A stretch of DNA of 42,178 nucleotides, taken from positions 1-42,178 of the forward strand of contig JAUXAV010000001.1 in NCBI GenBank assembly GCA_030619735.1. The letters are read 5' to 3'. Made by a program: the position numbers and the translations under genes. Below are positions 1 to 42,178 of this stretch, one piece after another. Each line of letters begins with the position of its first letter. Positions within the stretch are counted from its first letter, which is position 1. The notes below the pieces were generated by a model. That model ran no database searches and was not told where the DNA came from. It saw only the letters and a list, made by a program, of their open reading frames with translations. Origin of the DNA: Candidatus Aenigmatarchaeota archaeon. GTDB taxonomy: Archaea; Aenigmatarchaeota; Aenigmatarchaeia; QMZP01; JAUXAV01.

Positions 1-156
1 CCTAAGGGACAGGCTTGGCCTCTTCTTTCCGGTTTCAAATCGGTGGATTTTGGAATCAGGGACGCCCTTTGCATAGCCCTTCCTGGGCCTTTTCCTGCTC
101 TGCCTTGCATAAGGCCTCTCCATCCTTGAATAGCATTTTGCTGGTCTGAGTGCCAT
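1..156 (-). CDS. rpl10e: 50S ribosomal protein L10e (uL16), N-terminal 52 codons; continues off the left edge
   Basis: Not in the ORF track. Minus-strand ATG at 154-156 gives MALRPAKCYSRMERPYARQSRKRPRKGYAKGVPDSKIHRFETGKKRPSLSLR with no stop. MALRPAKCY and GVPD.KI..F..G match the conserved archaeal/eukaryotic L10e N-terminus. Confidence 0.8.
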   Translation of the reverse strand, partial: MALRPAKCYSRMERPYARQSRKRPRKGYAKGVPDSKIHRFETGKKRPSLSLR

Positions 157-191
157 AACAATCACTCTGTTTAGATAAGATAATATTAGTA

Positions 192-199
192 TATTTAAA
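192..199 (-). promoter_or_regulatory. Candidate archaeal TATA box (TTTAAATA on minus strand) for rpl10e
   Basis: Plus-strand tatttaaa at 192-199 is TTTAAATA on the gene strand, 36 nt upstream of the ATG at 156. This fits the TTTAWATA consensus with a short or absent leader. Confidence 0.45.
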
Positions 200-224
200 T
201 GTTATAAAGTATGTGACTACAAAC

Positions 225-788
225 CTATCTGTCCTGGTGGATTTTGCTCTGGTCTATCCTGGTCTGTTTGTGGTATTTGGAGTCCTGCCTGGAACCATAG
301 GGTCTTTCGGAGGGGGAGGTCAGCTTATGGAAGGTCAGCTTGGCCACCCTCTGGCCGGGATATAATTTAACAGCGGTTTTCCCAAGATTGGTTATCTCCA
401 GGACTATCCTGCCCTCCCAGCCCGGGTTTATTGAGGAGGATGTGGTGTGAATCATTATGCCCAGTCTTCCCAGGCTTGACCTTCCGTCTACTGAACCCAC
501 CAGGTCATTTGGCATCCTTACGTATTCCTTAACTGTTCCCAGGACGAACTCACCCGGGTGGATTATGAAGGGTTTTCCGTCCTCCACCTTAACGGTTTCT
601 GTATAATTTTCCGTCTCCTTCCTGGTGTCTATAAAGGGGATGGAGCTTGTTTTGAACACCCTGAAATCGTTTCCCAGTAGCATGTCCACCCCTGAGGGCT
701 GTATCTGGACCTCTGGGTTTTCCAGGGGCTCTATCAGGATTTTTCCCTCCTTCAGGAGCTTTTTTATCTCGTGGTCTGGCAGAATCAT
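225..788 (-). CDS. dcd: dCTP deaminase
   Basis: 187-aa ORF with N-terminus MILPDHEIKKLL..ILIEP. The segment VDGRSSLGRLGIMIHTTSSSINPGWEGRIVLEITNLG matches the dCTP deaminase/dUTPase-fold signature. Confidence 0.9.
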   Translation of the reverse strand: MILPDHEIKKLLKEGKILIEPLENPEVQIQPSGVDMLLGNDFRVFKTSSIPFIDTRKETENYTETVKVEDGKPFIIHPGEFVLGTVKEYVRMPNDLVGSVDGRSSLGRLGIMIHTTSSSINPGWEGRIVLEITNLGKTAVKLYPGQRVAKLTFHKLTSPSERPYGSRQDSKYHKQTRIDQSKIHQDR

Positions 789-802
789 ACCATCAAGTTA
801 AT

Positions 803-822
803 TTTATAAAAAAGATTTAAAT
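803..822. promoter_or_regulatory. Candidate bidirectional TATA region between dcd and the nucleotidyltransferase gene
   Basis: TTTATAAA at 803-810 and the palindromic ATTTAAAT at 815-822 lie in a 49-nt divergent spacer. ATTTAAAT is ~27 nt from the dcd ATG (788) and ~22-29 nt from ATG 844, consistent with near-leaderless archaeal transcripts. Confidence 0.4.
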
Positions 823-837
823 GTTAACAGGATAGGA

Positions 838-1572
838 TTGAATATGGATGCGGTTATACTGTGCGGCGGCTTCGGGAGGAGGATGTGGCCCCTTACCAGG
901 GAGAGACCAAAGGCCCTGCTTGAGGTCAGGGGCAGGCCCCTTATAGAGCATATACTGGACAGGCTTGGGGGCGTAGAGGAAATAGAGAGGGTTTTTATCT
1001 CTGTTAACAGGAAATTTGATGGTCAGTTCAGGGCCTGGCTGAGCGGTTATAATTCAAAAAAGCCCCTGAAGCTCGTGGTGGAGCCCAGCATGGAGGAGGG
1101 GGAGAAGCTGGGAAGCATAGGGGCATGGGGCTTCCTGATAAGGCAGGAGGGTCTTGAAAGGCCTCTGCTATCCGTATCAGGGGATAATTTTTTTGACTTT
1201 GATTTGAAACCCTTTCTGGATTTCTACAGGAAGGTAGGGGAAACAGCAATAGGGGTCTTTGATGTGAAGGAAAGAGAAGAGGCAAGGAAGATGGGAATAG
1301 TGAAGATGGATTCGGATGGGAGAATTGTGGGGTTTGAGGAGAAGCCTGAAAAGCCCAAGGGGACCCTGGCCTCCACCGGGATATATGTATTCCCAGGGGA
1401 GGTCCTGGGGATGATTTTGAAATACCTGAAGCAGGGGGAAAATCCTGACAAGGCGGGGTTCTTCCTGGAATGGCTCCATAAAACAAGGCCCGTGTTTGGG
1501 TTTATATTCGGGGGGGAATGGGTTGACATAGGGAGCACGGAAGCATACAAGAATCTCAACAGCCAGGGTTAA
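838..1572 (+). CDS. Sugar-phosphate nucleotidyltransferase (NTP_transferase family); true start probably ATG at 844
   Basis: ILCGGFGRRMWPLTRERPKALLEV is the GxGxRxxPLTxxxPK signature of sugar-1-phosphate nucleotidyltransferases. The track start at 838 is TTG; an in-frame ATG follows two codons later. Confidence 0.8.
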   Translation: MNMDAVILCGGFGRRMWPLTRERPKALLEVRGRPLIEHILDRLGGVEEIERVFISVNRKFDGQFRAWLSGYNSKKPLKLVVEPSMEEGEKLGSIGAWGFLIRQEGLERPLLSVSGDNFFDFDLKPFLDFYRKVGETAIGVFDVKEREEARKMGIVKMDSDGRIVGFEEKPEKPKGTLASTGIYVFPGEVLGMILKYLKQGENPDKAGFFLEWLHKTRPVFGFIFGGEWVDIGSTEAYKNLNSQG

Positions 1573-2474
1573 AGGCTGAGGCCTGATATCATATTCCTTA
1601 TCTTTTCAGCGGATTCCCTGAAGGCCTTTTCTTCATCTTCTGAGAGGTCAAGCTCCAGGATTTTCTCTATCCCTGATTTCCCTAATACAACTGGAACGCC
1701 TGTGCATATCCCCTCAATTCCGTATTCCCCCTCCAGGTAGGCGGAGAGAGGGATGGTCTCCTTCCTGTCCTTTACTATGGCCTCCGCCATCCTGGCTATT
1801 GCAATTGAGGGGGCGAACACCGTGGCTCCTTTCAGGGCTATCACCTCTGCCCCTGAAGACCTGGTCTTATTTGCTATATCTTTCATCTGCTCCTGGGAGA
1901 GAATCCCTGAAACGGGTTTTTCCTGGAAAAGGGAGTTGGAGAAGACCGGGACCATGGATTCCCCGTGTTCGCCAATAACCAGGGCATCTATCTCCTGGGG
2001 CTTTGCCCTGAGTTCCCTGGAGAGATAAAAAGCCAGTCTCTGGGAATCCAGGAGCCCTCCCATTCCCATCACCCTGTCCCTTTCAAAGCCGGTTGTTTTT
2101 TTCATTATGTATGTCAGTATGTCAATCGGGTTGGACACCTGTATTACTATGGATTCCGGGGCCAGGGTTTTTATCTTTTTGGCAACGGATTCCGTAATAT
2201 CCCTGTTCTTGTTTATGAGCCCTGTCCTGTCCATGCCCGGTTTCCTGGGAAAGCCCGCTGTGTTTATGACTATTTCTGAGCCCTTAATGTCCTGGAAATC
2301 ATTGGAGCCAGAAACCTCTACTGAAAAGGACCGGGCCGAGTGCATTATGTCCAGGGCATGTCCCTGCGGGAGGCCCTTGGCTATGTCTATAAGCTTTATG
2401 TCAGAAAGCCCCTTCTGGGCAAGCAAGAAGGCGGCCTCGCTTCCCAGCCTGCCGGAGCCTATTATGGATATCAT
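1569..2474 (-). CDS. mdh: Malate (L-lactate/malate family) dehydrogenase
   Basis: MISIIGSGRLGS Rossmann N-terminus, ITAGFPRKPGMDR-like segment (NTAGFPRKPGMDRTGL) and IVIQVSNPIDILT, all LDH/MDH family hallmarks. 4-nt overlap with nadC. Confidence 0.85.
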   Translation of the reverse strand: MISIIGSGRLGSEAAFLLAQKGLSDIKLIDIAKGLPQGHALDIMHSARSFSVEVSGSNDFQDIKGSEIVINTAGFPRKPGMDRTGLINKNRDITESVAKKIKTLAPESIVIQVSNPIDILTYIMKKTTGFERDRVMGMGGLLDSQRLAFYLSRELRAKPQEIDALVIGEHGESMVPVFSNSLFQEKPVSGILSQEQMKDIANKTRSSGAEVIALKGATVFAPSIAIARMAEAIVKDRKETIPLSAYLEGEYGIEGICTGVPVVLGKSGIEKILELDLSEDEEKAFRESAEKIRNMISGLSL

Positions 2475-3316
2475 GGTTTCTCCTTTGTCATCTCCATGGT
2501 TATGTCCAGGGACTTAAAAGAATGGGTAAGGCCTCCTATGGATATGAAATCCACGCCGGTTCTGGCAACCCTCTCAAGGTTGGAGAGGTTTATTCCTCCG
2601 GATGCCTCCAGCTTGGCTTTACCCTTAATCATACTGACCGCCTTCTCCATATCTTCAGGGGGCATGTTGTCAAGCATTATTATATCGGGTCTGGATTCCA
2701 GGGCCTCCCCCAGTTGCTTTAGGGTTTCCACCTCTATCTCTACCTTCCCCTTTGATTTCCTCCTGGCGCTTTCCAGGGCATTTTTCACAGAGCCTGCAAG
2801 CATTATATGGTTGTCCTTTATCAGGGCCATATCGTAAAGGCCCATCCTGTGGTTTTCCCCTCCCCCGCATCTTACAGCATACTTTTCCAGGATTCTAAGG
2901 CCAGGGGTTGTCTTCCTGGTGTCAAGGATTTTTGCCTTGCAGGGCTTTACAGCCTCTACAAATTTTTTGGTGGTGGTAGCCACGCCGGAAAGCCTCTGCA
3001 GGAAATTCAGGGCAACCCTCTCACCGGTCAGGAGGGCCCTGGCATTGCCCTCAATCTCTGCCAGTTTCTGACCCGGCTTTATACCGTCCCCGTCCTTTGC
3101 AAGGGGCTTGAATTCAATATTTGGGTCCAGTTCCCTGAAAACCAGTTCTGCCACCCTGAGGCCGCACAGAACACCCTCCTCTTCTGCTTTAAGGACTGCC
3201 CTGGCTTTGAGATCCTGGGGGATTACAGCCTCGGTTGTTATATCTCCCTCTCCTATGTCCTCTTCCAGAGCCAGTCTGATTATGCCTTCAATCCTTTTGT
3301 GGTCTAGAGCCTGCAT
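2471..3316 (-). CDS. nadC: Nicotinate-nucleotide pyrophosphorylase (quinolinate phosphoribosyltransferase)
   Basis: ILDTRKTTPGLRILEKYAVRCGGGENHRMGLYDMALIKDNHI and IMLDNM are classic NadC motifs. Confidence 0.9.
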   Translation of the reverse strand: MQALDHKRIEGIIRLALEEDIGEGDITTEAVIPQDLKARAVLKAEEEGVLCGLRVAELVFRELDPNIEFKPLAKDGDGIKPGQKLAEIEGNARALLTGERVALNFLQRLSGVATTTKKFVEAVKPCKAKILDTRKTTPGLRILEKYAVRCGGGENHRMGLYDMALIKDNHIMLAGSVKNALESARRKSKGKVEIEVETLKQLGEALESRPDIIMLDNMPPEDMEKAVSMIKGKAKLEASGGINLSNLERVARTGVDFISIGGLTHSFKSLDITMEMTKEKP

Positions 3317-4020
3317 ACGGGCGGGACCTCCCTCTTGTGTTTTGATTTCTTAATCATATCCTTGACCTGCTTTAGCTTGTCTGGGTCAAGGCCCTGGGTC
3401 TTGTTGTTTTCCAGGGCTTCAAGGATTCTGTCAAGCTCCCCATAGGTTATGCCCAGTTCCTTTTCATCATACTGTCCTTTCCATAGGCCTGCTGATGGTG
3501 ATTTGTTTATAATCTCGTCTGGAATTCCTAATTCCCTTGCCAGTTCTATAACCTGGGTCTTAAACAGGTCTCCTAGGGGTAGTATGTCCGCGGCGCTATC
3601 GGCATGCTTAGTTAGGTAGCCTATGAGTAGTTCTGTCTTGTTTCCTGTCCCGACAACAAGGTATTTTTTGAGGTTTGCAAAATAGTAGAGGGTGAGCATC
3701 CTGAGCCTGGGTTTTATGTTCGCCCTTGATATCTGGTCCCCCTCTGGGAGCGAGCGGGCAATTGTATCATATGCCTCTGACAGGTCAATGGTCTCTGTTT
3801 TGATATTGAATTTTTCAGTTATTAGCTTGGCGTGCTCCAGGTCTTTGGGGTCAGAATGGCAGGGCATGAGCAGCCCTAAAACATTTTCATCTAGGGCCTT
3901 TTTGCAGAGGACTGCTGTGACTGAGGAATCCAGGCCGCCACTAAGGCCTAATACAGCACCCTTTGCGCCTGCGGATTTCACCCTTTCTGCAATCCATTCG
4001 GATATTTTTTCCGGTATCAT
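3304..4020 (-). CDS. nadE: NH3-dependent NAD+ synthetase
   Basis: 238 aa. PP-loop VLGLSGGLDSSV and LVVGTGNKTELLIGY.TKH.D motifs typical of short NadE. Overlaps nadC and the upstream GT4 gene. Confidence 0.85.
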   Translation of the reverse strand: MIPEKISEWIAERVKSAGAKGAVLGLSGGLDSSVTAVLCKKALDENVLGLLMPCHSDPKDLEHAKLITEKFNIKTETIDLSEAYDTIARSLPEGDQISRANIKPRLRMLTLYYFANLKKYLVVGTGNKTELLIGYLTKHADSAADILPLGDLFKTQVIELARELGIPDEIINKSPSAGLWKGQYDEKELGITYGELDRILEALENNKTQGLDPDKLKQVKDMIKKSKHKREVPPVCRL

Positions 4021-5162
4021 TTCCTGTCCTCCAGGAGCTTTTTGTATTCCTTTATCATTATCCCTGCAAGCCTGTCCCAGGAATATTGCCTGGATTTCAG
4101 CTTTGCCTTGGCTCCCATAGATTTTATCAGGGCAGGCTTTTTAAGCAGACTGGAGATTGCAAGCTTCAGGGCCTTGGAACTCCTTGGCTTTGCAAGGATT
4201 CCTATTCCCTTATCGATTATTTCTGGAAGGCTTGTGACCCTGCATGCAACCACGGGTTTTCCGCAGGCCATGGCCTCCAGAGCAACATTAGGGAAGCCTT
4301 CATGGAGTGATGGCAAAACAAGGAAGTCAGAGGCGGAAAGGAAATCCTTTATATCACTCCTAAGGCCTGCGAATATGACAGAATCTGATATGCCAAGAGA
4401 ATCTACCTGTTGCTCAAGCTCCTGCCTTATAGGACCGTCACCCACTATCAGGAGCTTTGTATTGGGACTTGCTTTCACTATCCCCGACATTGCAGAGAAG
4501 AGATATTTCAGGCCCTTAACCTTTACCAGTCTTCCTACAAAAAGGATGACTCTGCTCTTGGCAGGTATGTTAAATTCCCTCCTTAATTTGTTTCCATTAG
4601 CTCCCTGGAACCTGGAGAGGTCTATGCCATTAGGTATTACCTTTGCATTTATCCTCCTGCCGTACCAGTCCGAGGCGGAGTCTACTATATGCTGGGTGAT
4701 GGCAGTCACAAGGTCTGCCCTGGCTAAGGCCCTCTTCTCAAACATCTGGAGCATCCTGGCCAGTTTACTGCCACGGGCCTTTATATTGTCAGGTATGGTC
4801 CCCCTCATGGTATAGACCAGGGGTATGCCTGCAAGCTTCTTGACCGCAGAACCCACAAAGCCTGATATGGGGTTGTTGGCATGTATGATTTCTATCCTGT
4901 GCTTTCTGACATAGCGGAGGATATAGGGTATGGAGAACAGGTTATAGCTCAGGTAGGAGAGGCTTATGTCCCCGAATTCTTTTCTTATATGGGGTATCTT
5001 CACAGGGTGGATATTTTTGTATCTGGGAGCTCCTTTCTCGGCTACGAAGAGGAAGACCTGATGGCCTTTCCCAGCCAATCTCTTTGAGAGCTCAAAGACC
5101 TGGTTGTCTATCCCGCTCATCTTCGGGGGGAAGGACCTTGCACCCAGTATCGCTATCTTCAT
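4017..5162 (-). CDS. Glycosyltransferase, GT4 family (GT-B fold)
   Basis: 381 aa. N-terminal MKIAILGARSFPP...GIDNQV and C-terminal LPSLHEGFPNVALEAMACGKPVVA (EX7E-type glycos_transf_1 motif). Confidence 0.85.
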   Translation of the reverse strand: MKIAILGARSFPPKMSGIDNQVFELSKRLAGKGHQVFLFVAEKGAPRYKNIHPVKIPHIRKEFGDISLSYLSYNLFSIPYILRYVRKHRIEIIHANNPISGFVGSAVKKLAGIPLVYTMRGTIPDNIKARGSKLARMLQMFEKRALARADLVTAITQHIVDSASDWYGRRINAKVIPNGIDLSRFQGANGNKLRREFNIPAKSRVILFVGRLVKVKGLKYLFSAMSGIVKASPNTKLLIVGDGPIRQELEQQVDSLGISDSVIFAGLRSDIKDFLSASDFLVLPSLHEGFPNVALEAMACGKPVVACRVTSLPEIIDKGIGILAKPRSSKALKLAISSLLKKPALIKSMGAKAKLKSRQYSWDRLAGIMIKEYKKLLEDRK

Positions 5163-5168
5163 ATTAAA

Positions 5169-7013
5169 TCACACATACTTGTCAAGCCTGAACTCAGGCT
5201 TCTCAAACTCAAAATGCATCTTGTACCAGAGTATAAAGGATACCAAGGTCCAGAACTGCCTGGTATAGTAGCGCCTGCTCCTTTCATAGTTATCTATAAT
5301 TTTCCTGATTTCCTGCCTTTTTAGCAGGTGTTTTGGAGCCGAGTCAAATAACTGCAAAGCAATGTCCCTTAATCCCTCCTGCATCCATTTTTCTGTTGGC
5401 AGGACAAAGCCGGATTTCTTCCTCTTTGCTATCAGCTGAGGCAATCGCTTTGCAACAGCCTTCCTGAACATATATTTGGTTTTCAATCTTCTCAGCTTCA
5501 TGACTGGAGGTATGCTGAAGGCAAAGTCAATGAATCTGCGGTCAAGATATGGGACCCTAGCTTCAATGGCATGGGCCATAGTCATCCGGTCCACCTTCAT
5601 TAAATAATCATTTGGAAGCTGTGTATTGAAGTCTGTGTACATCATGTTCTGTAGCAGGGGATTTTTGGCAGAGAAGAGGGGTTCTATAGTATTTCTTCCT
5701 GTCATGATGTTTCTTGAAAATCTTGTGGAAAAGATTCTTCTCTTTTCATCAGGGGTGAATGTGGATATATAGGAGAGGAATGCATCCACGTCATCTGATT
5801 TCTCCAATTTTTTAAACCTGGAATAGGTTTCTTTAGACATCCTTTTGCTGATTATCTTGGACGTTATCCTGCTTATGGGGGACGGGATTTTTTTATACAT
5901 CCTGCGCATCATCATAACCCTGTACCGGTCATAGCCTCCCAGCATCTCATCCCCTCCATCACCCATCAATGCAACTGTTAGGTGTTTCTTGGTCTCCTGT
6001 GACATTATGTAAAGGGGTATTGCTGCAATATCCACAACAGGGGTGTCCAGATGCCACGTTATCCTGGGGAGAATCTTCAAATCAGCCTGCTCCACTATTA
6101 TCTCCTTGTGGTCTGTCCCCAGGTGCTCTGCTACCATCCTTCCGAACCTGGTCTCATCTGTTGGGTGGCCGAAACCGATGGTGAAGGTCCTGACATCCGG
6201 ATGGACCTGGCTTGCCAGGGCTGCTATGTAGCTTGAGTCCAGGCCGCCGGAGAGGTAAATGCCCAGAGGGACATCTGAGACCAGCCTAAGATTGACGGAT
6301 TCCCTAAGGTTTTCCTCTATCCTTTTCATGCATTCCTTTTTTGACATTTTTCTTGTTTCCAGGCCGGGCTTCCAGTAAATCTTCCTCTGGAGCTTCAGGG
6401 TTTTCAAATTCAGTATGAGGTATTCTGAGGGTAGGAGCATCCTAATACCTTTAAAAAGGGTCCTGGGCGCGAGGGCATACTGGAAGGTGAAAAGCTCGTC
6501 CAAGGCCTTAAGGTCAAGGGGGAATTTCTTGTATTGAAGAAGGGCTTTAATCTCAGAAGCGAAAAGGAATTTCCTGCTAGAAAAATGGTAGTATAGGGGC
6601 TTTATCCCCGCCCTGTCCCTGGCGAGCATGAGGGTTTTTTTATTGGAATCATAAAGGGCAAAAGCGAACATGCCCCTTAGTTTCTTTATGAAGTCAGGGC
6701 CGAGCTCTTCATACAGATGGACCATAACCTCTGTGTCGCTGTTGGAAAAAAAGCTATGCCTGTCCAGTTGTTTTTTCAGCTCCTTGTAGTTGTATATCTC
6801 TCCGTTGCAGATTAGCTGAATGGTTCCGTTTTCATTGGAGAGCGGCTGCCTGGCCTTTCTGGAGAGGTCTATTATGGATAAGCGGTTGTGGCCAAGGGAG
6901 ATGTTTTTGTCTGTGAAAGAGCCAGAATCATCAGGCCCCCTGTGGTTTAGGGATTCCATCATCTTCCTGAGAAGTCCGGGGTCCTCGAAATTGAAGCCTG
7001 TTATGCCGCACAT
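5169..7013 (-). CDS. asnB: Asparagine synthase (glutamine-hydrolysing)-family amidotransferase
   Basis: 614 aa. MCGITG Ntn-Cys2 glutaminase start and the PP-loop YLSGGLDSSYIAALA of the synthetase domain. Sits between two GT4 genes. Confidence 0.85.
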   Translation of the reverse strand: MCGITGFNFEDPGLLRKMMESLNHRGPDDSGSFTDKNISLGHNRLSIIDLSRKARQPLSNENGTIQLICNGEIYNYKELKKQLDRHSFFSNSDTEVMVHLYEELGPDFIKKLRGMFAFALYDSNKKTLMLARDRAGIKPLYYHFSSRKFLFASEIKALLQYKKFPLDLKALDELFTFQYALAPRTLFKGIRMLLPSEYLILNLKTLKLQRKIYWKPGLETRKMSKKECMKRIEENLRESVNLRLVSDVPLGIYLSGGLDSSYIAALASQVHPDVRTFTIGFGHPTDETRFGRMVAEHLGTDHKEIIVEQADLKILPRITWHLDTPVVDIAAIPLYIMSQETKKHLTVALMGDGGDEMLGGYDRYRVMMMRRMYKKIPSPISRITSKIISKRMSKETYSRFKKLEKSDDVDAFLSYISTFTPDEKRRIFSTRFSRNIMTGRNTIEPLFSAKNPLLQNMMYTDFNTQLPNDYLMKVDRMTMAHAIEARVPYLDRRFIDFAFSIPPVMKLRRLKTKYMFRKAVAKRLPQLIAKRKKSGFVLPTEKWMQEGLRDIALQLFDSAPKHLLKRQEIRKIIDNYERSRRYYTRQFWTLVSFILWYKMHFEFEKPEFRLDKYV

Positions 7014-7113
7014 AATGGTTAATTTAAAGTCCTTCTATATATTCCATTACCCCAGCCTTCCTTTTATGATAGCGATGCTATTTTATAAGCTTTGCTGCAT
7101 ATTCAATAATGAA

Positions 7114-7151
7114 GTGAAGGTAATGAATGTTTACAGGTGAAGGTAATGAAT
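7114..7151 (+). repeat. Tandem duplication of the RBS/start region of the GT4 gene (GTGAAGGTAATGAAT x2, 23-nt period)
   Basis: GTGAAGGTAATGAAT occurs at 7114-7128 and again at 7137-7151. The first copy opens a 5-codon mini-ORF (ATGAATGTTTACAGGTGA); the second gives MNILILGS, the likely real start at 7146. Confidence 0.8.
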
Positions 7152-8273
7152 ATCTTGATACTGGGTTCGCTTTCGGCATGGGATGCTGTCACAGGCGGGA
7201 TGGAAAATTACATAACAGAGGTTTCGGAGCGGCTTGCAAAAAGGCACAATGTGCATGTCATAGTCAATAACAATGATAAAGGCAGCCTGAAATCAGAGGA
7301 AAAAATAAACAGGGTATCGGTCTATAGGCTGGGTTACAGCAGGATAGGGTTGAAAAGGATGCTAATCTACCCACTTGATTATTACAGGATTGCCAAAAAA
7401 ATAATTGAAGAAAACGATATTGAAATCATACATTCGCTTGCATCATATCCGATGGGATATATAGCGTGCAGGCTTGGTAAAAAATTCAACATACCCTCCC
7501 TTATCAGCATCAGGAACACCATCCCGAGCTATATGAACACTGTTTTTATAAAAAGGCATTTCCTGAATTACACGTTCAAAAATGCCACGGGCTTGCATAC
7601 AGCAAGTAATTATCTTAAAGAACAAGTGAAGTTTTTTTTCAGAAGGGAGGCGTTAACAGTTTATAACGGGGTTGACATAAAACCCCCTGGTTCTGGCACC
7701 AAAAAGAGGATAAGGAATAAATACGGCCTGAAATTCCCGACAATCATATGCGTTTCACACTATAGGCCACCACAGAAAAGGCAGGACATACTGGTAAGGG
7801 CTGGGAAAGGGGTAATCGAAAAGTACCCTGAAATGAAAATCCTGTTTATAGGCAGGGGGTTTTCAGAATCCATTTTAAGCCTGGCAAGGGGACTGGGACT
7901 GGATAATAACATTTTATTTTTGGGTGGAAAGCCCCGCAATGAAATCCCCCTTTATCTGTCAGTATCAGATGTTTTTGCGCTGCCTACCTTATTTGAGGGA
8001 TTGCCGAATGCTGTGCTTGAGGCACTGGCCATGGGTGTCCCTGTTGTGGCCACAAAAACAGGGTCGCTGCCAGAGGTGGTTGAAAATGATATTGACGGCA
8101 AACTTGTCCCTCTTAGCGCAGAGGGGTTTGCAGAAGGGATACTGGATTTGCTTTCAGACAGGAAAAGATTAAACACTATGGGCAGCAGCGGAGTAAGGAA
8201 AACCAGGAAATTCACCTGGGAGAACACCGCAAGGGGAATTGAAACTGAGATGATAAGACTGGTCAAGAAATAG
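7137..8273 (+). CDS. Glycosyltransferase, GT4 family; likely start ATG 7146
   Basis: 378 aa. LPTLFEGLPNAVLEALAMGVPVVATKTGSLPEVV glycos_transf_1 motif. Confidence 0.85.
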   Translation: MKVMNILILGSLSAWDAVTGGMENYITEVSERLAKRHNVHVIVNNNDKGSLKSEEKINRVSVYRLGYSRIGLKRMLIYPLDYYRIAKKIIEENDIEIIHSLASYPMGYIACRLGKKFNIPSLISIRNTIPSYMNTVFIKRHFLNYTFKNATGLHTASNYLKEQVKFFFRREALTVYNGVDIKPPGSGTKKRIRNKYGLKFPTIICVSHYRPPQKRQDILVRAGKGVIEKYPEMKILFIGRGFSESILSLARGLGLDNNILFLGGKPRNEIPLYLSVSDVFALPTLFEGLPNAVLEALAMGVPVVATKTGSLPEVVENDIDGKLVPLSAEGFAEGILDLLSDRKRLNTMGSSGVRKTRKFTWENTARGIETEMIRLVKK

Positions 8274-8495
8274 CTAACTTCCTTTCTTCATTCTGTAGTA
8301 AAGCATCTTGCTCTTTTCATATATTTTTCTGTCCAGAGGGAAGCCGAATATATTGTACCTTGTCCTGAACCTTGCAATTGTGCTGAATATCTCCTTTCCC
8401 AGGGACAGATTCTTCTGGCCTGAAAGCATGGTGTAGAACCATATGTCTGAAATGTTTTCGTTAAAATCCACCCAGGGGATGTTCCTGGATGACAC
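8274..8495 (-). pseudogene. C-terminal remnant of a B12-binding radical-SAM paralogue
   Basis: DIWFYTML...ARFRTRYNIFGFPLDRKIYEK parallels NMWFYKAIM...ARWKHRFFSFPFEYIFAEK at the C-terminus of the intact 500-aa paralogue (24784-26286). No upstream catalytic domain. Confidence 0.6.
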
Positions 8496-8506
8496 ATAAC
8501 CGAAGA

Positions 8507-9139
8507 CTAGCCTGGATTTTGCTTATCCCTTTTTTTTGCATAGACAATGAAACCTAGTGGAAACAGGTCGTCTTTAATATTTAATCTTGCTATTAAGGGA
8601 TTAAATATATTAAGGATTATTGCAGCTTTTCCTCCTACTAGCATGCCCCAGATGGCATGGAGCCTGTTTCCATATCCTTGTATTTCAACTGTACTGAATT
8701 TCCTAAAGAGATGCTCTAAAGAGTCTTTGGTGAATCTATAATAATCTTTTGGATCTGGATGATAGCTGTGTATGAATGGTGTGGAGAGGATGCAGATCCC
8801 CCCCCTCTTCAGTACTCTATGAATTTCGTTTACGGACTTCTGGGGTTCTTCCAAGTGCTCTATCACCTCGGTAGCGATGACTATATCGAAGTAGTTTGAT
8901 TTCCATTTTATGTCTTGTAGGTCACAGCAAATATCTGGATTGTGACTTTTCTCTATGTCTAATGTCATGTATTTCGTGTGTGGTATATGTTCTTTATAGG
9001 GGGACCCCTTTGCACCGACATCAAGGACTATTCCAGCTTTAAGTTGTTTGAAATAGTGTAACAACAATTTGTTTAAGCACAGCCTCGATGCACTTTTAAT
9101 TTTCAATGTCGGTGATTTTTTAAGTAGTTTTACTATCAT
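8507..9139 (-). CDS. Class I SAM-dependent methyltransferase
   Basis: 210 aa. Motif I VLDVGAKGS, FDIVIATEVIEHLEEP and LKRGGICILSTP. Markedly AT-rich: one 60-nt line at 8581 counts 17 G+C. Confidence 0.8.
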   Translation of the reverse strand: MIVKLLKKSPTLKIKSASRLCLNKLLLHYFKQLKAGIVLDVGAKGSPYKEHIPHTKYMTLDIEKSHNPDICCDLQDIKWKSNYFDIVIATEVIEHLEEPQKSVNEIHRVLKRGGICILSTPFIHSYHPDPKDYYRFTKDSLEHLFRKFSTVEIQGYGNRLHAIWGMLVGGKAAIILNIFNPLIARLNIKDDLFPLGFIVYAKKRDKQNPG

Positions 9140-9211
9140 ATTACCCTCTAAGTTATATTGACATACTAACTCAGACCTTTGAGAGCTCTTTTTTGAACTC
9201 CTTTGCCTTTC

Positions 9212-9670
9212 CTAGAGGATTTTGTTCGCCTTTATCACTATATCCCTGGGATTAAGACCTGAAACTGATTCAACCTGAATATAAATTTGTTGGGGTTGCC
9301 TTTTATCTTTATCCCATTCCCGAGCGTGTCTAACCACATAGTCTACTGATTTGTCCCTTATGGTCTGTTCTGGGAAAAGCGAGGCATGCACGCCGCCCCA
9401 GACTACCGGCAGGTGAGGGTCCTTCTCCTTCACAATATCAGAGAGCCTCACGCCGTGGGCAATCTGGTCTGACATGGCTGTTATACCCACCATCTCTGTC
9501 TTGTTAATAAGGGATTTGAGAATGGATTCAGAATCCTCTATCTGGGAGTCAAGAATCCTTACCCTATGCCCTGCCCTGTGTAGAACCGTACCCAAATAAA
9601 GAAGGGACATGTAAAGGTTCACGGTTCCCTCCTCGCCCTTGGGGTTTATTATCGTTATATGCATCTGCAT
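9212..9670 (-). pseudogene. N-terminal B12-binding-domain fragment of a radical-SAM paralogue (no CX3CX2C core)
   Basis: The first ~113 residues (LLYLGTVLHRAGHRVRILD...VVWGGVHASLFPEQTI...VDYVV) align with the N-termini of the 490-aa and 500-aa B12-rSAM proteins. After ~9331 similarity is lost, and the ORF ends at 9212 without the Fe-S motif. Confidence 0.65.
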
Positions 9671-9760
9671 CTCCTATTAATCAAATATTAGTTAACTGCT
9701 GCAGAGATGTCTCTTGAAGTGTTACCTGTTTTATTGAGTAACCGGAGACAAGATATGCAG
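9663..9760 (-). repeat. Leader repeat, copy 1: conserved ~95-nt element forming the 5' leader and RBS of the radical-SAM fragment
   Basis: Shares with 28630-28725 the blocks ATATCTTGTCTCC, CAAGAGACATCTCTGCA (plus strand TGCAGAGATGTCTCTTG at 9700-9716) and TTAATAGGAGATGCAGAT directly abutting the ATG. Has an internal GTTAC/GTAAC hairpin at 9721-9742. Confidence 0.8.
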
Positions 9761-9819
9761 CCTCTATATATCAGCATATTTTTAAATAATATAAGCCAAT
9801 AACAAGAGTTGGTGGGATA

Positions 9820-11175
9820 ATGGAAAGGATACTGAAGATTTCTGATGAAATTTGTTCCTTTATAAGGAACAGAATACCCAACAGATATGGCTTGTTCAGG
9901 ACAGAGCAGTTTAATGGAAAGCTGGAGTGGGTAAGTAACCGGTGCGACCCTGACGATTTCGGGGATTTCGCACCATTCATGCTCTGGTTCGATAGGGTGG
10001 CAGGCAAGTCATCAAACACCAGATGGCTTGAAAGGCAGCTCGGGCTTCTCAACTCCCTGCTCAGGCAGAAGTCCGGTTTTTACTACCCCTTTTCTGATGG
10101 GAGGAGAAGAGTGAAACAGTCCAATATCTTTCCTGTCTACCCACAAAGCCACCTGGACCTTATCCTGGGGGTCAATATCATGTACAGGCTCACAAAAGAC
10201 AGGGCTTATCTGGAGATAAACAGGGGCCTTTGCGACGGGATTATAAGATATGCTATATCAAGAAGGGGTTTTGTGCACGGGGCCGTGATTCCTGGCCTGC
10301 ACCTGCATTTCCCTAGGCTCGGCTACCTGAGGTACAAACCCCAGGTCTCGGGCGTGTTCATAGAGGAATTGACGAACTTCTATGAGATATCCAGAAAGGA
10401 TGCTTACCTGGAGGCTGCAAAGAGAATGGCAAAGGCGTGGCTTAACACCAAAACCTTCATGAGGCACGGGCTCTTTGCAGACCAGGTCTATCCCCTCACA
10501 AACAGGGAGGTTAGCACTGCCAGGATATCAAAGGAGAACACTAATATGATATATGGCCTGATAAGGCTATATGAGATATCAGGTGAGGAATGGGTCAAGG
10601 GTGGTATCTTGAAGTGCCTGAAGGCCCTGGAGCTTTACAGGGATGCCCAAAAGGTATACCAGAAGGTCTTTGACACGAAACTGGACAGGATTGTTGACGG
10701 AAATGTCAGCATAACACACAACCATATGGTCCTGGGCGCCTTGATAGATGCCTATTTGGTGCTGAAGGACAGGAAATATCTTAAATCTGCAGAAGAGTCT
10801 GCTGATTTCTGGATAAGGACACAGTCAAAAAACGGACTTTTTTTGGGGTGCGAGAAAGGGCAGGAGAAATGGAACTATTGCAATATAGATTCGCACTCGG
10901 ATTTCATTGTTATACTTTCCAGGCTATACGGGCTGACAAAAAGGGAAAGATACATGCGGAGCATAAAAAAGGCTGCATATGCACTGGGTTTATTCAAATC
11001 AGGGGAGGTTTTTTATAAAATAGCGGATTATGAGACCGGGAATATTTTATGCCGGACGAATGAGCTTAAATTCCTGGGAGGGGCGCTCAAGGGTCTGCTG
11101 AGTGCATATACGGTTTTAAATAATGTTAAGAAAATAGATAAAGAGACCCTTAGGCTGCTGGTAAGGGACAGGTAA
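9820..11175 (+). CDS. Hypothetical protein, probably an (alpha/alpha)6-toroid (AGE / six-hairpin-glycosidase / C5-epimerase-like) fold
   Basis: 451 aa. Five repeats of a hydrophobic helix followed by (K/R)(D/E)xxYLxxAxxxA at ~58-67-residue spacing: TKDRAYLE, SRKDAYLEAAKRMA, SGEEWVKGG, LKDRKYLKSAEESA, TKRERYMRSIKKAA. The fold call is by pattern only. Confidence 0.35.
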   Translation: MERILKISDEICSFIRNRIPNRYGLFRTEQFNGKLEWVSNRCDPDDFGDFAPFMLWFDRVAGKSSNTRWLERQLGLLNSLLRQKSGFYYPFSDGRRRVKQSNIFPVYPQSHLDLILGVNIMYRLTKDRAYLEINRGLCDGIIRYAISRRGFVHGAVIPGLHLHFPRLGYLRYKPQVSGVFIEELTNFYEISRKDAYLEAAKRMAKAWLNTKTFMRHGLFADQVYPLTNREVSTARISKENTNMIYGLIRLYEISGEEWVKGGILKCLKALELYRDAQKVYQKVFDTKLDRIVDGNVSITHNHMVLGALIDAYLVLKDRKYLKSAEESADFWIRTQSKNGLFLGCEKGQEKWNYCNIDSHSDFIVILSRLYGLTKRERYMRSIKKAAYALGLFKSGEVFYKIADYETGNILCRTNELKFLGGALKGLLSAYTVLNNVKKIDKETLRLLVRDR

Positions 11176-11179
11176 TTGT

Positions 11180-11830
11180 ATGGATGTAATGGATGCCATA
11201 AAAAAGAGGAGGAGTGTGAGGAAATTCCTGGACAAGCCTGTGGAGGATGAGAAGGTAATGAGGCTTATAGAAGCTGCCAACTGGTGCCCTACTGCATCCA
11301 ATATGCAAGCATACAGGTTTATAATAATTAGTGACCAGAAACTGAAGGAGGAGCTGGTCCGGATTGGTGGTGCCAGTTTTATCAAGGATGCACCCCTGGG
11401 CATCCTGGTGGTATACAGTAATGAAACAGGGAATATTGAATACCAGGACTACATACAGAGCGCCTCTGCAGCAATCCAGAACATACTGCTGGCGGCATGT
11501 GATATGGGATTGGGGACCTGCTGGATATGCGACCTCCCACCAAAGGAAAGGCTGAGGGAGCTGCTGGGTATACCAAAGAATTATGACCCCATAGCATATA
11601 TTGCACTGGGCTATTATGATAAGCTGCCGGAGCCTGCGCCAAGGAAGCATGATATAGACGAGCTGATATCCTACAACAGCTTCGATTTCGAGGCGGGAAA
11701 GCAGAAATCCAGAAGGTTTATAGGCAGGATATACCAGAAGATAAAGCCTAGAAAAGATGACTACTGGTGCAGAAAATGCGGCCAGCTAATTGCAAATTGT
11801 AAATGTAAAAACAAGGGTAAGGGAAGCTGA
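11180..11830 (+). CDS. Nitroreductase-family flavoprotein with a C-terminal four-Cys tail
   Basis: AIKKRRSVRKF...PTASNMQAYRFIII... is the nitroreductase signature. Extra tail WCRKCGQLIANCKCKNKGKGS (CX2CX6CXC). Starts 4 nt after the preceding gene. Confidence 0.8.
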   Translation: MDVMDAIKKRRSVRKFLDKPVEDEKVMRLIEAANWCPTASNMQAYRFIIISDQKLKEELVRIGGASFIKDAPLGILVVYSNETGNIEYQDYIQSASAAIQNILLAACDMGLGTCWICDLPPKERLRELLGIPKNYDPIAYIALGYYDKLPEPAPRKHDIDELISYNSFDFEAGKQKSRRFIGRIYQKIKPRKDDYWCRKCGQLIANCKCKNKGKGS

Positions 11831-11888
11831 GACAAGAATTCATCATATATAACGCTTTTAAATTCTTTGGCATATATTAACCTAAAAG

Positions 11889-13178
11889 GTGACCTCTATG
11901 AAGATTTCCATTGTGGGAACAGGATATGTTGGGCTCTGCACAGGTGTGGGTCTTGCTGTCAAGGGTCATAATGTGACATGCGTGGACATTGACAAGGAAA
12001 AGGTTGAGAAGATAAATACAGGCAAATCTCCCATTTATGAGCCAGGGCTCGGTGAAAACCTTGCCAGGGTCCTGAAAGAGGGCAGGTTCAGGGCAACAGG
12101 CGACATAAAGGGCGCAATCACAAACTCGGATGTCACGTTCATATCTGTCGGGACCCCCTCAAGGGAGGACGGTTCCATAGACCTGAAATATATAAAGCAG
12201 GCCTCAAGGAATATAGGAAATGTGCTCAGAGAGAAACAGGGCTGGCACGTGGTTGTTGTGAAATCCACTGTTATTCCTGGAACCACCGAAGGGGTTGTAA
12301 AGAAAAACCTGGAAGAGGCATCGGGAAAGAAGGCAGGGAAGGATTTTGGCCTCTGTATGAACCCCGAATTCCTGAGGGAGGGAAAAGCATTAGAGGGCTT
12401 CCTGAACCCGGACAGGGTTGTGATAGGGGAGCTGGACAAAAAATCAGGGGACCCTGTTGCTGGCCTTTACGAGGGATTCCGGGCGCCGGTCATGAGGACC
12501 GGGATAAAAACAGCAGAGATGATAAAGTATGCAAGCAATGCCCTGCTGGCCACAAAAATAAGCTTCATAAACGAGATAGGGAACATATGCAAGAAGCTGG
12601 GCATTGACACCTATGATGTTGCAAAGGGCATGGGAATGGACAAGAGGATTTCACCCCAGTTCCTGCAGTCAGGGCTTGGTTGGGGGGGTTCCTGCTTTTT
12701 GAAAGATGTCGCCGCGATAGTGGCAAAGGGCAAGGAACTGGGATGTATGGCAGGCCTGCTTGAAAGTGTAATAAAAGTGAACGAGGAACAGCCGGGGGTT
12801 TTACTTAAGCTGGCAGAGGGGAAAGCAGGTTCTGTTCAGGGTAAGACCATTGCTGTATTGGGGCTGGCATTCAAGCCAGATTCTGATGACATAAGGGAGT
12901 CAAGGTCCATACCCCTGATAAAGGCGCTCAGGAAGAAGGGTGCCAATATTGTTGTTTATGACCCAAAGGCAATGGAAAACATGAAGGTATTCTTCCCTGA
13001 TATAGAATATGCAGGGTCTGCAAAAGAGGCTGTTGGTAAAGCGGAAATCGTTCTGATTGCAACAGGCTGGGAGGAGTTCAAGGATCCGGAATTGTATGGG
13101 AATAAGATTGTAATAGACGGGAGGAATATATTTAAGGATGGGAAGAAACTGGATAATTATGAGGGGCTTTGCTGGTGA
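11889..13178 (+). CDS. ugd: UDP-glucose 6-dehydrogenase family (probable start ATG 11898)
   Basis: MKISIVGTGYVGL Rossmann start, NPEFLREG, and the catalytic-Cys motif GWGGSCFLKD. Confidence 0.85.
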   Translation: MTSMKISIVGTGYVGLCTGVGLAVKGHNVTCVDIDKEKVEKINTGKSPIYEPGLGENLARVLKEGRFRATGDIKGAITNSDVTFISVGTPSREDGSIDLKYIKQASRNIGNVLREKQGWHVVVVKSTVIPGTTEGVVKKNLEEASGKKAGKDFGLCMNPEFLREGKALEGFLNPDRVVIGELDKKSGDPVAGLYEGFRAPVMRTGIKTAEMIKYASNALLATKISFINEIGNICKKLGIDTYDVAKGMGMDKRISPQFLQSGLGWGGSCFLKDVAAIVAKGKELGCMAGLLESVIKVNEEQPGVLLKLAEGKAGSVQGKTIAVLGLAFKPDSDDIRESRSIPLIKALRKKGANIVVYDPKAMENMKVFFPDIEYAGSAKEAVGKAEIVLIATGWEEFKDPELYGNKIVIDGRNIFKDGKKLDNYEGLCW

Positions 13179-13193
13179 AAATTTATCAGAATG

Positions 13194-14666
13194 TTAATTT
13201 TGTTTTAACCTGTTTAGGGTATATACCTTTACAATTTTGTGCATTATTCTGCTGAAAAAGCTGCTCTTATTTGCATACCTTTGCTGCAGCCAGCTGAGCA
13301 TGGGAAGCTCAATGGGAAAGGAAAAATTCCTGTTTGACAATCTCCATTGAGGGATATTGCTTATTATTGGAATATTAAGATGCCTGAGTGCAATTATTTG
13401 GGAATACTTTCTTATCATATAGAAATTCCTTGCCTTCTTTTCGCTGTCCTTGCCAGACATCCATACAGGGTCTATTATGTTTTTCCACCTGTCCAGAAGA
13501 TACCAGTCTTCTGTTCTCTTTGGCTGGTTGAACCCCCTCTTTACAGCCAGGTCATACAAATCTGTTCCGGGGTAAGGCAGATACATGCCGATTGTATATC
13601 CAATCCTCGGATGAATTTCCGATAGCCGTAAAATAATGTCAATTGTCTTTCCGATTTCTTTCCATGTTTCTGTAGGCAAACCTATTAGAAAAGAGGCGCT
13701 GATATAGATATCCTTGTATTCTGACAATGTCTTGATTCCTTCTACAATATCCTTTGTAGTGAACTGTTTATTGATTAATCTTAAGACTTTATCGCTTCCT
13801 GATTCCAGACCGAAAAATAACCCTCTGCACTGTATATTTCTGAATTTATCAAGCATCTGCCTGGATATGTCCTTTATATTTGTGCCAACCTCCCAGGGAA
13901 GGTCTATTGCCGTGAGAATTTCCATTGCCCTTTTCGGATTTGAAAAGAAATTATCATCATAGAATCCTATCCCGTCAATGCCATGTTCATCTTTGAGCCT
14001 TTGTATTTCAGATATAACAAAATCTATTGAATGGGCTCTCCATATTCCCATGTTAAATCTCTTGTTGTAGCAGAATGTGCAGTTGTACGGACACCCTCTT
14101 GATGTTATAAATTTTATAACCCTTTTGCAATCCCATAAAGACAGATAATATTTTTTTATATCCACCAAATCCCAGTCCAGCCTGTAATCATCAAGATTCT
14201 TTATCAAGGGTCTTTGTTCTGTAAAAACCAATTTACCATTCTTTTTATATCCAATGCCCTTTACATCCTTGAAGCCCCTGCCCCTCTCTATTGCCTTTGC
14301 TAGCTCAACTATGGCTTCTTCCCCCTCCCCAGAAATAATGAAATCAATATATTTTTCACCCAGGGTCTGCTCAGGGACCAGAGATGGGTGTATGCCGCCC
14401 CATACTATTGGGATATTGCTTAATTTTCTAATCTCCCTTGACATCTGGGCTGAAAACCTTGTCTGGTTCCCTGTGAATACCGAGATGCCCACAAACAGGG
14501 GGTCCTTTCTAATTATACGCCTGGCACAACTTTCTATCTGGTCTGAGGGGCAATGAAAAACCTGAACATCATAACCTGCCTTTTTCAATGCATCACCCAG
14601 GTACAGCAGACTCAGTGGCGGGATGTTCATGTATTCTGGTGTGCTTATGTTTGTAAGCGCTATCAT
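13194..14666 (-). CDS. B12-binding-domain radical SAM protein (class B type)
   Basis: 490 aa. N-terminal cobalamin-binding-like domain (LLYLGDALKKAGYDVQVF...VWGGIHPS) followed by SRGCPYNCTFC (CX3CX2C). AT-rich: one 60-nt line at 13741 counts 18 G+C. Confidence 0.8.
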   Translation of the reverse strand: MIALTNISTPEYMNIPPLSLLYLGDALKKAGYDVQVFHCPSDQIESCARRIIRKDPLFVGISVFTGNQTRFSAQMSREIRKLSNIPIVWGGIHPSLVPEQTLGEKYIDFIISGEGEEAIVELAKAIERGRGFKDVKGIGYKKNGKLVFTEQRPLIKNLDDYRLDWDLVDIKKYYLSLWDCKRVIKFITSRGCPYNCTFCYNKRFNMGIWRAHSIDFVISEIQRLKDEHGIDGIGFYDDNFFSNPKRAMEILTAIDLPWEVGTNIKDISRQMLDKFRNIQCRGLFFGLESGSDKVLRLINKQFTTKDIVEGIKTLSEYKDIYISASFLIGLPTETWKEIGKTIDIILRLSEIHPRIGYTIGMYLPYPGTDLYDLAVKRGFNQPKRTEDWYLLDRWKNIIDPVWMSGKDSEKKARNFYMIRKYSQIIALRHLNIPIISNIPQWRLSNRNFSFPIELPMLSWLQQRYANKSSFFSRIMHKIVKVYTLNRLKQN

Positions 14667-14913
14667 ACCTAATCACTACAAAAGGATTTGACCGTATGCT
14701 TTATATTCTTTAATCCCAAAATGCAGTTGTTGCAGCTTGTCAGGTATTTAAAATACTGTGTTTAATTATATTAAATTAGTTAGAAGGCCCCACAGACCAC
14801 TTCAAGCTGCGATACTAATAAAAACCTTCTATTGCTTAATTTCATAATCAACATAAAATAAATAATACAAAGCCATATATAATATCCAGGCAAAGAAAAA
14901 GGAGGAGAAGTAG

Positions 14914-15750
14914 ATGACAGATGATATAATTGGTCTGGTCCCTGCAGCAGGAGAGGGAACAAGGCTCTACCCCTTTGCAAGGGCGGTTCCAAAAGAGATG
15001 TACCCCATCCTGGGCAAGGCCGTGATAGAGCACTGTATAGAGAACCTGAGGGAAGGTGGAGTCAGGAAGATATTCATAATCGTGGGCAGGCAGAAGGGAG
15101 CCTTAATGGACTATATCGGCGATGGCAGTTTTTTCGGTGTCAATGTATCATATATATACCAGCTCAAGAGGATGGGCCTCGGCCATGCAATACTGCAGGG
15201 TAGTGAATGGATTAAGAACCCCTTCGTGGTCCTGCTCGGGGATTCCTTCATAGAGCCCAAGAAGGAGATGAAGGAGCTCATAGACCTCCACAAAAGGGAG
15301 AAGCCCATTGCAACAGTTATGCTTTTTGAGGTTGACAGCCCTAAAGGATACGGTATTGTAAAGCTTTCGGATTTGAAGGACGGATACGGTACTGTTGAAA
15401 AGCTTGTGGAGAAGCCCTCAGATGAGGAGGCAAAGGAATATAGAACTGGAGGCAAATTCTATGCACTGTGCGGCGCATATGCCTTTGAGCCGGAAATATT
15501 CAACTATATCAGGGAAACAAATCCGGGGGCAAAGGGTGAAATCCAGATAACAGACTCCCTGGAGCTTGCAAGAAGGAAGGGGGAAAGTATCTTGGGTTTT
15601 GTGATGAAGGGAAAATATCTGGACATAGGCAACTGGGATAGCGTCCTCAAGACAGAAAAGGAACTGCTCTCCTCTTCTGATGCTGAAAAGCATATAAAAG
15701 AAAGGGAAGAAATGATGGATAAGATAAAAATGAAAGAGAAGGAGGGTTGA
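14914..15750 (+). CDS. UTP-glucose-1-phosphate uridylyltransferase-like sugar nucleotidyltransferase
   Basis: VPAAGEGTRLYPFARAVPKEMYPILGK resembles the GalU AAGxGTRxLPxTKxxPKEMLPI signature. GGAGG Shine-Dalgarno sequence ~9 nt upstream of the ATG. Confidence 0.7.
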   Translation: MTDDIIGLVPAAGEGTRLYPFARAVPKEMYPILGKAVIEHCIENLREGGVRKIFIIVGRQKGALMDYIGDGSFFGVNVSYIYQLKRMGLGHAILQGSEWIKNPFVVLLGDSFIEPKKEMKELIDLHKREKPIATVMLFEVDSPKGYGIVKLSDLKDGYGTVEKLVEKPSDEEAKEYRTGGKFYALCGAYAFEPEIFNYIRETNPGAKGEIQITDSLELARRKGESILGFVMKGKYLDIGNWDSVLKTEKELLSSSDAEKHIKEREEMMDKIKMKEKEG

Positions 15751-15751
15751 C

Positions 15752-16681
15752 ATGAAGACATGTCTTGTAACAGGAGGGGCAGGTTTTATTGGTTCACATC
15801 TTTGCAGGAACCTTCTGAAGAAGGGATATAGGGTTATATGTATTGATAATTTATGTACGGGCTCCAGAAAAAACATTTCTGGTTTAAAGGGAAACTTTGA
15901 GTTCATCGAGAAGGATGTCAAGGAGGGGTTTGAGGTTAAGGGACACATGGATTTTATCTTCCATCTCGCCTCAAGGGCCAGCCCTCTGGATTTCACAAAA
16001 TATCCCATTGATATCCTTCTGACGAATTCCATAGGAACATATAATGTGCTGAAGCTTGCCATGGAGAAAAAGGCAAGGTTTCTGCTTGCCTCCACCAGTG
16101 AGGTTTATGGAAATCCCTTGGAGCATCCCCAGAAGGAGACATACTTTGGCAATGTCAATTCCTTGGGACCAAGATCATGCTATGATGAAAGCAAGAGGTT
16201 TGCAGAGTCCCTGACCATGAATTTTCATAAAAAGTTTGGGGTCGATGTAAGGATTGCCAGGATATTCAACTGCTTTGGGGAATCCATGAAGGCGGATGAT
16301 GGTAGGGTCATCCCGAATTTCATAAACCAGGCACTAAAGGGTAAGGATATAACCATATACGGGATAGGGAAGCAGACAAGGTCCTTCTGCTATGTATCTG
16401 ATATGGTTGAGGGTCTTGAGAAGCTCATGTTCTCCAAACATAATGGCATGGTGTTTAACCTTGGCTCACCGAATGAGTTGAGCATAATTGAGGTTGCCAA
16501 TCTTATAAAGGGGCTTATGGGTTCTGATTCCGAAATCGTATTCAAGGAGGCTCTTGAGAACGATCCTGAGAGAAGGGAGCCCGATATCTCTAGGGCAAGG
16601 AAGCTTCTTGATTGGGAGCCAAAGGTTAGTTTTGAAGAGGGGTTAAAGAAGACTATTGAGTATTTCAGGGAGGGAAAATGA
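15752..16681 (+). CDS. uxs: UDP-glucuronate decarboxylase (UDP-xylose synthase)-like SDR
   Basis: TGGAGFIGSHL and ASTSEVYGNPLEHPQKETYFGNVNSLGPRSCYDESKRFAESL match the UXS signature, including YxxxK. Confidence 0.8.
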   Translation: MKTCLVTGGAGFIGSHLCRNLLKKGYRVICIDNLCTGSRKNISGLKGNFEFIEKDVKEGFEVKGHMDFIFHLASRASPLDFTKYPIDILLTNSIGTYNVLKLAMEKKARFLLASTSEVYGNPLEHPQKETYFGNVNSLGPRSCYDESKRFAESLTMNFHKKFGVDVRIARIFNCFGESMKADDGRVIPNFINQALKGKDITIYGIGKQTRSFCYVSDMVEGLEKLMFSKHNGMVFNLGSPNELSIIEVANLIKGLMGSDSEIVFKEALENDPERREPDISRARKLLDWEPKVSFEEGLKKTIEYFREGK

Positions 16682-16764
16682 AGGTCCTTGGCTGGGAACC
16701 AAGGATTTGGTTTGAGGAAGGCCTTAAAGGGCTGATAGAATATATAAAGAAGCGCGGGAATTAG
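16681..16764 (+). pseudogene. Orphan 3' tail of an SDR epimerase/decarboxylase gene (27 codons + stop), out of frame behind uxs
   Basis: Translation KVLGWEPRIWFEEGLKGLIEYIKKRGN* mirrors the true uxs C-terminus LDWEPKVSFEEGLKKTIEYFREGK. It starts at the last base of the uxs stop codon, in a different frame. Confidence 0.7.
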
Positions 16765-17694
16765 TTATGGTTTCTGTTCCCTAAACCATTTAATATGCTC
16801 CCTGAGCCCTGATTCTATGCTGTATTTTGGTTCATAGCCAAGCTCATTCCTCGCCAGGGTTATGTCAGCAAGCGTGTCCTGGACATCACCTGGCTGCATT
16901 TTCTTTAATATAACCTTGGTCTTGCCCACTAGCCTGAAGATTATCTCGACTAATTCCTTTACACTGATGCTCCTTCCTGAGCCAATATTGTATAATCCAG
17001 GCTTTTCATTAAGCGCTAAGATGTTGGCATCTACGACATCCTTAACATATGTAAAATCCCTTGTCTGCTTTCCGTCTCCGTATATCTCTATGGGCTTACC
17101 TGCAAGTATGTTACATATGAATTTGCATATCGCCTCATCAGGTCTCTGTCTGGGGCCGTATACCGTAAAGTACCTGAGTATAGTGAGATTGAATCCGTAG
17201 AGCTTACCGAACGTATTGCACCAGGCCTCTCCCTGGAACTTTGAGAGGCTGTAGGGGGATATTGGCATGGGTTTTCTCTTCTCTGACACAGGCAGCCCTT
17301 CCCTTGGAACCTCCCCGTATATTGATGAAGAGGATGCATAAATAAATTTATTTGTGTCCCTGAATGCCTCAAGGAGATTGATGGTTCCTAGGACATTGGT
17401 TGTGAAATACTTCAGGGGATTCTTTATGGAGCTCCTGACACCTGCCATTGCTGCCTGATGGTTTACTATATCCACTCTACCAACCTTCTTGAAAATGGAT
17501 TTATTCAGTATAGAACCGAATATGAATTTGAAGTCCTTGTTTTGCTTAAGGATTTCCAGGTTTTTCTTTTTCAGCTCAGGGGAATAATAGGGGTCAAGAT
17601 TATCTATTCCAACAACTTCATGGCCCTGCTTAAGAATCTCTTCTGCTACATGGGAGCCTATGAATCCTGCACAACCTGTGACAAGCACTCGCAT
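16765..17694 (-). CDS. NAD-dependent epimerase (UDP-glucuronate/UDP-glucose 4-epimerase-like SDR)
   Basis: MRVLVTGCAGFIGSH, DNLDPYYSPELKKKNL (typical of uronate 4-epimerase-like members) and YSLSK (YxxxK). Confidence 0.7.
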   Translation of the reverse strand: MRVLVTGCAGFIGSHVAEEILKQGHEVVGIDNLDPYYSPELKKKNLEILKQNKDFKFIFGSILNKSIFKKVGRVDIVNHQAAMAGVRSSIKNPLKYFTTNVLGTINLLEAFRDTNKFIYASSSSIYGEVPREGLPVSEKRKPMPISPYSLSKFQGEAWCNTFGKLYGFNLTILRYFTVYGPRQRPDEAICKFICNILAGKPIEIYGDGKQTRDFTYVKDVVDANILALNEKPGLYNIGSGRSISVKELVEIIFRLVGKTKVILKKMQPGDVQDTLADITLARNELGYEPKYSIESGLREHIKWFREQKP

Positions 17695-17730
17695 ATTTAC
17701 ACCCTATCTTCTTTAAAGCAATTATTATAT

Positions 17731-19335
17731 TTATTGGCTTACTTCATAGATTATGAAGATTCTCTGCTCGTCTCTATATATTTCCTTGGCTTTTTTAAAC
17801 CTGGAATCATTCTCAATTTCATTGTATGGTTCTGAGCGAAATGTGTAATCTGGTGGTATTCTGCCGTTACAGTATGGCCTTTTTACAAACGGTATTTCGA
17901 AGGGGCCAAACTTTGGATGAAAGTATGCAGTGACCCCAGACTCCTCGTAATCGTAATAAATCGATATAACAACATAATCCACCCCGTTATTCTTAAACCA
18001 ATTATAATCGAACAATTTGTAGATTGTATAATTCCCCGATTTCCTTATATTGAAATATTCCAAATAATCAGGATGGCTTATATTAATCAATATATTCATA
18101 AATTTGTCAAATTCCATTTTTTTGCCATTAAACTCTGTGTATCGTGGCACGGAAAGTATGTTCTTCGTTGTGGTTGACTTTAAGTAGTATGGTAAGTATT
18201 CAGTGGCTATGGTGATATCCCCTTCAATAGAGTTTATATATTTCGATAGCTCTTCTGTGCCCCATAAACTTTTCTCTTCCAGGTCTATTAAATAAACAGT
18301 GTTCATGAATGATGCTAAAACAAGGACAGAGAAAATGCCGTAAACTAATCTTTTGTCTAGTTTACTCTGTGCTGCAACGAACCCTTTCGATGCGAATATG
18401 GCAAAAATTGGGATTAAAAGAGAAAGATATCTTAGTCTTAAATGCCCTGACCAGATGAAAAAACCAGTATACATCAATAAGCATATTAAGAAAAACACGC
18501 CTTTTTTTTCATTCCTTACAAACAACATGCCTAAGATTGAAAATAACAGCGTTGGTACAAAAACGAATTTTGTCAACTCGGATATATTCCATGGTGATAT
18601 AAAGAATGTTAGTTGTCTTGTTACAAGAATGTTTGCTCCGGAAAATATACTAAAAAACAAATAAGCAAGAACAAATATGATGGGAACTAAAGCTGCCGAA
18701 ATGATAAATTCTTTTGATATAAAGATTCTGGGCTTCTTTCTGTACAGGACGTAAATCAAGAGGGGAATTAAAAAAATTATTATGTTGAATTTAAGAAGCA
18801 TCCCAAGAGAAAGGGATAATGCTGAAAACAAGAAATACTTTTTATCCCTTTCTACACCTAAGTAGAAATTAAATATAAAGAGTGCCGAAAAAACCGCCAA
18901 AGGTATATCAGTCAATACCGATAGTCCCCACCTCCAAAAAAAGGGGAACGTAAAAATGAAGATGGTTGATAAAAAGGCCTCTTTTTTCCCATAAATTTTC
19001 CTTACGTAAAAATACGTGACCAAAAGTAGGAGATTCATAAAAATTATTGGTATGAGAATTCTGGCACCATTAATCCCAATACCTGATAATATGGATAATG
19101 AAATAATAGAGGGGATAAAAGGTAGTCTGTGAGTGAAATCATCCGGGTATTCTCCGATTAGAATGGATTTCCCGACAAATATATAATTAGTCTCGTCTGG
19201 ACTAAGTGAATTAAGATCCATAAAAATCGGGATAAGTATTGTTGTGAGCAATAAAACAGTAAGAATAAACATTAATTCATTTCTTTTGATATTTTTCATA
19301 ATTTTTGATTGCACTTCTGACACCTCATACTTCAC
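17731..19335 (-). CDS. GT-C fold membrane glycosyltransferase (ArnT/PMT, GT39/83-like) with C-terminal soluble domain
   Basis: 534 aa, many hydrophobic segments. First-loop PDETNY..G motif (D-E of GT-C enzymes). C-terminal tail ...RIFIIYEVSQ is shared with the other GT-C paralogues. Very AT-rich: lines at 18301 and 19021 count 21 and 19 G+C of 60. Confidence 0.7.
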   Translation of the reverse strand: MKYEVSEVQSKIMKNIKRNELMFILTVLLLTTILIPIFMDLNSLSPDETNYIFVGKSILIGEYPDDFTHRLPFIPSIISLSILSGIGINGARILIPIIFMNLLLLVTYFYVRKIYGKKEAFLSTIFIFTFPFFWRWGLSVLTDIPLAVFSALFIFNFYLGVERDKKYFLFSALSLSLGMLLKFNIIIFLIPLLIYVLYRKKPRIFISKEFIISAALVPIIFVLAYLFFSIFSGANILVTRQLTFFISPWNISELTKFVFVPTLLFSILGMLFVRNEKKGVFFLICLLMYTGFFIWSGHLRLRYLSLLIPIFAIFASKGFVAAQSKLDKRLVYGIFSVLVLASFMNTVYLIDLEEKSLWGTEELSKYINSIEGDITIATEYLPYYLKSTTTKNILSVPRYTEFNGKKMEFDKFMNILINISHPDYLEYFNIRKSGNYTIYKLFDYNWFKNNGVDYVVISIYYDYEESGVTAYFHPKFGPFEIPFVKRPYCNGRIPPDYTFRSEPYNEIENDSRFKKAKEIYRDEQRIFIIYEVSQ

Positions 19336-19518
19336 AAAGTGAAATATAAATGGACATCAAGGAATTGACACATATATAGACTTTAATAGAATAATTAGTA
19401 GGCGGCAATATAAATCTTCCTCAACCGGCACAATTCTATGCCAAGCTCCAATACACAGTTAATTATTTATACCCAGTAGTTGAAATAAATCTATCTATAA
19501 TAAGTTTTGGTAATTTGA

Positions 19519-20238
19519 ATGGTCAAGAAAAAAAAAATGAGTGAGAAATATCTACTCAAACACCGCTACCTGATCACAGACAAGCGATATTTAATATATA
19601 CAAAAGAACTGTACGGTAGAATTGCTAAATCAGTAGCAAAAAGGCTTGCAAAAACCAGGATAACCCCTAATCAGGTAACTATACTTTCACTTTTTTTGGG
19701 TTTAATTTCTGGCCTGTTGTTCTCATTCGGATATCAGATATATTTGATAATTGGTATTGTCTTATTGCAGCTTTCTGTATTTCTTGACTATCTTGATGGT
19801 AATTTGGCCAGGGAAAAAAATTCAATGAGCGCTTTTGGGTGTTGGCTGGATAGTTTCGGGGACAGGATAATTGATTTCTTTGTTTTTTTCGGTTTAGCGT
19901 GGGGTGCCTTTTCCATAACGGGCAATTATTTAATTTGGATTCTATGTTCACTTATTTTAGGTGGGCACTATCTGATAGTGTTTAATTATCTAGCAGTCAT
20001 AGTAAGTATTTATGAAATGAGAATTACGAAGAAAATAGAAACGAGCAGATTTATGAAAATTTTCGGGTATTCCAGAAGCAATATATACCTTTTGTTGGTG
20101 GTTTTTGTTTTGCTAAACAACATTTTATGGTATTTTTATTTGATGAGTATTTATTCTTGGTTGTGCTATCTGGGCTCTGTTTCTTTTTTCACAATAAAAA
20201 TTAAGAAATACAGTGAATCAAGGAAGGATTCTACGTAA
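19519..20238 (+). CDS. CDP-alcohol phosphatidyltransferase family protein
   Basis: DYLDGNLAREKNSMSAFGCWLDSFGDRIID fits DGx2ARx8Gx3Dx3D. Multi-pass membrane protein. An A10 tract (19528-19537) lies between two in-frame ATGs at 19519 and 19537. Confidence 0.8.
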   Translation: MVKKKKMSEKYLLKHRYLITDKRYLIYTKELYGRIAKSVAKRLAKTRITPNQVTILSLFLGLISGLLFSFGYQIYLIIGIVLLQLSVFLDYLDGNLAREKNSMSAFGCWLDSFGDRIIDFFVFFGLAWGAFSITGNYLIWILCSLILGGHYLIVFNYLAVIVSIYEMRITKKIETSRFMKIFGYSRSNIYLLLVVFVLLNNILWYFYLMSIYSWLCYLGSVSFFTIKIKKYSESRKDST

Positions 20239-20266
20239 TGTTCATGGTACAAAGCATTTTTCACTT

Positions 20267-21856
20267 TCATTTTTTCTTGTAAATGAATGTCCTAGTATTA
20301 GGAAGGTTGCCCTCAATAGTTTTCACCAGTTCAAAAGCTTTGTGTTTGCTGGCAAACTCCAGCAAGTCATACTCGCTATCTATTTTCGTGTATTCCTCAT
20401 GCACAATGATATAATTCACCTTTGGGTATTCTATGTTGAACCTTGCCCATTCCGGCTCTGAATATTTGCCTTCTATCATCTGTTCCAGTTCGCTCTCCTT
20501 ACGGGGCATGTAGAATAAGTATATCTTTCTTTCCTTGTCAAGGAGGGCAAAACTGAAAGCCTGGCCCCTGTACTGGGAACTTATGATACTGGTCTCTGAT
20601 TCTGTATCTTCTATTACATACAGGGAAGCTTCATCAAACTTTCCCACTGGAAACTCGTTTCCGGTTGCAATTAAGAAATGCGAGCACTGGGCAACAGCAA
20701 GAATCATTATGGCAATCACAACTGGGTGCCAGATTTTTTTAAATAGCTTGATAATTACCCTTGAGGTGGGTATGATTATAAAGGGGATTATGTAAATCAT
20801 GAACCTTGGTTGTGCCCCGCCATATATGGAAAAGGTTATGAAGAAGACCAGGACCATAACTATTGAAGCCTTTTCTACTATATTTAATGCCCTAATTTTT
20901 TTGACTAGGAATACTATGGCCAAGATGAAGAATGGTATCAGGTACCAAGTATGGAGGATGGTTGAGATATAGAACACGAAATTCTGCAGTGATGAAAGCC
21001 CTATATAGCTTCGTTTTGTCCCGTCCATAAGCGGGAAACCTTCAACGGCACTTTTCTCAAACCCTCCGGCATGTTCTGTCCATTTGCCCAGTCCTGAGAG
21101 GCCCTGGGTTTCTAGGACTGCAAGCTCTATAATCCAGGGACTCAGAAAAATGAAAAACAAAATAATCGATACAGCAATCTGCTTGTGCTTTTTCCTTAAG
21201 GATGAAAAAGATAATCCTCTGTGCCAGAGCAGGGTAAGGAAAAGAACGGGTAGTATCAAGACCATGGGAGGCTTTGTAAGAATTGCCAGGGCTGAGCCTA
21301 TTGCAGTGAGGTAGAGATACCTGCTCTTGTTCTTCAGGGAATACAGGGAGAAATAATAAACTGTTATGACCAGGAACATGGTTGATGCAATTTCCAGCAG
21401 AAGGCTGGTTGAGTAATAGAAAATCAGGGGATTGAAGGCTATTAGGAAAACCCCCAGGAATGCCACTCTCCTGTCCTTGTAGCAGAGCTTGGATAATTTG
21501 TATGCGAAAAAGAGTAGAATCATTACCTCTATTATGGAAGGCAGTATAGTTATAAACCTGCTCACACCAAACAGAAGGTAGATCAGCCCTAGGAAGATGA
21601 AATGAAAAGGACTATATGCCAGGAAGGAACCAAAGGATTTGTAATGCATATGGTGGCTTATGGCCAGGTCACTTAGTTCTGAGAAAGAGATGGTAGGATT
21701 TGAAAGCCATGCAGTTCCCAGCTCATTGACAAACAACCCTGCAGCAGCGTGGTTGCCCTCATCACCCGTCATCCTGTTAATATTGATTGTGGTCAGGCTG
21801 AGGACAAGGCTGAATAGCAATATAAAAATTAATATAAACTTATTTTCTTTATTCAT
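20267..21856 (-). CDS. GT-C fold membrane glycosyltransferase (ArnT/PMT-like) with C-terminal soluble domain
   Basis: 529 aa. N-terminal TM then MTGDEGNHAAAG first-loop motif, more than 10 hydrophobic segments, ~130-aa soluble C-terminus. Confidence 0.7.
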   Translation of the reverse strand: MNKENKFILIFILLFSLVLSLTTININRMTGDEGNHAAAGLFVNELGTAWLSNPTISFSELSDLAISHHMHYKSFGSFLAYSPFHFIFLGLIYLLFGVSRFITILPSIIEVMILLFFAYKLSKLCYKDRRVAFLGVFLIAFNPLIFYYSTSLLLEIASTMFLVITVYYFSLYSLKNKSRYLYLTAIGSALAILTKPPMVLILPVLFLTLLWHRGLSFSSLRKKHKQIAVSIILFFIFLSPWIIELAVLETQGLSGLGKWTEHAGGFEKSAVEGFPLMDGTKRSYIGLSSLQNFVFYISTILHTWYLIPFFILAIVFLVKKIRALNIVEKASIVMVLVFFITFSIYGGAQPRFMIYIIPFIIIPTSRVIIKLFKKIWHPVVIAIMILAVAQCSHFLIATGNEFPVGKFDEASLYVIEDTESETSIISSQYRGQAFSFALLDKERKIYLFYMPRKESELEQMIEGKYSEPEWARFNIEYPKVNYIIVHEEYTKIDSEYDLLEFASKHKAFELVKTIEGNLPNTRTFIYKKK

Positions 21857-21893
21857 AATAAATATAAGAAAAGTAGTATATAAATTAGATATT

Positions 21894-22580
21894 ATGCAGC
21901 CACAAATTTCTATAATAATCCCATGTTATAATGAGGAAGAGAACATAGGAGAATGTATAAGAAGGATTCCAAAATTAGAAAAGAGCAGTGAAATACTTGT
22001 AGTTGATGACGGTAGTAGTGATAGGACAGCAGAAATGGCTAGAAATGCCAAGAGGGAAAATATCATGGTTATAAGGTATGTGAAAAACAGGGGTAAGGGC
22101 TATGCCTTTAGGGTGGGGTTAAAGAACGCAAGGGGCGAGGTTGTCCTTATCCAAGATGCAGATATGGCAACGCCACCTGAGGATATACCCAACATAGTAA
22201 AGCCCATCCTTGAGGGAAGGGCTGATTTTGTCAATGGAACAAGGTTTGTGTATCCTATGGAAAGCGGAGCCATGAAGAGTATGCATGTCTTTGGCAACAG
22301 GGTTTTTGCATTCCTGGTTTCGGTTATGATAAGGAAGTGGCTGACTGATACCCTCTGCGGCTTCAAAGCATTTAGGAAGAGCATGCTAAAGGGGGAATTG
22401 CATGAGGACAGCTGGCCTGATTTTGAACTCCTCTTTATGGCAAAGAAGAGCGGCATGAGAATTACAGAGGTGCCCATTCACTATAAGAGAAGAAAGGCAG
22501 GGGAGAGTAAGATGAAAACCTTCAGCCATGCATATAAGATGTTCAGGATGCTTGCAAGGTCATTGCTTGGTACATATTGA
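21894..22580 (+). CDS. GT2 glycosyltransferase, polyprenyl-phosphate sugar synthase (DPM1/ArnC)-like
   Basis: MQPQISIIIPCYNEE, VVDDGSSDRT, IQDADMATPPED. The track ORF starts at 21660, but its first 78 codons overlap the GT-C gene on the other strand, so I place the start at ATG 21894. Confidence 0.8.
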   Translation: MQPQISIIIPCYNEEENIGECIRRIPKLEKSSEILVVDDGSSDRTAEMARNAKRENIMVIRYVKNRGKGYAFRVGLKNARGEVVLIQDADMATPPEDIPNIVKPILEGRADFVNGTRFVYPMESGAMKSMHVFGNRVFAFLVSVMIRKWLTDTLCGFKAFRKSMLKGELHEDSWPDFELLFMAKKSGMRITEVPIHYKRRKAGESKMKTFSHAYKMFRMLARSLLGTY

Positions 22581-22593
22581 ATAATTGCTAAAG

Positions 22594-23646
22594 TTACCTG
22601 CCCTTGGACAGTAGGACCCTGTGTATTTCCTCAAAAATATCCTCCAGTCCTATTCTTATATCCCATCTGGGGAAGTGCTTCCTTGCCTTGCTAATATTGG
22701 AAATCCACCATATGTGGTCAGCCTCTCTTTCCGGCCCAAGTTTGTAATTCATTTTCTTGCCTGTTATCTTCTCTATAAGATCTAGTGCCTCAAGTATGGA
22801 GATGGAATTTTTCCTTGAGCCTCCTATATTGTAAACCTCCCCGGGCTTCGGATTTTTGATGAACTCTAGGAAGAGCATTGCCAGGTCTTTGGCATGGATA
22901 ACATCCCTGACCTGATAGCCACCGTAACCAAATACTGTCAGCTCCTCTCCTGTAAGTGCCTTCTTAACAAAATAAGGCTCCCAGTTGTGCATTTCAACCG
23001 CCCTTGCGGCCCCTCCTGTTATACAGCCCATTCTGAAGCTGCCTGTCTTGAGGCCATAAAGGCGTGCATACTCCTGTACATATAGGTCTGCTGCTGCCTT
23101 GCTTACCCCAAAGGGCGTATGCATATTCCGGTCAATTCTGAGGTTCTCATCAAACCCTTCCCTCAGGGCAGGGTCAATTGGCTCAAATCTTTTGCCAACC
23201 TTCTTGTATTTAAAATAGTTCGGCATCTCCCCATATACTTTGTTGGTGGAGCAGAAAACAAAAACCGCATCCTTATTGTGTTTCCTGACCCTTTCCAGCA
23301 AAGAGAGTGTCCCCTGTGCATTGATTTGAAAATCTTCCAAGGGTAGCTCAATCGATTTCGGATGCGATGGCTGAGCTGCTGTATGGATTATAGCATCTGC
23401 CTTCTTTATCAGTGGAAGCATTCCCTCACCCCTGAAATCCATCTCGTGGTGCTCTATGTTATAGTTCTTCAAAAGCTCTTCTATTATGGCTTTCGTACTG
23501 CCCTCCTCGCCAAAGAGTTTGCCTCTCATATAGTTGTCAATACTTATAACCTTCCAGCCCCTATCTGAAAATAGCCTGCAGCACTCCGAACCAACTAACC
23601 CTGCACCGCCTGTGATCAGAACTGTTGTCATACTCAAATCTTTCAC
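22594..23646 (-). CDS. Extended SDR, CDP-paratose/tyvelose 2-epimerase-like, with FxxxK in place of YxxxK
   Basis: VLITGGAGLVGS. TPFGVSKAAADLYVQEYARLYGL aligns with the PYGxSKxAADxY..YA...GL block of this SDR group, but the catalytic Tyr position is Phe. Confidence 0.6.
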   Translation of the reverse strand: MKDLSMTTVLITGGAGLVGSECCRLFSDRGWKVISIDNYMRGKLFGEEGSTKAIIEELLKNYNIEHHEMDFRGEGMLPLIKKADAIIHTAAQPSHPKSIELPLEDFQINAQGTLSLLERVRKHNKDAVFVFCSTNKVYGEMPNYFKYKKVGKRFEPIDPALREGFDENLRIDRNMHTPFGVSKAAADLYVQEYARLYGLKTGSFRMGCITGGAARAVEMHNWEPYFVKKALTGEELTVFGYGGYQVRDVIHAKDLAMLFLEFIKNPKPGEVYNIGGSRKNSISILEALDLIEKITGKKMNYKLGPEREADHIWWISNISKARKHFPRWDIRIGLEDIFEEIHRVLLSKGR

Positions 23647-23662
23647 ATATTAATTTATATGT

Positions 23663-23890
23663 TTATATTATCCCATAATATGGACCATACAGCGTCCTGA
23701 TATAAATCCCTACATCCCCTGCGCTAAGACCGACAGATGTAATGCTCCAGAACCTGAGGACTATGCCCAATATTATAATCAGGGCAAGTATAATTAGTGT
23801 CTTGTGTTTCATAGCCTGCTCCAGCATCGTTAATAAATGGAAATACGCATATAAATGCATTGCATAGGCATTACAAAACCCCTCAAACAT
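23663..23890 (-). pseudogene. Possible N-terminal stub of a GT-C glycosyltransferase
   Basis: From the internal Met: MKHKTLIILALIIILGIVLRFWSITSVGLSAGDVGIYIRTLYG resembles the signal-anchor plus first-loop (GDEG / PDET) start of the GT-C paralogues. It is divergent from a GT2 gene exactly as at 20267/21894. The ORF stops after ~49 residues. Confidence 0.35.
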
Positions 23891-23929
23891 TCAGAATTTA
23901 TTTAAATACCCAAGGATTACCTTTAAATT

Positions 23930-24778
23930 ATGCTGAGCATAGTAATCCCGACATACAATGAGGAGGAGGGAATTGACCAGGTTCTTGGAGAGATAAAGGG
24001 AGTAATGGCAAAATTAAAGGAGAAGAGCGAGATAATCGTTGTTGATGATGGCTCCCAGGACAGGACTGCTGAGATTGCAAAAAAGCACAAGGTGAAGCTG
24101 ATAAGGAATCCCTACAACAGGGGGTATGGGTTTTCCATAAAAAGGGGAATAAAGGAGTCCAAAGGCGACTGGATTCTCATAACAGATGCAGACGGCACAT
24201 ACCCTGTGAAGGACATACCCAGGCTTCTGGAATATACAGGGGAATATGATATGGTGGTGGGCGCAAGAACAGGAAAGAATGTCAAGATACCCCTTATGAG
24301 GAGGCCGGCAAAGTTCATGCTCGGGAGGGTGGCCAACTACCTGACCGGGGTGAAGATACCTGACCTGAACTCAGGGTTCAGGGTGTTCAGGAAGGATATA
24401 GCCCTGAGGTTTTTCAATCTCTTCCCCTATGGTTTCTCCTTCACCACAACCATAACCATGGCCTGCCTCAGCAATGAGTACCTGGTCAAGTATGTGCCGA
24501 TAGACTACCATAGGAGGAAGGGAAAATCCAGTATGAAGAGAAGGGAGTTCATAAACTTCAATATCTTGATGCTCAGGATGATAATGTATTTCAAGCCCCT
24601 CAAGATATTCATGCCGAGTGCAGCGGTGCTATTCATAATAGGCATTGTCCTTTTGCTGTGGGACCTTATCATAAGGTTTAATGTTACAGAGCTCTCTGTT
24701 ATGATAATACTGGTTTCATTCCTGGTTGGGTTCCTGGGCCTGATTGCAGACCTGGTGGTTAAGAAAACAAGTGAATAA
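23930..24778 (+). CDS. GT2 glycosyltransferase with two C-terminal TM helices (GtrB/ArnC architecture)
   Basis: MLSIVIPTYNEE, VVDDGSQDRT, ITDADGTYP. C-terminal hydrophobic segments AAVLFIIGIVLLLW and VMIILVSFLVGFLGLIADLVV. Confidence 0.85.
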   Translation: MLSIVIPTYNEEEGIDQVLGEIKGVMAKLKEKSEIIVVDDGSQDRTAEIAKKHKVKLIRNPYNRGYGFSIKRGIKESKGDWILITDADGTYPVKDIPRLLEYTGEYDMVVGARTGKNVKIPLMRRPAKFMLGRVANYLTGVKIPDLNSGFRVFRKDIALRFFNLFPYGFSFTTTITMACLSNEYLVKYVPIDYHRRKGKSSMKRREFINFNILMLRMIMYFKPLKIFMPSAAVLFIIGIVLLLWDLIIRFNVTELSVMIILVSFLVGFLGLIADLVVKKTSE

Positions 24779-24783
24779 AAGCC

Positions 24784-26286
24784 CTATTTTTCTATCCTTT
24801 CCTTAAGGGCGCCCCTTACCTTTTCCGCGAATATGTATTCAAATGGGAATGAGAAGAATCGGTGCTTCCATCTTGCGGCTGCAGTTGGCCTGAAGATTCT
24901 CATGAAGAGGCTGTAAATGGATTTTGTCTGCTTCCAGAGTATATATTCTGAATCCGAGCCGTGGAGTAGGAAGTTGGAGTACATGATGGCCTTATAAAAC
25001 CACATATTATCAAGGTAGTTGTATTCCATTTCCTCCCTGAATCTCCCCCAGTCCTCAAGCCTCTGGGGAGATTTCCATCCCATTTGAACCACCCGATTGA
25101 ACAGCTCACTTCCTGGGTATGGAGCAAAGAGGGAGACAGCGTGCGCTATCTTGGGGTTGATTTTGTTTATAGCATCTATCAATCTTACGGTTTTAATGGC
25201 ATCGGCCTTTGTCTCTCCTGGTATCCCCACCATCCAAGAATACTTGGCGCCGATTCCGTATTCCGTGGAAAGCCTTGCAGAATCCAGTATCTGTTCCAGT
25301 GTTATGTCCTTGTGGATGAGGTCAAGTATCCTCTGTGAGCCAGATTCTGCACCAAAGGCAACATGATGGCATTCAGTATCCTTAAGGCTCTGGAAGAGGC
25401 TGTCTGTTTTATGGACATCCACCCGGAATCCGTCCTCTATTGCCCATACAAGGCCAAGGTCCTTGAAGAGTTCCCCTATCTTCACTATCCTTTTCTCAGG
25501 GCCCATGAAGGCATCGTCAATAACTATTCTTTTGACCCCGGCCTTTACCAAAGGCTGAATCTCCCTTTCTATTTTCTTGGGGCCCCAGGCGCGGTAAATC
25601 CTTTTCGTGCAGAGGAGATTCCAGCAGAATGAACACCTGAAGGGGCACCCCTTGCTGGTTATGATATGTATGGTCTTTAGGCCGCCGGAGTCAAAGATGT
25701 ATCTTTTGAGATTAATCAGGTCCAGGGCCATTGAAACCTCCTTGTCCCAGTCCCTTATAATGGGCCTATCTTCTGTATGCACTGGTTTGCCGTTGCGCTT
25801 AAAGGTAAGGCCCTTAACCGAGCTGATATCCCTACTGTCCTTCAGGGCGTCCGCCAGCTCCACAGATGTTATCTCCCCCTCCCCTCTGCAGACTATGTCG
25901 ATGTTGGGGTTTATTACTGTCTGCTCTGGCAGGATATCCGGATGCGGCCCGCCCCAGACTATTTTTGTGTCCGGACTTGCCTGCTTTATGAACCTTGAGA
26001 GCTCAATTGCATCCAGTATGATAGGTCCTGTGAAAATCGTGAATCCCACGAAAAGTATCCTGTTCTCGCGGAGCGCCTTCACCAGGTCCTTTCGGTCATC
26101 CAGCCTGTCGTCAAAAATAAGCACCCTGTATCCGGCCCTGCGCAGGCTTGATGCTAAGAAAAGCGGGCCGTAAGGCAGGTTTACTATCTTGTACGGAGAG
26201 ACAATGTTTGGCTGTATCAGGATTATGTCCACCTTTGATGGACAGCTGTTGCCCTTAGGCAACATTATGTCATATTTTCCTTTCAT
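24784..26286 (-). CDS. B12-binding-domain radical SAM protein (class B type)
   Basis: 500 aa. LFLASSLRRAGYRVLIFD...VWGGPHPD cobalamin-domain-like N-terminus and TSKGCPFRCSFC (CX3CX2C). Last gene of a long minus-strand operon. Confidence 0.8.
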   Translation of the reverse strand: MKGKYDIMLPKGNSCPSKVDIILIQPNIVSPYKIVNLPYGPLFLASSLRRAGYRVLIFDDRLDDRKDLVKALRENRILFVGFTIFTGPIILDAIELSRFIKQASPDTKIVWGGPHPDILPEQTVINPNIDIVCRGEGEITSVELADALKDSRDISSVKGLTFKRNGKPVHTEDRPIIRDWDKEVSMALDLINLKRYIFDSGGLKTIHIITSKGCPFRCSFCWNLLCTKRIYRAWGPKKIEREIQPLVKAGVKRIVIDDAFMGPEKRIVKIGELFKDLGLVWAIEDGFRVDVHKTDSLFQSLKDTECHHVAFGAESGSQRILDLIHKDITLEQILDSARLSTEYGIGAKYSWMVGIPGETKADAIKTVRLIDAINKINPKIAHAVSLFAPYPGSELFNRVVQMGWKSPQRLEDWGRFREEMEYNYLDNMWFYKAIMYSNFLLHGSDSEYILWKQTKSIYSLFMRIFRPTAAARWKHRFFSFPFEYIFAEKVRGALKERIEK

Positions 26287-26322
26287 TAAAAATCTATTCC
26301 ATGGAATGTTTTAAATATTAAT

Positions 26323-27504
26323 CTAAGCCACCCTTCTATAGACCTTCATTATGTCAAGGGAGACCCTTGCCCATGAATAGTCTTTGATTGCCTTCTCCCT
26401 GCAGGCCCTTCCGAGCTTCTTTATCCTTTTTTCATCATTAAGGAGGCCTGCAAGCATTTCTGCAAACTCATGGAAATCCTGTGCACTGGCATAGACACCG
26501 AGGTTTCCGAGTATGTGCCTGTTTACTGGATAGTCAAAAACCACGCTCGGGATTCCCATTGCCATGTAATTATAAACCTTTTCATTGCCCTCACCAGAGG
26601 TGATTATCTTTGGTGAAACCCCCACATGCGCCAGGGAAAGGTATCTGGGGATGTCAAAATAGCTTACCTTGCCTGTGAAGGTGATGTTATCCTGCACCCC
26701 GAGCCTCCTTGCCATCCTTGAGTAGTGCTCGATATTCGGGAAGCCTATTATAAGGAAGTGTGTTTCAGGTGCCTCCTTCAGCACTTCGGGTATGGAGCCT
26801 ATAAGACCGTCGATTCCCTGATAGGGATGGAGCGTGCCTATGTATGTGACAACCCTCCTTCCCTGGGGGATTGAAACCCTTTTCCTGATATTGCCTGGCT
26901 TCACATCCGGGGAGAAGATATCCGTGTCAACACCGTCACCTATAACCGTGACCCTTTCCTGGTCTATCCCGAAATCTTCCGTCAGGACCTTTGCGTTCTG
27001 GTTGGAGCTTGTTATTATCTCGTCTGCACGGCGGTTCAGCATCCCCTCGATGCGATGCCAGAATCTGTAAGAAGTGCTGCCCTTTCTTAGGAAGTGCTTT
27101 GCCAGCATCTCCCCTGTGAGCGAGCCTTCGGCATCAAATACAATGGGCCTCCTTCTGAAGAGCCGGAGCAGACTCCCGACAGCAACCCCTTCATGCAGAA
27201 AGGCGTGTATTATATCATAGTCCCTCTCTAAGAACCTCTTTAGTGCAATAGAGGATAAGAGCACATCCAGATAAATCTTATGGAAATTGGCACCCACGGC
27301 TGTGCTTCTATACCATGGGATGCTGGGTATCCTTTTAATCTCAATGCCCTTTATATTCCTGCCCAGATGGTATGCAAAAACCGTGACCCTGTTGCCGAGC
27401 TTCTGGAGTGACCTTACCTCTTCCAATACGCGGATGGGGGTTCCTCTGTCCTCAAAGAAGGGGACAGGAGATATGTTTGCAATCCTGTACATAGTTATAA
27501 ACAC
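26323..27504 (-). CDS. Glycosyltransferase, GT4-like (GT-B fold)
   Basis: 393 aa. Two-Rossmann GT-B layout. Divergent C-terminal motif SGEGNEKVYNYMAMGIPSVV in the glycos_transf_1 position. Confidence 0.65.
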   Translation of the reverse strand: MFITMYRIANISPVPFFEDRGTPIRVLEEVRSLQKLGNRVTVFAYHLGRNIKGIEIKRIPSIPWYRSTAVGANFHKIYLDVLLSSIALKRFLERDYDIIHAFLHEGVAVGSLLRLFRRRPIVFDAEGSLTGEMLAKHFLRKGSTSYRFWHRIEGMLNRRADEIITSSNQNAKVLTEDFGIDQERVTVIGDGVDTDIFSPDVKPGNIRKRVSIPQGRRVVTYIGTLHPYQGIDGLIGSIPEVLKEAPETHFLIIGFPNIEHYSRMARRLGVQDNITFTGKVSYFDIPRYLSLAHVGVSPKIITSGEGNEKVYNYMAMGIPSVVFDYPVNRHILGNLGVYASAQDFHEFAEMLAGLLNDEKRIKKLGRACREKAIKDYSWARVSLDIMKVYRRVA

Positions 27505-27507
27505 ACA

Positions 27508-28629
27508 TTAAAGATTAAAAAAGGATTTTACACCAGAAATCACCCTGTCAATATCCTCCTGCTTCATGTCCGGGTAAAGCGGGAGTGTTACCAGCCTTTT
27601 CCATATCCTGTCCGCAACAGGCACATCTGCAGGAACATTGCTGTATATCTTGTGCATGTGAAGAGGGAGATAGTGGACGCTTGTTGATATCCCCAGTTTC
27701 TGCATATGCTCCATAAATCTGTCCCTATTTTCTATTTTGGCAACGTAGTTGTGATGCGAGCTTTCGGCATATTCCTTTACCACAGGGGTCTCTATGCCGT
27801 TTATATCAGCAAATGCCTCGTTATATATCTTTGTAATCTCTTTTCTGCGCCTGTTGGTTTCTTTGAGCCTCTCCAGCTGGGCGATTCCAAGGGCCGCGAT
27901 TATGTCGTTCATATGGCTCTTGAATCCCAATTCCTTTACCTCATAGCGCCAGGAATAGGAGGCCTTGCCTGAACGCTGGTGCGTGCTCTTGTCAATGCCG
28001 AACCATCTGAGAAGCTTTGCCCTTTCAGCAACCTCGGGTATGTTCGTGGTAAGCATGCCCCCGTCGCCAGTGGTCAGGTTCTTAACTGCATGGAAGCTGA
28101 AGCAGCCTGCATCGCCAAGGGAGCCGGCGGGTTTTCCCTTGTAAAGGGAGCCGCAGGCATGAGCAGCATCTTCTATAACCCTTATCCCCCTGTCCCGGGC
28201 TGTCTCAAGTATCTCATCCATCTCTACTGGATGCCCCCCGTAGTGCACCACTATTATTGCCTTTGTTTTTTCAGTTATCTTCCTCTTCACGTCCTCAACA
28301 TCTATGTTGAGGGTGTCCTCCCTTATATCAGCAAAAACCGGTTTTGCATTGCAGTAATTGGCCACCAGGGCAGTGGAAATGAATGTGATTGCAGGGACAA
28401 TGACCTCCCCTGAGTTTATATTGAATGCCGCAAGCGCTAGGTGCATTGCGGCTGTTCCTGAGTTGAGGCCCACTGCGTATTTTGTCCGGCAGAAATCGCT
28501 GAACCTGCTCTCAAATTCCCTTGTCTTGGGGCCGAAGGTTATCCAGCCTGAGCGGAGCACATCTGTTACGTACTCTATCTCCTTTTCTGTCATGGAGGGC
28601 TTGAAAACAGGTATTATCTTTTTATCCAT
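27508..28629 (-). CDS. DegT/DnrJ/EryC1/StrS-family PLP-dependent sugar aminotransferase
   Basis: LNSGTAAMHLAL, IEDAAHA and SFHAVKNLTTGDGG (Schiff-base Lys). Confidence 0.85.
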   Translation of the reverse strand: MDKKIIPVFKPSMTEKEIEYVTDVLRSGWITFGPKTREFESRFSDFCRTKYAVGLNSGTAAMHLALAAFNINSGEVIVPAITFISTALVANYCNAKPVFADIREDTLNIDVEDVKRKITEKTKAIIVVHYGGHPVEMDEILETARDRGIRVIEDAAHACGSLYKGKPAGSLGDAGCFSFHAVKNLTTGDGGMLTTNIPEVAERAKLLRWFGIDKSTHQRSGKASYSWRYEVKELGFKSHMNDIIAALGIAQLERLKETNRRRKEITKIYNEAFADINGIETPVVKEYAESSHHNYVAKIENRDRFMEHMQKLGISTSVHYLPLHMHKIYSNVPADVPVADRIWKRLVTLPLYPDMKQEDIDRVISGVKSFFNL

Positions 28630-28725
28630 ATCTGCATCTCCTATTAACTAAGTGCATAGTTAAACTATGCAGAGATGTCTCTTGCACCGTTAACCAATAA
28701 TATTGGTTGACTGGAGACAAGATAT
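28630..28725 (-). repeat. Leader repeat, copy 2: fills the whole cupin-to-aminotransferase intercistronic spacer
   Basis: TGCAGAGATGTCTCTTG at 28668-28684. A near-perfect 11-bp palindromic hairpin at 28689-28699 / 28701-28711. GGAGACAAGATAT at 28713-28725. AATAGGAGATGCAGAT lies directly before the ATG at 28629. Confidence 0.8.
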
Positions 28726-29121
28726 TCACCCTTTTTTCACGCTCCATTTGTATGCGTCAGGGTTTTCAGGATTGTACGGCAGGGTGGTGTAGATGAAGAG
28801 CACGGCATCCCTGTCCCCGATGTTTTCAATTGCATGGCCAATACTGGGGTCCACCCGGACTGTTATAGGCTTCTCCCCGCTCATTCTCATCCTTTCCTTT
28901 CCCAGGTAAAACATGACCTCCCCGGAGAAGATAGTAAAGAATTCTGTCTGCCTTTTATGGTAGTGAAGGCCCTTTGTTTTGCCTGGCTTGATAACGATAA
29001 GGTAATTCTGGCCAAAATCCTTTACTCCCTTCATAATTTCTGAATCAGAACGCAGGGTTTCCATTACTATGCCATTGTCATCAGTTACAACCTTCACCTT
29101 CTTTTTCATCATCTCAATCAT
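28726..29121 (-). CDS. RmlC-like cupin (sugar-nucleotide isomerase/epimerase-like)
   Basis: 131 aa. KGLHYHKRQTEFFTIFSGEV..., then HAIEN...LFIYTTLPYNPENPD. Small cupin barrel of the WxcM/FdtA/RmlC type. Specific activity not assignable. Confidence 0.55.
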   Translation of the reverse strand: MIEMMKKKVKVVTDDNGIVMETLRSDSEIMKGVKDFGQNYLIVIKPGKTKGLHYHKRQTEFFTIFSGEVMFYLGKERMRMSGEKPITVRVDPSIGHAIENIGDRDAVLFIYTTLPYNPENPDAYKWSVKKG

Positions 29122-30134
29122 CCCTCTTCAACAAACCATTCCTTTGCCCTCTTAAGCCCTTCGTCAAAGCTTATCTTCGGTTCCCAGCCCAGGGTCTCCC
29201 TTATTTTGGTAGTGTCCGGGCATCTCCTGTTCGGATCGTCCTTTGGAAGGGGCTTGTGCTCAATCTCAACGTCCCCGAAGAGCCCGACTATCTTTTCAGC
29301 CACATCCTTCATGGCCACCTCCTCACTCCCGCCTATATTGAAAAACTGCCTGGATGCCTCTTTCTTCAGTGAAACGTCCAGTACTCCCCTGAGCGCATCC
29401 GAAAGATAGAGGAAGGCCCTTGTTTGCTTTCCGTTGCCGTAGAGGGTTATCTTTTTCTCCTTCTTGGCGTTGACCAGCCAGTTTGCAATCACCTTTCCGT
29501 GGGGGTAGCCGAAGCTCTGCCTCGGACCGAATATGTTGAAGAACCTCAGTATGCGGAAGTCGACCCCGTGCTGGCGGTCGAATGCATGGATTATGGCCTC
29601 TGCAGCACGCTTGCCCTCATCATAGGTGGAGCGCGGGCCTGTGCAGGAAACATTGCCCCTGTAGGTCTCCGGGGTGGGCACCACCGTAGGGTCACCGTAT
29701 ATCTCTGAGCTGCTCGGGAAAAAGAAGGTTGAGTTCCATTCATGGGCTTTTTTCAGGAGCGCGTGGGTGCCAAGTATATTGGTCAGGAATATATCAACAC
29801 CATATTTGAGGAAGGCACCTGGGGCATTGACGCTGGCCAGATGGTAGATGATGTCAAATCCGGAAAGTCCTTCTGGTATCTTGCCGCTCCGGAGGTCCCA
29901 TTTTATGAGCTTGAAATTGCTGTTGCCTGCAAGGTGCTCTATGTTCCTTGGGGGGCCGCTGGAGAAGTTGTCCAGGCACACCACCTCGTTTCCTGTCTTG
30001 ATAAAGAAGTCGCACAGGGAGCTGCCTATGAATCCGGCGCCGCCTGTGATAAGGATTTTCTTGCTGCTTATCTCTGGGGAGTTCTTTATTACATTTTCTA
30101 TGTCTTCCCGGAGTATCCTGTTCATGGAAATCAC
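29118..30134 (-). CDS. UXS/ArnA-C-terminal-like NAD-dependent sugar-nucleotide decarboxylase/dehydratase (second paralogue)
   Basis: ILITGGAGFIGSSL and PSSSEIYGDPTVVPTPETYRGNVSCTGPRSTYDEGKRAAEAI. Same signature block as uxs but diverged. Confidence 0.7.
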   Translation of the reverse strand: MISMNRILREDIENVIKNSPEISSKKILITGGAGFIGSSLCDFFIKTGNEVVCLDNFSSGPPRNIEHLAGNSNFKLIKWDLRSGKIPEGLSGFDIIYHLASVNAPGAFLKYGVDIFLTNILGTHALLKKAHEWNSTFFFPSSSEIYGDPTVVPTPETYRGNVSCTGPRSTYDEGKRAAEAIIHAFDRQHGVDFRILRFFNIFGPRQSFGYPHGKVIANWLVNAKKEKKITLYGNGKQTRAFLYLSDALRGVLDVSLKKEASRQFFNIGGSEEVAMKDVAEKIVGLFGDVEIEHKPLPKDDPNRRCPDTTKIRETLGWEPKISFDEGLKRAKEWFVEEG

Positions 30135-30156
30135 TTAAGATATTTATTATAACTAT

Positions 30157-30786
30157 TTAAATCTTAATTTCACCAGTTTCTGACTGGTTGTTGAGATTAG
30201 TGACCCTACGCCTGCGGGTCATTCTGCGGTAGCATCTGTATGGAATATATGCTAATAGCTTTATAAGGCAAAGGGACAGGCGGCCCCTAAGATTGAAGGC
30301 TATCATCATCAGATAGTTGTCACCGCCATCAGAGCATACACAGAAGCCATGCTTTTTGTAAAGATGGATGGCTGCCTGGTTTTTTTTCCACACGGCCGCA
30401 CAGATATAGGGGTATTTTTCCCTCCCTATTCTTGTTATTTTTTTCAGCAACCTGCTGCCAATGCCCTTGTTGCGGAACCCGGGAAGGACAGCAATAAACA
30501 GTGATAATACGCCACTAGCTTTCTTGATTCCGGCAAGCCCAAGGATGGTGCTGCCTTTTTTTATGTCTGCATCTCTCCTTTTGAACTGTAATGCAGAGAT
30601 GTCTCTTGAACTATTAACCAATTTACTCTGTTCATTGAAAACAAGAAACACGATTTCCTTGTTTTTTGATACATCATGCCTTAAGGCGCTCTGTATTCTT
30701 TTGTCCTCCCCCTTCAGTCCCCTGAAGAAATGCTCCATTGCCGGCGTCATACAAACACTTATATTTATTGCAATATTTAAATTCAT
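30157..30786 (-). CDS. GNAT-family N-acetyltransferase carrying an internal repeat-derived segment and an odd basic tail
   Basis: FIAVLPGFRNKGIGSRLLKK...NQAAIHLYKKHGF is the acetyl-CoA-binding core. Residues ~58-78 (NSSRDISALQFKRRDADIKK) are encoded by leader-repeat copy 3. A ~45-aa Arg-rich tail follows the normal GNAT end. Confidence 0.65.
   Translation of the reverse strand: MNLNIAINISVCMTPAMEHFFRGLKGEDKRIQSALRHDVSKNKEIVFLVFNEQSKLVNSSRDISALQFKRRDADIKKGSTILGLAGIKKASGVLSLFIAVLPGFRNKGIGSRLLKKITRIGREKYPYICAAVWKKNQAAIHLYKKHGFCVCSDGGDNYLMMIAFNLRGRLSLCLIKLLAYIPYRCYRRMTRRRRVTNLNNQSETGEIKI
30565..30650 (-). repeat. Leader repeat, copy 3 (shortened, hairpin lost), embedded in-frame in the GNAT ORF
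   Basis: TGCAGAGATGTCTCTTG at 30592-30608 is identical to copies 1 and 2. GTCTGCATCTCTCCT at 30565-30579 corresponds to ATCTGCATCTCCT of the other copies. ATA occupies the position of their ATG. Confidence 0.7.
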
Positions 30787-31502
30787 TCTTTTACATTCCT
30801 AGCTATTATCAGAACATGGATGGGCTTGAACTGGTGGATTATTGAGTCAAGCATGAAGAAGGGCTTGAGGAGCTGGAACGCTATTCTGTATAATAGGAAT
30901 TTCCTGGAGGATTTAAGCTTCCTTAGATTGGAGTCCGACATTTTTCTTTTGAAGAGTTTGTAGTATGGCCTGAGTGTTGAGCCGAACTCTATTGTCCTTG
31001 TTGCAGTGAATCCTGCCTGGGCAAGCTTCAACATTAGCCGAAAGGTTGTGTATCGCCTCCTGTGCCCCACAGCCTTATCCACTTCTGACCACATCCCCAT
31101 ATCAAGGGGAACTGACACCACCAAGGTTCCGCCAGGCTTGAGGACCCTGTTCGCCTCTTGTAGTGCCTTTTTATCATTGTCCAGATGCTCCAAGGTGTCA
31201 ATCAGTAGTGTGTTATCAAAGGAGTCGTTCTCAAAGGGGAGGCTCTCCGCCGTGCCGTGGTACCCCCTGTTGCCTGTCTCCCTCCTGTAAACCTCAAGTA
31301 TCCTTTCATCTATGTCCAAGCCCGTTACCTCCCCGCTTACCATCCTAGACTTCTCGCCTATCCAACAGCCTATGTCAAGGGTTGAGCCTTCCAGCTTCCC
31401 CAATACCTTGCTGAATAGCCTTGCCTTTATGTAGGCTTCTGGGCCTCTCTGGCCTGTCAGCAGTTCGTACCTGTCTGACATCCCTTTGTGGGCTTCAATC
31501 AT
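30783..31502 (-). CDS. Class I SAM-dependent methyltransferase
   Basis: 239 aa. TLDIGCWIGEKS (motif I), FDNTLLIDTLEHL and LKPGGTLVVSVP. ATGA overlaps on both sides indicate translational coupling. Confidence 0.8.
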   Translation of the reverse strand: MIEAHKGMSDRYELLTGQRGPEAYIKARLFSKVLGKLEGSTLDIGCWIGEKSRMVSGEVTGLDIDERILEVYRRETGNRGYHGTAESLPFENDSFDNTLLIDTLEHLDNDKKALQEANRVLKPGGTLVVSVPLDMGMWSEVDKAVGHRRRYTTFRLMLKLAQAGFTATRTIEFGSTLRPYYKLFKRKMSDSNLRKLKSSRKFLLYRIAFQLLKPFFMLDSIIHQFKPIHVLIIARNVKE

Positions 31503-31825
31503 GCTTCTGCCTCCAGCTTGTATATGATTAAAACCACCTGCCCGTTATTGTAAATCTGCTTCACCCTTTCGTATCTCGCATCGCTTTCCAGTTCCTCGTA
31601 TGAGACCATGGAGGGCACTAGGGGCGGCCTGTGTGTGAAGTCATAGGTACATATCCCTGGCTCCCCGTACCTCCCTTCCAGGATGCTCTTTCCCATGAAG
31701 AGGTAGATTGTCTCGTCAGGGTTTATGGAATTCAGGTCCATTAGAGTGAATATCATGATTGTGGTGAAGAGGCAGAGTAGGAAAATGAACAGGAATTCAT
31801 ACCTGGTGGTTTCTGCGCTTTTCAT
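31499..31825 (-). pseudogene. In-frame collapsed GT-C paralogue: N-terminal ~75 aa fused to C-terminal ~33 aa (108-aa single-TM mini-ORF)
   Basis: LMDLNSINPDETIYLFMGKSILEGRY...YDFTHRPPLVPSMVS aligns with FMDLNSLSPDETNYIFVGKSILIGEYPDDFTHRLPFIPSIIS of the 534-aa protein. YEELESDARYERVKQIYNNGQVVLIIYKLEAEA aligns with its tail YNEIENDSRFKKAKEIYRDEQRIFIIYEVSQ. The ORF is intact and overlaps the next gene, so it may still be translated. Confidence 0.7.
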
Positions 31826-31889
31826 ATTACCATTCTTTGGAATTTAGATATTAATATAAAAATAAATATGTTATATTAGCTGTGATTAT

Positions 31890-32153
31890 ATGAAAAAGGA
31901 ACGTATTTACAGTAAATACATCTCAATACACTATTCGAAAGCTAGCCTGTCCCAGGTGCTGAGGGTCTCCGGATTCAGGGATATCAGGGTTTACCCCATG
32001 GACATATATGTGGGAAAGCCCCTAATTGACTGCATTGCAAGGATGGTTTCAAGGGTATTTGATTTGTTTTTCAGGATACTCTTCCTCCTGTACGGGAGGA
32101 CGTCAACAAGGATATTTGCAAAGAGCATATTTGCTATAGGGAGGAAGGGGTGA
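31890..32153 (+). pseudogene. Possible C-terminal stub of a class I methyltransferase
   Basis: 87 aa. HYSKASLSQVLRVSGFRDIRVY and ending SIFAIGRKG resemble the post-motif-III tail of the two methyltransferases here (YRFTKDSLEHLF...GFIVYAKKR). No SAM-binding motifs present. Confidence 0.35.
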
Positions 32154-33257
32154 GTGATAATGATACAGGCGTTTGAACTGAACAGGCAGTACCATTCCAT
32201 TAAGGGGGAGATTGACAAGAAAATCCAGGAGGTTTTGGATAAGGGGAACATGATACTGGGCGAGAATGTCAGCTGCTTTGAGAGGGATTTTTCAGGGTAT
32301 TGCAATACAAAATTCGGTATAGGGGTTGGCTCAGGGACTGCTGCAATACATCTGGCGCTGCTTTCATGCGGTGTTTCAAACGGCGACGAGGTCATAACAG
32401 TCCCAAATACAGCAGTGCCAACGGTCTCTGCCATATCCCTGGCGAATGCCATTCCGGTCTTTGTGGATGTTGACCCGGAGACCTACACCATCAACACAAA
32501 AAAAATCGAGGAAGGGATAACCAGAAAAACCAAGGCCATTATCCCTGTCCATCTGTACGGGCATCCCTGCGACATGGACCCTGTTTTGGAAATAGCTGAA
32601 AAGCACGGATTGAGGGTCATAGAGGATGCCTGCCAGGCGCATGGCGCCAAATACAAGGGCAGGAGCGTCGGCTCCCTGGGGGATATCGGGTGCTTCTCCT
32701 TCTACCCCACCAAGAACCTCGGGGCATACGGGGATGGCGGCATGGTTGTGACAAGGAATGAAGAGCTCGCTGAAACCGTAAGACTGCTCAGGAATTACGG
32801 GCAAACCGAGAAGAATGTGCATAAGATAATAGGATTTAACTCCAGGCTTGATGAGATACAGGCCGCCATCCTCAGGGTGAAGCTCAAGCACCTGGAGGAA
32901 TGGAACGCCAGCAGGGCAGGGAAGGCAAGGCTGTACCATAAGCTCCTGGATGATTCGGTTATTACCAGGCCTGTTGAAAGGAAATGGGCCAGGCACGTGC
33001 ATCATCTTTACGTGGTCAGGTCAGGAAAAAGAAATCAGCTTCAGGAGTGGCTGAAATCCCAGGGCATACTAACAAACATACACTACCCCACCCCTGTTCA
33101 TATGCAGGAGGCCTACAGCTATCTGGGCTACGGGAAGGGCAGCTTCCCTGTCAGTGAAAGGAACGCAGGGGAGATACTGTCACTGCCCATGTTCCCTGAG
33201 CTTACCAGGGAGGAGATAGAAAGGGTGGCAGCTGCTGTAAACAGTATGAAACAGTGA
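32154..33257 (+). CDS. DegT/DnrJ/EryC1/StrS-family PLP-dependent sugar aminotransferase
   Basis: [23 protein letters not shown] and [15 protein letters not shown] (catalytic Lys). The start may be GTG 32154 or ATG 32160. Confidence 0.85.
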
Positions 33258-33310
33258 TATATGTTTATAAAGGATTATATGAATAAAAGAGTGCTGAGGA
33301 GGTCAGTTGA

Positions 33311-34396
33311 ATGAAGGGTCTGATACTCGCAGGTGGCTTGGGAACAAGGCTGAGGCCGCTTACATACAGCGGTTCCAAGCAGCTGATACCTGTGGCGAAT
33401 AAGCCTGTGCTGTTCTACGGAATCGAGGACCTGAAGGAGGCAGGAATAAGGGACATAGGAATAATCGTGGGCTACACCGATGAAAGGGTACAGTTCATTA
33501 AGGATGCTGTGGGGGACGGCTCAAGATGGGGGGTGAAGATTACATACATAAGGCAGGACGCACCAAGGGGTCTGGCCCATGCGGTTACAACAGCAAGGGA
33601 TTTTATAGGGGGTGATGATTTTGTTGTTTATCTGGGGGACAATATACTGAACAAGGGGATAAGCAGCTTTGCTGAGGAATTCAGAAATTCGGATATGGAT
33701 GCAAGCATACTGGTCACGCAGGTGGAGCACCCGGAGATATATGGAGTGGCCATGATTGGCGATAACAGAGAGATAATAGAGATTGAGGAAAAGCCGGAGA
33801 ATCCCAAGAGCAACTATGCGATTGTCGGTGTTTATTTTTTCAGGTCCTCTATCTTTGAGGCAATCAAGAAGATAAAGCCAGGGAAAGGGGGCGAACTGGA
33901 ACTAACAGATGCCATCCATGAGCTGGTTGTTTCAGATAAGCACAGGGTGAATGCCCATGTTGTGAAGGGCTGGTGGGATGATACAGGAACAGCTGAGGCA
34001 GTGCTCCGTGCCAATCACCTCGTTTTGACCGATTTGAAAGCGAAGCGAGAGGGCATTGTAGAGGAGGGAGTGCGGCTCATTGGGAATGTGGCTCTAGGTA
34101 AGAATACGATTATTAAAGCGGGAACCTTGATACGTGGTCCGGTTATTATTGGGAAGGATTGCCAAATTGGACCAACATACTTGGGTCCATATACCTCCAT
34201 CGGGGATAACTGCGTCATCCGAGGTGGAGAGATTGAGTCATCAATTATCATTGGCGATACACACATCAATTTGGAAGCTAATAAACGGATTGTTGATAGC
34301 TTGATAGGGCGGCATACTATTATCAATTCGGCGAGAGAAACTTTGCCCAGCGGCTGCAAACTTGTCCTCGGTGAGAACTCGGAGGTACAAATATAG
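33311..34396 (+). CDS. rmlA: Glucose-1-phosphate thymidylyltransferase, long form with C-terminal left-handed beta-helix; chimeric codon usage
   Basis: MKGLILAGGLGTRLRPLTYSGSKQLIPVANKP plus hexapeptide-repeat C-terminus. The first 12 Arg codons are all AGG/AGA. Of the last 8, from codon 233 (34007) on, 7 are CGN. Confidence 0.8.
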   Translation: MKGLILAGGLGTRLRPLTYSGSKQLIPVANKPVLFYGIEDLKEAGIRDIGIIVGYTDERVQFIKDAVGDGSRWGVKITYIRQDAPRGLAHAVTTARDFIGGDDFVVYLGDNILNKGISSFAEEFRNSDMDASILVTQVEHPEIYGVAMIGDNREIIEIEEKPENPKSNYAIVGVYFFRSSIFEAIKKIKPGKGGELELTDAIHELVVSDKHRVNAHVVKGWWDDTGTAEAVLRANHLVLTDLKAKREGIVEEGVRLIGNVALGKNTIIKAGTLIRGPVIIGKDCQIGPTYLGPYTSIGDNCVIRGGEIESSIIIGDTHINLEANKRIVDSLIGRHTIINSARETLPSGCKLVLGENSEVQI

Positions 34397-34405
34397 AAGG
34401 AAACG

Positions 34406-34450
34406 CATATCTTAATAACTAGCGGCGTCGGCTTTGTCAGCTCTAATTTA
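34406..34450 (+). pseudogene. rmlB: Degenerate N-terminal Rossmann stub of rmlB (dTDP-glucose 4,6-dehydratase)
   Basis: Translation HILITSGVGFVSSNL versus the canonical (I/V)L(I/V)TGGAGFIGSNL; two Gly of GxxGxxG are now Ser. No start codon. Sits where rmlB normally starts, behind rmlA. Confidence 0.45.
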
Positions 34451-34504
34451 AGAAATGAAGAAAAGGTTCCTGCACAAGGGCCGTGGGGCCGGAGGTATCA
34501 AAGG

Positions 34505-35617
34505 ATGACAAGGATTTGGGACATTGACGTAAAGCAGTTCCGTACCGGGGAGAAGATTCTTAGACATCCCGGGCGCTTAAGGGAGTGGTTGGACGGTCGC
34601 AATCCCTTTCCCATTATGGTGGAATTTGACATGACCAATGTATGTAATCACCGGTGCCCGGAGTGCATAGCCAACCACTATCGCAAGGTCGATCGTGTTT
34701 CGCTCTCCGGTGACTTAGCGAGGCGGGTGATATCGGAAATGGCCGAGGGCGGACTGAAAGGCATATCCTTCACCGGTGGTGGCGAGCCCTTTTGCAACCC
34801 TGATACTTGCGAGACGATCCGCTGGGCGAAGAAGTGCGGGCTGGACGTGGTCGTAGTCACCAATGGCTCTCTCTTGGACGACGCTGTGTGTGAAACCATA
34901 GTTGAGAATTGCATAGGTATCGCCGTCTCCTTGGATGCGGCCACGCCGGAGACATTCCGGAAAATGCATGGTAGGGGAGCCAAGCATTTCTTTCATGTCG
35001 TGGCAAACATTCGCCGACTTGCTGAAGCGAAGCAGAGGGTGGCCAGCAACTGTAGCGTCGGTCTGGCCGTGTTGACCTGCGATACAACAAAACCGGATAT
35101 GGTGGCTGCAGCGAAACTGGCGAAGGAGGTGGGGGTGGACTATGTGCACTTCCGGCCCCTAATGATCCACCGCGGAGGCCAGTTCAAATACCACTGGCCC
35201 GATATGGAAAAGGAGCTCGAAGCGTGTCTAGACTTGAGGGAGCCGGGAAGCTTCGATGTGCTTTTCTCCAAGGACAAGTATCTCTCTATTCGGGAGGTGA
35301 ACTTTGGTCGTAGTTACGGCCGTTGCTTCGGACACCAATTTGCCGGCGCCGTTTCTGCGAACGGGAAAGTGTATCTGTGTTGCCACCTGAGGGGCTATCC
35401 CCAGTACGATCTTGGAGATTTGCATAACCAAAGTTTTCGTGACATCTGGAATGGAGAACGCAGACGCCAGGTCATAGCCAGTATTGACTTCCATGATTGC
35501 ATCCCGCTCTGTCGCTGCAACGCGTTCAATAAAGTGCTATGGGAGATATGGAACGACCCTTCCAGCCTCGATGCGCGGATTCTTGAGATGCCCATTCCCC
35601 ACGAGAACATACTGTAG
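34505..35617 (+). CDS. Radical SAM protein with SPASM/twitch-type C-terminal Cys motifs
   Basis: 370 aa. MTNVCNHRCPEC (CX3CX2C), SFTGGGEP (GGE SAM-binding motif). C-terminal CFGHQFAGAVSANGKVYLC fits CX12GX4C, followed by DCIPLCRC (CX3CXC). Confidence 0.8.
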   Translation: MTRIWDIDVKQFRTGEKILRHPGRLREWLDGRNPFPIMVEFDMTNVCNHRCPECIANHYRKVDRVSLSGDLARRVISEMAEGGLKGISFTGGGEPFCNPDTCETIRWAKKCGLDVVVVTNGSLLDDAVCETIVENCIGIAVSLDAATPETFRKMHGRGAKHFFHVVANIRRLAEAKQRVASNCSVGLAVLTCDTTKPDMVAAAKLAKEVGVDYVHFRPLMIHRGGQFKYHWPDMEKELEACLDLREPGSFDVLFSKDKYLSIREVNFGRSYGRCFGHQFAGAVSANGKVYLCCHLRGYPQYDLGDLHNQSFRDIWNGERRRQVIASIDFHDCIPLCRCNAFNKVLWEIWNDPSSLDARILEMPIPHENIL

Positions 35618-35654
35618 GCAGGGAGCGGCTGTTCCCCAATTATTAGAGCTAAGG

Positions 35655-35918
35655 ATTCTTGGTAAAGTAATAAACATTGGTAGCGGAAGATATACAAATG
35701 TGATTACAATTGCGAGATTGATTCTGGACTGTATGAATAAGCCAGAATCTTTGCCCCAGCACGTTAAAGATAATAGACCAGGGCATGTTAGGCAACACTT
35801 AGCCTCTAATGATAAAGCTGAAAGGCTTTTGGACTGGAAGGCAAGGACAAGGTTTGAAGATGCCTTGAGGGAAACCGTTAACTGGTATCGAGAGAATGAA
35901 TGGTGGTGGAAGGCTTAG
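35655..35918 (+). pseudogene. rmlB: C-terminal ~87-codon remnant of rmlB (dTDP-glucose 4,6-dehydratase)
   Basis: GKVINIGSGRYTNVITIARLILDCM...VKDNRPGHVRQHLASNDKAERLLDWKARTRFEDALRETVNWYRENEWWWKA matches the RmlB C-terminus (YNIG..., DRPGHD.RYA.D..K....LGW.P...FE.GL..TV.WY..N..WW). The upstream part of track ORF 35484-35918 overlaps the radical-SAM gene and is not homologous. Confidence 0.75.
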
Positions 35919-36874
35919 TCTTCCTGTTCTTTTCTTGCAGGCATCCTGAACCAGATGAGCATGCCTATTATGCCCAAGAGTATGTGTCCAACAAAGAGTA
36001 TGACAAGGGAGAATGAGATGGCTGATTCTGCTGTCAGGTGAATGAATGCAAAGAAGAGCACCAGTGCAGCATCCCTTGTGCCTATGCCTGAAAGTGAGAC
36101 GGGCAGGGCCTCCAGGAGCATGGTAATGGGGGTTATCATCAGCAGGAACTGGAAGGGAAGTGTGATGTTCAGGGCCAGAGCCATGAGGTAGTACTGGAAT
36201 ATTGTAAGGAGCATGGCTATTATTCCCAGAACAGTTGAAACAATTATAATGGTTTTTCTGTTCCTCATAATCCCCAAACCCTTGTAAAAGTCATTGAATA
36301 CTGTACCTAGCTTCGGCTTGTATCTGTCCGGAATCATGGCCCTGAAGAAGGGCCTCAGAATCCGGATGACAAACCCCTTCCTGGTAAGGAGGAATACAAA
36401 CAACAGGAATAGGATGAAAATAACCACTACTGACAGGAGCAAATCAAAATATCCTGCGTAAAACGATGCGAAGAATACTATCCCTATCAGGGCCAGGGAG
36501 AACAGGACAATAACGTCTATGATTCTGTCCACCATAACGGTTGTCAGGGACTTGCCCAGGGAGGTCTTCTCCCTGAGGTAATACGCCCTGTAAAAATCCC
36601 CAAGCCTGCCAGGGGTTATAAGGCTCACGGAATAGCCGACCAGCCAGGCCCCAATGGATTTTATAAAGGGATAATCGATATTATATACCTTCATGAGCAT
36701 CTTCCATTTGAATGCCTTTACTGCAATTATAGGGACTATAAAAATGATGGAAATGGAGAGGTAGAACATGTCTGTGTTTTTCAGTATGCTGAGTATTTCT
36801 AGCAGGTTCATGTTCCAGATTATATACAGGAACAGCACAATACCTATTACTGGCAGAAAAATCTGAAGCTTCAT
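35915..36874 (-). CDS. Flippase-like membrane protein (UPF0104 / lysyl-PG-synthase TM-region family)
   Basis: 319 aa, ~8 TM segments. AVKAFKWKMLM, LITPGRLGDFYRAYYL and LPVSLSGIGTRDAAL are typical of this family. Confidence 0.65.
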   Translation of the reverse strand: MKLQIFLPVIGIVLFLYIIWNMNLLEILSILKNTDMFYLSISIIFIVPIIAVKAFKWKMLMKVYNIDYPFIKSIGAWLVGYSVSLITPGRLGDFYRAYYLREKTSLGKSLTTVMVDRIIDVIVLFSLALIGIVFFASFYAGYFDLLLSVVVIFILFLLFVFLLTRKGFVIRILRPFFRAMIPDRYKPKLGTVFNDFYKGLGIMRNRKTIIIVSTVLGIIAMLLTIFQYYLMALALNITLPFQFLLMITPITMLLEALPVSLSGIGTRDAALVLFFAFIHLTAESAISFSLVILFVGHILLGIIGMLIWFRMPARKEQED

Positions 36875-36975
36875 ATTCCTATTAGGGGGTTTCTTATTAA
36901 AAAATGGATTGTTTCAGGGCTCGGTATATTTAAAACAGAAAATTGTAAATAGATACAAACTCCAAGGGGTGGAAT

Positions 36976-38469
36976 ATGGATAAGAAAAGGCTGATAATAG
37001 CCATTGTTCTGATGCTTCTGGCGCTCGCGTTCGTCTTCAGGACCATTAATCCCCATCTCAATCCTGCCACGCATGTGAATGTGCATGGGGATGAAGCAAG
37101 GGTGCTGACCATAGCCAGGAATGTGGCAGAGAGGGGGCAGTATGCATACAGTGAGGGCCTGTCCGAGTATGAGCTCTCGCTTCCCAATGCCTTTTGGACA
37201 GGGCCCCTGACTATTTATACCCATGCAGTATTTTTCTTTTTATTCGGCTCCACATATGCCGTGGCACGGCTGACCGTGGCGCTCTTCGGCTTTATATGCA
37301 TCTACTTGATGTATCTGATAACAAAAAGGATATACGGGAAGAAGGCCGCCATCATATGCGCGGTGCTGGCTGCCCTGAACCCTTTGTTTGCATTCTACAG
37401 CCGCGTGGCGCTGCATGACATACTGTGCTACATGTTCTTTTTGATTTCGGTTTATCTGGCGCTGGATATTGAGAATAGGACCAGGCTCAGGATGGCCCTG
37501 ATAGGGGTGTGCGCTGCCCTGGCTAGCATCTCAAGATACAATGGAATTATAATTCTGCTGGTTATGGTTATTTATTTCGCATATACCAGGAGGCGGAAGT
37601 TCCTGATGGATTTGCCATTCCTTTTAATTCCGTGTTTCTTGGTCTTCCTGGGATTCTATTTCTGGCTTGTCTACAATGGATTTTTTGAACTCTTTACAAG
37701 AACGTTTTTTGGTGATATGTTTGAAACAGGCATCATGGCAAAGACCGGGCTTATGGCATATTACGGCATCATAGCCGTGCTGCAGGTCCTTGTCAAGTAT
37801 GCCCCCTTCCTGCTGGTTGGCACTGTTGCCGGTCTACTCGTTATATACAAGCGAGGGTTCGTGAGCAGGCAGGAGAAGCTTATCCTGATATGGATGATGG
37901 TGGGGTTTGCTTGGTGGCTCCAGTCATATGCCTCAGGAAAATACATGCTAGCCTTCACCTTCCCCATGTTCATCTTTGTGTCCGGAGCCCTGATGAAGGT
38001 GATAAAGAAGCCAGTATTCAGGCTTGACCATAGGCATGTTATGGTCTTTCTTGGTGTATTGCTGGTTGCATATATTGCAGTGAATCTGGAGGCCACCTAT
38101 GACATAAGGGATGATTCAGTATACAACGCGGCTGCTATCATAAAGGCCTCAGAAGAGAGGATATTATTTGCAGAGCCGCCCCTGGCATTTGTTTCAGGAA
38201 AATCAAAGCTCTCGCACTATTGGAATGACTCCTACAGGCATTGGGTAAGTTCAGAGCTTCATCTTGAAATGTTCTATGACCCACCAAATAACCAATCCAT
38301 TTATGATTATCTGGAAAGGACAAAACCAAGATACATAATGCTGAGTTCCAAGTTCCCTGTCAAAAGTGCAACGCCAAGAAAGGAGTTCAACCATTATATA
38401 GATTTGTATGGAAAGGTCAAAGAAGAGATTGGTTCATACATTCTTTATGAACTAAGTTGGCCTGAATAA
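36976..38469 (+). CDS. GT-C fold membrane glycosyltransferase (ArnT/PMT-like) with C-terminal soluble domain
   Basis: 497 aa. N-terminal anchor then HGDEARVLTIARN first-loop motif, more than 10 hydrophobic segments, soluble tail ending SYILYELSWPE. Confidence 0.7.
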   Translation: MDKKRLIIAIVLMLLALAFVFRTINPHLNPATHVNVHGDEARVLTIARNVAERGQYAYSEGLSEYELSLPNAFWTGPLTIYTHAVFFFLFGSTYAVARLTVALFGFICIYLMYLITKRIYGKKAAIICAVLAALNPLFAFYSRVALHDILCYMFFLISVYLALDIENRTRLRMALIGVCAALASISRYNGIIILLVMVIYFAYTRRRKFLMDLPFLLIPCFLVFLGFYFWLVYNGFFELFTRTFFGDMFETGIMAKTGLMAYYGIIAVLQVLVKYAPFLLVGTVAGLLVIYKRGFVSRQEKLILIWMMVGFAWWLQSYASGKYMLAFTFPMFIFVSGALMKVIKKPVFRLDHRHVMVFLGVLLVAYIAVNLEATYDIRDDSVYNAAAIIKASEERILFAEPPLAFVSGKSKLSHYWNDSYRHWVSSELHLEMFYDPPNNQSIYDYLERTKPRYIMLSSKFPVKSATPRKEFNHYIDLYGKVKEEIGSYILYELSWPE

Positions 38470-38540
38470 TAAATCCCTTTTGATGTTGGAGCAGGCGGTA
38501 TAGTGGGTTTCTAATATAAATATAAACAGTCTAAAAGCAA

Positions 38541-39278
38541 ATGATTGGTATGAAAAAGGGAAGGTATAGCATATCGGCGTTTTTCCCTATATACAATGAT
38601 GAGTGCACTGTAAAGAAAATGGTAATGGATGCGCTGTCTGTTTTGAGAACCATTACAGATGACTATGAGATTATACTGGTGGATGACTGCAGCATTGACA
38701 AATCAGGCAGGATAGCTGACAGCCTGGCGAAAAAATACAGGCAGGTCAGGGTTATGCATCACAGGAAGAACAGGGGCTATGGTGGTGCGCTCAAAACAGG
38801 CATTACCAGTGCAAGGAAGGACCTGATATTCTACACAGACGGTGACGCCCAGTATGATGCCAGGGAGCTGGCAAAGCTCTACCCGCTTATAGGGAATGCG
38901 GATGTTGTGAATGGCTACAAGATAAAGCGCCATGATGTCCTCTACAGGATAGTCCTGGGGCGGCTCTATAATGCATTCGTGAAGGTCATGTTCCATATGA
39001 AGATAAGGGATATAGACTGTGATTTCAGGCTTTTCAGGCGGAGAGTTTTTAAGGATATAACACTGGAGTCGAATAGTGGCGTAATCTGCGTGGAGATGAT
39101 GAAGAAGATTCAGCTGACCGGTGCCAGGATAGCAGAGGTCCCGGTTCATCACTACGAAAGGGTTGGAGGGGTCTCACAGTTCTTCAAGGTAATGAAGATA
39201 TCTAGTGTGTTTCTGGGGCTGGCCAAGCAGTGGTGGAAGCTCATGGTTGTTAGGAAGTTGCAGGAGTTGGCGGGATGA
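38541..39278 (+). CDS. GT2 glycosyltransferase, polyprenyl-phosphate sugar synthase-like (start may be ATG 38550)
   Basis: ISAFFPIYNDE, LVDDCSIDKS, YTDGDAQYD. 4-nt overlap with the next SDR gene. Confidence 0.8.
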   Translation: MIGMKKGRYSISAFFPIYNDECTVKKMVMDALSVLRTITDDYEIILVDDCSIDKSGRIADSLAKKYRQVRVMHHRKNRGYGGALKTGITSARKDLIFYTDGDAQYDARELAKLYPLIGNADVVNGYKIKRHDVLYRIVLGRLYNAFVKVMFHMKIRDIDCDFRLFRRRVFKDITLESNSGVICVEMMKKIQLTGARIAEVPVHHYERVGGVSQFFKVMKISSVFLGLAKQWWKLMVVRKLQELAG

Positions 39279-40267
39279 AAGGGCTTGATAGTTTCAATGG
39301 GAAGAATGTGATGATTACAGGAGGGCTGGGATTTATAGGAAGCAACCTTGCGCATGAGCTGGTCAGGCTAAATTCCAATGTGCTGATTGTTGATTGCCTA
39401 CTGCCGGAATGCGGGGGTAACAGATACAATATCAGGGGGATTGAGGACAGGGTCCGGGTGGAGAATGCTGATATCAGGGACGGGCCCAAGATAGGCAGGC
39501 TTGTTAAAGGCCAGGAATATATATTCCATCTTGCTGCCCATCTGAGCCATATAAACAGCGTGAAAAATCCGATTCTGGATTTTGATATAAACTGCAGGGG
39601 AAGCCTGGAACTGCTGGAAGCCTGCAGAAAATACAATCCGGATACAAAGGTGGTATATACAGGGACAAGGGGACAGTACGGGAAAATAGAATATACTCCT
39701 GTGGATGAGAAGCATCCCATACAGCCCACTGATATGAATGGTGTCAATAAGCATGCTGCAGAGCAGCATCATCTCCTATACCACAGGCTTTACGGGCTCA
39801 GGACAGCCTCGCTGAGGTTGACCAATGTGTACGGCCCAAGGCACCAGATGAGGCACAGTGAGCAGGGGTTTGCCGGCTGGTTTATCCGGCTGGCAATGGA
39901 TAATAAGAAGATAAAGGTGTTCGGGGACGGGAAGCAGCTCAGGGACCTGAATTATGTTGATGATGTGGTGTCAGCGCTGCTGGCCCTGGCCCTGGAAAGG
40001 AAATCATATGGGGAGGCCTTCAATATAGGGGGGATAAAGCCGGTCAGCATACTGGAGTTTGTCAAAAGCCTGATAGAGGTAAGCGGCTCTGGAAGCTATG
40101 AACTGATTCCCTTCCCGGAGGAGGAGGGCAGGATTGAGATAGGGAGCTATGTGGCGGATTTCACAAAGCTAAGGAAAGTGACTGGCTGGGAGCCGAAAAC
40201 CCCCCTGAAGGCAGGGCTTGAGAAAACTGTCCGATTCTACAGGAAGTGTAAAGGGCACTATTGGTAG
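39275..40267 (+). CDS. Extended SDR (NAD-dependent epimerase/dehydratase family) with NxxxK in place of YxxxK
   Basis: VMITGGLGFIGSNL. PTDMNGVNKHAAEQHHLLYHRLYGL aligns with P.S.YG.SK.A.E.....Y....GL, with Asn at the catalytic Tyr position. Tail TGWEPKTPLKAGLEKTV. Confidence 0.65.
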   Translation: MKGLDSFNGKNVMITGGLGFIGSNLAHELVRLNSNVLIVDCLLPECGGNRYNIRGIEDRVRVENADIRDGPKIGRLVKGQEYIFHLAAHLSHINSVKNPILDFDINCRGSLELLEACRKYNPDTKVVYTGTRGQYGKIEYTPVDEKHPIQPTDMNGVNKHAAEQHHLLYHRLYGLRTASLRLTNVYGPRHQMRHSEQGFAGWFIRLAMDNKKIKVFGDGKQLRDLNYVDDVVSALLALALERKSYGEAFNIGGIKPVSILEFVKSLIEVSGSGSYELIPFPEEEGRIEIGSYVADFTKLRKVTGWEPKTPLKAGLEKTVRFYRKCKGHYW

Positions 40268-40339
40268 TCCAGGTGGTATTGTGAAGCATGAGATAAGGAA
40301 GCGGATTCTCAGACTCAGGGAAAAAGCATATTTATAAAA

Positions 40340-40624
40340 CTATGGCTGGTCCGGATTCTGCGACAGGAGAAATCTTCTTATCAGGAGGTAGGCAAGGATG
40401 GTGCCGATTATGTATGCTATTATCATGGAGATTATTGTGCCGTAGAGGCCATGGAACTGTATCAGAAACCAGGCAGTTACTGTATTGATTGAAACCGTTA
40501 TAATCTCGGACAGGGAGCTTATTTTCACCCCTGATATGCCAAAGGATGCTGCAAACCACATGTATATGTTATGCACCATTGCTATCAGGCCTGCCAGTAC
40601 AAACAGCATAAGCATGGGAGAAAA
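40340..40624 (-). pseudogene. Orphan duplicated 3' end (~91 codons) of a Wzx-type flippase gene
   Basis: MLMLFVLAGLIAMVHNIYMWFAASFGISGVKISSLS...GLYGTIISMIIAYIIGT parallels the last ~91 residues of the adjacent flippase (MLLLFVFAGLITSVHLLYIWFAASFGIRGVKISSLS...GLYGAILSMIISYTIGT), roughly 60 percent identical by eye. An in-frame stop lies immediately upstream. Confidence 0.75.
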
Positions 40625-40687
40625 TCAGATCATGGCGTCATTTTTTCTATCTATTCACAAGGTTTATTGATAGTATGAAGTAGTTAT

Positions 40688-42004
40688 TTATTCTATAAAC
40701 CCTTCCTCCTCTGGAGAAAACACAGACCTTATCCTAAAGTAGATATAGAGTGTGCCGATTGTATAGGATATTATCATGGATAGTATGGCCCCGTAAAGAC
40801 CGTATGATGGTATTAGCAACAGGGCTGTTATTATGTTTGCTATACATATTATTCCCACTGATAGGGAGCTTATCTTTACGCCTCTTATCCCAAAGGATGC
40901 AGCAAACCATATATAGAGCAAGTGCACTGATGTTATAAGGCCAGCAAATACAAAGAGAAGGAGCATGGGGATTATGAAGGTATAATCACTGCCATAGAGG
41001 AAGAGTACAATAGAGGACATGACAAAAAGCAATATATAGAATATTGGGGAGAATTTTAGGAGCTTGTTCATTTGGGAGAAGATTATGGCCTTCTTTCTGT
41101 ACATGGAGGATATGGGGAAAAAGACCATTACGAATCCGGTCACAAAGAACGATGCTACTGTGAGTGTGGAATAGTAGTAGGCCTGGTACATACCCACATC
41201 ACCTATTGAAAGGAAGATGTTAAGGAATATCTTGTTTAATGCACCTATGGTGGAGAGTGATATGGTTCCCAGGATGGCTATAAGGCTATATTTCATCAGG
41301 ATCTTTGACCATTTTCTGCTCAGCACCGGCCTGAGGTATTTCCTGATGTCCGGCCATGTAGGAGCTGCTGCAAGCAGATAGCCTATTATTACGGATATTA
41401 TGGGTATTATTGCTGTTCTTGTGTAGAGGTAAAGGATAATGCTTATAATCAGCACGGAAAGGCTCCATACAACATTCAGCGCTCCGAGCTTTTTCATCTT
41501 GTTCATGCCCTGGCATACCTTCTGGGCAAGGGTCCATATGTTCATGCCAACAGCCATTACTATGGCTGCAAACATATAGGGAAGGTTTATAGAAAAGGCT
41601 GTGGCAAGGGGCACGGAGAGGAGATAAAACAATAGTGCGAATATGATGGTTGATACAGCCATCAGTATAACGCTTGTGGATAGTATCTTTGCTTTGTCCC
41701 TTTCACTCCTTGTAGATGTAAAGTATTTCACCATGGCCGTGCCTATGGAGAGATACATAAATGTCCATAGTATATTTGATATGGAACAGACAAGGGCAAA
41801 CCTCCCGTACTCTATCCTGCCAAGTAGCCTGCCGCTCATTATCTGAAAGAGGAGGGAAAAGACCTTTGAGAGCATAAGGCCAGAGAAGACAAAGCCCAGG
41901 CCCTTTATGAAATTCCTGGTGACTGGCCCAGGCTTTTTTCTGAATATCAGGGCATAGAAAAAGAAAACAATTACCCAGAATAATTTCTTTAATTTTTCCA
42001 ACAT
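40688..42004 (-). CDS. wzx: Oligo/polysaccharide flippase, MOP superfamily (Wzx-like)
   Basis: 438 aa, ~12 hydrophobic segments. SGRLLGRIEYGRFALV near the N-terminus is typical of polysaccharide-biosynthesis (Wzx/RfbX) proteins. Confidence 0.75.
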   Translation of the reverse strand: MLEKLKKLFWVIVFFFYALIFRKKPGPVTRNFIKGLGFVFSGLMLSKVFSLLFQIMSGRLLGRIEYGRFALVCSISNILWTFMYLSIGTAMVKYFTSTRSERDKAKILSTSVILMAVSTIIFALLFYLLSVPLATAFSINLPYMFAAIVMAVGMNIWTLAQKVCQGMNKMKKLGALNVVWSLSVLIISIILYLYTRTAIIPIISVIIGYLLAAAPTWPDIRKYLRPVLSRKWSKILMKYSLIAILGTISLSTIGALNKIFLNIFLSIGDVGMYQAYYYSTLTVASFFVTGFVMVFFPISSMYRKKAIIFSQMNKLLKFSPIFYILLFVMSSIVLFLYGSDYTFIIPMLLLFVFAGLITSVHLLYIWFAASFGIRGVKISSLSVGIICIANIITALLLIPSYGLYGAILSMIISYTIGTLYIYFRIRSVFSPEEEGFIE

Positions 42005-42178
42005 CAGATCACTTTATATATTATAAAGACATCCTGACCCTTAAATTGAACCTTTTTGTAGACAGGAAGATTGGAGTTTACCCATTGGTATAATTCGCTG
42101 TTAAATTTATATCCAGGCCACCAGGTCAGTATCCATTTTGGATCGCCTGTCTCAAGGAATGATATGTCTATGGGTCCC
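42004..42178 (-). CDS. C-terminal end (58 codons) of a further GT-C-type glycosyltransferase; continues off the right edge
   Basis: Not in the ORF track. The minus-strand frame is open from the edge: ...GPIDISFLETGDPKWILTWWPGYKFNSELYQWVNSNLPVYKKVQFKGQDVFIIYKVI*. The ...VFIIYKVI ending matches the RIFIIYEVSQ / VVLIIYKLEAEA tails of the GT-C paralogues. Its TGA overlaps the flippase ATG (TGATG). Confidence 0.55.
   Translation of the reverse strand, partial: GPIDISFLETGDPKWILTWWPGYKFNSELYQWVNSNLPVYKKVQFKGQDVFIIYKVI

Follow-up and report, generated by a model that had tools for sequence, protein, structure and literature searches.

A surface-glycan island of an uncultured small-genome archaeon is a patchwork, probably built by recombination gene by gene

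We analyzed a 42,178-nucleotide stretch of DNA (the window, on contig C91) from the metagenome-assembled genome (MAG, 1.48 Mb) of an uncultured archaeon with a small genome, whose order-level relatives have genomes of about 1 Mb. Its part from 7 to 42 kb is probably the variable portion of an island, at least 49 kb long, for the biosynthesis of cell-surface glycans. According to Pfam, the left flank holds the uL16 N-terminus, dcd, a nucleotidyltransferase gene on the plus strand, mdh, nadC and nadE, followed by GT4a and asnB. The features considered here are as follows.

1–7013 (−): conserved left flank, from Pfam; GC 0.482, as in the genome
7114–7151 (+): duplicated ribosome-binding site and start, two exact 15-mers 23 nt apart start to start
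8277–8522 (−): C-terminal remnant of a B12-binding radical-SAM gene, from tblastn with the full-length orthologues of G032 and G017
8507–9139 (−): AT-rich class I methyltransferase in place of the radical-SAM core, Pfam Methyltransf_11
9212–9670 (−): N-terminal remnant of the radical-SAM gene, its B12-binding domain only, from orthologue alignment
13194–14666 (−): AT-rich B12-radical-SAM gene between ugd and a nucleotidyltransferase gene; GC 0.399, 4th percentile
16681–16764 (+): orphan SDR 3' tail right behind the stop codon of an intact SDR gene
17731–20238 (both strands): AT-rich block, from GC, of the GT-C gene GTC1 (−) and a CDP-alcohol phosphatidyltransferase gene (+)
23666–23827 (−): N-terminal GT-C stub, first membrane helix and first loop, from a match in relative G017
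31499–31825 (−): GT-C gene collapsed in frame to its N-terminal ~75 and last ~33 residues, from a match to GTC1
31890–32153 (+): C-terminal third of a class I methyltransferase without the SAM-binding domain, from phmmer
32154–40267 (+): 8-kb module common to relative L137 (DegT, rmlA, broken rmlB, GT-C, GT2, SDR)
33968–34395 (+): recombination tract, the 3' third of rmlA, 95.3% identical to the CGN-rich distant lineage L136
34406–34459 (+): probable N-terminal stub of rmlB, its Rossmann motif decayed, from weak similarity and position
34505–35617 (+): CGN- and CpG-rich radical-SAM/SPASM gene in the middle of rmlB, from Pfam and composition
35604–35918 (+): RmlB C-terminal remnant, its last 59 nt 93% identical to L136
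35915–36874 (−): gene for an LPG_synthase_TM membrane protein, lacking at this position in L137
40340–40615 (−): orphan flippase 3' tail, 91 codons in open frame, from similarity to the neighboring flippase
40688–42004 (−): intact Wzx-type flippase gene, GC 0.418
42010–42178 (−): 3' end of a further GT-C gene that runs on into contig C252

The nadC–nadE pair adjoins a glycan island in relatives G017, G021, G024, G033 and G036, that is, the island keeps its position among core genes. Comparison of the locus with relatives, which the first-pass annotation had proposed, revealed that it varies among them: a ugd–NTPtr2–SDR1 core is kept at 51–68% identity, the remainder differs in each relative, and breaks of synteny with the closer relative L137 fall at scar positions. 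Different gene content serves an equal function among the order-level relatives, as in replacement islands, and L137 differs by single genes at about 77% nucleotide identity. Identity to the G017 counterpart reaches 77% for SDR3, compared to 54–56% for the flank genes. Many paralogues lie within the island, and a structured 95-nt leader that ends in a ribosome-binding site and start codon is found in three copies, in the island only. At the right end, contig C252 continues the island with an exact 118-nt overlap with the window end; contig C239, whose flank is 86% identical to L137, is a candidate for the right boundary. The GT-C enzymes of the island are of the PMT_2 type, and the oligosaccharyltransferase AglB was found neither in nor beside it, the sole STT3 match in the genome lying on contig C63; on these grounds we rejected an archaeal N-glycosylation (agl) cluster.

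The eight scars that the first-pass annotation had listed all matched intact counterparts, five of these within the window; the radical-SAM tail, the methyltransferase stub and the GT-C stub were significant only against full-length genes from relatives. The 15-mer GTGAAGGTAATGAAT of the duplicated start has exactly two copies in the 1.48-Mb genome, at 7114, where it opens a 5-codon ORF, and at 7137, where it opens GT4b. In the gutted radical-SAM gene, positions 9664–9317 correspond to residues 8–124 of the 495–501-residue B12-radical-SAM orthologues in relatives (50% identity, E 1e-39); this homology stops near 9317, and the ORF is ended by an in-frame TAG at 9212–9214. Positions 8522–8277 correspond to residues 408–493 of the full-length orthologues in G032 and G017 (tblastn, E 4e-12 and 8e-9). 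The methyltransferase that has taken the place of the core (GC 0.379, 3rd percentile) is 38% identical to a methyltransferase of the G017 island. The G024 orthologue of the same radical-SAM gene is broken independently, with a frameshift near residue 139 and nothing past residue 220. The B12-radical-SAM gene at 13194–14666 has no counterpart between ugd and NTPtr2 in G017, G027, G033 and G036, where ugd, NTPtr2 and SDR1 abut.

The orphan SDR tail comprises 27 codons and a stop and shares 58% identity with the final 24 residues encoded by the SDR gene ending at 16681 (E 2e-5 against all genome ORFs; dN 0.35 and saturated dS against the intact tail). Similarly, the flippase tail shows 57% amino-acid and 73% nucleotide identity to residues 347–433 of the flippase just upstream (E 2e-23), and this intact flippase at 40688–42004 is presumed to be the incoming allele. 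The GT-C stub at 23666–23827 had no significant match inside its own genome and is 50% identical to residues 10–53 of a 539-residue GT-C in G017 that has the same neighbors, SDR3 and a GT2. In the collapsed GT-C (GC 0.474, host-like), residues 21–75 correspond to residues 31–79 of the GT-C at 17731–19335 (56%) and residues 76–105 to its residues 504–533 (40%); about 425 codons are gone with the frame preserved, and 4 nt at its end are shared with the start of the following gene. For the methyltransferase stub, Pfam, in-genome BLAST and hhalign gave no significant match, and phmmer against 1.8 billion proteins aligned its residues 12–86 to the C-terminal 75 residues of Methyltransf_23 enzymes of 241–257 residues (E 1.6e-11). 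Since dS between the fragments and the intact copies is saturated and dN is 0.28–0.45, the fragments stem from functional genes that diverged long ago rather than from recent duplication in place.

The clearest junction lies in rmlA, which is a chimera produced by a homologous crossover at about 33965–34005, switching from an L137-like 5' part to an L136-like 3' third. The 5' part is 82% identical in DNA to L137 and the last 428 nt are 95.3% identical to L136, a lineage otherwise only about 67% identical. At the protein level, P0185 and P0186 share 86% and 58% identity, respectively, with the N-terminal part and 55% and 97% with the C-terminal part. Arginine codon usage changes as well, from AGR in 12 of the first 12 to CGN in seven of the last eight (Fisher P 1e-4); the mean CGN fraction of arginine codons in L136 genes is 0.51. 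The two tracts overlap in a stretch of about 45 nt that is conserved in the window, L136 and L137 and provides a homologous anchor. Ten nucleotides past the rmlA stop, at the position where rmlB starts in both L136 and L137, begins the probable rmlB stub, a weak match by itself (E 3e-4 locally, 0.07 genome-wide). The RmlB C-termini of two relatives match the remnant at 35604–35918 with 42–45% identity (E 4e-20). The radical-SAM/SPASM gene between them has named relatives in bacterial glycan clusters (about 50% identity), and relatives from the order reach only 25–27%.

The 8-kb module shares 72–82% identity with L137 over 32160–34020, 37014–38413 and 38518–40267 (blastn). This synteny (32,160–40,267) stops at the methyltransferase stub on one side and the flippase tail on the other and is also broken at the rmlA/rmlB lesion, with single-gene differences between the breaks. 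In L137 the module sits at another site, and the orthologous flanks of that site adjoin on contig C239, which thus represents the empty site. There, a 9.5-kb block in L137 is flanked by a 26-nt direct repeat that is present in a single copy at the empty site (C239:3597); no flanking repeat was found at the ends of the window's own block.

Composition is heterogeneous along the island. The genome has a GC content of 47.8%, and 17731–20238 has a GC of 0.33 and a GC3 of 0.37 (1st and 6th genome percentiles); the GTC1 family is rare, and its best relative, 54% identical, lies in an island with 37–41% GC. The genes at 8507–9139 (GC 0.38) and 13194–14666 (GC 0.40) are more mildly AT-rich (3rd–4th percentile). 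In 34505–35617, CGN accounts for 0.70 of arginine codons and CpG observed/expected is 0.98 (95th–97th percentile), and this patch begins abruptly within rmlA near 33,970. In composition, the inserted genes stand apart from the stubs on either side. Measured against the genome, the heterogeneity described in the first-pass annotation therefore holds, as one 33% GC block, two milder AT-rich genes and one CGN/CpG-rich patch. The two G+C spot counts given there (34 and 37 of 60) were reproduced exactly, but both are local maxima and do not reflect the host average.

Six-frame searches of C91 and C252 detected no integrase or transposase, as had been claimed, with no match to Phage_integrase, TnpB or DDE_Tnp_1; neither contig carries tRNA genes or Rfam families. 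The island thus shares with replacement islands the lack of an integrase, a transposase and a tRNA site. About 15 Phage_integrase matches lie on other contigs of the MAG. Under one uniform criterion we counted three fragments in 48 kb of island and eight in 798 kb elsewhere, a modest enrichment of about six-fold (P ~0.02) in a MAG that is fragmented and includes some redundant contigs.

We consider it likely that the island was built by recombination, as a patchwork exchanged gene by gene or module by module without an island-encoded recombinase. About a dozen modules of 1–8 kb would form this patchwork, swapped one gene or module at a time. Homologous crossovers would fall inside conserved sugar-nucleotide genes, as shown for rmlA. 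Non-homologous joins, possibly with a homology anchor at the other end (homology-facilitated illegitimate recombination), would insert an incoming gene into a resident one or next to it, with the ends of the resident gene staying behind. The SDR and flippase orphan tails would be such ends, as would the remains of the radical-SAM gene around the methyltransferase and those of rmlB around the radical-SAM/SPASM gene. Plain deletion would explain the collapsed GT-C as well as the methyltransferase and GT-C stubs. The donors would have been low-GC relatives for the AT-rich class and a CGN-preferring archaeal lineage for the CGN class, and the radical-SAM/SPASM gene would trace ultimately to a family that is otherwise bacterial. 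As a result, the set of sugar-modifying and -transferring enzymes, and hence the surface glycan, would be altered. A search for a strain-level relative found none, and from the one haplotype to hand we infer the order of events and the parental junction sequences.

The rmlA crossover, the L137 synteny breaks at scars and the variable islands of relatives bear out the earlier proposal of recombination-driven turnover without a local mobility gene. That proposal had also derived the orphan tails from crossovers within conserved gene termini, which does not stand: such a crossover would yield a chimeric gene, as in rmlA, and not a tail beside a complete homologue. Orphan tails and gutted genes therefore need at least one non-homologous join or deletion, so homologous and illegitimate recombination, which had been jointly invoked, are both active, together with deletion. 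The orphan tails could also come from deletion of one of two adjacent paralogues without any incoming allele.

Extended to the whole island, the latter idea becomes reductive decay, in which the deletion bias of a small genome trimmed once-tandem paralogues (two flippases, two SDRs, several GT-Cs and methyltransferases) to stubs with no incoming DNA. The richness in paralogues and the independently broken G024 orthologue are in keeping with it, and the collapsed GT-C, methyltransferase stub and GT-C stub are most simply deletions. However, decay leaves unaccounted for an rmlA chimera with a 95% tract to a distant lineage, foreign-composition genes lying, twice, between both ends of one resident gene, and a block at different sites in two relatives, and we consider it unlikely as the sole process. 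An assembly or binning artefact, with co-occurring organisms mixed in one contig and some scars being false joins, might be suspected in a MAG of 348 contigs where 118 of 577 contig ends have 141-mers in common with another end and some redundant contigs are 77–97% identical to one another. Two assembly switches between co-occurring organisms are formally possible for 33,97x–35,9xx. Yet the fragments, 40–73% identical to intact copies, are too diverged for shared k-mers, the L137-like and L136-like tracts overlap by less than 50 nt against a final k of 141, L136-like DNA is absent elsewhere in the bin, and L137-like synteny resumes past the patch, so that two false joins would be required. Such an artefact is extremely improbable.

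Alternatively, one of the many tyrosine recombinases of the genome might act in trans and move cassettes through site-specific or short-homology (Campbell-type) integration that duplicates the junction sequence. The 26-nt repeat around the L137 block, the 15-nt duplication at 7114/7137, the Phage_integrase matches elsewhere and the island-only leader speak for this, but no recombinase gene lies in or beside the island, the window's block lacks a flanking repeat and the scars are heterogeneous, with no common junction motif. Moreover, the 26-mer is just the intergenic promoter-like spacer of the target site, and the leader lacks attC-like core sites and ends in a ribosome-binding site plus start codon. 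We regard this explanation as very improbable. A more specific version is also very unlikely: whole glycan modules such as the 8-kb block would relocate as circular intermediates, helped by one of the ~15 tyrosine recombinases encoded elsewhere, integrating by very short junction homology or at a specific site and duplicating 15–26 nt of the target. If true, small-genome archaea would have a cassette system for surface-glycan genes that works with an integrase in trans, which would explain the lack of mobility genes in such islands.

The recombination-built patchwork we favor has known parallels. Replacement flexible genomic islands for surface glycans include the O-chain and glycosylation islands of Alteromonas, Pelagibacterales and Haloquadratum walsbyi (PMC4033161, PMC4535781, PMC11898729). 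The present island resembles them in its fixed position between core genes, its equivalent function encoded by different genes in relatives, its deviant, mostly low GC, and the absence of integrase and transposase with homologous recombination implicated. It has been reported that such islands are exchanged whole through crossovers in their flanks (PMC4033161, PMC4535781, PMC11898729). In contrast, turnover here is piecemeal within the island and has left many internal hallmarks.

Bacterial O-antigen and capsule (rfb, cps, K) loci are mosaics with gene remnants and recombinant rml genes. Reeves and co-workers reportedly described mosaic rfb loci in Salmonella and E. coli, and Bentley et al. 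in 2006 are said to have covered the pneumococcal cps loci. Remnants at module borders, low-GC central genes, junctions inside conserved rmlA/rmlB-type genes and turnover of flippases and glycosyltransferases are common to both, whereas the island differs in its archaeal host, its GT-C/PMT_2 transferases, B12-radical-SAM genes and LPG_synthase_TM proteins, the lack of IS elements and H-repeats, and the location of AglB elsewhere, on C63. Homology-facilitated illegitimate recombination has been described for Acinetobacter and Streptococcus pneumoniae. In line with it, the rmlA–rmlB event has one end as a homologous crossover in a conserved gene, and neighboring lesions, judged from one haplotype, appear to be non-homologous joins truncating resident genes; these truncations would fit a second junction at a few bases of microhomology. 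Integron gene-cassette arrays have reportedly been found in archaea by Ghaly et al. in 2022, and they share with the island single-gene units that differ in composition and are inserted in one orientation, together with gene families that span domains; unlike them, the island has no IntI-type integrase, attC-like sites or common junction, and resident genes are disrupted rather than appended to. We rejected an integron or other site-specific cassette array, as C91 and C252 lack Phage_integrase, the sole recurrent element is the 5' leader and the block ends carry no repeat. The island is a detailed example of a known process, that of replacement glycan islands and O-antigen-like mosaics, rather than an element of a new kind.

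The way in which replacement glycan islands diversify has been described as unclear, because their boundaries usually lack recombination hallmarks (PMC4033161). Here, one 35-kb stretch has preserved an unusually full record. A homologous crossover can be mapped and its donor lineage identified, foreign genes have replaced the cores of two genes, two orphan tails and three deletion stubs remain, and one module occupies different sites in two relatives. The locus thereby supplies concrete junctions for population sequencing. Taken together, the record indicates that the surface-glycan toolkit of a small-genome archaeon is rebuilt gene by gene, partly with genes closest to bacterial ones. In organisms believed to be attached to other cells, such glycans may play a part in recognizing partners and viruses.

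The window is one entire contig (C91), the longest of its metagenome-assembled genome (MAG; 1.48 Mb, 348 contigs, 82% complete). The host is an archaeon; at its rRNA locus the archaeal SSU and LSU models score best. Relatives among species genomes (genome sizes 0.5-1.9 Mb) are found at the order level only. The 16S rRNA gene (contig C7, 144-1846) spans 1703 nt against a 1478-position model, with ~225 nt of insertions. Positions 1-4020 of the window hold housekeeping genes (the uL16 N-terminus, dcd, a nucleotidyltransferase gene, mdh, nadC and nadE), followed by GT4a and asnB. From 7014 on, all genes belong to sugar-nucleotide synthesis or glycan assembly, and comprise the following types:

SDR epimerases/dehydratases, DegT aminotransferases, nucleotidyltransferases, ugd, cupin, GNAT and methyltransferases
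B12-binding radical-SAM enzymes, one radical-SAM/SPASM enzyme, and GT2, GT4 and GT-C/PMT_2 transferases
a Wzx-type flippase, an LPG_synthase_TM protein and a CDP-alcohol transferase

The right end of the contig overlaps exactly, over 118 nt, a second contig (C252) that adds 13.5 kb of the same gene kinds, and the island is therefore at least 49 kb long. At the left end, positions 1-141 are the exact reverse complement of positions 1-141 of contig C74; 118 of the 577 MAG contig ends share such 141-mers, which indicates that these are branch points of the assembly graph. Some MAG contigs are 77-97% identical copies of other contigs. The MAG contains no copy of either the island or its flank from another strain, an exact look-up of asnB gave no identical match, and a metagenome scan with asnB recovered relatives only, at ≤53% identity. 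Strain-level sequence was not found, and a single haplotype underlies the analysis.

The first-pass annotation had named eight gene fragments or duplications in the island as scars. Five of these match intact copies in the window, and the rest were traced through an exact repeat or through full-length genes of relatives. The 108-aa collapsed GT-C matched N- and C-terminal pieces of GTC1, the AT-rich GT-C gene at 17731-19335 (E 5e-12 and 1e-3), and the 91-aa flippase tail is 57% identical to the intact flippase in amino acids and 73% in nucleotides (E 2e-23). Matches were also obtained for the SDR tail at 16681 (E 2e-5 against all genome ORFs) and for the SDR C-terminal piece at 35604-35918 (E 8e-8 against intact copies in the window), and the B12-only ORF matched the N-terminal domain of two intact paralogues. 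At the duplicated start a 15-mer stands in two exact copies 23 nt apart, the only 2 in the genome. The rmlB N-terminal stub is weak as a similarity, but it lies precisely where rmlB begins in two relatives (L136 and L137, below).

In-genome BLAST and Pfam gave no support for the radical-SAM tail or for the stubs of the GT-C and methyltransferase genes, and these were settled with full-length relatives. Alignment of the methyltransferase stub to five methyltransferases with hhalign was not significant, and its search in the order's genomes returned noise only; among 1.8 billion proteins, this 87-aa ORF matched the final 75 residues of class I methyltransferases 241-257 aa in length (E 1.6e-11). 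On one other contig the homologous gene is split into ORFs of 147 and 95 aa. In the order-level relative G017, a 539-aa GT-C whose gene sits between orthologues of SDR3 and a GT2, the neighbours of the stub here, matches the GT-C stub over residues 10-53 with 50% identity. With 495-501-aa orthologues from the relatives G032 and G017 as queries, the gutted radical-SAM gene was recovered as residues 8-124 at 9664-9317 and residues 408-493 at 8522-8277, its ~285-residue catalytic core being replaced by a 38%-GC methyltransferase gene. One in-frame TAG (9212-9214) parts the B12-domain ORF from the methyltransferase ORF, which lies 24 codons downstream in the same frame; with a probability of 1 in 3, the shared frame may be a coincidence. 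A third relative, G024, holds an independently broken orthologue of this gene (L092/L106, C1 ~37.7-38.4 kb), with a frame shift near residue 139 and nothing left past residue 220.

No additional fragments emerged when ~2,200 ORFs of relatives served as queries. By one uniform criterion, and after filtering for contig-end truncations and redundant contigs and removing one masking artefact from the island, fragment density was 3 in 48 kb in the island versus 8 in 798 kb elsewhere (P ~0.02). The 117-codon ORF at 36871-37224 (minus strand) was rejected as a gene; it is the antisense reading of GTC3, a GT-C gene, over that gene's conserved 5' end, and the same antisense frame in L137, a contig of one relative (GCA_053536695.1), is 50% identical to it.

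One gene of the island, rmlA, is a chimera of two lineages. Its arginine codons are AGR in 12 of 12 cases up to 33944 and CGN in 7 of 8 from 34007 (Fisher P 1e-4), and a negative correlation links how closely 120 RmlA homologues match residues 1-228 (the N part) and how closely they match the C part. Thus P0185, the homologue on L137, has 86% N-part and 55% C-part identity to the window RmlA, and for P0186, the homologue on L136 (a contig of a second relative, GCA_004196255.1), the values are 58% and 97%, respectively. At the nucleotide level, 33297-34020 is 82% identical to L137 and 33968-34395 is 95.3% identical to L136, the 5' part of whose rmlA is only 67% identical to the window; the two tracts overlap over a conserved stretch of ~45 nt, the crossover zone. 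L136 also has a 93% match to the final 59 nt of the rmlB remnant. In both relatives an intact rmlB starts 0-3 nt after rmlA, and the RmlB C-terminal piece of the window is 42-45% identical to these proteins (E 4e-20). Mean CGN use per arginine codon is 0.51 in L136 genes (0.88 in rmlA) and 0.11 in L137 genes, which resemble this genome. At least part of the CGN-rich patch is therefore explained by DNA of an L136-like lineage. The radical-SAM/SPASM gene had no match in a scan of a genome-contig collection; it is 25-27% identical to homologues in the order and ~50% identical to proteins named from Omnitrophica, Sumerlaeaceae and Desulfamplus, which lie in Wzm/Wzt-type polysaccharide clusters.

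The three compositional classes proposed from the bare sequence are real, since shifts in composition coincide with gene or stub borders; the CGN-rich patch instead starts inside rmlA. GC content is 47.8% in the genome (SD 4.9 points in 1-kb windows), 48.2% in the flank and 44.3% in the island. The extreme outlier is the 17.7-20.3 kb block only, where GTC1 and the CDP-alcohol transferase gene (17731-20238) have 33% GC and a GC3 of 0.37, which rank at the 1st and 6th percentiles among 941 background ORFs. The inserted methyltransferase gene (38% GC) and B12rSAM1, the B12-radical-SAM gene at 13194-14666 (40% GC), fall at the 3rd-4th percentile, and the radical-SAM/SPASM gene, with CGN at 70% of its 30 arginine codons and a CpG observed/expected ratio of 0.98, lies at the 95th-97th.

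Comparison with relatives bears out the proposed turnover and shows that the locus is not static. Collinearity between L137 and the window extends over DegT2, the 5' part of rmlA, GTC3, GT2c and SDR5 (72-82% nucleotide and 69-78% amino-acid identity), beginning at the DegT2 start, right after the methyltransferase stub, and stopping at the SDR5 stop codon, 72 nt before the flippase tail. Within this block rmlB is whole in L137 and gutted in the window, LPG_synthase_TM is present only in the window, and a B12-radical-SAM gene only in L137. There the block is placed between an SDR gene and a GT2 gene whose orthologues are adjacent on C239, another contig of the MAG. The 26-nt direct repeat GATTAYGCARGGGATTTAAATGYTTT bounds the 9.5-kb DegT-to-SDR block in L137 (8465-8490 and 18009-18034), and the same spacer is single at the unoccupied orthologous junction (C239 3597-3622); no boundary repeats were found around the window's block (32154-40267).

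Order-level relatives carry a glycan island beside nadC-nadE, in which a ugd-nucleotidyltransferase-SDR core is contiguous (51-68% identity) and the gene set outside the core differs. In the window this core ends at the orphan SDR tail, and the AT-rich B12rSAM1, encoded on the opposite strand, separates ugd from the nucleotidyltransferase gene. SDR3 (22594-23646) is 77% identical to its G017 counterpart (G017:C45:44755-45789) versus 54-56% for nadC, nadE and ugd, an excess suggesting that island genes have been exchanged laterally within the order. The two genomes differ in how SDR3 is oriented relative to the GT-C. The nitroreductase at 11180-11830, which follows a 451-aa alpha-toroid protein, has 216 aa in the window and 420-441 aa in two related islands, L122 (16351-17676, a fusion with a methyltransferase domain) and L094 (1606-2868).

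Consistent with the absence of transposase and integrase genes reported in the first-pass annotation, six-frame searches of both island contigs gave no match to integrases, TnpB or DDE transposases, and no tRNA gene or Rfam family was found at the island. Elsewhere the MAG has ~15-18 tyrosine-recombinase (Phage_integrase) matches and 2 TnpB-like genes, on contigs C190, C308, C189, C24, C260, C232, C157, C184 and others. A ~100-nt leader occurs in three copies, only in the island:

9655-9771, minus strand, leader copy
28621-28739, minus strand, leader copy
30556-30662, minus strand, leader copy

Its two conserved helices are TGTCTC/GAGACA, which encloses a variable hairpin, and TCTGCAT/ATGCAGA, which adjoins the ribosome-binding site and start codon; it matches no Rfam family. 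The leader precedes the B12 remnant and DegT1, and the remaining copy falls within the predicted GNAT ORF, making the start or history of that ORF doubtful. We rejected the reading of this repeat (95 nt) as an attC-like site because it folds as a 5' leader ending in a ribosome-binding site and start codon.

Synonymous change between fragments and their intact counterparts is saturated, with dN of 0.28-0.45; the fragments descend from separately evolving functional genes. A tandem duplication was rejected for the flippase tail, as the 72-nt spacers that follow the flippase and its tail show no relationship (54% identity, the level of shuffled sequence) and dS is saturated. Recombination within conserved gene termini, the mechanism first proposed, holds for the intragenic crossover in rmlA but not for the orphan tails, since such a crossover yields a chimera. 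An orphan tail beside a complete homologue requires a non-homologous join or the deletion of most of a neighbouring paralogue, and two gene ends around a foreign gene likewise require such a join or a deletion. It is unlikely that the joins were produced by an assembly chimera. Taken together, these comparisons show that homologous recombination in conserved genes has shaped the island; illegitimate or homology-facilitated illegitimate joins were probably a second process, and deletion a third. At the collapsed GT-C, the contrast between its host-like 47% GC and the 33% GC of its 56%-identical intact homologue suggests that the resident copy collapsed after an imported GT-C had taken over.

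The island belongs to a known kind, that of replacement-type surface-glycan islands (PMC4033161, PMC4535781) and mosaic O-antigen and capsule loci. It stands above the average in how many scars a single stretch holds, in having relatives that can be identified as donor-like and recipient-like, and in its relocated module.

What the first reader, a model, noticed from the sequence alone, without database searches (positions are those of the whole stretch)
8274..9670. Radical-SAM gene whose catalytic core has been swapped for an AT-rich class I methyltransferase cassette
On one strand, in order: a B12-binding-domain N-fragment (9670-9212, homologous to the intact paralogues only up to ~residue 113), an intact 210-aa SAM methyltransferase (9139-8507), and a C-terminal remnant of the same radical-SAM family (8495-8274). 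The Fe-S CX3CX2C core is absent. The methyltransferase is strongly AT-rich (17 G+C in the 60-nt line at 8581), whereas the N-fragment is host-like. So a foreign cassette replaced the middle of the resident gene. This looks like exchange of one methylation chemistry (cobalamin/radical) for another (SN2 SAM) at the same position of a glycan pathway.
Basis: partly seen in the sequence, partly recalled or inferred. Interest (0 to 1): 0.62.

Follow-up and report, generated by a model that had tools for sequence, protein, structure and literature searches.

The report
Radical-SAM gene gutted by imported methyltransferase
In a sugar-coat gene island of an uncultured DPANN archaeon, the middle of a vitamin-B12-type radical-SAM gene was recently replaced by imported DNA carrying an intact methyltransferase gene and a scrap of a relative's RNA-polymerase gene; this is a cleanly resolved but ordinary recombination scar.

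Summary
A syntenic contig from a relative (L031) carries the intact 462-aa gene. Against it, window 9677-9330 (81% nt) and 8522-8342 (83% nt) are the gene's two ends. Its codons ~113-401, including the whole CX3CX2C core (868 nt), are replaced by 807 nt (9329-8523).

The insert is a mosaic, not a single cassette:
- a 4-nt filler;
- a decayed copy of the last ~52 codons of an archaeal rpoD (RNA polymerase subunit D) gene plus ~20 nt downstream (9325-9151), with two frameshifts, taken from an AT-richer relative (dS ~1.0 and omega 0.07 against the genome's own rpoD);
- a complete class I SAM methyltransferase with an 11-nt Shine-Dalgarno (SD) leader, whose present frame ends only 7 codons further on, in radical-SAM-derived sequence.

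There are no target-site duplications, terminal repeats or mobility genes. Relatives in three independent datasets carry radical-SAM sequence across one or both outer breakpoints. The gene ends show no decay (omega 0.07), so the event looks recent.

The "swap of methylation chemistry" reading is not supported. The radical-SAM family's function is unknown, and its orthologues usually sit beside class I methyltransferases rather than instead of them.

Best reading: illegitimate-recombination gene replacement in a scar-rich glycan island.

The parts
9761..9797 (-). AT-rich intergenic stretch (TTATATTATTTAAAAATATGCTGATATATAGAGG) shared with the intact relative. It is the presumed TATA/promoter region for the former radical-SAM gene and the divergent 451-aa gene.
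   Evidence: Conserved in the alignment with L031. Promoter function is inferred, not shown.
9665..9760 (-). ~95-nt SD-bearing leader element (ends ...TTAATAGGAGATGCAG) inserted between the promoter region and the original ATG. It adds two codons (MQ) to the ORF.
   Evidence: Absent at this site from L031 and from a 95%-identical relative in run X2 (joint 9664->9765). A 76% copy lies at 28732-28612, upstream of the DegT gene. Core copies lie at 30591-30622 and at L031 2771-2798.
9330..9664 (-). 5' remnant of the B12-binding radical-SAM gene (codons 1-~112 of the orthologue; B12-binding domain). It is part of ORF 9212-9670.
   Evidence: blastn to L031 4946-5295, 81.4%. tblastn with P0001 residues 1-111, 89%, E 9e-61. 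Pfam PF02310, E 9e-16. omega 0.067 against L031.
9326..9329 (-). Left junction: 4 nt (ACAC) assignable neither to the radical-SAM gene nor clearly to rpoD.
   Evidence: Alignments of the window with L031 and with the genome's own rpoD locus. An X1 contig diverges from the window at 9336 and continues as ...KGEGEHTML, which is radical-SAM sequence.
9151..9325 (-). Decayed copy of the 3' end of an archaeal RNA polymerase subunit D (rpoD/Rpo3) gene: the last ~52 codons with two 1-nt deletions near 9273 and 9207, the stop at 9171-9173, and ~20 nt downstream including the start of the next gene. It supplies the last ~39 codons and the stop of the 152-aa ORF.
   Evidence: The genome's own rpoD is at G000:C57. 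80% nt identity, dS 1.04, dN 0.073, omega 0.07. 19 GC->AT against 4 AT->GC changes relative to own rpoD. 87-90% identical to rpoD contigs in runs X2 and X5, which carry the extra base at 9207 and 9273. The best match among 91 genomes of the order is the genome's own rpoD at 81%.
8507..9150 (-). Class I SAM-dependent methyltransferase gene with an 11-nt leader (SD GAGGG at 9144-9148, ATG at 9139). The conserved family C-terminus ...YAKK ends at 8531. Codons 8510-8530 (RDKQNPG) and the stop at 8507-8509 go beyond it.
   Evidence: Pfam Methyltransf_11, E 1e-13. 50-64% identical to a very large ~205-aa family. All 12 aligned homologues stop right after ...YAxK. 42 of 44 invariant columns kept. GC 0.376.
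8522..8531 (-). Right junction zone between the methyltransferase's last conserved codon and the radical-SAM 3' remnant. AAGGG is a possible 5-nt microhomology.
   Evidence: blastn homology to L031 starts at 8522. Contigs from runs X1 and X2 diverge from the window exactly at 8522 and continue with L031-like radical-SAM sequence, 8/8 and 29/30 nt identical to L031.
8274..8522 (-). 3' remnant of the same radical-SAM gene: the last ~82 codons up to the native stop at 8274-8276, abutting the convergent GT4 gene that ends at 8273.
   Evidence: blastn to L031 6164-6344, 83.4%. tblastn with P0001 residues 399-460, E 4e-26, and P0002 residues 406-495, E 5e-14. omega 0.195 over 60 codons. 97% identical to an X1 contig.

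Best explanation
A resident B12-binding (class B-like) radical-SAM gene of a surface-glycan island was inactivated by an insertion-with-deletion event.

What is shown:
- About 868 nt, holding the whole Fe-S/SAM core, were lost. They were replaced by 807 nt of foreign DNA.
- All three junctions lack target-site duplications and terminal repeats, and share at most a few bases of microhomology. No integrase or transposase is nearby.
- The foreign DNA is a mosaic. It holds a pseudogenised 3' scrap of rpoD and a complete class I SAM methyltransferase gene with its own Shine-Dalgarno sequence.

What is inferred:
- The joining was illegitimate (end-joining or microhomology-type) recombination.
- The rpoD scrap came from an AT-richer relative, probably of the same family.
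- Because the scrap already carries two frameshifts while the radical-SAM ends carry none, scrap and methyltransferase were probably already joined in the donor. The scrap would then be a scar of the methyltransferase's previous location, next to rpoD.
- The event is recent.
- The methyltransferase is now probably transcribed from the old radical-SAM promoter and leader as a second cistron. The 152-aa B12-domain ORF and the 3' remnant are probably functionless leftovers.
- The glycan loses whatever the radical-SAM enzyme did and may gain a methyl group.
For: Breakpoints:
- An intact 462-aa orthologue lies in a syntenic contig with the same 451-aa gene, nitroreductase and ugd neighbours.
- Base-level breakpoints are at 9330 and 8522.
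- Independent contigs from relatives read through one or both breakpoints into radical-SAM sequence. X1 does so at the left and right junctions, X2 at the right junction.
- Four further full-length orthologues exist in the same order or in metagenomes.

The rpoD scrap:
- Identity and origin are given.
- dS 1.04 with omega 0.07, and a 19:4 GC->AT bias, show it diverged as a working gene in another, AT-richer lineage.
- It is closer to rpoD contigs in runs X2 and X5 (87-90%) than to the genome's own rpoD (80%).

The methyltransferase:
- It is full length, keeps 42 of 44 invariant positions and has a 7-aa tail beyond the family's conserved end.
- Its GC lies in the lowest 4% of the genome.

Recency:
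- The radical-SAM ends have no indels or stops against L031. omega is 0.067 (N) and 0.195 (C), against 0.10-0.13 for the intact neighbours.
- The 3' remnant is 97% identical to an allele that continues into radical-SAM sequence.

Mechanism and context:
- No flanking direct or inverted repeats.
- The same island holds at least one other core-replaced gene (rmlB). Its RmlB-like C-terminal stub is visible, and an earlier follow-up is reported.
Against: - No reads from the source sample were available, so none of the three junctions is verified by read-through in this strain. Only two near-identical short contigs were found (7000-7108 and 8883-9033 in run X3).
- No donor was found. The closest methyltransferase is 64% identical, and no locus with this methyltransferase next to rpoD turned up.
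- Microhomology at the junctions is weak and ambiguous.
- The excess of indels in the rpoD scrap (2 in 155 nt against 0 in ~520 nt) is only marginally significant, roughly p 0.05 by my own estimate.
- The X1 organism is ~85% identical elsewhere in the locus and 97% only over 8246-8522. The recency argument therefore assumes no later gene conversion.
- There are no expression data.
Confidence: 0.85

Rival explanations
1. Adaptive functional swap. The replacement was selected because an SN2 SAM methyltransferase takes over the pathway step formerly done by a cobalamin/radical-SAM methylase.
For: - The methyltransferase is intact, with its own SD, and lies behind an active-looking promoter and leader.
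- Its family sits in polysaccharide clusters in bacteria and archaea.
- The island has other replaced genes, so glycan diversification is plausible.
Against: - The radical-SAM family's reaction is unknown. Curated models and solved structures nearest to it include cyclases, a ring-contraction enzyme and a dehydratase as well as methylases, and all score far below family cut-offs.
- Orthologues in G005 and G017 are followed directly by class I methyltransferase genes. A homologue of this methyltransferase lies beside a B12 radical-SAM gene in a Woesearchaeota MAG. The genome's own contig C252 also pairs the two. They co-occur rather than alternate.
- After a recent capture, intactness says nothing about selection.
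Confidence: 0.12
2. Metagenome assembly chimera. The contig wrongly joins pieces of different organisms.
For: - The genome is a fragmented MAG with 348 contigs and 82% completeness.
- No source reads could be laid across the junctions.
- The insert differs in composition from its flanks.
Against: - It would need three false joins within 810 nt. The joined sources share no long identical words of the kind assemblers need to join sequences.
- The rpoD piece has two frameshifts, so it is not the working rpoD of any organism.
- Both flanks are collinear with one relative's locus.
- Present-day ORF ends run across two of the junctions: the 152-aa ORF reads from radical-SAM into rpoD-derived sequence, and the methyltransferase frame reads on into radical-SAM-derived sequence.
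Confidence: 0.03
3. The N-terminal ORF survives as a working stand-alone cobalamin-binding protein, possibly partnering the methyltransferase, so the locus is a new functional split rather than debris.
For: - The B12-binding domain is nearly complete (Pfam positions 16-111 of 121).
- omega is 0.067 with no stops.
- A new SD-bearing leader sits in front of it.
Against: - The low omega is expected after a recent break and does not need continued selection.
- The last ~39 residues of the ORF are filler plus frameshifted rpoD sequence.
- No relative has a stand-alone version. The only other short version (G024) is a frameshifted, truncated pseudogene.
- I know of no class I methyltransferase family that uses a separate radical-SAM-type B12 domain (own knowledge).
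Confidence: 0.04

Closest known systems
Gene remnants ('anomalies') in bacterial O-antigen and capsule gene clusters, e.g. wzy remnants in Salmonella groups B1/D1 and the remnants tabulated for E. coli O-antigen clusters (PMC3715488; PMC7685785)
   Same: A glycan gene is left as non-functional end pieces after an incoming gene or allele arrives. A compositional discontinuity marks the import. Such anomalies are read as signs of a relatively recent event (PMC7685785; PMC3715488).
   Different: - The host is an uncultured DPANN archaeon.
- No IS or H-repeat element lies at the junctions.
- Both ends of a single gene are kept around the import.
- The import carries a scrap of a housekeeping gene (rpoD) from a relative.
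Illegitimate integration of foreign DNA in prokaryotes: double illegitimate recombination and homology-facilitated illegitimate recombination, described for natural transformation of Acinetobacter (own knowledge, not checked in a paper here)
   Same: Foreign DNA is inserted with simultaneous deletion of resident DNA. Joints have 0-8 nt of microhomology, sometimes with filler bases, and there are no target-site duplications or recombinase sites.
   Different: The mechanism is inferred here from junction anatomy only. No homologous anchor is evident. The DNA-uptake and end-joining abilities of this archaeon are unknown.
Class B (cobalamin-dependent) radical-SAM enzymes: TsrM, OxsB, CysS, TokK; BchE/HpnJ-type models
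   Same: The intact orthologue has an N-terminal B12-binding domain plus a CX3CX2C radical-SAM core. It matches these at E 1e-16 to 1e-4.
   Different: All curated family scores are far below their cut-offs, so the subfamily is uncharacterised. The window's copy lacks the whole catalytic core.
Integron gene cassettes, IS elements and MITE insertions
   Same: A promoterless ORF with its own ribosome-binding site sits behind a resident promoter.
   Different: There is no attC-like or terminal inverted repeat, no target-site duplication and no integrase or transposase nearby. The gene table lists none, and not every window ORF was scanned. The right junction lies within 0-9 nt of the coding end, leaving no room for an attC.

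Membership tests
B12-binding (class B-like) radical-SAM enzyme | N-terminal cobalamin-binding (PF02310) domain | tested here: met
   PF02310, E 9e-16, residues 22-115 of the 152-aa ORF. 89% identical to the intact orthologue P0001.
B12-binding (class B-like) radical-SAM enzyme | Radical-SAM core with the CX3CX2C [4Fe-4S] motif (PF04055) in the same polypeptide | tested here: not met
   No PF04055 hit in any of the three ORFs. No cysteine in the N-fragment ORF or the C-remnant. Orthologue codons ~113-401 have no counterpart in any frame of 8523-9329. The window copy is a pseudogene, not a member enzyme.
Class I SAM-dependent methyltransferase (Methyltransf_11-type, ~205-aa glycan-cluster family) | Pfam match above the gathering score, and full-length alignment with family members including the motif-I region (VLDVG[SA]KxSPY in this family) | tested here: met
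   PF08241, 52.2 bits against a cut-off of 21.2. 50-64% identity over >=90% of the length to more than 120 proteins. 42 of 44 invariant columns kept.
Class I SAM-dependent methyltransferase (Methyltransf_11-type, ~205-aa glycan-cluster family) | Methyl-transfer activity and substrate | not testable with these tools
   Only context is available. Homologues lie in polysaccharide clusters. No solved close relative exists; the best PDB hit has E 3e-4.
Archaeal RNA polymerase subunit D (Rpo3/RpoD) | Complete open reading frame homologous over its full length | tested here: not met
   Only the last ~52 codons are present, with two frameshifts. The real gene is on contig C57. This is a pseudogene scrap.
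Transposon / IS / MITE / integron cassette / integrative element | Target-site duplication, terminal inverted repeats or attC/att site, and a nearby transposase or integrase | tested here: not met
   No direct or inverted repeats bracket 8522-9330 beyond chance-level short matches. Neighbouring genes are GT4, AsnB, a 451-aa toroid-like protein, a nitroreductase and ugd.
Glycan-cluster gene remnant (recombination scar) | End fragment(s) of a gene whose intact orthologue exists at the same locus in relatives, inside a polysaccharide gene cluster, next to compositionally foreign DNA | tested here: met
   Synteny and breakpoints against L031. Glycan gene content. Composition.

The most novel reading that the evidence does not exclude
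The scar may be one instance of a recurrent 'gene-in-gene' exchange that needs no mobility gene, in DPANN glycan islands. In this reading, promoterless ORFs trimmed almost exactly to SD plus coding sequence are dropped into the middle of expressed resident genes. They carry scars of their previous sites: here a relative's rpoD end, which would mean the methyltransferase once sat beside rpoD in a sister lineage. The process might work together with the small SD-and-ATG-bearing leader repeat, which is itself present or absent at this very gene among relatives. Two core-replaced genes (this one and rmlB) lie in one 42-kb island, and the orthologue is independently broken in G024. Both facts fit this reading but do not show a dedicated mechanism.
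Probability: 0.1. Interest if true: 0.55.

Novelty: new member of a known kind. Interest (0 to 1): 0.3.

Why it matters
This is a base-pair-resolved example of how surface-glycan islands of uncultured, genome-reduced DPANN archaea turn over. Foreign genes replace the cores of resident genes without any recognisable mobile element, and the housekeeping-gene scrap points to a close relative as the DNA donor.

It has three practical uses:
- for annotation, since the 152-aa and 73-aa ORFs are debris and the 210-aa methyltransferase carries a 7-aa tail beyond the family's normal end;
- for judging how recent and how frequent illegitimate recombination is in these organisms;
- as a warning against reading functional substitution into positional replacement.

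It does not reveal a new kind of system.

Tried and rejected
- tblastn with the window's own paralogues found the N-fragment but not the C-remnant. True orthologues were needed. They were found with a composite query of the N-fragment, a run of X, and the C-remnant.
- Pfam and NCBIfam gave nothing for the C-remnant.
- No tRNA genes were found in the window or beside rpoD, so a tRNA-type att site is not involved.
- No meaningful repeats, target-site duplications or inverted repeats lie at the junctions. The sigma-70-type promoter and terminator scan was uninformative for an archaeon. Rfam gave no credible hit in 8000-10000.
- The donor search failed. The best methyltransferase relatives are 64% identical and scattered across bacteria and archaea. 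There was nothing in viral contigs. In genome contigs the best hit was a 64% match in a Thermotogae MAG. Among 91 genomes of the order, the rpoD scrap matches the genome's own rpoD best.
- The metagenome-contig scan with the N-fragment returned only the L031 contig again.
- Run searches found no run holding the left or middle junction. Only short low-depth contigs of relatives were available.
- I first read the X1 contig as coming from a strain 97% identical throughout. Laying X1 at 80% likeness showed that organism is ~85% identical elsewhere in the locus, so I weakened that inference.
- G024's broken orthologue was checked for the same ends-kept pattern. It has a frameshift, is truncated after residue ~214, and has no C-remnant within 8 kb. 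It is a different kind of decay.
Full report
**Setting**

The window is contig C91 of a 1.48-Mb MAG with 348 contigs, 82% completeness and genome GC 0.478.

It is an archaeon. It has an archaeal RNA polymerase subunit D gene on contig C57. A same-order relative (G005) encodes protein P0004, which NCBI labels 'Candidatus Aenigmarchaeota archaeon'. The order holds 91 species with genomes of 0.5-1.9 Mb, so this is a DPANN-type archaeon.

The finding lies in a surface-glycan island. Its neighbours include two GT4 glycosyltransferases, an AsnB-type amidotransferase, a 451-aa toroid-like protein, a nitroreductase, UDP-glucose dehydrogenase, a nucleotidyltransferase, SDR epimerases/dehydratases and a PMT_2-type transferase.

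On the minus strand there are three ORFs: 9212-9670 (152 aa), 8507-9139 (210 aa) and 8274-8495 (73 aa).

- The first ORF is a B12-binding domain (PF02310, E 9e-16). It matches the window's two intact paralogues at 36-37% identity, only up to their residues 111-138.
- The second ORF is a class I methyltransferase (PF08241, E 1e-13).
- The third ORF has no family hit and no significant match to the window's paralogues. On that evidence alone the C-remnant claim was unproven.

**Finding the intact gene**

I built a composite query from the N-fragment, a run of X, and the C-fragment. Searched against the large protein collection, it returned P0001 (462 aa, E 3e-88), which has both the B12-binding and radical-SAM domains. 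It also returned four orthologues of about 50% identity and 485-496 aa.

P0001 lies on a 6.7-kb NCBI contig (L031). That contig has the same neighbours as the window: the 451-aa gene, the nitroreductase and ugd.

blastn of L031 against the window gives these matches:

| L031 | Window | Identity |
|---|---|---|
| 4946-5295 | 9677-9330 | 81.4% |
| 6164-6344 | 8522-8342 | 83.4% |

So 868 nt of the intact gene (codons ~113-401, the whole CX3CX2C core) are replaced by 807 nt in the window (9329-8523).

tblastn confirms both ends:

| Orthologue residues | Window | Identity | E-value |
|---|---|---|---|
| P0001 1-111 | 9664-9332 | 89% | 9e-61 |
| P0001 399-460 | 8531-8346 | 76% | 4e-26 |
| P0002 406-495 | 8531-8277 | 38% | 5e-14 |

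The last match reaches the native stop. Nothing between the two ends resembles a radical-SAM protein in any frame.

**What the insert is made of**

The tail of the 152-aa ORF matched a second place in the same genome, which turned out to be the end of rpoD on contig C57.

Alignment shows that window 9325-9171 copies the last ~52 codons of rpoD, with two 1-nt deletions. Homology continues ~20 nt past the stop, into the first codons of the small membrane-protein gene that follows rpoD, and ends near 9151.

The copy is 80% identical to the genome's own rpoD. With the frameshifts corrected, the differences are almost all synonymous (dS 1.04, dN 0.073, omega 0.07). They are biased 19:4 toward A/T. 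The piece therefore diverged as a working gene in another, AT-richer lineage and was captured as a fragment. It is not a duplicate of the host's own gene.

Real rpoD contigs in marine-sediment runs X2 and X5 are closer to it (87-90%). They carry the extra base at exactly the two deletion sites. Among the 91 representative genomes of the order, the host's own rpoD is the best match at 81%. The donor was therefore a fairly close relative.

Next comes an 11-nt leader with GAGGG, then the methyltransferase. This gene belongs to a very large family of ~205-aa proteins at 50-64% identity. All 12 aligned members end at ...YAxK. The window's protein runs on for 7 residues (RDKQNPG) to a TAG lying in radical-SAM-derived sequence.

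It keeps 42 of 44 columns that are invariant in the 12 homologues. Its GC is 0.376 (GC3 0.40), against GC3 0.59 in both radical-SAM ends. That places it in the lowest 4% of genome windows. The rpoD scrap is also AT-rich: 0.40, against 0.49 for the matching part of the host's gene.

**Junctions**

- Left junction: radical-SAM homology ends at 9330, four bases (ACAC) follow, and rpoD homology starts near 9325.
- Middle junction: near 9151/9150.
- Right junction: between 8531 and 8522, with a possible AAGGG microhomology.
- No direct or inverted repeats bracket the insert, and no mobility gene is nearby.

**Independent support for the ancestral state**

- A 285-nt contig in subsurface run X1 matches 8246-8522 at 97%. 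It then continues with 8 nt identical to L031's radical-SAM sequence.
- A contig in marine-sediment run X2 does the same with 29 of 30 nt.
- An X1 contig matching 9336-9480 (85%) continues past the left junction as ...KGEGEHTML, which is the radical-SAM sequence. The same contig lies across L031 5186-5387.
- Further contigs in X1 and X2 cover the radical-SAM core of L031.

So L031, X1 and X2 have the uninterrupted gene where the window has the insert.

One caveat applies. The X1 organism is only ~85% identical elsewhere in the locus. The 97% segment may therefore reflect local exchange rather than a sister strain.

**Timing**

Against L031, the N-fragment has omega 0.067 and the C-remnant 0.195. 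The intact neighbours have 0.10-0.13, with dS of about 1 or more. Neither remnant has an indel or a stop.

The break is therefore recent relative to that divergence. The 97% match of the C-remnant to an allele attached to radical-SAM sequence agrees.

The rpoD scrap already has two frameshifts in 155 nt, while ~520 nt of radical-SAM remnants have none. This suggests, weakly, that the scrap was already a pseudogene joined to the methyltransferase in the donor. It would then be a scar of an earlier insertion next to rpoD. The alternative is capture of two separate fragments in a single repair event.

**Function**

The radical-SAM subfamily is uncharacterised. All curated NCBIfam scores are far below their cut-offs. 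The nearest models and structures include methylases (TsrM, CysS, TokK, PhpK-type) and also BchE, HpnJ, OxsB and AprD4.

Class I methyltransferases are its habitual neighbours rather than its substitutes:
- Orthologues in G005 and G017 are followed within 13-16 nt by such genes.
- The genome's own contig C252 pairs the two types.
- A 60%-identical homologue of this methyltransferase sits beside a B12 radical-SAM gene in a Woesearchaeota MAG.
- The closest same-order methyltransferase (G016, 59%) lies between AsnB and GT4 genes, as in the window.

The 'exchange of methylation chemistry' idea is therefore not supported.

My committed reading is that the island lost the radical-SAM-dependent modification. 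It gained a glycan-cluster methyltransferase that is probably expressed as the second cistron behind the old promoter. Expression and activity are inferred, not shown.

**Rivals**

- An assembly chimera would need three false joins in 810 nt with no long identical words shared between the joined sources. It would also need to include a frameshifted rpoD piece that belongs to no working genome. I rate this at about 3%.
- A functional stand-alone B12-binding protein is unlikely. Its tail is filler plus frameshifted rpoD, and no relative has such a protein.
- G024's short version is a frameshifted, truncated pseudogene, which shows that this gene decays independently elsewhere.

**Context and classification**

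The island has other scars. I saw an RmlB-like C-terminal stub behind an imported radical-SAM gene at 34505-35918, in line with an earlier follow-up. L031's own copy of the gene has a different 3' end, followed by a pentapeptide-repeat gene.

Gene remnants in bacterial O-antigen clusters are the closest known analogue. They are read as marks of recent events (PMC7685785; PMC3715488).

This is a new, well-resolved archaeal member of that known kind. Its informative twist is the housekeeping-gene scrap that points to the donor.

Noticed in passing
window 9665-9760; 28612-28732; 30591-30622; L031 2771-2798: A small repeat carrying SD plus ATG (core ...CAAGAGACATCTCTGCA(T)...GGAGA(G)ATGCAGA) sits directly in front of the broken radical-SAM ORF. 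It is absent at that site from L031 and from a 95%-identical relative in run X2, so it is an insertion/deletion polymorphism. TCTGCAT and ATGCAGA could pair, which would put the start codon in a 7-bp stem. There was no credible Rfam hit in 8000-10000, the only copy scanned.
   Followed up: partly
L009 / L042 (G024:C1 ~37750-38400): The orthologous radical-SAM gene in another family of the order is independently broken. It has one frameshift after residue ~131 and is truncated after residue ~214. A different SPASM-type radical-SAM gene follows, itself split into three ORFs.
   Followed up: partly
L031 6344-6688: The 'intact' relative's gene has lost the family's last ~25 residues (it ends ...KIFSC). 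A pentapeptide-repeat gene follows it instead of the convergent GT4. This is a different rearrangement at the same gene's 3' end.
   Followed up: partly
window 8246-8522 versus run X1: This 277-nt stretch (GT4 3' end plus radical-SAM 3' remnant) is 97% identical to an X1 contig. The rest of the locus is only ~83-90% identical to X1 contigs of similar depth. This suggests a recent local exchange between lineages, or a second low-abundance strain.
   Followed up: partly
L020 (G016:C33) and G017:C45:52518-53087: The two closest same-order homologues of the methyltransferase each have an in-frame stop (TGA, TAA) within the aligned region. They may also be decaying, or these may be sequencing errors.
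   Followed up: no
window 35484-35918 and 34505-35617: An RmlB-like C-terminal stub (...RPGHVRQHLASNDKAERLLDWKARTRFEDALRETVNWYRENEWWW) lies directly behind an imported SPASM-type radical-SAM gene. This is a second gene in the same island whose core was replaced while an end was kept.
   Followed up: partly
G000:C57 ~5115-5330 (L005 1655-1860): A small, apparently unannotated two-helix membrane-protein ORF (MITMTVKLIATWIIGGLFLL...) follows rpoD. Its first codons are part of the scrap copied into the window.
   Followed up: no

Follow-up and report, generated by a model that had tools for sequence, protein, structure and literature searches.

What does a B12-type radical SAM protein do at the end of a row of sugar genes in an archaeon? 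The question is raised by a stretch of 42,178 nucleotides from a Candidatus Aenigmatarchaeota archaeon (contig JAUXAV010000001.1), referred to below as the window, in which eight co-directional minus-strand ORFs run from 31825 to 24784 and end with a B12-binding radical SAM protein of 500 aa. A preliminary description of this DNA had proposed a pathway for a radical-modified amino-sugar; the underlying observation is confirmed here, and the reading built on it is supported in part. In the explanation that we prefer, and to which we assign somewhat less than even odds (about 0.45), the row combines a branch for making a sugar nucleotide with later steps that assemble and tailor a glycan, and the radical SAM protein would tailor a sugar linked to a lipid carrier before its transfer by a GT-C glycosyltransferase.

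Gene content and organization

All eight genes were found with the boundaries first reported, and the Pfam and NCBIfam domain calls agree with the labels they had been given. The row, with two of its intergenic segments, reads as follows.

31499..31825, minus: GT-C remnant ORF, 108 aa, first in the row, one predicted TM helix
30783..31502, minus: class I SAM-dependent methyltransferase, 239 aa (Methyltransf_11, E 7e-20)
30157..30786, minus: GNAT acetyltransferase, 209 aa (Acetyltransf_1, E 4e-12)
29118..30134, minus: UXS-type UDP-glucuronate decarboxylase-like SDR, 338 aa (PDB 2b69; Epimerase/GDP_Man_Dehyd)
28726..29121, minus: CapF/WbjC-like cupin, 131 aa (PF14667, E 2e-16)
28630..28725, minus: intergenic leader of 96 nt, structured, holding two perfect palindromes and a TATA-like element
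27508..28629, minus: DegT/PseC/ArnB-like sugar 4-aminotransferase, 373 aa (PF01041, E 2e-121)
26323..27504, minus: GT4 retaining glycosyltransferase, 393 aa (GT4 Pfam domains)
26287..26322, minus: AT-rich 36-nt gap, TTAATATTTAAAA, which may hold an internal archaeal promoter of the radical SAM gene
24784..26286, minus: B12-binding (class B) radical SAM protein, 500 aa, of the family called here family X (PF02310 and PF04055)

Where adjacent ORFs overlap they do so by 4 nt, and the remaining gaps measure 22, 96, 3 and 36 nt. Elsewhere in the window, the following genes bear on the argument, among them three PMT_2 GT-C glycosyltransferases.

11889..13178, plus: UDP-glucose/GDP-mannose dehydrogenase, three UDPG_MGDP_dh domains
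13194..14666, minus: B12-binding radical SAM paralogue (Pfam), 490 aa, family X
17731..19335, minus: PMT_2 GT-C (ArnT/PMT-like), 534 aa (PF13231, E 1e-16; about 11 TM segments)
20267..21856, minus: PMT_2 GT-C (PF13231 and PF02366), adjoining the third AglJ/ArnC-like GT2
about 21891-22580, plus: third AglJ/ArnC-like GT2 (AglJ, 118 bits)
23930..24778, plus: AglJ/ArnC-like GT2 of the polyprenyl-phosphate sugar synthase type, two predicted C-terminal TM helices
35915..36874, minus: PF03706/TIGR00374 "flippase-like" polytopic membrane protein (Pfam E 5e-41; TIGR00374 113 bits, above the cut-off of 43)
36976..38469, plus: PMT_2 GT-C (PF13231; Agl23-like, 57 bits)
38541-39278: ArnC-like GT2 following that GT-C (ArnC, 74 bits)

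The 108-aa ORF had been described as a mini GT-C. Its kinship holds, and it can now be described more closely as an internally deleted remnant of the 534-aa type: in BLASTP its residues 28-75 correspond to residues 38-79 of the GT-C at 17731-19335 with 56% identity and its residues 76-105 to residues 504-533 of the same protein with 40% identity, and it has no Pfam or NCBIfam match. The island holds a further decayed gene, a lone B12-domain fragment.

Sugar-nucleotide enzymes of the row

The route from a keto-sugar to an acetamido-sugar that had been read from the SDR, cupin, aminotransferase and acetyltransferase is plausible, although the acetyltransferase and the methyltransferase proved generic. 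By sequence, the SDR is clearly of the UXS type, matching human UXS1 (PDB 2b69) with 237 bits (E 2.5e-69), while the next family reaches 141 bits, and all its NCBIfam matches lie under the cut-offs. The cupin aligns with residues 255-356 of Cap5F (E 5e-9), the 3-epimerase cupin being the C-terminal part of CapF, and the DegT protein scores 349 bits with PseC, 312 with ArnB and 284 with a WecE-type model, all below the equivalog cut-offs. For the GNAT protein no specific PDB or NCBIfam relative was found, and its role as a sugar N-acetyltransferase is presumed from context. The methyltransferase likewise has generic PDB relatives only; it shares 32% identity with a methyltransferase in the orthologue locus L004. 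The closest PDB entries to the GT4 protein, MshA and PimB', are weak matches.

In the proposed branch, the SDR would decarboxylate UDP-glucuronate, for which the dehydrogenase at 11889..13178 is a possible source, to a 4-keto-pentose, which the CapF-type cupin would epimerise; the DegT protein would then aminate C4, the GNAT protein would acylate the amine, and the methyltransferase might methylate the N-acylated product.

The radical SAM protein and its family

The last gene of the row had been called a B12-type radical SAM gene, and motif, domains and predicted fold all place its product in class B. C214, C218 and C221 are invariant, the AF2 model is confident (pLDDT 91.6), and Foldseek aligns the model with MgmA, TsrM, AprD4, TokK, CysS and OxsB at TM scores of 0.61-0.67, matches that span five chemistries and score about equally. 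In sequence the solved methylases are only distant relatives (E 3e-16 to 6e-11), and every NCBIfam score is far under its cut-off, which puts the protein outside the characterised NCBIfam families. Aromatic residues make up 23.5% of the final 81 positions and 8.4% of the rest of the protein, and the C-terminal domain is also basic.

The 490-aa paralogue (32% identity, E 1e-74) belongs to the same family. In a tree that compared family X with HpnJ, BchE and HpnR, the 500-aa and 490-aa proteins fall within family X, which is monophyletic in 200/200 bootstraps and lies outside HpnJ, BchE and HpnR, and a close clade joins the 500-aa protein with support of 183/200. The preliminary description had named a position within the lipid-modifying Grs/Tes clades as evidence against its proposal; for Tes (GDGT-MAS), neither a sequence nor a fold match to the 500-aa protein was found. 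Within this comparison set, the sequences define a very large, uncharacterised family (>150 representatives at 50% identity, >330 bits over the full length), abundant in bacteria such as CPR, Chlamydiota and Binataceae and common in CPR and DPANN-like lineages.

HpnJ is the best NCBIfam match of the 500-aa protein (159 bits), which raises an HpnJ/Cds-like alternative: the enzyme would contract or rearrange the ring of a sugar or amino-sugar that is bound to a lipid and leave a carbocycle resembling a cyclitol or calditol, as a head group or as part of the glycan, with no methyl transfer. Both HpnJ and Cds are thought to work once the sugar sits on the lipid (PMC13459092, PMC9092360), and the HpnJ/HpnI/HpnK/HpnL system, which makes bacteriohopanetetrol cyclitol ether, has the triad also seen in the window, a GT2 (hpnI), a PF03706 membrane protein and a B12-radical SAM protein (hpnJ), together with a deacetylase. 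PF03706 proteins adjoin the orthologous radical SAM genes in L003, L004, L085 and L086 as they do in the hpnI-hpnJ locus, and among the close-clade loci a polysaccharide deacetylase occurs in two and PF03706 in four. However, the HpnJ score compares with a cut-off of 577.6 and with a similar 142 bits for BchE, which is the top match of the paralogue; in pairwise phmmer searches HpnJ (84 bits) does no better than BchE (100 bits), and the tree sets it apart from family X. The window has no hopanoid genes, no HpnK and no deacetylase, its GT2 is of the AglJ/ArnC and not the HpnI type, the HpnL-specific model is unmatched, and paralogue arrays of up to five members fit a single ring contraction poorly. 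We consider this alternative unlikely.

Genomic neighbourhood of family X

A census of 138 immediate neighbours of family X genes, with 71 distal ORFs as a control, showed enrichment of GT2 glycosyltransferases (15/138 against at most 1/71, p <= 0.01), of B12-domain proteins (23/138) and of Methyltransf_11 proteins (11/138), the latter two also set against at most 1/71 of the distal ORFs. In bacteria and archaea alike, the closest genes are GT2s of the polyprenyl-phosphate sugar synthase type, additional B12-radical SAM paralogues and class I methyltransferases, with PF03706 flippase-like proteins and GT-C transferases in the vicinity. The GT4 protein, proposed earlier as the partner of the radical SAM protein, does not stand out across the family, GT4 genes being equally frequent near (12/138) and far (4/71); the association is confined to the nearest relative (L095), where a full-length GT4 orthologue with 49% identity adjoins the radical SAM gene and GT2, GT4 and radical SAM genes are kept together. 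A GT2 of about 285-320 aa lies within a few genes in all seven close-clade neighbourhoods, and orthologues of the window's GT2 at 23930-24778 adjoin family X genes with 47% identity in L002, L021 and L055 and with 48% in L095. This GT2, which lies outside the row first described, is the best-conserved genomic partner of the radical SAM gene. Within the window the two genes are convergent, with 5 bp between the ORF ends; being on opposite strands, they are linked by proximity and not by an operon. Close-clade loci often also hold PF03706, an ATP-grasp protein, a second B12-radical SAM protein, a class I methyltransferase, DegT, and large polytopic or PMT_2 proteins.

The common gene row of radical SAM, SDR, cupin, DegT and GNAT genes could also suggest a soluble substrate, the enzyme acting, for instance by C-methylation, epimerisation or dehydration, on the nucleotide-activated amino-sugar before glycosyl transfer, by analogy with GenK, GenD1 and AprD4, whose substrates are small and soluble. 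DegT is found in four of the seven close-clade loci, a relative on a Solidesulfovibrio plasmid sits inside a long sugar-nucleotide operon, and AprD4, whose aminoglycoside substrate is soluble, is a structural neighbour. This is nevertheless unlikely: the best-conserved partner is a membrane-anchored GT2 of the polyprenyl-phosphate type, epimerase-family proteins make up only 5/138 immediate neighbours, the sugar-nucleotide genes change between close-clade loci while GT2 and radical SAM genes persist, and the aromatic, basic C-terminal domain fits an interfacial substrate.

That same aromatic-rich C-terminus could also suit an enzyme that methylates or cyclises the isoprenoid chain of an ether lipid or of the dolichol carrier, as Grs and Gmm act on lipids, the position in a glycan island then being secondary. 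GrsA, GrsB and Gmm are predicted B12-domain radical SAM proteins on the basis of SSN placement and AlphaFold models (PMC13459092). CDP-alcohol phosphatidyltransferases recur in these islands, and the Altiarchaeota member stands beside a methyltransferase in an array of seven radical SAM genes, three of them with PF23545, which we take to be the Tes/MJ0619-type domain. The neighbour enrichment, however, is for GT2 and not for lipid-synthesis genes, the scores with the lipid-type B12-radical SAM models TIGR04072 (71 bits) and TIGR04190 (58 bits) are low, a Tes match is lacking in sequence and fold, and the family is abundant in CPR, Chlamydiota and Binataceae, in which we know of no tetraether lipid synthesis. 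We consider a lipid-chain substrate quite unlikely.

Proposed tailoring of a lipid-linked sugar

Family X adjoins lipid-carrier glycosyltransferases in many microbes, and the radical SAM protein therefore probably alters a cell-surface sugar, probably in a way not described so far. In the preferred explanation, the GT2 at 23930-24778 would work on the cytoplasmic side of the membrane and load the sugar onto a dolichyl or polyprenyl phosphate carrier, and the GT4 protein may extend it. The radical SAM protein would then attack an unactivated carbon of this lipid-linked, rather than a nucleotide-linked, sugar by 5'-deoxyadenosyl-radical chemistry, most probably in a cobalamin-mediated C-methylation, and the product would be flipped over the membrane and passed by a PMT_2 GT-C to a surface acceptor.

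Methylases make up most of the characterised class-B enzymes, and paralogues arrayed in tandem are a typical sign of methylation at several sites. GenK, GenD1 and MoeK5 are class-B radical SAM C-methyltransferases of sugars or glycolipids (PMC12931638); these enzymes, and structurally TokK, CysS and MgmA/QCMT, share the three-domain architecture and motifs of the 500-aa protein, a tailoring role in glycoside pathways and tandem paralogue arrays like those of family X, but belong to antibiotic clusters, whereas the window suggests primary surface glycosylation with a lipid carrier. Several points weigh against the preferred explanation. Methylases and non-methylating B12-radical SAM proteins cannot be told apart by any sequence feature, and the fold matches cover several chemistries. 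A B12-like domain is no guarantee of cobalamin binding: that of AprD4, one of the structural neighbours, is not known to bind it. The CPR and DPANN-like lineages in which the family is common are often unable to make B12. Beyond the close clade synteny is heterogeneous, a Promethearchaeota member having no glycan neighbours; the GT2 of the window is on the opposite strand; and the methyltransferases that adjoin the radical SAM genes across loci are not strict orthologues of one another.

At pathway level there is a likeness to the Arn system (Ugd, ArnA, ArnB, ArnC, ArnD, ArnE/F, ArnT) and to three-component glycosylation of the GtrA/GtrB/GtrV type, with which the window shares a UDP-sugar dehydrogenase, a UXS/ArnA-type decarboxylase, an ArnB-like aminotransferase, an N-acyltransferase, ArnC-like TM-tailed GT2s, a flippase-like protein and PMT_2/ArnT-like GT-Cs. 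All the Arn equivalog cut-offs are nevertheless missed widely, the formyltransferase domain and the ArnD deformylase are lacking, a GNAT protein is present instead, and the cupin, GT4 and radical SAM proteins are foreign to the Arn pathway. The archaeal Agl N-glycosylation systems, with AglJ/AglD-type Dol-P transferases and the GT-C AglS, are matched by the GT2 at 23930-24778, which scores best with AglJ (106 bits) ahead of a Dol-P hexose transferase (105), PpgS (81) and ArnC (78), and by one weakly Agl23-like GT-C, but all scores are under the equivalog cut-offs and the window has no AglB. The relatives of malate dehydrogenase likewise mark the source of the DNA as archaeal. As had been supposed, the archaeal N-glycosylation literature that we searched describes no radical SAM step. 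The archaeal radical SAM proteins Tes/GDGT-MAS, GrsA/B, Gmm and Cds act on lipids or lipid-bound sugars; family X differs from them in being widespread in bacteria and tied to GT2 neighbours, the direct comparison having covered Tes.

Transcription of the row and its structured leader

Co-transcription of the radical SAM gene with the GT4 gene, assumed at the outset, is uncertain, and a single operon is not established, because the larger gaps each bear a TATA-like element. In the gaps of 22, 96 and 36 nt, 5' of the SDR, DegT and radical SAM genes, a TATA-like or long AT-rich element lies at promoter distance (background rate 7.7%); none was found at the gene starts of the overlapping junctions or of the 3-nt DegT-GT4 junction. 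The radical SAM gene is preceded by a 14-nt AT-run at -45 to -12. The gene might have its own promoter and serve a separate pathway, or be decaying like the remnants nearby. This we regard as very unlikely, since the reading frame is undamaged, every invariant residue of the family is in place, the fold is predicted with confidence, and the gene stays in synteny with orthologues of the GT2 and the GT4 in the nearest relative and across the clade.

The 96-nt leader upstream of DegT has a TATA score of 7/8. The element there, reported as a leader repeat, is real; it consists not of a direct repeat but of two perfect palindromes (inverted repeats I3 and I5, at 28653-28671 and 28692-28708), each unique within the window. 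No Rfam match was found for the leader, and its RNA is predicted to fold stably (MFE -32.6 kcal/mol, z = -3.8 against shuffles), pairing the ribosome-binding region of DegT (GGAG/ATG).

Class and family of the radical SAM protein

The gene row on the minus strand at 24784-31825 ends in a protein that can be assigned, on its domains and predicted structure, to class B of the radical SAM superfamily, its use of cobalamin being putative. It has a paralogue elsewhere in the window:

24784-26286, minus strand, B12-binding radical SAM protein of 500 aa
13194-14666, minus strand, paralogous radical SAM protein of 490 aa

In the 500-aa protein a B12-binding domain (PF02310, E 1e-17, residues 39-144) is followed by a radical SAM domain (PF04055, E 6e-16), and the cysteines of the CxxxCxxC motif for the [4Fe-4S] cluster (C214, C218 and C221) do not vary among 34 members of the clade or among the 47 sequences of our tree. 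The AF2 model is confident (pLDDT 91.6) and predicts the architecture by which class B is recognised, namely an N-terminal Rossmann-type B12-binding domain, a partial TIM barrel and a C-terminal domain, the last of which is aromatic and basic (W/F/Y 23.5% vs 8.4% in the remaining protein). The nearest solved structures are all B12-domain radical SAM enzymes, with MgmA/QCMT, TsrM, AprD4, TokK, CysS and OxsB as Foldseek neighbours (TM 0.61-0.67; probability 1.00 for MgmA, TsrM, TokK, CysS and OxsB). Since the reactions of these enzymes range from radical and polar methylation to diol dehydration and ring contraction, it is the class and not the reaction that the fold indicates. To our knowledge no conserved cobalamin-ligand motif exists, and AprD4 has a B12 domain without binding cobalamin.

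The family is less familiar than the class. All NCBIfam models of B12-binding radical SAM proteins score the 500-aa protein far under their cut-offs: HpnJ (TIGR03471) with 159.1 bits, and 138 for the paralogue, against 577.6; BchE (TIGR02026) with 141.9 against 481; HpnR with 91.8 against 650; MJ0865/QCMT with 99.8 against 360; TIGR04190 with 58 against 500; and TIGR04072 with 71 against 360, the last two being indirect evidence as regards GrsA/GrsB, Gmm and Cds. HpnJ scores above BchE for the 500-aa protein and BchE above HpnJ for the 490-aa paralogue. Solved class-B methylases (TokK, CysS, MgmA/QCMT) match the 500-aa protein at PDB E-values of 3e-16 to 6e-11; Tes/GDGT-MAS (MJ0619-type) gave no PDB sequence match at E <= 1e-3 and is absent among the 50 Foldseek matches listed.

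The references of a bootstrapped neighbour-joining tree (47 sequences, 200 replicates) were plasmid-borne genes annotated as HpnJ, BchE and HpnR. Both window proteins, the nearest orthologues of the 500-aa protein (the close clade) and mid-distance matches form a group, here called family X, from which all HpnJ, BchE and HpnR references are excluded in 200/200 replicates, both HpnJ and both BchE sequences falling outside it, as does HpnR; the 500-aa protein lies within the close clade in 183/200. Pairwise phmmer scores agree, with 84 bits to HpnJ, 100 to BchE and 66 to HpnR, against 236 between the two window paralogues. Membership of the HpnJ family, suggested by the top HMM match and by an annotated hpn locus with the same arrangement of GT2, PF03706 protein and B12-binding radical SAM gene, is rejected on the tree and these pairwise scores. 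Family X thus stands apart from HpnJ, BchE, HpnR and Tes, the families with which it was compared; of the Grs/Tes clades named as refuting in the preliminary description, the comparison covered Tes.

Family X is very large. With a profile built from the close clade, more than 150 50%-identity representatives score above 330 bits over their full length, and 16,458 proteins are retrieved at E <= 1e-30; beyond the close full-length clusters there are thousands of distant relatives. Named members come from Asgard archaea, Altiarchaeota, CPR bacteria, Chlamydiota and Binataceae, and the family is conspicuous in Asgard archaea and in CPR and DPANN-like organisms with small genomes, in which cell surfaces mediate contact between cells. 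A single-protein search of genome contigs returned one match, a distant one in Lentisphaera.

Genomic neighbours of family X

Seven close-clade neighbourhoods, with orthologues at 41-55% identity, share a recurrent set of genes. A GT2 of about 285-320 aa lies within a few genes of the radical SAM gene in 7/7, large polytopic or PMT_2 membrane proteins in 6/7, an ATP-grasp protein, a second B12-binding radical SAM protein and a class I methyltransferase in 5/7 each, and a PF03706 flippase-like protein and a DegT enzyme in 4/7 each. The large unannotated membrane neighbours were considered as GT-C homologues; they have no phmmer similarity to the GT-Cs of the window and are called polytopic membrane proteins only. 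To assess specificity, 138 ORFs lying no more than two genes from a family-X member were counted in metagenome loci, with 71 ORFs at least 6.5 kb away on the same contigs as a control. Near family X were found 29 radical SAM genes (23 with a B12 domain), 15 GT2, 12 GT4-type, 11 Methyltransf_11 and 5 PMT_2, against at most one GT2, at most one radical SAM gene and four GT4 in the control (one-sided Fisher, p <= 0.01 for GT2, p <= 0.0004 for paralogous radical SAM genes, p = 0.31 for GT4). GT2 and paralogous radical SAM genes are thus specifically proximal, whereas GT4 is common throughout such islands, and the pairing of GT4 with the radical SAM enzyme emphasised in the preliminary description does not extend across the family, the control census rejecting GT4 as a family-wide partner.

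The GT4 link is kept in the nearest relative of the 500-aa protein (L095, 57% identity), where a GT2 orthologue, a full-length GT4 orthologue (49% identity), a carbamoyltransferase and the radical SAM gene follow one another in that order. The GT2 in question is the following gene:

23930-24778, plus strand, GT2, AglJ/Dol-P-hexose/ArnC-like (106 bits against the AglJ cut-off of 325), GT-A-type with two predicted C-terminal TM helices

It converges on the radical SAM gene of the row, with 5 bp between the ORF ends, and its orthologues (47-48% identity) adjoin family-X genes in four loci (L002, L021, L055 and L095). The trio of GT2, GT4 and radical SAM gene, a compact three-gene system, is therefore kept among close relatives, and the pair of GT2 and radical SAM gene more widely. 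Neighbourhoods do vary across the family: a family-X member from Promethearchaeota lacks glycan neighbours.

In three loci (L003, L086, L087) the second B12-binding radical SAM protein beside the orthologue forms a tight clade of its own outside family X (200/200), so the conserved bacterial module comprises two distinct types of such protein plus ATP-grasp; the window has neither the second type nor the ATP-grasp protein. A plasmid operon of a cultured organism, Solidesulfovibrio magneticus (L089, pDMC1, 7176-19314), contains GT2, GT2, B12-binding radical SAM protein, NUDIX and kinase genes, then TPP-dependent E1 alpha/beta, GDP-fucose synthase, DegT, SDR and nucleotidyltransferase genes and, farther on, a phospholipid carrier-dependent GT-C. 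This case of a B12-binding radical SAM gene in a lipid-carrier glycosylation locus might be experimentally tractable.

Less probably, the enzyme modifies a lipid chain rather than a sugar. About 15 kb of an Altiarchaeota contig (L099, JBDRLL010000003.1, 1-15100) carry seven radical SAM genes, namely two B12-binding family-X members, three with a Zn_ribbon_HMPTM domain, which we take to be of the MJ0619/Tes type, and two of other types; flanked by a methyltransferase and a PMT/PMT_2 GT-C, the array looks like a lipid- or glycolipid-modification cluster.

Sugar genes and the surrounding island

The eight minus-strand ORFs of the row were recovered exactly as the preliminary description had delimited them, and its domain labels were borne out by Pfam and NCBIfam: class I methyltransferase, GNAT, extended SDR, cupin, DegT, GT4, and B12-binding followed by radical SAM. 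The exception is the first ORF (31499-31825, 108 aa), which has no family match in Pfam or NCBIfam. Described earlier as a mini GT-C, it does have a GT-C origin, aligning to the N-terminal 40 and C-terminal 30 residues of a 534-aa GT-C (17731-19335); since only these end parts align, it is an internally deleted remnant and not a small functional GT-C. An 87-aa ORF (31890-32153), considered as a methyltransferase remnant, was dropped for want of significant similarity.

The SDR is of the UDP-glucuronate decarboxylase (UXS) type, with 237 bits to human UXS1 vs 141 for the next family; it reaches 70 bits with the NCBIfam ArnA model (cut-off 777) and 94 with the 4-keto-pentose/UDP-xylose synthase model (cut-off 294). 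The cupin is like the one at the C-terminus of CapF, which catalyses C3 epimerisation of a 4-keto sugar, and the DegT enzyme is nearest to the 4-aminotransferases PseC, ArnB and WecE, scoring 312 bits with the ArnB model (cut-off 631). Together with a UDP-sugar dehydrogenase at 11889-13178, these enzyme types suggest a route from UDP-glucuronate through a 4-keto-pentose to a 4-amino-4-deoxypentose and its N-acyl derivative. The keto-sugar to acetamido-sugar logic put forward earlier is plausible for SDR, cupin and DegT; the GNAT and the methyltransferase have generic relatives, and their sugar roles are assigned by context alone. Less probably, the radical SAM enzyme acts directly on the UDP-sugar. 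The specific proximity of GT2 and the aromatic, basic C-terminal domain of the enzyme point instead to a lipid-linked substrate.

The genes of the island read, on sequence grounds, as a parts list of lipid-carrier-dependent ('three-component') surface glycosylation. Three AglJ/ArnC-like GT2s and three PMT_2 GT-Cs accompany a TIGR00374 flippase-like protein, a Wzx-type flippase, two DegT enzymes, several SDRs and nucleotidyltransferases, an asparagine synthase-type amidotransferase and a CDP-alcohol phosphatidyltransferase. Archaeal NCBIfam models (AglJ, Agl23, archaetidylinositol phosphate synthase) are the top matches for several of these genes, and the named relatives of a malate dehydrogenase at the window edge are all archaeal (50-54% identity; Aenigmarchaeota, Nitrososphaerales, Diapherotrites, Bathyarchaeia); an uncultured archaeon is accordingly the most likely source of the window. 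The GT2s score 78, 74 and 90 bits with the ArnC model (cut-off 529), the GT-Cs match the PMT_2 domain only and fall short of the ArnT equivalog, and Polysacc_deac_1 (ArnD deformylase) is absent from the window. Neither hpnI, hpnK nor other hopanoid genes occur in the window, which has only analogous GT2 and PF03706 proteins; the latter was considered as HpnL and matched only the generic TIGR00374 model. Further features of the island are:

8507-9139, minus strand, class I methyltransferase-like ORF beside the truncated radical SAM gene
9212-9670, minus strand, truncated family-X-like radical SAM gene (152 aa, B12-binding domain alone; 36% identical to the 490-aa paralogue over residues 18-111 of the latter)
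19519-20238, plus strand, CDP-alcohol phosphatidyltransferase, archaetidylinositol phosphate synthase-like (81 bits, below cut-off), between two GT-Cs
21660-22580, plus strand, ORF of 306 aa with GT2 from about residue 78 on (AglJ 118 bits), overlapping as listed the end of a GT-C (20267-21856)
34505-35617, plus strand, SPASM-type radical SAM protein, the third radical SAM gene of the island (only weak matches, viperin-like and BlsE-like, at E about 1e-6)

The truncated radical SAM gene and the GT-C remnant together indicate gene decay and rearrangement in the island. As the GT2 similarity of the 306-aa ORF begins only at about residue 78, its true start is probably the ATG near 21891; the GT2 at about 21891-22580 and its GT-C form a third GT2/GT-C pair, another being 38541-39278 with 36976-38469. 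The nearest solved relatives of the GT4 are MshA and PimB', which use inositol-based acceptors, and the Pfam family of the CDP-alcohol phosphatidyltransferase is unusually frequent among control ORFs far from radical SAM genes in related loci (4/71; loci L013-L084). Together with the phosphatidyltransferase of the window, these points give a weak hint of an inositol-phospholipid-linked glycan.

Proposed role

In three-component systems (Arn, Gtr, AglD/AglS) the polyprenyl-phosphate sugar produced by a GT2 is flipped across the membrane, and its transfer by a GT-C follows on the outside of the cell. The best-supported reading of the gene contexts is that the radical SAM enzyme would tailor a lipid-carrier-linked sugar: the neighbouring GT2 would make it, the GT4 perhaps extend it, and the radical SAM enzyme modify it before it is flipped and transferred. 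By analogy, the gene system would work like an Arn/Agl-type lipid-carrier route onto which a class-B tailoring step has been grafted. HpnJ and Cds are likewise proposed to act on a sugar already attached to its lipid (PMC13459092, PMC9092360), and the gene arrangement of the annotated hpn locus is a further precedent.

For the reaction itself C-methylation is favoured, since most characterised class-B enzymes are methylases and since tandem arrays of two to five paralogues, an arrangement typical of multi-site methylation, are common in family X. Less probably, the enzyme catalyses an HpnJ-like ring contraction or another rearrangement. In its broadest form the proposal, that family X is a widespread and hitherto unrecognised class of B12-type radical SAM enzymes by which polyprenyl- or dolichyl-phosphate-linked sugars are C-methylated or ring-rearranged at the membrane, before flipping and GT-C transfer, is tentative, and we put its probability at about 0.3.

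B12-binding radical SAM proteins without an assigned function are numerous, and here too the enzyme class is known while the family and its pathway context are uncharacterised. Our literature search found no paper that places a radical SAM enzyme in an Agl pathway of archaea, or a B12-binding one in polyprenyl-phosphate glycosylation. No radical SAM step is known in the glycosylation of archaeal proteins or lipids, nor, within the literature searched, in GT2/GT-C glycosylation that depends on a lipid carrier, in keeping with the earlier remark that such an enzyme belongs to no known archaeal glycosylation pathway. If family X does act on lipid-linked sugars, a radical tailoring step would be added to three-component glycosylation in archaea, CPR and many other lineages, and the products would be branched or carbocyclic sugars hitherto unreported from archaeal glycans. 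Assigning the reaction could allow thousands of genes to be annotated and reveal new surface sugars of these kinds, and would test whether the HpnJ/Cds type of strategy, in which radical chemistry acts on a sugar bound to a lipid, is general.

Transcription of the row and minor observations

Packing within the row is close, with 4-nt overlaps at four junctions and gaps of 22, 96, 3 and 36 nt at the others. Four genes have a TATA-like or long AT-rich element upstream at promoter distance, namely the first ORF and the SDR, DegT and radical SAM genes, the last three sitting after the larger gaps (22, 96 and 36 nt respectively); the element in the 36-nt gap before the radical SAM gene (26287-26322) reads TTAATATTTAAAA. 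The four overlaps and the 3-nt gap between DegT and GT4 are preceded by no such element (background rate 7.7%), and the row may accordingly form up to four transcription units. The single operon claimed earlier is thus uncertain, and so is co-transcription of the radical SAM gene with the GT4 gene. A scan for sigma-70 promoters and intrinsic terminators, a bacterial model not appropriate for an archaeon, gave chance-level results.

The leader repeat reported before DegT (28630-28725) is not a direct repeat; it consists of two perfect palindromes (28653-28671 and 28692-28708) that are both unique within the window. The leader RNA fold is significantly more stable than that of shuffled sequence (z = -3.8), with the DegT ribosome-binding region predicted to be paired and hence occluded; Rfam matched no RNA family in the leader or elsewhere in the window. 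The leader might serve as a pair of operators or control translation.

The SPASM-type radical SAM gene (34505-35617) is co-directional with the second DegT gene and an NTP-transferase/hexapeptide protein (32154-33257 and 33311-34396). DesI/DesII and BtrN provide precedent for radical chemistry on nucleotide- or amino-sugars, and by analogy the SPASM-type protein could act on a sugar of either kind.

Follow-up and report, generated by a model that had tools for sequence, protein, structure and literature searches.

The window analysed here, by which we mean the whole 42,178-nt stretch of a Candidatus Aenigmatarchaeota archaeon assembly (GCA_030619735.1, JAUXAV010000001.1:1-42178), contains a co-directional gene string at 26323-31825 whose members are separated by gaps of 3, 96, -4, 22, -4 and -4 nt. 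The only long gap lies between a cupin/sugar-isomerase-like gene (28726-29121, minus strand) and the DegT/DnrJ/EryC1 aminotransferase gene that follows it (27508-28629, minus strand; Pfam E 1.9e-121). The cupin ORF ends at 28726 and the DegT ORF starts at 28629, leaving a spacer of exactly 28630-28725, 96 nt; apart from 1-3 flanking bases, the whole of this spacer is one copy, here called copy A, of a structured repeat. As side observations on the window, Pfam scans find that it holds only glycan-biosynthesis genes, without a taxonomic marker, and a tRNA/tmRNA scan of it returned none.

Copy A (28631..28722, minus strand) scores 24.4 bits (E 1.3e-4) with R1, the covariance model described below, and consists of two hairpins, H1 and H2, joined by a GA linker. 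In H1 (28680..28722, minus strand) the foot TCTTG (28722-28718) pairs with CAAGA (28684-28680), a compensatory variant of the family's TCGTG/CACGA, and the loop holds an inner near-perfect palindrome at 28689-28711. H2 (28631..28677, minus strand) has the 5' arm CATCTCTGCA at 28677-28668, the 3' arm GAGATGCAGA at 28640-28631 and an inner hairpin at 28653-28671 in its loop. The linker (28678..28679, minus strand) is the centre of the AGAGA-CA-TCTCT palindrome that the initial annotation had treated as a unit in its own right; that palindrome is instead the H1 3' arm, the GA linker and the H2 5' arm read together. Copy A folds far better than shuffled sequences on both strands, as RNA (z = -4.7 and -6.0) and as DNA (z = -4.9 and -6.5), and with DNA energy parameters it forms exactly these two hairpins, each with a further inner hairpin in its loop.

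The gene-proximal end of copy A bears directly on the aminotransferase gene. Reading the sequence at 28627..28641 (minus strand), we find a GGAG at 28641-28638 and the DegT start ATG at 28629-27; the GGAG sits at the 5' edge of the H2 3' arm, which it overlaps by three bases, and is base-paired in the predicted RNA and DNA folds of copy A. In both copy A and the second copy in the window, copy B, the H2 3' arm reads GGAGATGCAGAT and the start codon comes directly after it, which shows that the element supplies the Shine-Dalgarno-like GGAG. Copy A is thus the source of the Shine-Dalgarno sequence of the aminotransferase gene, and perhaps of its start codon too, which makes side effects on expression plausible.

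The N-terminus of DegT, MDKKIIPVFKPS, is also unusual, since 7 of the 11 nearest homologues start with MIPVF.PS. The first five codons encode MDKKI (28615..28629, minus strand), and four of them, MDKK, precede the MIPVF-type start. Because these additional codons lie next to the module and look like the A-rich tail that follows all three copies in the window, they may be an element-derived A-rich tail, with a new start made by the insertion. We considered DegT homologues as a possible empty site for copy A and rejected them, the closest being too distant (62% identical) and the gene order being different. In the two nearest DegT operons the DegT gene overlaps or abuts the preceding gene; these homologue operons show tight gene packing only, against which the 96-nt gap filled by copy A, alone of its length in the gene string, counts as a further sign of insertion. 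No close relative of the contig was found, and hence no DNA-level empty site is available for copy A or copy B.

Copies B and C in the window

Copy B (9664..9753, minus strand; R1 23.9 bits, E 1.8e-4) lies upstream of a B12-binding ORF at 9212-9670 on the minus strand, for which 9670 and 9664 are the possible start codons. The initial annotation had reported that the module at 28630-28725 recurs at 9663-9760, and this is correct: the two copies are about 80% alike (80% mean column identity over the extended region in a MAFFT alignment), share the blocks that it described and have them in the same order. The hairpin that it described as fixed in position and variable in sequence is indeed there, as an extension of the H1 loop; the copy A form (10 bp, one mismatch) and the copy B form (5 bp) come from one ancestral hairpin. 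The gene after copy B encodes a B12-binding fragment of 152 residues, where paralogues and relatives have 486-508 residues and a radical-SAM domain; copy B thus lies ahead of a truncated radical-SAM gene.

A third copy came to light through the 17-mer TGCAGAGATGTCTCTTG, which the window contains three times, with 0.10 expected (none of 100 shuffles reaches three): its third match exposed copy C, absent from the earlier list. The 18-mer ATCTGCATCTCCTATTAA, at the gene-proximal end, occurs twice in the window against 0.13 expected. Copy C (30564..30648, minus strand) is the best-scoring module of the window (R1 37.8 bits, E 9e-8), and a search of the window with R1 and all filters off returns copies A, B and C only. 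Copies A and B are atypical members, with long loops and only about 24 bits each. Fold z-scores of copies B and C are not significant, at about -1.4 to -1.8.

Copy C lies in frame inside a GNAT acetyltransferase gene (30157..30786, minus strand; Pfam Acetyltransf_1 at residues 75-148), of which it makes up residues of about 47-75. Three comparisons agree on its status. In a HMMER search of 1.84 billion representatives, residues ~76-190 of the query align to residues ~42-155 of its nearest GNAT relatives, which are 160-180 aa long; a multiple alignment with these relatives gives about 29 extra residues in the query; and a profile-profile comparison places query residues 75-177 on profile positions 41-143, a shift of 34 residues. 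The alignment with the relatives picks up again precisely at the 3' end of the module. By these alignments copy C is an insertion that adds about 28-34 in-frame residues that GNAT relatives lack. In the AlphaFold model of the protein (mean pLDDT 75.8) the confident core begins at residue 81 and residues 56-77 have pLDDT below 50, so modelled that the added segment is probably disordered, a probable surface loop. Among 90% protein clusters, this GNAT protein groups with itself only. An archaeal bulge-helix-bulge intron was considered for the in-frame copy and rejected, inspection by eye finding no 3-4-3 bulge-helix-bulge at its boundaries.

Anatomy and covariation of the repeat family

A genome scan with the window's 17-mer gave 36 hits, about the chance level, of which only L008 and L011/L022 are related; these are archaeal records that share the flanks too, and L011 and L022 are the ends of two contigs of one Aenigmatarchaeota MAG. 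The 17-mer is the minority CAAGA variant of the family: its foot is TCTTG/CAAGA where most copies have TCGTG/CACGA and others TCATG/CATGA, and the majority core is CACGAGACATCTCTGCA. As the genome scan used this minority variant, the taxonomic range of the family rests on few records.

In metagenome contigs we searched for the gene-proximal half of the module, H2, with the pattern GACATCTCTGCA N5-35 GAGATGCAGA, and recovered at least 80 loci; for the 22 fixed bases of the pattern, a few chance matches are estimated (database size not stated). Nearly all of these loci carry, immediately upstream, the unsearched H1 (TCGTGTC-loop-GACACGA) and then GA, which identifies the unit as H1-GA-H2. Its general form is H1 (TCNTGTC...GACAN'GA), the GA linker and H2 (CATCTCTGCA...GAGATGCAGA), with a minimal size of about 47-70 nt. 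The stems are conserved; the loops, of 3 to about 30 nt, are free in length and sequence and may hold extra hairpins. In viral contigs the H2 pattern had no match and the majority 17-mer two matches at chance level, of at most 20.5 bits. The family occurs in samples of many metagenome projects.

The covariance model R1, built from an alignment of 35 sequences (A2), gave 142 matches over 89 fetched loci (452 kb). Many of these are unlike the search pattern and are therefore free of its ascertainment bias. In many loci H1-type hairpins follow one another, two to five of them with GA in between, and H2 comes last. Several matches lie at contig ends or in clusters of alternating orientation; inverted clusters occur in L046, L074 and L081 but are not the rule, and ORFs between inverted module pairs (L112, L046) have no informative domains except an AbiEii toxin.

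The alignment of the family shows extensive compensatory change. In the R1-fitted alignment 93% of cells are paired and both sides change in 14 of 16 stem pairs; this pair count, taken from an alignment fitted to the model, leans towards R1, and controls with slid partners and the raw listings agree with it. Double-change cells number 119, against 17.8 in shuffles, and the covariation score is 0.207, against 0.005-0.026 with the partners slid. Compensatory variants of H1 include TCGTG/CACGA, TCTTG/CAAGA and TCATG/CATGA, and those of H2 include TCTGCA/TGCAGA, TCTTCA/TGAAGA, TCAGCA/TGCTGA, TCATCA/TGATGA and TCTGCG/CGCAGA; compensatory changes in H2 are also present among the R1 matches that are unlike the search pattern. 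The G and the A of the linker are invariant in all 88 distinct aligned copies. Each hairpin, moreover, has two registers: in H1, bases 3 and 10 of the 5' arm track one 3' base (GGC 44, TTA 6, AAT 3, CCG 1), and in H2 two 5' positions track one 3' base (AAT 83, GGC 5), so that in both hairpins covariation preserves two pairing registers that exclude each other.

Both hairpins are therefore preserved, with many compensatory changes, in more than 100 copies, and the structure is real and selected. The initial annotation had argued for selection on structure rather than drift and had proposed a covariance model as the check; on both points the family bears it out, and the many further covarying copies answer the objection that the repeat might have neither relatives nor covariation. 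The argument itself shifts, however, in that it had been drawn from comparing copies A and B, which show no compensatory change relative to each other; it is the wider family that supplies such evidence.

Several observations bear on whether the structure acts as RNA or as DNA. A selected RNA normally shows an excess of G.U over A.C mismatches. Stem mismatches in H1 are G.T in 14 cases and A.C in 15, with no excess of G.U over A.C, and the two strands of copy A fold equally well. Comparison with Rfam, also proposed earlier, gave no family: Rfam 15 has no match at gathering score in the window and only one tRNA in 16 loci, and a permissive search (E up to 5) returned sub-threshold noise only. 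The module probably acts as single-stranded DNA, and conserved stems with variable loops fit recognition of the hairpins by a protein, most simply on single-stranded DNA.

Insertion sites, gene context and hosts

Two kinds of mobile element carry the module as an interruption. In L045 and the related L061 and L109, an IS1595-type transposase gene is split with a module at the break, one ORF matching positions 2-46 of Pfam DDE_Tnp_IS1595 and the next ORF, in another frame, positions 43-153. In L044 and L107, an IS200-like element with HUH and Tyr motifs has two antisense modules in its 5' region, one of which (47-51 nt, exactly H1-GA-H2) lies inside the loop of the GCGGGG...CCCCGC hairpin of the IS; side-by-side comparison reveals related copies of the same IS200-like element that have neither module. 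At the two insertions mapped exactly by comparing filled and empty forms of this element, there is no target duplication. Conserved terminal inverted repeats are absent from the unit, whose ends, TCGTGTC... and ...GATGCAGA, are not inverted copies of each other.

In 40% of copies the two flanks of the module can pair with each other over 7 nt or more, against 12% with permuted flanks, and several of the complementary pairs are locus-specific. Together with the module in the IS hairpin loop, this suggests that the element prefers the loops of existing palindromes. The dinucleotide found most often just before the module is GA (13 of 35), the base after the module is mostly T or C, and two of these sites are mapped exactly; ahead of H1, both of the last two positions vary (G 34, T 30, A 15, C 9 and A 31, T 23, G 20, C 14). 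As an empty site, the comparison of L105 with L011 at RPA-radA is suggestive only, since the L105 spacer holds other sequence too.

Relatives of the Y1 transposase in the IS200-like element are common, and two of them are named as Aenigmarchaeota or archaeon IS200/IS605 transposases. We examined this Y1 transposase (148 homologues) as a cognate partner and rejected it, the L044/L107 modules being nested insertions; R1 finds no module in any of 16 genomic contexts of homologous Y1 transposases, and the IS end hairpins in L044/L107, GGCGGAAGAAATCT...AGATGAATTCCCGT and CCCCCGCATTTATGCGGGGG, are unlike H1 or H2.

Gene calling in the fetched loci followed a crude ORF rule, by which 65 of 80 copies fall between genes. 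Relative to the module, the gene downstream has the same orientation in 30 cases and the opposite one in 15, and the gene upstream the same in 24 and the opposite in 18; there are also copies between convergent genes, antisense to both neighbours, and inside coding sequences and mobile elements. The genes alongside are unrelated (radA, RPA, a secretion ATPase, a DHH phosphoesterase, an M50 peptidase, a histone, a toxin, a transposase, a tRNA), and the largest cluster among 327 flanking ORFs has three members. Host signs at the loci are RadA, RPA/DUF2240, an archaeal histone and an intron-containing tRNA, in records assigned to Aenigmatarchaeota or an uncultured archaeon; on these marker genes, the tRNA and the record assignments, the hosts belong to Archaea, apparently near Aenigmatarchaeota. 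GC content is 0.45 in the window against a median of 0.41 for the family loci.

A probable mobile element and its relation to known repeats

We conclude that the copies in the window are very probably insertions of a small, non-autonomous, REP/MITE-like mobile DNA element of Aenigmatarchaeota-like archaea. The element is previously uncatalogued: a literature search found no description of this family, its sequence strings matching unrelated primers only, with ISfinder-type catalogues outside the scope of that search. Scattered in many copies over the genomes of these hosts, the element has entered intergenic spacers, the loops of existing palindromes and sometimes coding sequence. It most likely moves as single-stranded DNA, its hairpins being recognised by an enzyme supplied in trans; that this enzyme is of the Y1/HUH type, as for REP or IS200/IS605-derived elements, is the best guess, although we hold it to be less likely than not. 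Copy A would have inserted between the cupin stop and the aminotransferase start, bringing GGAG and probably the new ATG and four extra codons, and, with the whole of this stretch inside a stem, it could dampen DegT translation. Any effect on glycan-gene expression would then be a by-product of insertion and not the reason for the existence of the sequence.

Transcript stabilisation or termination has been described for some bacterial REPs, and a module of mobile origin might likewise have been kept by its hosts for an RNA or DNA job of this sort, or as a two-register switch. The 2:1 excess of copies that share the orientation of the downstream gene could reflect some such host use, as could cores that are near-identical despite host protein identities of 43-74%; both alternative pairing registers covary, and many copies lie just before or just after genes. 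We nevertheless think a host function unlikely, because there is no wobble excess, because copies disrupt genes, because recognition by a conserved transposase would explain the conservation of the stems equally well, and because the H2 search pattern itself selected identical cores.

Somewhat less likely still is the proposal of the initial annotation, a cis-regulatory RNA leader (riboswitch, processing site or translational switch) coordinating glycan-modification genes. It would account for the fact that copies A and B immediately precede a start codon on the gene strand, for the pairing of GGAG in the predicted folds, for the covarying stems and for a co-orientation with the downstream gene that is twice as frequent as not. 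It does not accommodate copy C, inside a coding sequence, nor the copies that lie between convergent genes, antisense to both neighbours, in transposase genes or in an IS, nor flanking genes that are functionally unrelated; and conserved stems with varying loops and junctions are the opposite of what ligand-binding RNAs show. There is also neither a G.U excess nor an Rfam match. With unrelated neighbours, mixed orientations and copies in coding sequence, the idea of a shared leader, RNA switch or operator for the glycan genes is not upheld.

The same annotation had suggested that AGAGA-CA-TCTCT might be an operator, bound as double-stranded DNA by a dimeric regulator. All three window copies do have the 5+2+5 palindrome without a mismatch, and some family variants have a perfect GAGACGTCTC, but its halves belong to two different hairpins: their partners lie in the flanking arms (GTCTC upstream, GAGAT downstream), where changes in either half are compensated, and not in each other. 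As the motif also stands in hundreds of unrelated contexts, coding sequence included, we consider an operator highly improbable. Finally, the in-frame translations FLVFNEQSKLVNSSRDISALQFKRRDAD (copy C) and YLVSSQPILLVNGARDISA* (copy A, read in the same frame) might suggest decayed GNAT-type coding fragments left by rearrangement, a reading that homologue alignment refutes and that deserves next to no credence, since GNAT relatives lack the segment altogether, the module is also present at more than 100 non-coding sites and, in another frame, inside the IS1595 transposase, and it is a hairpin pair with compensatory changes; copy C is an insertion into a gene and not the source of the repeat, which disposes of the worry that the copies are decayed coding sequence of one gene family.

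The mobile element that we prefer to these readings works like several known types and fails the defining features of each. REP, BIME and REPIN sequences are short imperfect palindromes present in many copies, mostly intergenic, single or clustered; REP subfamilies with compensatory stem changes share genomes, and occasional copies are in frame within genes (PMC6006769, PMC3733652). The present family resembles them in its high-copy, mainly extragenic palindromes, its compensatory stem variants and its occasional in-frame copies, and it resembles REPs, which are thought to act as single-stranded DNA hairpins, in lacking a target duplication. It differs in that family copies have no GTAG/GTGG tag at the hairpin foot, in that its unit consists of two unlike hairpins, arranged in direct order with GA between them, where a REPIN is an inverted doublet of one REP, and in that no single-copy Y1 gene flanked by repeats, as in REP-RAYT systems, was found at the examined loci. 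The hosts here are archaeal, whereas the REP-associated Y1 classes are described from bacteria (PMC6006769).

CGTC-REPs, including the Rickettsia RPE, are small palindromic repeats without a dedicated transposase, some of them in frame in genes and apparently tolerated; they have 8-9 bp stems starting with A/T pairs, 4-5 nt loops and a CCA tail, with TGTC/CCTC as tag variants, and are known from five bacterial phyla (PMC3733652). Our family shares with them the small palindromic form and the in-frame insertions, and differs in stems, loops and tails and in having two hairpins per unit. It is like classical MITEs in being small, non-coding, multi-copy, mostly intergenic and able to alter neighbouring genes, and unlike them in having no conserved terminal inverted repeats, no target duplication at the two mapped sites and a flank complementarity that is locus-specific. 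A survey of MITEs in prokaryotes reports that they are dense in some DPANN genomes and gives no comparable sequences (PMC11602168).

Like PATE-type elements, the family is archaeal and non-autonomous, forms hairpins, lacks terminal repeats and target duplications, and has IS200/IS605 transposases in its host lineage. The haloarchaeal PATEs are MITE-like derivatives of IS200/IS605 elements, non-autonomous, with hairpins on one strand and neither terminal inverted repeats nor target duplication. The present hairpins differ from the ends of the co-resident IS200-like element, other parent ISs being possible; neither a tnpB/omega-RNA context nor a conserved target tetranucleotide was found at the family loci. 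A further likeness is to the pneumococcal BOX elements, which are modular and whose mobility and mechanism are unresolved: the family too is a mosaic, with a variable number of H1-type hairpins, a fixed terminal module and other recurrent pieces beside it, although sequence and hosts are unrelated. Among other candidates, a CRISPR repeat and a C/D-box sRNA were rejected because spacing and motifs do not fit. Integron attC sites have R''/L''...L'/R' arms and a GTTRRRY core and lie at the 3' ends of cassettes beside an integron integrase; this candidate was also rejected, the GTCAAC...GTTAAC of copy A being, by eye, unlike RYYYAAC/GTTRRRY and the copies being scattered and not in cassette arrays.

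IS200/IS605 transposases rely on pairing between guide and cleavage-site sequences, which the two-register covariation of H1 and H2 would resemble. It is conceivable, though we would not expect it, that the family represents an undescribed archaeal class of structure-specific mobile element, with two different hairpins, neither terminal repeats nor target duplication, and integration into hairpin loops; the registers could then reflect a guide/cleavage-site pairing rule of a new HUH-type enzyme, making the class a functional archaeal counterpart of REP/RAYT, or a two-state switch used by the host.

These findings have practical consequences for the study of such genomes. Assemblies break at copies of the element, leaving these at contig ends; predicted proteins come out longer or in pieces (the insert in GNAT, the N-terminal extension of DegT, the split IS1595 transposase); and the copies can pass for regulatory motifs, as they did in the first reading of this locus. 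For the glycan genes of the window, the repeat gives no ground to assume a shared regulator. The family marks mobile DNA of little-studied archaea, apparently Aenigmatarchaeota and relatives, and its hairpin rules, invariant GA, two registers and loop preference provide a concrete substrate with which to search for the enzyme, or for an archaeal REP/RAYT-like system.

Pairing registers and the ORFs beside the window copies

Both hairpins of the module, H1 and H2, can adopt two mutually exclusive pairing registers, and both registers covary in the family-wide alignment of module copies (A4); for the fetched locus L044, the minimum-energy and centroid structures computed with ViennaRNA take different registers.

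Each of the three module copies in the window, A (28631-28722), B (9664-9753) and C (30564-30648), all on the minus strand, is followed by an A-rich tail resembling ATAAAAAG. The DegT aminotransferase ORF (27508-28629, minus strand) lies directly downstream of copy A, and its N-terminus, encoded at 28615-28629 on the minus strand, reads MDKKIIPVFKPS; 7 of the 11 nearest DegT homologues start with MIPVF.PS. The element may have donated a new DegT start codon and four codons. Behind copy B, ORF 9212-9670 (minus strand) encodes 152 aa comprising a B12-binding domain only, and looks like a truncated gene; its paralogues in the window (13194-14666 and 24784-26286), as well as its relatives at loci L133 and L134, are 486-508 aa long and include a radical-SAM domain.

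Transposon genes and host loci that carry modules

In the fetched locus L045, an IS1595-type transposase gene is divided into two ORFs in different frames (994-1458 and 630-1160), with the break at Pfam profile positions 43-46; the cause of the split is the module at 1011-1072. Split IS1595-type transposases are also present in L061 and L109. An IS200-like element of ~680 bp, encoding a 142-aa Y1 transposase, occupies 695-1370 of L044 and 493-1174 of L107; one hairpin stands at its left end, a second, GCGGGG/CCCCGC, is internal, and its right end has the form CCCCCG...CGGGGGAGGATGTCAC. Its relatives lie mostly on contigs of <2 kb, as expected of a multi-copy IS.

A tRNA gene at L040 (2778-2932, minus strand) spans 155 nt and must therefore contain an intron, which is consistent with an archaeal host. 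At L105, the spacer between RPA and radA holds a module as well as a small, Cys-X-X-Cys-rich ORF of ~43 codons (6281-6410); at the orthologous Aenigmatarchaeota locus L011, radA abuts RPA with no spacer.

Other repeats and module clusters

Two further likenesses occur within the window. A 121-nt direct repeat (40498-40618 and 40849-40969; 73% identical, spacing 351 nt) is located close to or within the 5' portion of the polysaccharide-biosynthesis ORF 40688-42004 and ORF 40340-40615. The segments 14932-15087 and 33317-33472 are 73-74% identical with the same spacing; they lie where ORFs 14914-15750 and 33311-34396 begin, and their likeness probably reflects paralogous genes rather than a repeat element.

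Outside the window, modules form clusters: L074 (3291-3478), L081 (28-354) and L046 (2233-2512) each contain three or four modules of alternating orientation within 200-350 nt, an arrangement reminiscent of bacterial BIME clusters. Further recurrent pieces, GGCAACAGCTGTTGAACC and (C/A)TGCATCCATCCACTGTTTGAAA, adjoin modules in L011/L022, L037, L046, L081 and L093, and suggest that several small repeat types form a mosaic in these genomes.

Follow-up and report, generated by a model that had tools for sequence, protein, structure and literature searches.

What became of rmlB behind this archaeal rmlA gene, and does the radical-SAM gene that now lies in its place carry out the step that rmlB would have encoded? 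The locus lies in a sugar-coat (glycan-biosynthesis) gene island on a contig of 42 kb from an uncultured organism, and we refer to this whole contig as the window. The host is archaeal, judged by the relatives of its malate dehydrogenase. Other glycan genes in the window include three GT4, two GT2, three PMT_2, two B12-radical-SAM genes and two further NTP-transferases. The features of the locus are collected in Table 1.

Table 1. Features of the rmlA/radical-SAM locus, in window coordinates.
Feature	Position	Strand	Basis and remarks
DegT/DnrJ/EryC1-type sugar aminotransferase	32154..33257	+	PF01041, 412 bits
rmlA, long form	33311..34396	+	TIGR01208; intact, recombinant
RmlB N-terminal stub, degenerate	34406..34450	+	tblastn, score and shuffle test
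Spacer, origin unassigned	34451..34504	+	read from sequence; contains Shine-Dalgarno-like GGAGGT
Radical-SAM gene with SPASM/twitch-type C-terminal domain, 370 aa	34505..35617	+	Pfam matches
RmlB C-terminal remnant	35628..35918	+	TIGR01181 and PDB RmlB matches
L061-like tract, 59 nt, at the extreme end of the RmlB remnant	35853..35911	+	blastn and alignment
LPG_synthase_TM-family membrane protein gene, convergent	35915..36874	-	PF03706, 141 bits

The aminotransferase gene heads a DegT-rmlA-(rmlB) unit. It is 78% identical to its L059 orthologue and has the host composition, with 20 AGR and 0 CGN arginine codons. In six relatives (L059, L060, L061, L062, L063 and L064), rmlA is immediately followed by an intact RmlB-like SDR of 315-349 aa, that of L060 being visible to 125 aa, where its contig ends. 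Two of these relatives, L059 and L064, also share the flanking synteny of the window. The LPG_synthase_TM gene forms the right boundary of the locus and overlaps the stop codon of the RmlB remnant by 4 nt; L064 has the identical convergent 4-nt overlap, there with an intact rmlB. The ancestral gene order is DegT-rmlA-rmlB.

We identified two remnants of rmlB in the window. The N-terminal stub (HILITSGVGFVSSNL) aligns with residues 2-15 of the L059 RmlB in a tblastn search (8/14 identical). Its BLOSUM62 score is 49, and the N-termini of the window's five genuine SDRs score 47-67; among 47,559 background 15-mers the runner-up has 27, and none of 20,000 spacer shuffles reached 49. The stub alone has no match in Pfam or the PDB. 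Three Gly/Ala positions of its Rossmann GxGxxG motif are mutated, its start codon is absent, and it is CpG-rich, resembling the foreign patch described below. The C-terminal remnant matches positions 226-319 of the 321 in TIGR01181 (E=1.9e-18; 66.7 bits against a cutoff of 365) and residues 238-319 of the PDB RmlB 2hun (E=7e-14). It runs for 97 codons without a stop and has a host-like composition. Its identity to the L059 RmlB is 45% (35% in its 5' part), as against 69-86% for the syntenic neighbours, and the best identity found among 1.84 billion representatives (a library clustered at 50%) was 49-53%.

What is absent between the two remnants is RmlB residues ~16-231, which held the remainder of the NAD-binding fold, the Thr-Asp-Glu motif and the YxxxK catalytic residues. 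A first-pass annotation of this DNA had described rmlB as gutted behind rmlA with its centre missing, and the alignments of both stubs to RmlB uphold that description; the missing centre measures ~216 codons rather than the ~240 then given. Stub and tail are the two ends of the gene, in the correct order and orientation after rmlA as in the six relatives, and together they fall short of a full-length SDR scoring at least 365 bits with TIGR01181. Because the residues up to about codon 231 have been replaced and a 15-residue stub and a 97-codon tail are all that is left, the local rmlB is dead, a remnant rather than a gene. No substitute was found among the five other SDRs of the window, the best of which scores 200 bits against the equivalog cutoff of 365. 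At the position of the RmlB Thr-Asp-Glu motif, these proteins have STSEVYG, SSSSIYG, STNKVYG, SSSEIYG and, in one case, none.

The gene upstream is itself a chimera. The rmlA product scores 421.8 bits with TIGR01208 over residues 2-360 (cutoff 320.25), and thus qualifies as an equivalog despite its recombinant origin. Residues 1-221 are 85.5% identical to P0123, from a syntenic relative, and 56% identical to P0124, from a contig of Loki's Castle sediment; for residues 222-361 the order is reversed, with 97% identity to P0124 and 55% to P0123. At the nucleotide level, blastn pairs 33297-34020 with L059 (82%) and 33968-34395 with L061 (95%). The two matches overlap across 53 nt, 33968-34020, which mark the left switch. 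rmlA is therefore a recombinant, with the 5' two-thirds of host type and the 3' third, from ~33968, of a second lineage. A search for junction repeats, att-like sites and hairpins around the insertion returned only 10-22-nt repeats, which are most likely chance matches.

Base composition changes along with identity. The arginine codons of rmlA comprise, in order, 12 AGR, 7 CGN and a final AGA (Fisher test of the 5' against the 3' part, p=1e-4). The radical-SAM gene has 21 CGN and 9 AGR codons (21/30 CGN versus 11% in the rest of the window; p=2e-13), and the RmlB tail has 9 AGR and 1 CGN. The CpG o/e ratio of the radical-SAM gene is 0.98, compared with 0.43±0.12 for the other genes (z=4.5). 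The radical-SAM patch is of foreign origin. The first-pass annotation had noted an AGR-to-CGN switch within rmlA (7 of the last 8 codons CGN), a CGN- and CpG-rich radical-SAM gene and a return of AGR in the rmlB tail, had placed the left junction inside rmlA, and had asked whether the compositional shift was significant. It is, and the junction and each element of the pattern hold.

The same annotation supposed that rmlA, stub and radical-SAM gene had been imported as one unit. This agrees with the situation in L058, where a homologous radical-SAM gene adjoins a probable rmlA, but not with that in L061, the donor-like lineage (95%), which has kept an intact rmlB behind rmlA. Because L061 has an intact rmlB and ceases to resemble the window precisely at the rmlA stop codon, the patch is drawn from at least two sources. 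L061-like sequence reappears separately at the end of the tail, in a 59-nt tract with 93% identity to the 3' end of L061 rmlB that is a second L061-like recombination tract; the history is thus not one simple import. The tail is host-like in composition yet far more diverged than its neighbours, with all 97 codons open, for which a single recent event is insufficient. At least three sequence sources are interleaved within 2 kb.

The radical-SAM gene has an intact reading frame of 370 aa, preceded by a Shine-Dalgarno-like GGAGGT at 34492-34497, 7 nt upstream of the ATG. Its product matches Radical_SAM (Pfam accession PF04055, 66.6 bits against a cutoff of 29.5) and, over residues 274-338, SPASM (Pfam accession PF13186, 46.1 bits against 21.5). 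It contains both motifs noted in the first pass, CX3CX2C and CX12GX4C. The cysteines of the cluster motif, C47x3C51x2C54, are invariant across 21 homologues. A predicted SAM-binding GGE motif reads FTGGGEP, and F89-T90-G91-G92-G93 and P95 are invariant in alignment A1. The C-terminal hairpin motif is C274x12G287x4C292; downstream of it, C332x3C336 alone is conserved, with C338 added in the subclade formed by the window and L058. The full seven-cysteine SPASM motif with CX2CX5CX3C is lacking. The conserved C-terminal cysteines, four to five in number, would be enough for one auxiliary [4Fe-4S] cluster and fit a twitch-like arrangement. Of the 93 positions invariant in the other 19 homologues, the window protein keeps 78, including all conserved cysteines.

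None of the best 25 of 66 matching NCBIfam families came near its cutoff, the top one being a SPASM maturase (TIGR04317, 92.8 against 380 bits). The curated radical-SAM equivalogs (W-cofactor maturase, AhbD, NirJ, viperin, MoaA, MftC, anSME and others) were likewise not reached among these best 25, nor was any DesII-type model among them. An AF2 model of the protein (pLDDT 83.9), with an N-terminal domain of ~36 residues, has DesII (8HZV/8HZY) as its top PDB match (E=9e-16, TMq 0.66-0.70), which vindicates the earlier choice of DesII for comparison. Sequence identity to DesII is 17-21%, and a profile search matches the core only (E=4e-8). With this identity, its auxiliary-cluster cysteines and its short N-domain, the window protein falls outside the DesII family, and the likeness is one of fold only. 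SuiB, CteB, SkfB, anSME and PqqE are second-tier structural matches (E=1e-12 to 1e-9), and BtrN matches at E=1e-8 with a TMq of 0.43. RiPP maturase, viperin-like, MoaA-like and lipid (GDGT-MAS) roles were considered and rejected on sub-threshold scores and the glycosyltransferase context.

We identified 615 matches to the protein, mostly bacterial, and the family is widespread in glycan clusters of Omnitrophota, Planctomycetota, Nitrospirota and Elusimicrobiota. A literature search found no paper characterising it, and the homologues do not belong to a well-characterised non-sugar family, membership in which would, according to the first-pass annotation, have spoken against its reading. A radical-SAM/SPASM gene at the edge of L059 was set aside as a candidate member, as it is of a different family and shares SPASM-domain similarity only. 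In a neighbour-joining tree, the window protein and P0002 nest beside Nitrospirota sequences within a bacterial clade, and the gene is thus ultimately of bacterial affinity.

Glycosyltransferases dominate the gene context of the family in >30 other genomes. The 124 neighbours surveyed include 25 GT2, 14 GT4, 10 GT9, 20 radical-SAM proteins and 4 carbamoyltransferases; NTP_transferase, Epimerase and DegT are not within the 25 commonest neighbour families. In the sole close homologue (66%, L058), the start lies 4 nt beyond a gene whose C-terminus is RmlA-long-like (~2.4 sd above shuffles), and a probable rmlD (E=6e-4, below the Pfam cutoff) comes next; this linkage is read from 20 + 32 flanking residues. 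The proposed association of rmlA with the radical-SAM gene is probable in the closest homologue and is not a trait of the wider family. Because that wider family is unlinked to nucleotide-sugar synthesis genes, the substrate could be a glycan linked to lipid or protein instead of an NDP-sugar. The window protein and P0002 have about 12 replacements in common at positions invariant elsewhere in the family; residues specific to the subclade include T38M, W138G, R140A, Q220M, H257D, K300Q and T340A. Given these dozen or so replacements and the rml neighbours, the window/L058 subclade has probably shifted to a dTDP-sugar substrate. Searches of metagenomes with A2 alignment patterns and the back-translated FRPLMIHRGG found no more rml-linked members, so that the subclade rests on two sequences.

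Taken as a whole, we lean towards a reading in which a cassette swap driven by recombination put an end to the local rmlB and brought in a radical-SAM enzyme that modifies sugars. Incoming DNA recombined homologously inside rmlA, at ~33968-34020, and a foreign segment replaced the sequence up to about codon 231 of rmlB. On this segment lie the last third of an rmlA from another lineage, the decayed beginning of an rmlB and the radical-SAM gene, which is probably co-transcribed with DegT and rmlA. The enzyme would make a 5'-deoxyadenosyl radical and abstract hydrogen from a carbon of the sugar, be it an NDP-hexose or a glycan intermediate; its auxiliary cluster may serve as an electron conduit, and the modification would be of the oxidation or epimerisation type. 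We infer sugar radical chemistry because the gene is intact and has its own ribosome-binding site, because it lies among glycosyltransferases, and because of the DesII-like predicted fold and the C-terminal cysteines. The recombination scar is confirmed as real, and we found no evidence that the radical-SAM enzyme does the job of RmlB. We do not think that it reproduces the 4,6-dehydration; most likely, the 6-deoxy branch at this locus has been lost or is supplied from outside the window.

A plainer account, which we consider unlikely though deserving of some weight, is that the dTDP branch is simply dead here and that the radical-SAM gene is a passenger, either unexpressed or directed at a different substrate, be it glycan, lipid or peptide. 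Glycan islands are recombination hot spots in which gene remnants are frequent. The family is broad and found amid glycosyltransferases and other radical-SAM genes, with nucleotide-sugar genes not among its commonest neighbours, and many other glycan genes of the window could provide substrates. The condition of the gene argues against a mere passenger, as the reading frame, all cluster cysteines, 78/93 family-invariant residues and the Shine-Dalgarno-like site are retained, and the rml neighbourhood recurs in the sole close homologue.

We regard it as improbable that the radical-SAM enzyme takes over the step following RmlA. It might do so by radical oxidation of dTDP-glucose at C4 or C3, the keto-sugar then being aminated by the adjacent DegT enzyme to a non-6-deoxy amino sugar, or else by radical 4,6-dehydration. 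Several observations point in this direction. First, the gene sits exactly in the rmlB slot behind rmlA, with DegT and rmlA both intact, and the five other SDRs of the window miss both the RmlB cutoff and the Thr-Asp-Glu motif. Second, a probable rmlA and a probable rmlD flank the closest homologue, and the subclade replacements at otherwise invariant positions suggest a new substrate. Finally, the predicted fold is DesII-like, and DesII reportedly dehydrogenates TDP-D-quinovose. Set against these, NTP_transferase, DegT and Epimerase are not among the commonest neighbour families of the homologues, an rmlB could sit elsewhere in a genome of which 42 kb is visible, and the retention of DegT and rmlA is uninformative if the event was recent. 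Moreover, we know of no radical-SAM 4,6-dehydratase, and the sugar radical-SAM enzymes known to us lead through hydrogen abstraction to 3-keto or 3-deoxy rather than 6-deoxy products.

Very unlikely is an assembly artefact in which two co-occurring archaeal populations were fused into one contig at conserved stretches of rmlA and of the rmlB 3' end, so that in no single cell would the radical-SAM gene have this genomic context. In its favour, the contig comes from an uncultured organism, its left switch falls within the 53-nt overlap of the L059 and L061 matches, and close to the right end there are 59 nt resembling L061. Against it, both flanks revert to L059/L064-like synteny and composition, and what lies between the L061-like tracts is unlike L061. 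The order of stub, radical-SAM gene and tail would in any case be real in the second population, and the probable rmlA-radical-SAM adjacency is seen independently in L058 (20 flanking residues).

The interest of the locus depends on which of these accounts is correct. If the cassette swap installed an enzyme acting on a dTDP-hexose, it would represent a twitch-type, DesII-like radical-SAM step in primary surface-glycan biosynthesis and a first functional handle on a family of 615 matches; DesII-like and twitch sugar radical-SAM enzymes are so far known mainly from antibiotic sugar pathways. The more specific and doubtful proposal is that the enzyme oxidises a ring carbon of RmlA-made dTDP-glucose, with its auxiliary cluster as electron sink, and feeds the keto-sugar to DegT. 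Were it true, it would be a radical-SAM entry into dTDP-sugar diversification, giving a different, non-6-deoxygenated amino sugar from the same first step, and several hundred glycan-cluster proteins would gain a first assigned function for their family. If the enzyme does act on a dTDP-hexose, the window/L058 subclade, with its rml linkage and its common changes at otherwise invariant residues, would be the natural place to begin assays. The locus is a useful lead for enzyme discovery. If the gene is a passenger, the locus is an ordinary gene-replacement scar. Function aside, it shows cleanly and in fine detail how recombination has remodelled a glycan island in an archaeon.

Among known systems, the domain order of the window protein matches that of DesII, the TDP-4-amino-4,6-dideoxy-D-glucose deaminase of the desosamine pathway. 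DesII acts on TDP-sugars, has been studied with TDP-D-quinovose as substrate, and consists of N-terminal helices, a radical-SAM core and a C-terminal beta-hairpin with helices (PMC11434129). In its pathway, RmlA, RmlB and a DegT-type aminotransferase act before it, and the same gene company is found in the window. DesII has a single Fe-S cluster, whereas the window protein has five conserved C-terminal cysteines for an auxiliary cluster; its six-helix N-domain spans ~130 residues, compared with ~36 N-terminal residues in the window protein.

BtrN and the other twitch sugar radical-SAM enzymes (aminoglycoside dehydrogenases and epimerases) have, like the window protein, a radical-SAM core and a short C-terminal domain. 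In BtrN, the ligands of a single auxiliary cluster, which acts as an electron sink, come from a CX(n)GX4C hairpin and from later cysteines; the window counterparts are C274x12Gx4C292 and C332x3C336. BtrN differs in that the structural match is weak, the substrates are free aminocyclitols rather than NDP-sugars, and there is no membership in a common sequence family. With the SPASM/twitch peptide maturases (SuiB, CteB, SkfB, anSME and PqqE), the window protein has in common a second-tier fold match, the Pfam SPASM domain and TIGR04317 as top NCBIfam family. It differs from them in scoring far below the NCBIfam cutoff, in lacking CX2CX5CX3C and in having glycosyltransferases as neighbours, and no precursor-peptide-like genes were seen beside it.

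The locus as a whole resembles mosaic surface-glycan clusters (O-antigen, capsule and N-glycan), which homologous recombination in conserved flanking genes has shaped and which typically contain remnants of genes and abrupt changes in composition. As in those clusters, a crossover inside a conserved nucleotide-sugar gene, here rmlA, brought in foreign downstream genes. The window differs in its archaeal host, in a radical-SAM cargo of bacterial affinity and in the close interleaving of its sources.

We identified an RmlB-like SDR of 315–349 aa, intact and directly after rmlA, in each of the six loci examined, all of which encode relatives of the window's RmlA (L059 to L064; the gene in L060 is cut short by the contig end). 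L059 shares with the window the wider order DegT-rmlA-rmlB-PMT_2 ... GT2-SDR at 69–86% amino-acid identity, and in L064, as in the window, a convergent LPG_synthase_TM gene and the 3' end of rmlB share 4 nt. The window is the exception, having lost rmlB.

Features of the rmlA–radical-SAM region and CpG o/e by segment
Feature	Position	Strand	CpG o/e	Remarks
DegT-type aminotransferase	32154-33257	+		
Segment ending within rmlA	32154-33967		0.50	
rmlA, long form	33311-34396	+		TIGR01208 421.8 bits, over cutoff
Segment to end of rmlA	33968-34396		0.91	
Spacer with stub	between rmlA and rSAM gene	+	1.05	108 nt
rSAM gene	34505-35617	+	0.98	370-aa ORF, Radical_SAM + SPASM domains
Segment after rSAM gene	35618-35852		0.40	
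Tail	35628-35918	+		97-codon open stretch, starting 10 nt after rSAM ORF

Both ends of RmlB are recognizable around the radical-SAM (rSAM) gene. When a relative's RmlB is used as a tblastn query, 34406-34447 corresponds to RmlB residues 2-15 (the stub, HILITSGVGFVSSNL) and 35661-35915 to residues 232-314 (45% identity, E=6e-22). The tail also matches positions 226-319 of the 321-position dTDP-glucose 4,6-dehydratase model (E=1.9e-18), and its best match among solved RmlB structures is 2hun residues 238-319 (E=7e-14). The stub, whose length is insufficient for Pfam or PDB searches, has a BLOSUM62 score of 49 against RmlB N-termini, compared with 47-67 for the window's five genuine SDR N-termini and 27 for the next best background 15-mer (n=47,559); none of 20,000 shuffled spacers reached 49. 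The mapping of stub and tail indicates that RmlB residues ~16-231 (~216 codons), with the catalytic Thr-Asp-Glu and YxxxK region, have been lost and that the rSAM gene occupies their place. The first-pass annotation had described this, a gutted rmlB whose slot behind rmlA is taken by a foreign-composition radical-SAM gene, and every descriptive detail was borne out; its interpretation is supported in part. We also observed that rmlA, the 36-codon spacer, and the rSAM ORF (33311-35617) share one reading frame in which the sole stop between the two genes is the rmlA TAG (34394-34396; TAA in L061). Read-through of this TAG would yield an RmlA-rSAM fusion; the shared frame is probably a coincidence (~6% by chance).

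The compositional shift reported in the first-pass annotation is correct and significant. CpG o/e is 0.43±0.12 in the window's other 39 ORFs, where 11% of arginines (75/702) are CGN; the rSAM gene departs on both counts (CpG z=4.5; 21/30 CGN, Fisher p=2e-13). Within rmlA, the first 12 arginine codons, up to 33944, are AGR and the next seven, 34007 to 34310, are CGN (p=1e-4).

Comparison with relatives indicates that rmlA is a recombinant. Residues 1-221 share 85.5% identity with the L059 protein and 56% with that of L061, a Loki's Castle contig from the KR126 metagenome assembly of deep-sea sediment (SDBU01; PMC6401483), while residues 222-361 share 97% with L061 and 55% with L059. Nucleotide identity is 82% to L059 over 33297-34020 and 95% to L061 over 33968-34395, and the 53-nt overlap of these two matches marks the crossover. 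Arginine codons are mainly CGN in L061 and AGR in the host-like L059. Near-identity to L061 extends up to the rmlA stop codon and no further; the stub has no such near-identity to the rmlB start of either relative. L061 rmlB is intact, and the tail ends in 59 nt (35853-35911) that are 93% identical to it, including all synonymous sites of shared codons. The 225 nt before 35853 are far from both relatives and highly diverged from all RmlBs examined, with the frame still open. This part has a host-like composition, yet its protein identity to host-type RmlBs is 35-42%, compared with 69-86% for those RmlBs' neighbours, a combination for which one recent event does not account. At least three sequence sources are interleaved, and more than one recombination probably occurred. 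The foreign origin proposed for the rSAM patch is supported by composition, whereas its import as part of one whole unit is complicated by the end of L061 identity at the rmlA stop and the separate L061-like 59-nt tract. Downstream of rmlA-rmlB, L061 carries genes for ATP sulfurylase, APS kinase, and a sulfotransferase (L061:11070-13915), which suggests that this donor-like lineage makes a sulfated dTDP-sugar-derived glycan.

Elsewhere, the glycan island adjoins housekeeping genes (1-4020; dCTP deaminase, a further NTP-transferase, malate dehydrogenase, nadC, and nadE). A low-GC block (17731-20238; 33% GC, CpG o/e 0.67-0.82 vs 0.43 in the window) encoding a PMT_2 glycosyltransferase and a CDP-alcohol phosphatidyltransferase is apparently a further patch of foreign DNA. 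The run 24784-30786 (B12-rSAM, GT4, second DegT, small WbcJ-like fragment, SDR, GNAT), with raised CGN (14-33%) and CpG o/e of 0.50-0.64, may have been acquired earlier and ameliorated in part. Two minus-strand ORFs may be gene remnants: 9212-9670 (152 aa), which adjoins a methyltransferase and has a B12-binding domain only, with no radical-SAM core, may be a truncated B12-rSAM, and 28726-29121 (131 aa) has similarity to a WbcJ-type UDP-sugar reductase over the C-terminal third alone (positions 254-369 of 372).

We identified 615 rSAM homologues at E≤1e-3, of which P0002 is 66% identical and all others ≤53%. Genome matches are almost all bacterial (Omnitrophota, Nitrospirota, Planctomycetota, Sumerlaeota, Elusimicrobiota, Dependentiae); the few archaeal homologues share 24-35% identity. 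A neighbour-joining tree places both the window protein and P0002 within a bacterial clade, beside Nitrospirota. The host itself is an archaeon, placed among poorly sampled archaea by its malate dehydrogenase, which among named sequences is closest to Aenigmarchaeota (54%) and Nitrososphaerales (about 50%). Given this bacterial clade position and an archaeal host, the rSAM gene probably crossed domains at some point.

The rSAM family is clearly glycan-associated. Among 124 genes lying at most three positions away from a homologue (~30 loci), Pfam families include GT2 (25), Radical_SAM (20; 9 with SPASM, 5 with B12-binding), GT4 (14), GT9 heptosyltransferase (10), TPR (6), and Carbamoyltransferase (4). 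The family as a whole lacks rmlA linkage: NTP_transferase, Epimerase, and DegT are absent from the 25 commonest of these neighbour families, and a relative of the window's RmlA lies within 8 kb of a homologue in only 3/57 loci. In 19 bacterial loci (L003, L005, L007, L009, L011, L013-L024, L037, L054), a conserved ~350-aa protein with no Pfam match (e.g. L016:6949-7998), often preceded by a carbamoyltransferase, is encoded immediately upstream of the homologue and is likely a functional partner. Elusimicrobiota/Endomicrobia loci (L029-L032, L036, L038-L042) contain a conserved block of GT2, rSAM homologue, second SPASM rSAM, GT4, and GT2-like genes, then a gene for a very large, repetitive, beta-helix-like surface protein (about 1,500 aa or more) that may be the glycosylation target.

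The exception to the missing rmlA linkage is the one close homologue, P0002, carried on contig L058 (1.37 kb). Its ATG is 4 nt past the end of a gene whose product ends ...FIGDDAKVELWR, a sequence resembling the RmlA-long C-terminus; in 81/120 RmlA homologues the best local alignment runs to the C-terminus, and the score is ~2.4 sd above shuffles. The sequence 3' of the gene, MKVLITGTKGQLGTDL..., matches the start of RmlD_sub_bind (E=6e-4). P0002 and the window protein keep all conserved cysteines and share about a dozen replacements (including T38M, W138G, R140A/S, G188A, Q220M, H257D, K300Q/M, and T340A) where the other 19 aligned homologues are invariant. Such shared replacements fit a switch of substrate in this subclade, plausibly to a dTDP-sugar.

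No substitute dehydratase is visible within the 42 kb: the window's five other SDR genes all score below the RmlB cutoff (at most 200 bits vs 365) and lack the Thr-Asp-Glu motif. DegT and rmlA are intact. Sugar radical-SAM chemistry is not known to give a 6-deoxy product. On these grounds we lean, by a modest degree, toward a cassette swap in which a sugar-modifying rSAM was installed and the local 6-deoxy branch was lost. That the rSAM is a passenger gene with an unrelated substrate we consider rather unlikely. Less probable still is true displacement of RmlB; an rSAM that feeds a keto-sugar to DegT would be compatible with intact DegT and rmlA and no visible substitute. A chimeric contig is the least credible explanation, as the flanks on both sides return to one synteny and the stretch that the two L061-like tracts enclose does not itself resemble L061.

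The rSAM protein scores far below cutoff with every NCBIfam model (best 92.8 bits vs 380). Nine cysteines (C47, C51, C54, C136, C274, C292, C293, C332, and C336) are kept in 21/21 aligned homologues, and absence of the full SPASM CX2CX5CX3C motif makes a single, twitch-like auxiliary cluster likely. In searches with a confident AlphaFold model (pLDDT 83.9, pTM 0.87), DesII chains take all the top places among PDB matches (E=9e-16, TMq 0.66-0.70), followed by SuiB, CteB, SkfB, BlsE, MoaA, anSME, PqqE, viperins, and BtrN. The value of the locus lies mainly in an enzymology target, an uncharacterised, DesII-like, auxiliary-cluster-bearing family with an rml-linked subclade. The locus itself combines known kinds, a mosaic glycan locus and a sugar-pathway radical-SAM enzyme. 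DesII, a TDP-sugar deaminase, has the same three-part layout as the rSAM protein but differs in its single cluster and much larger N-domain (PMC11434129).
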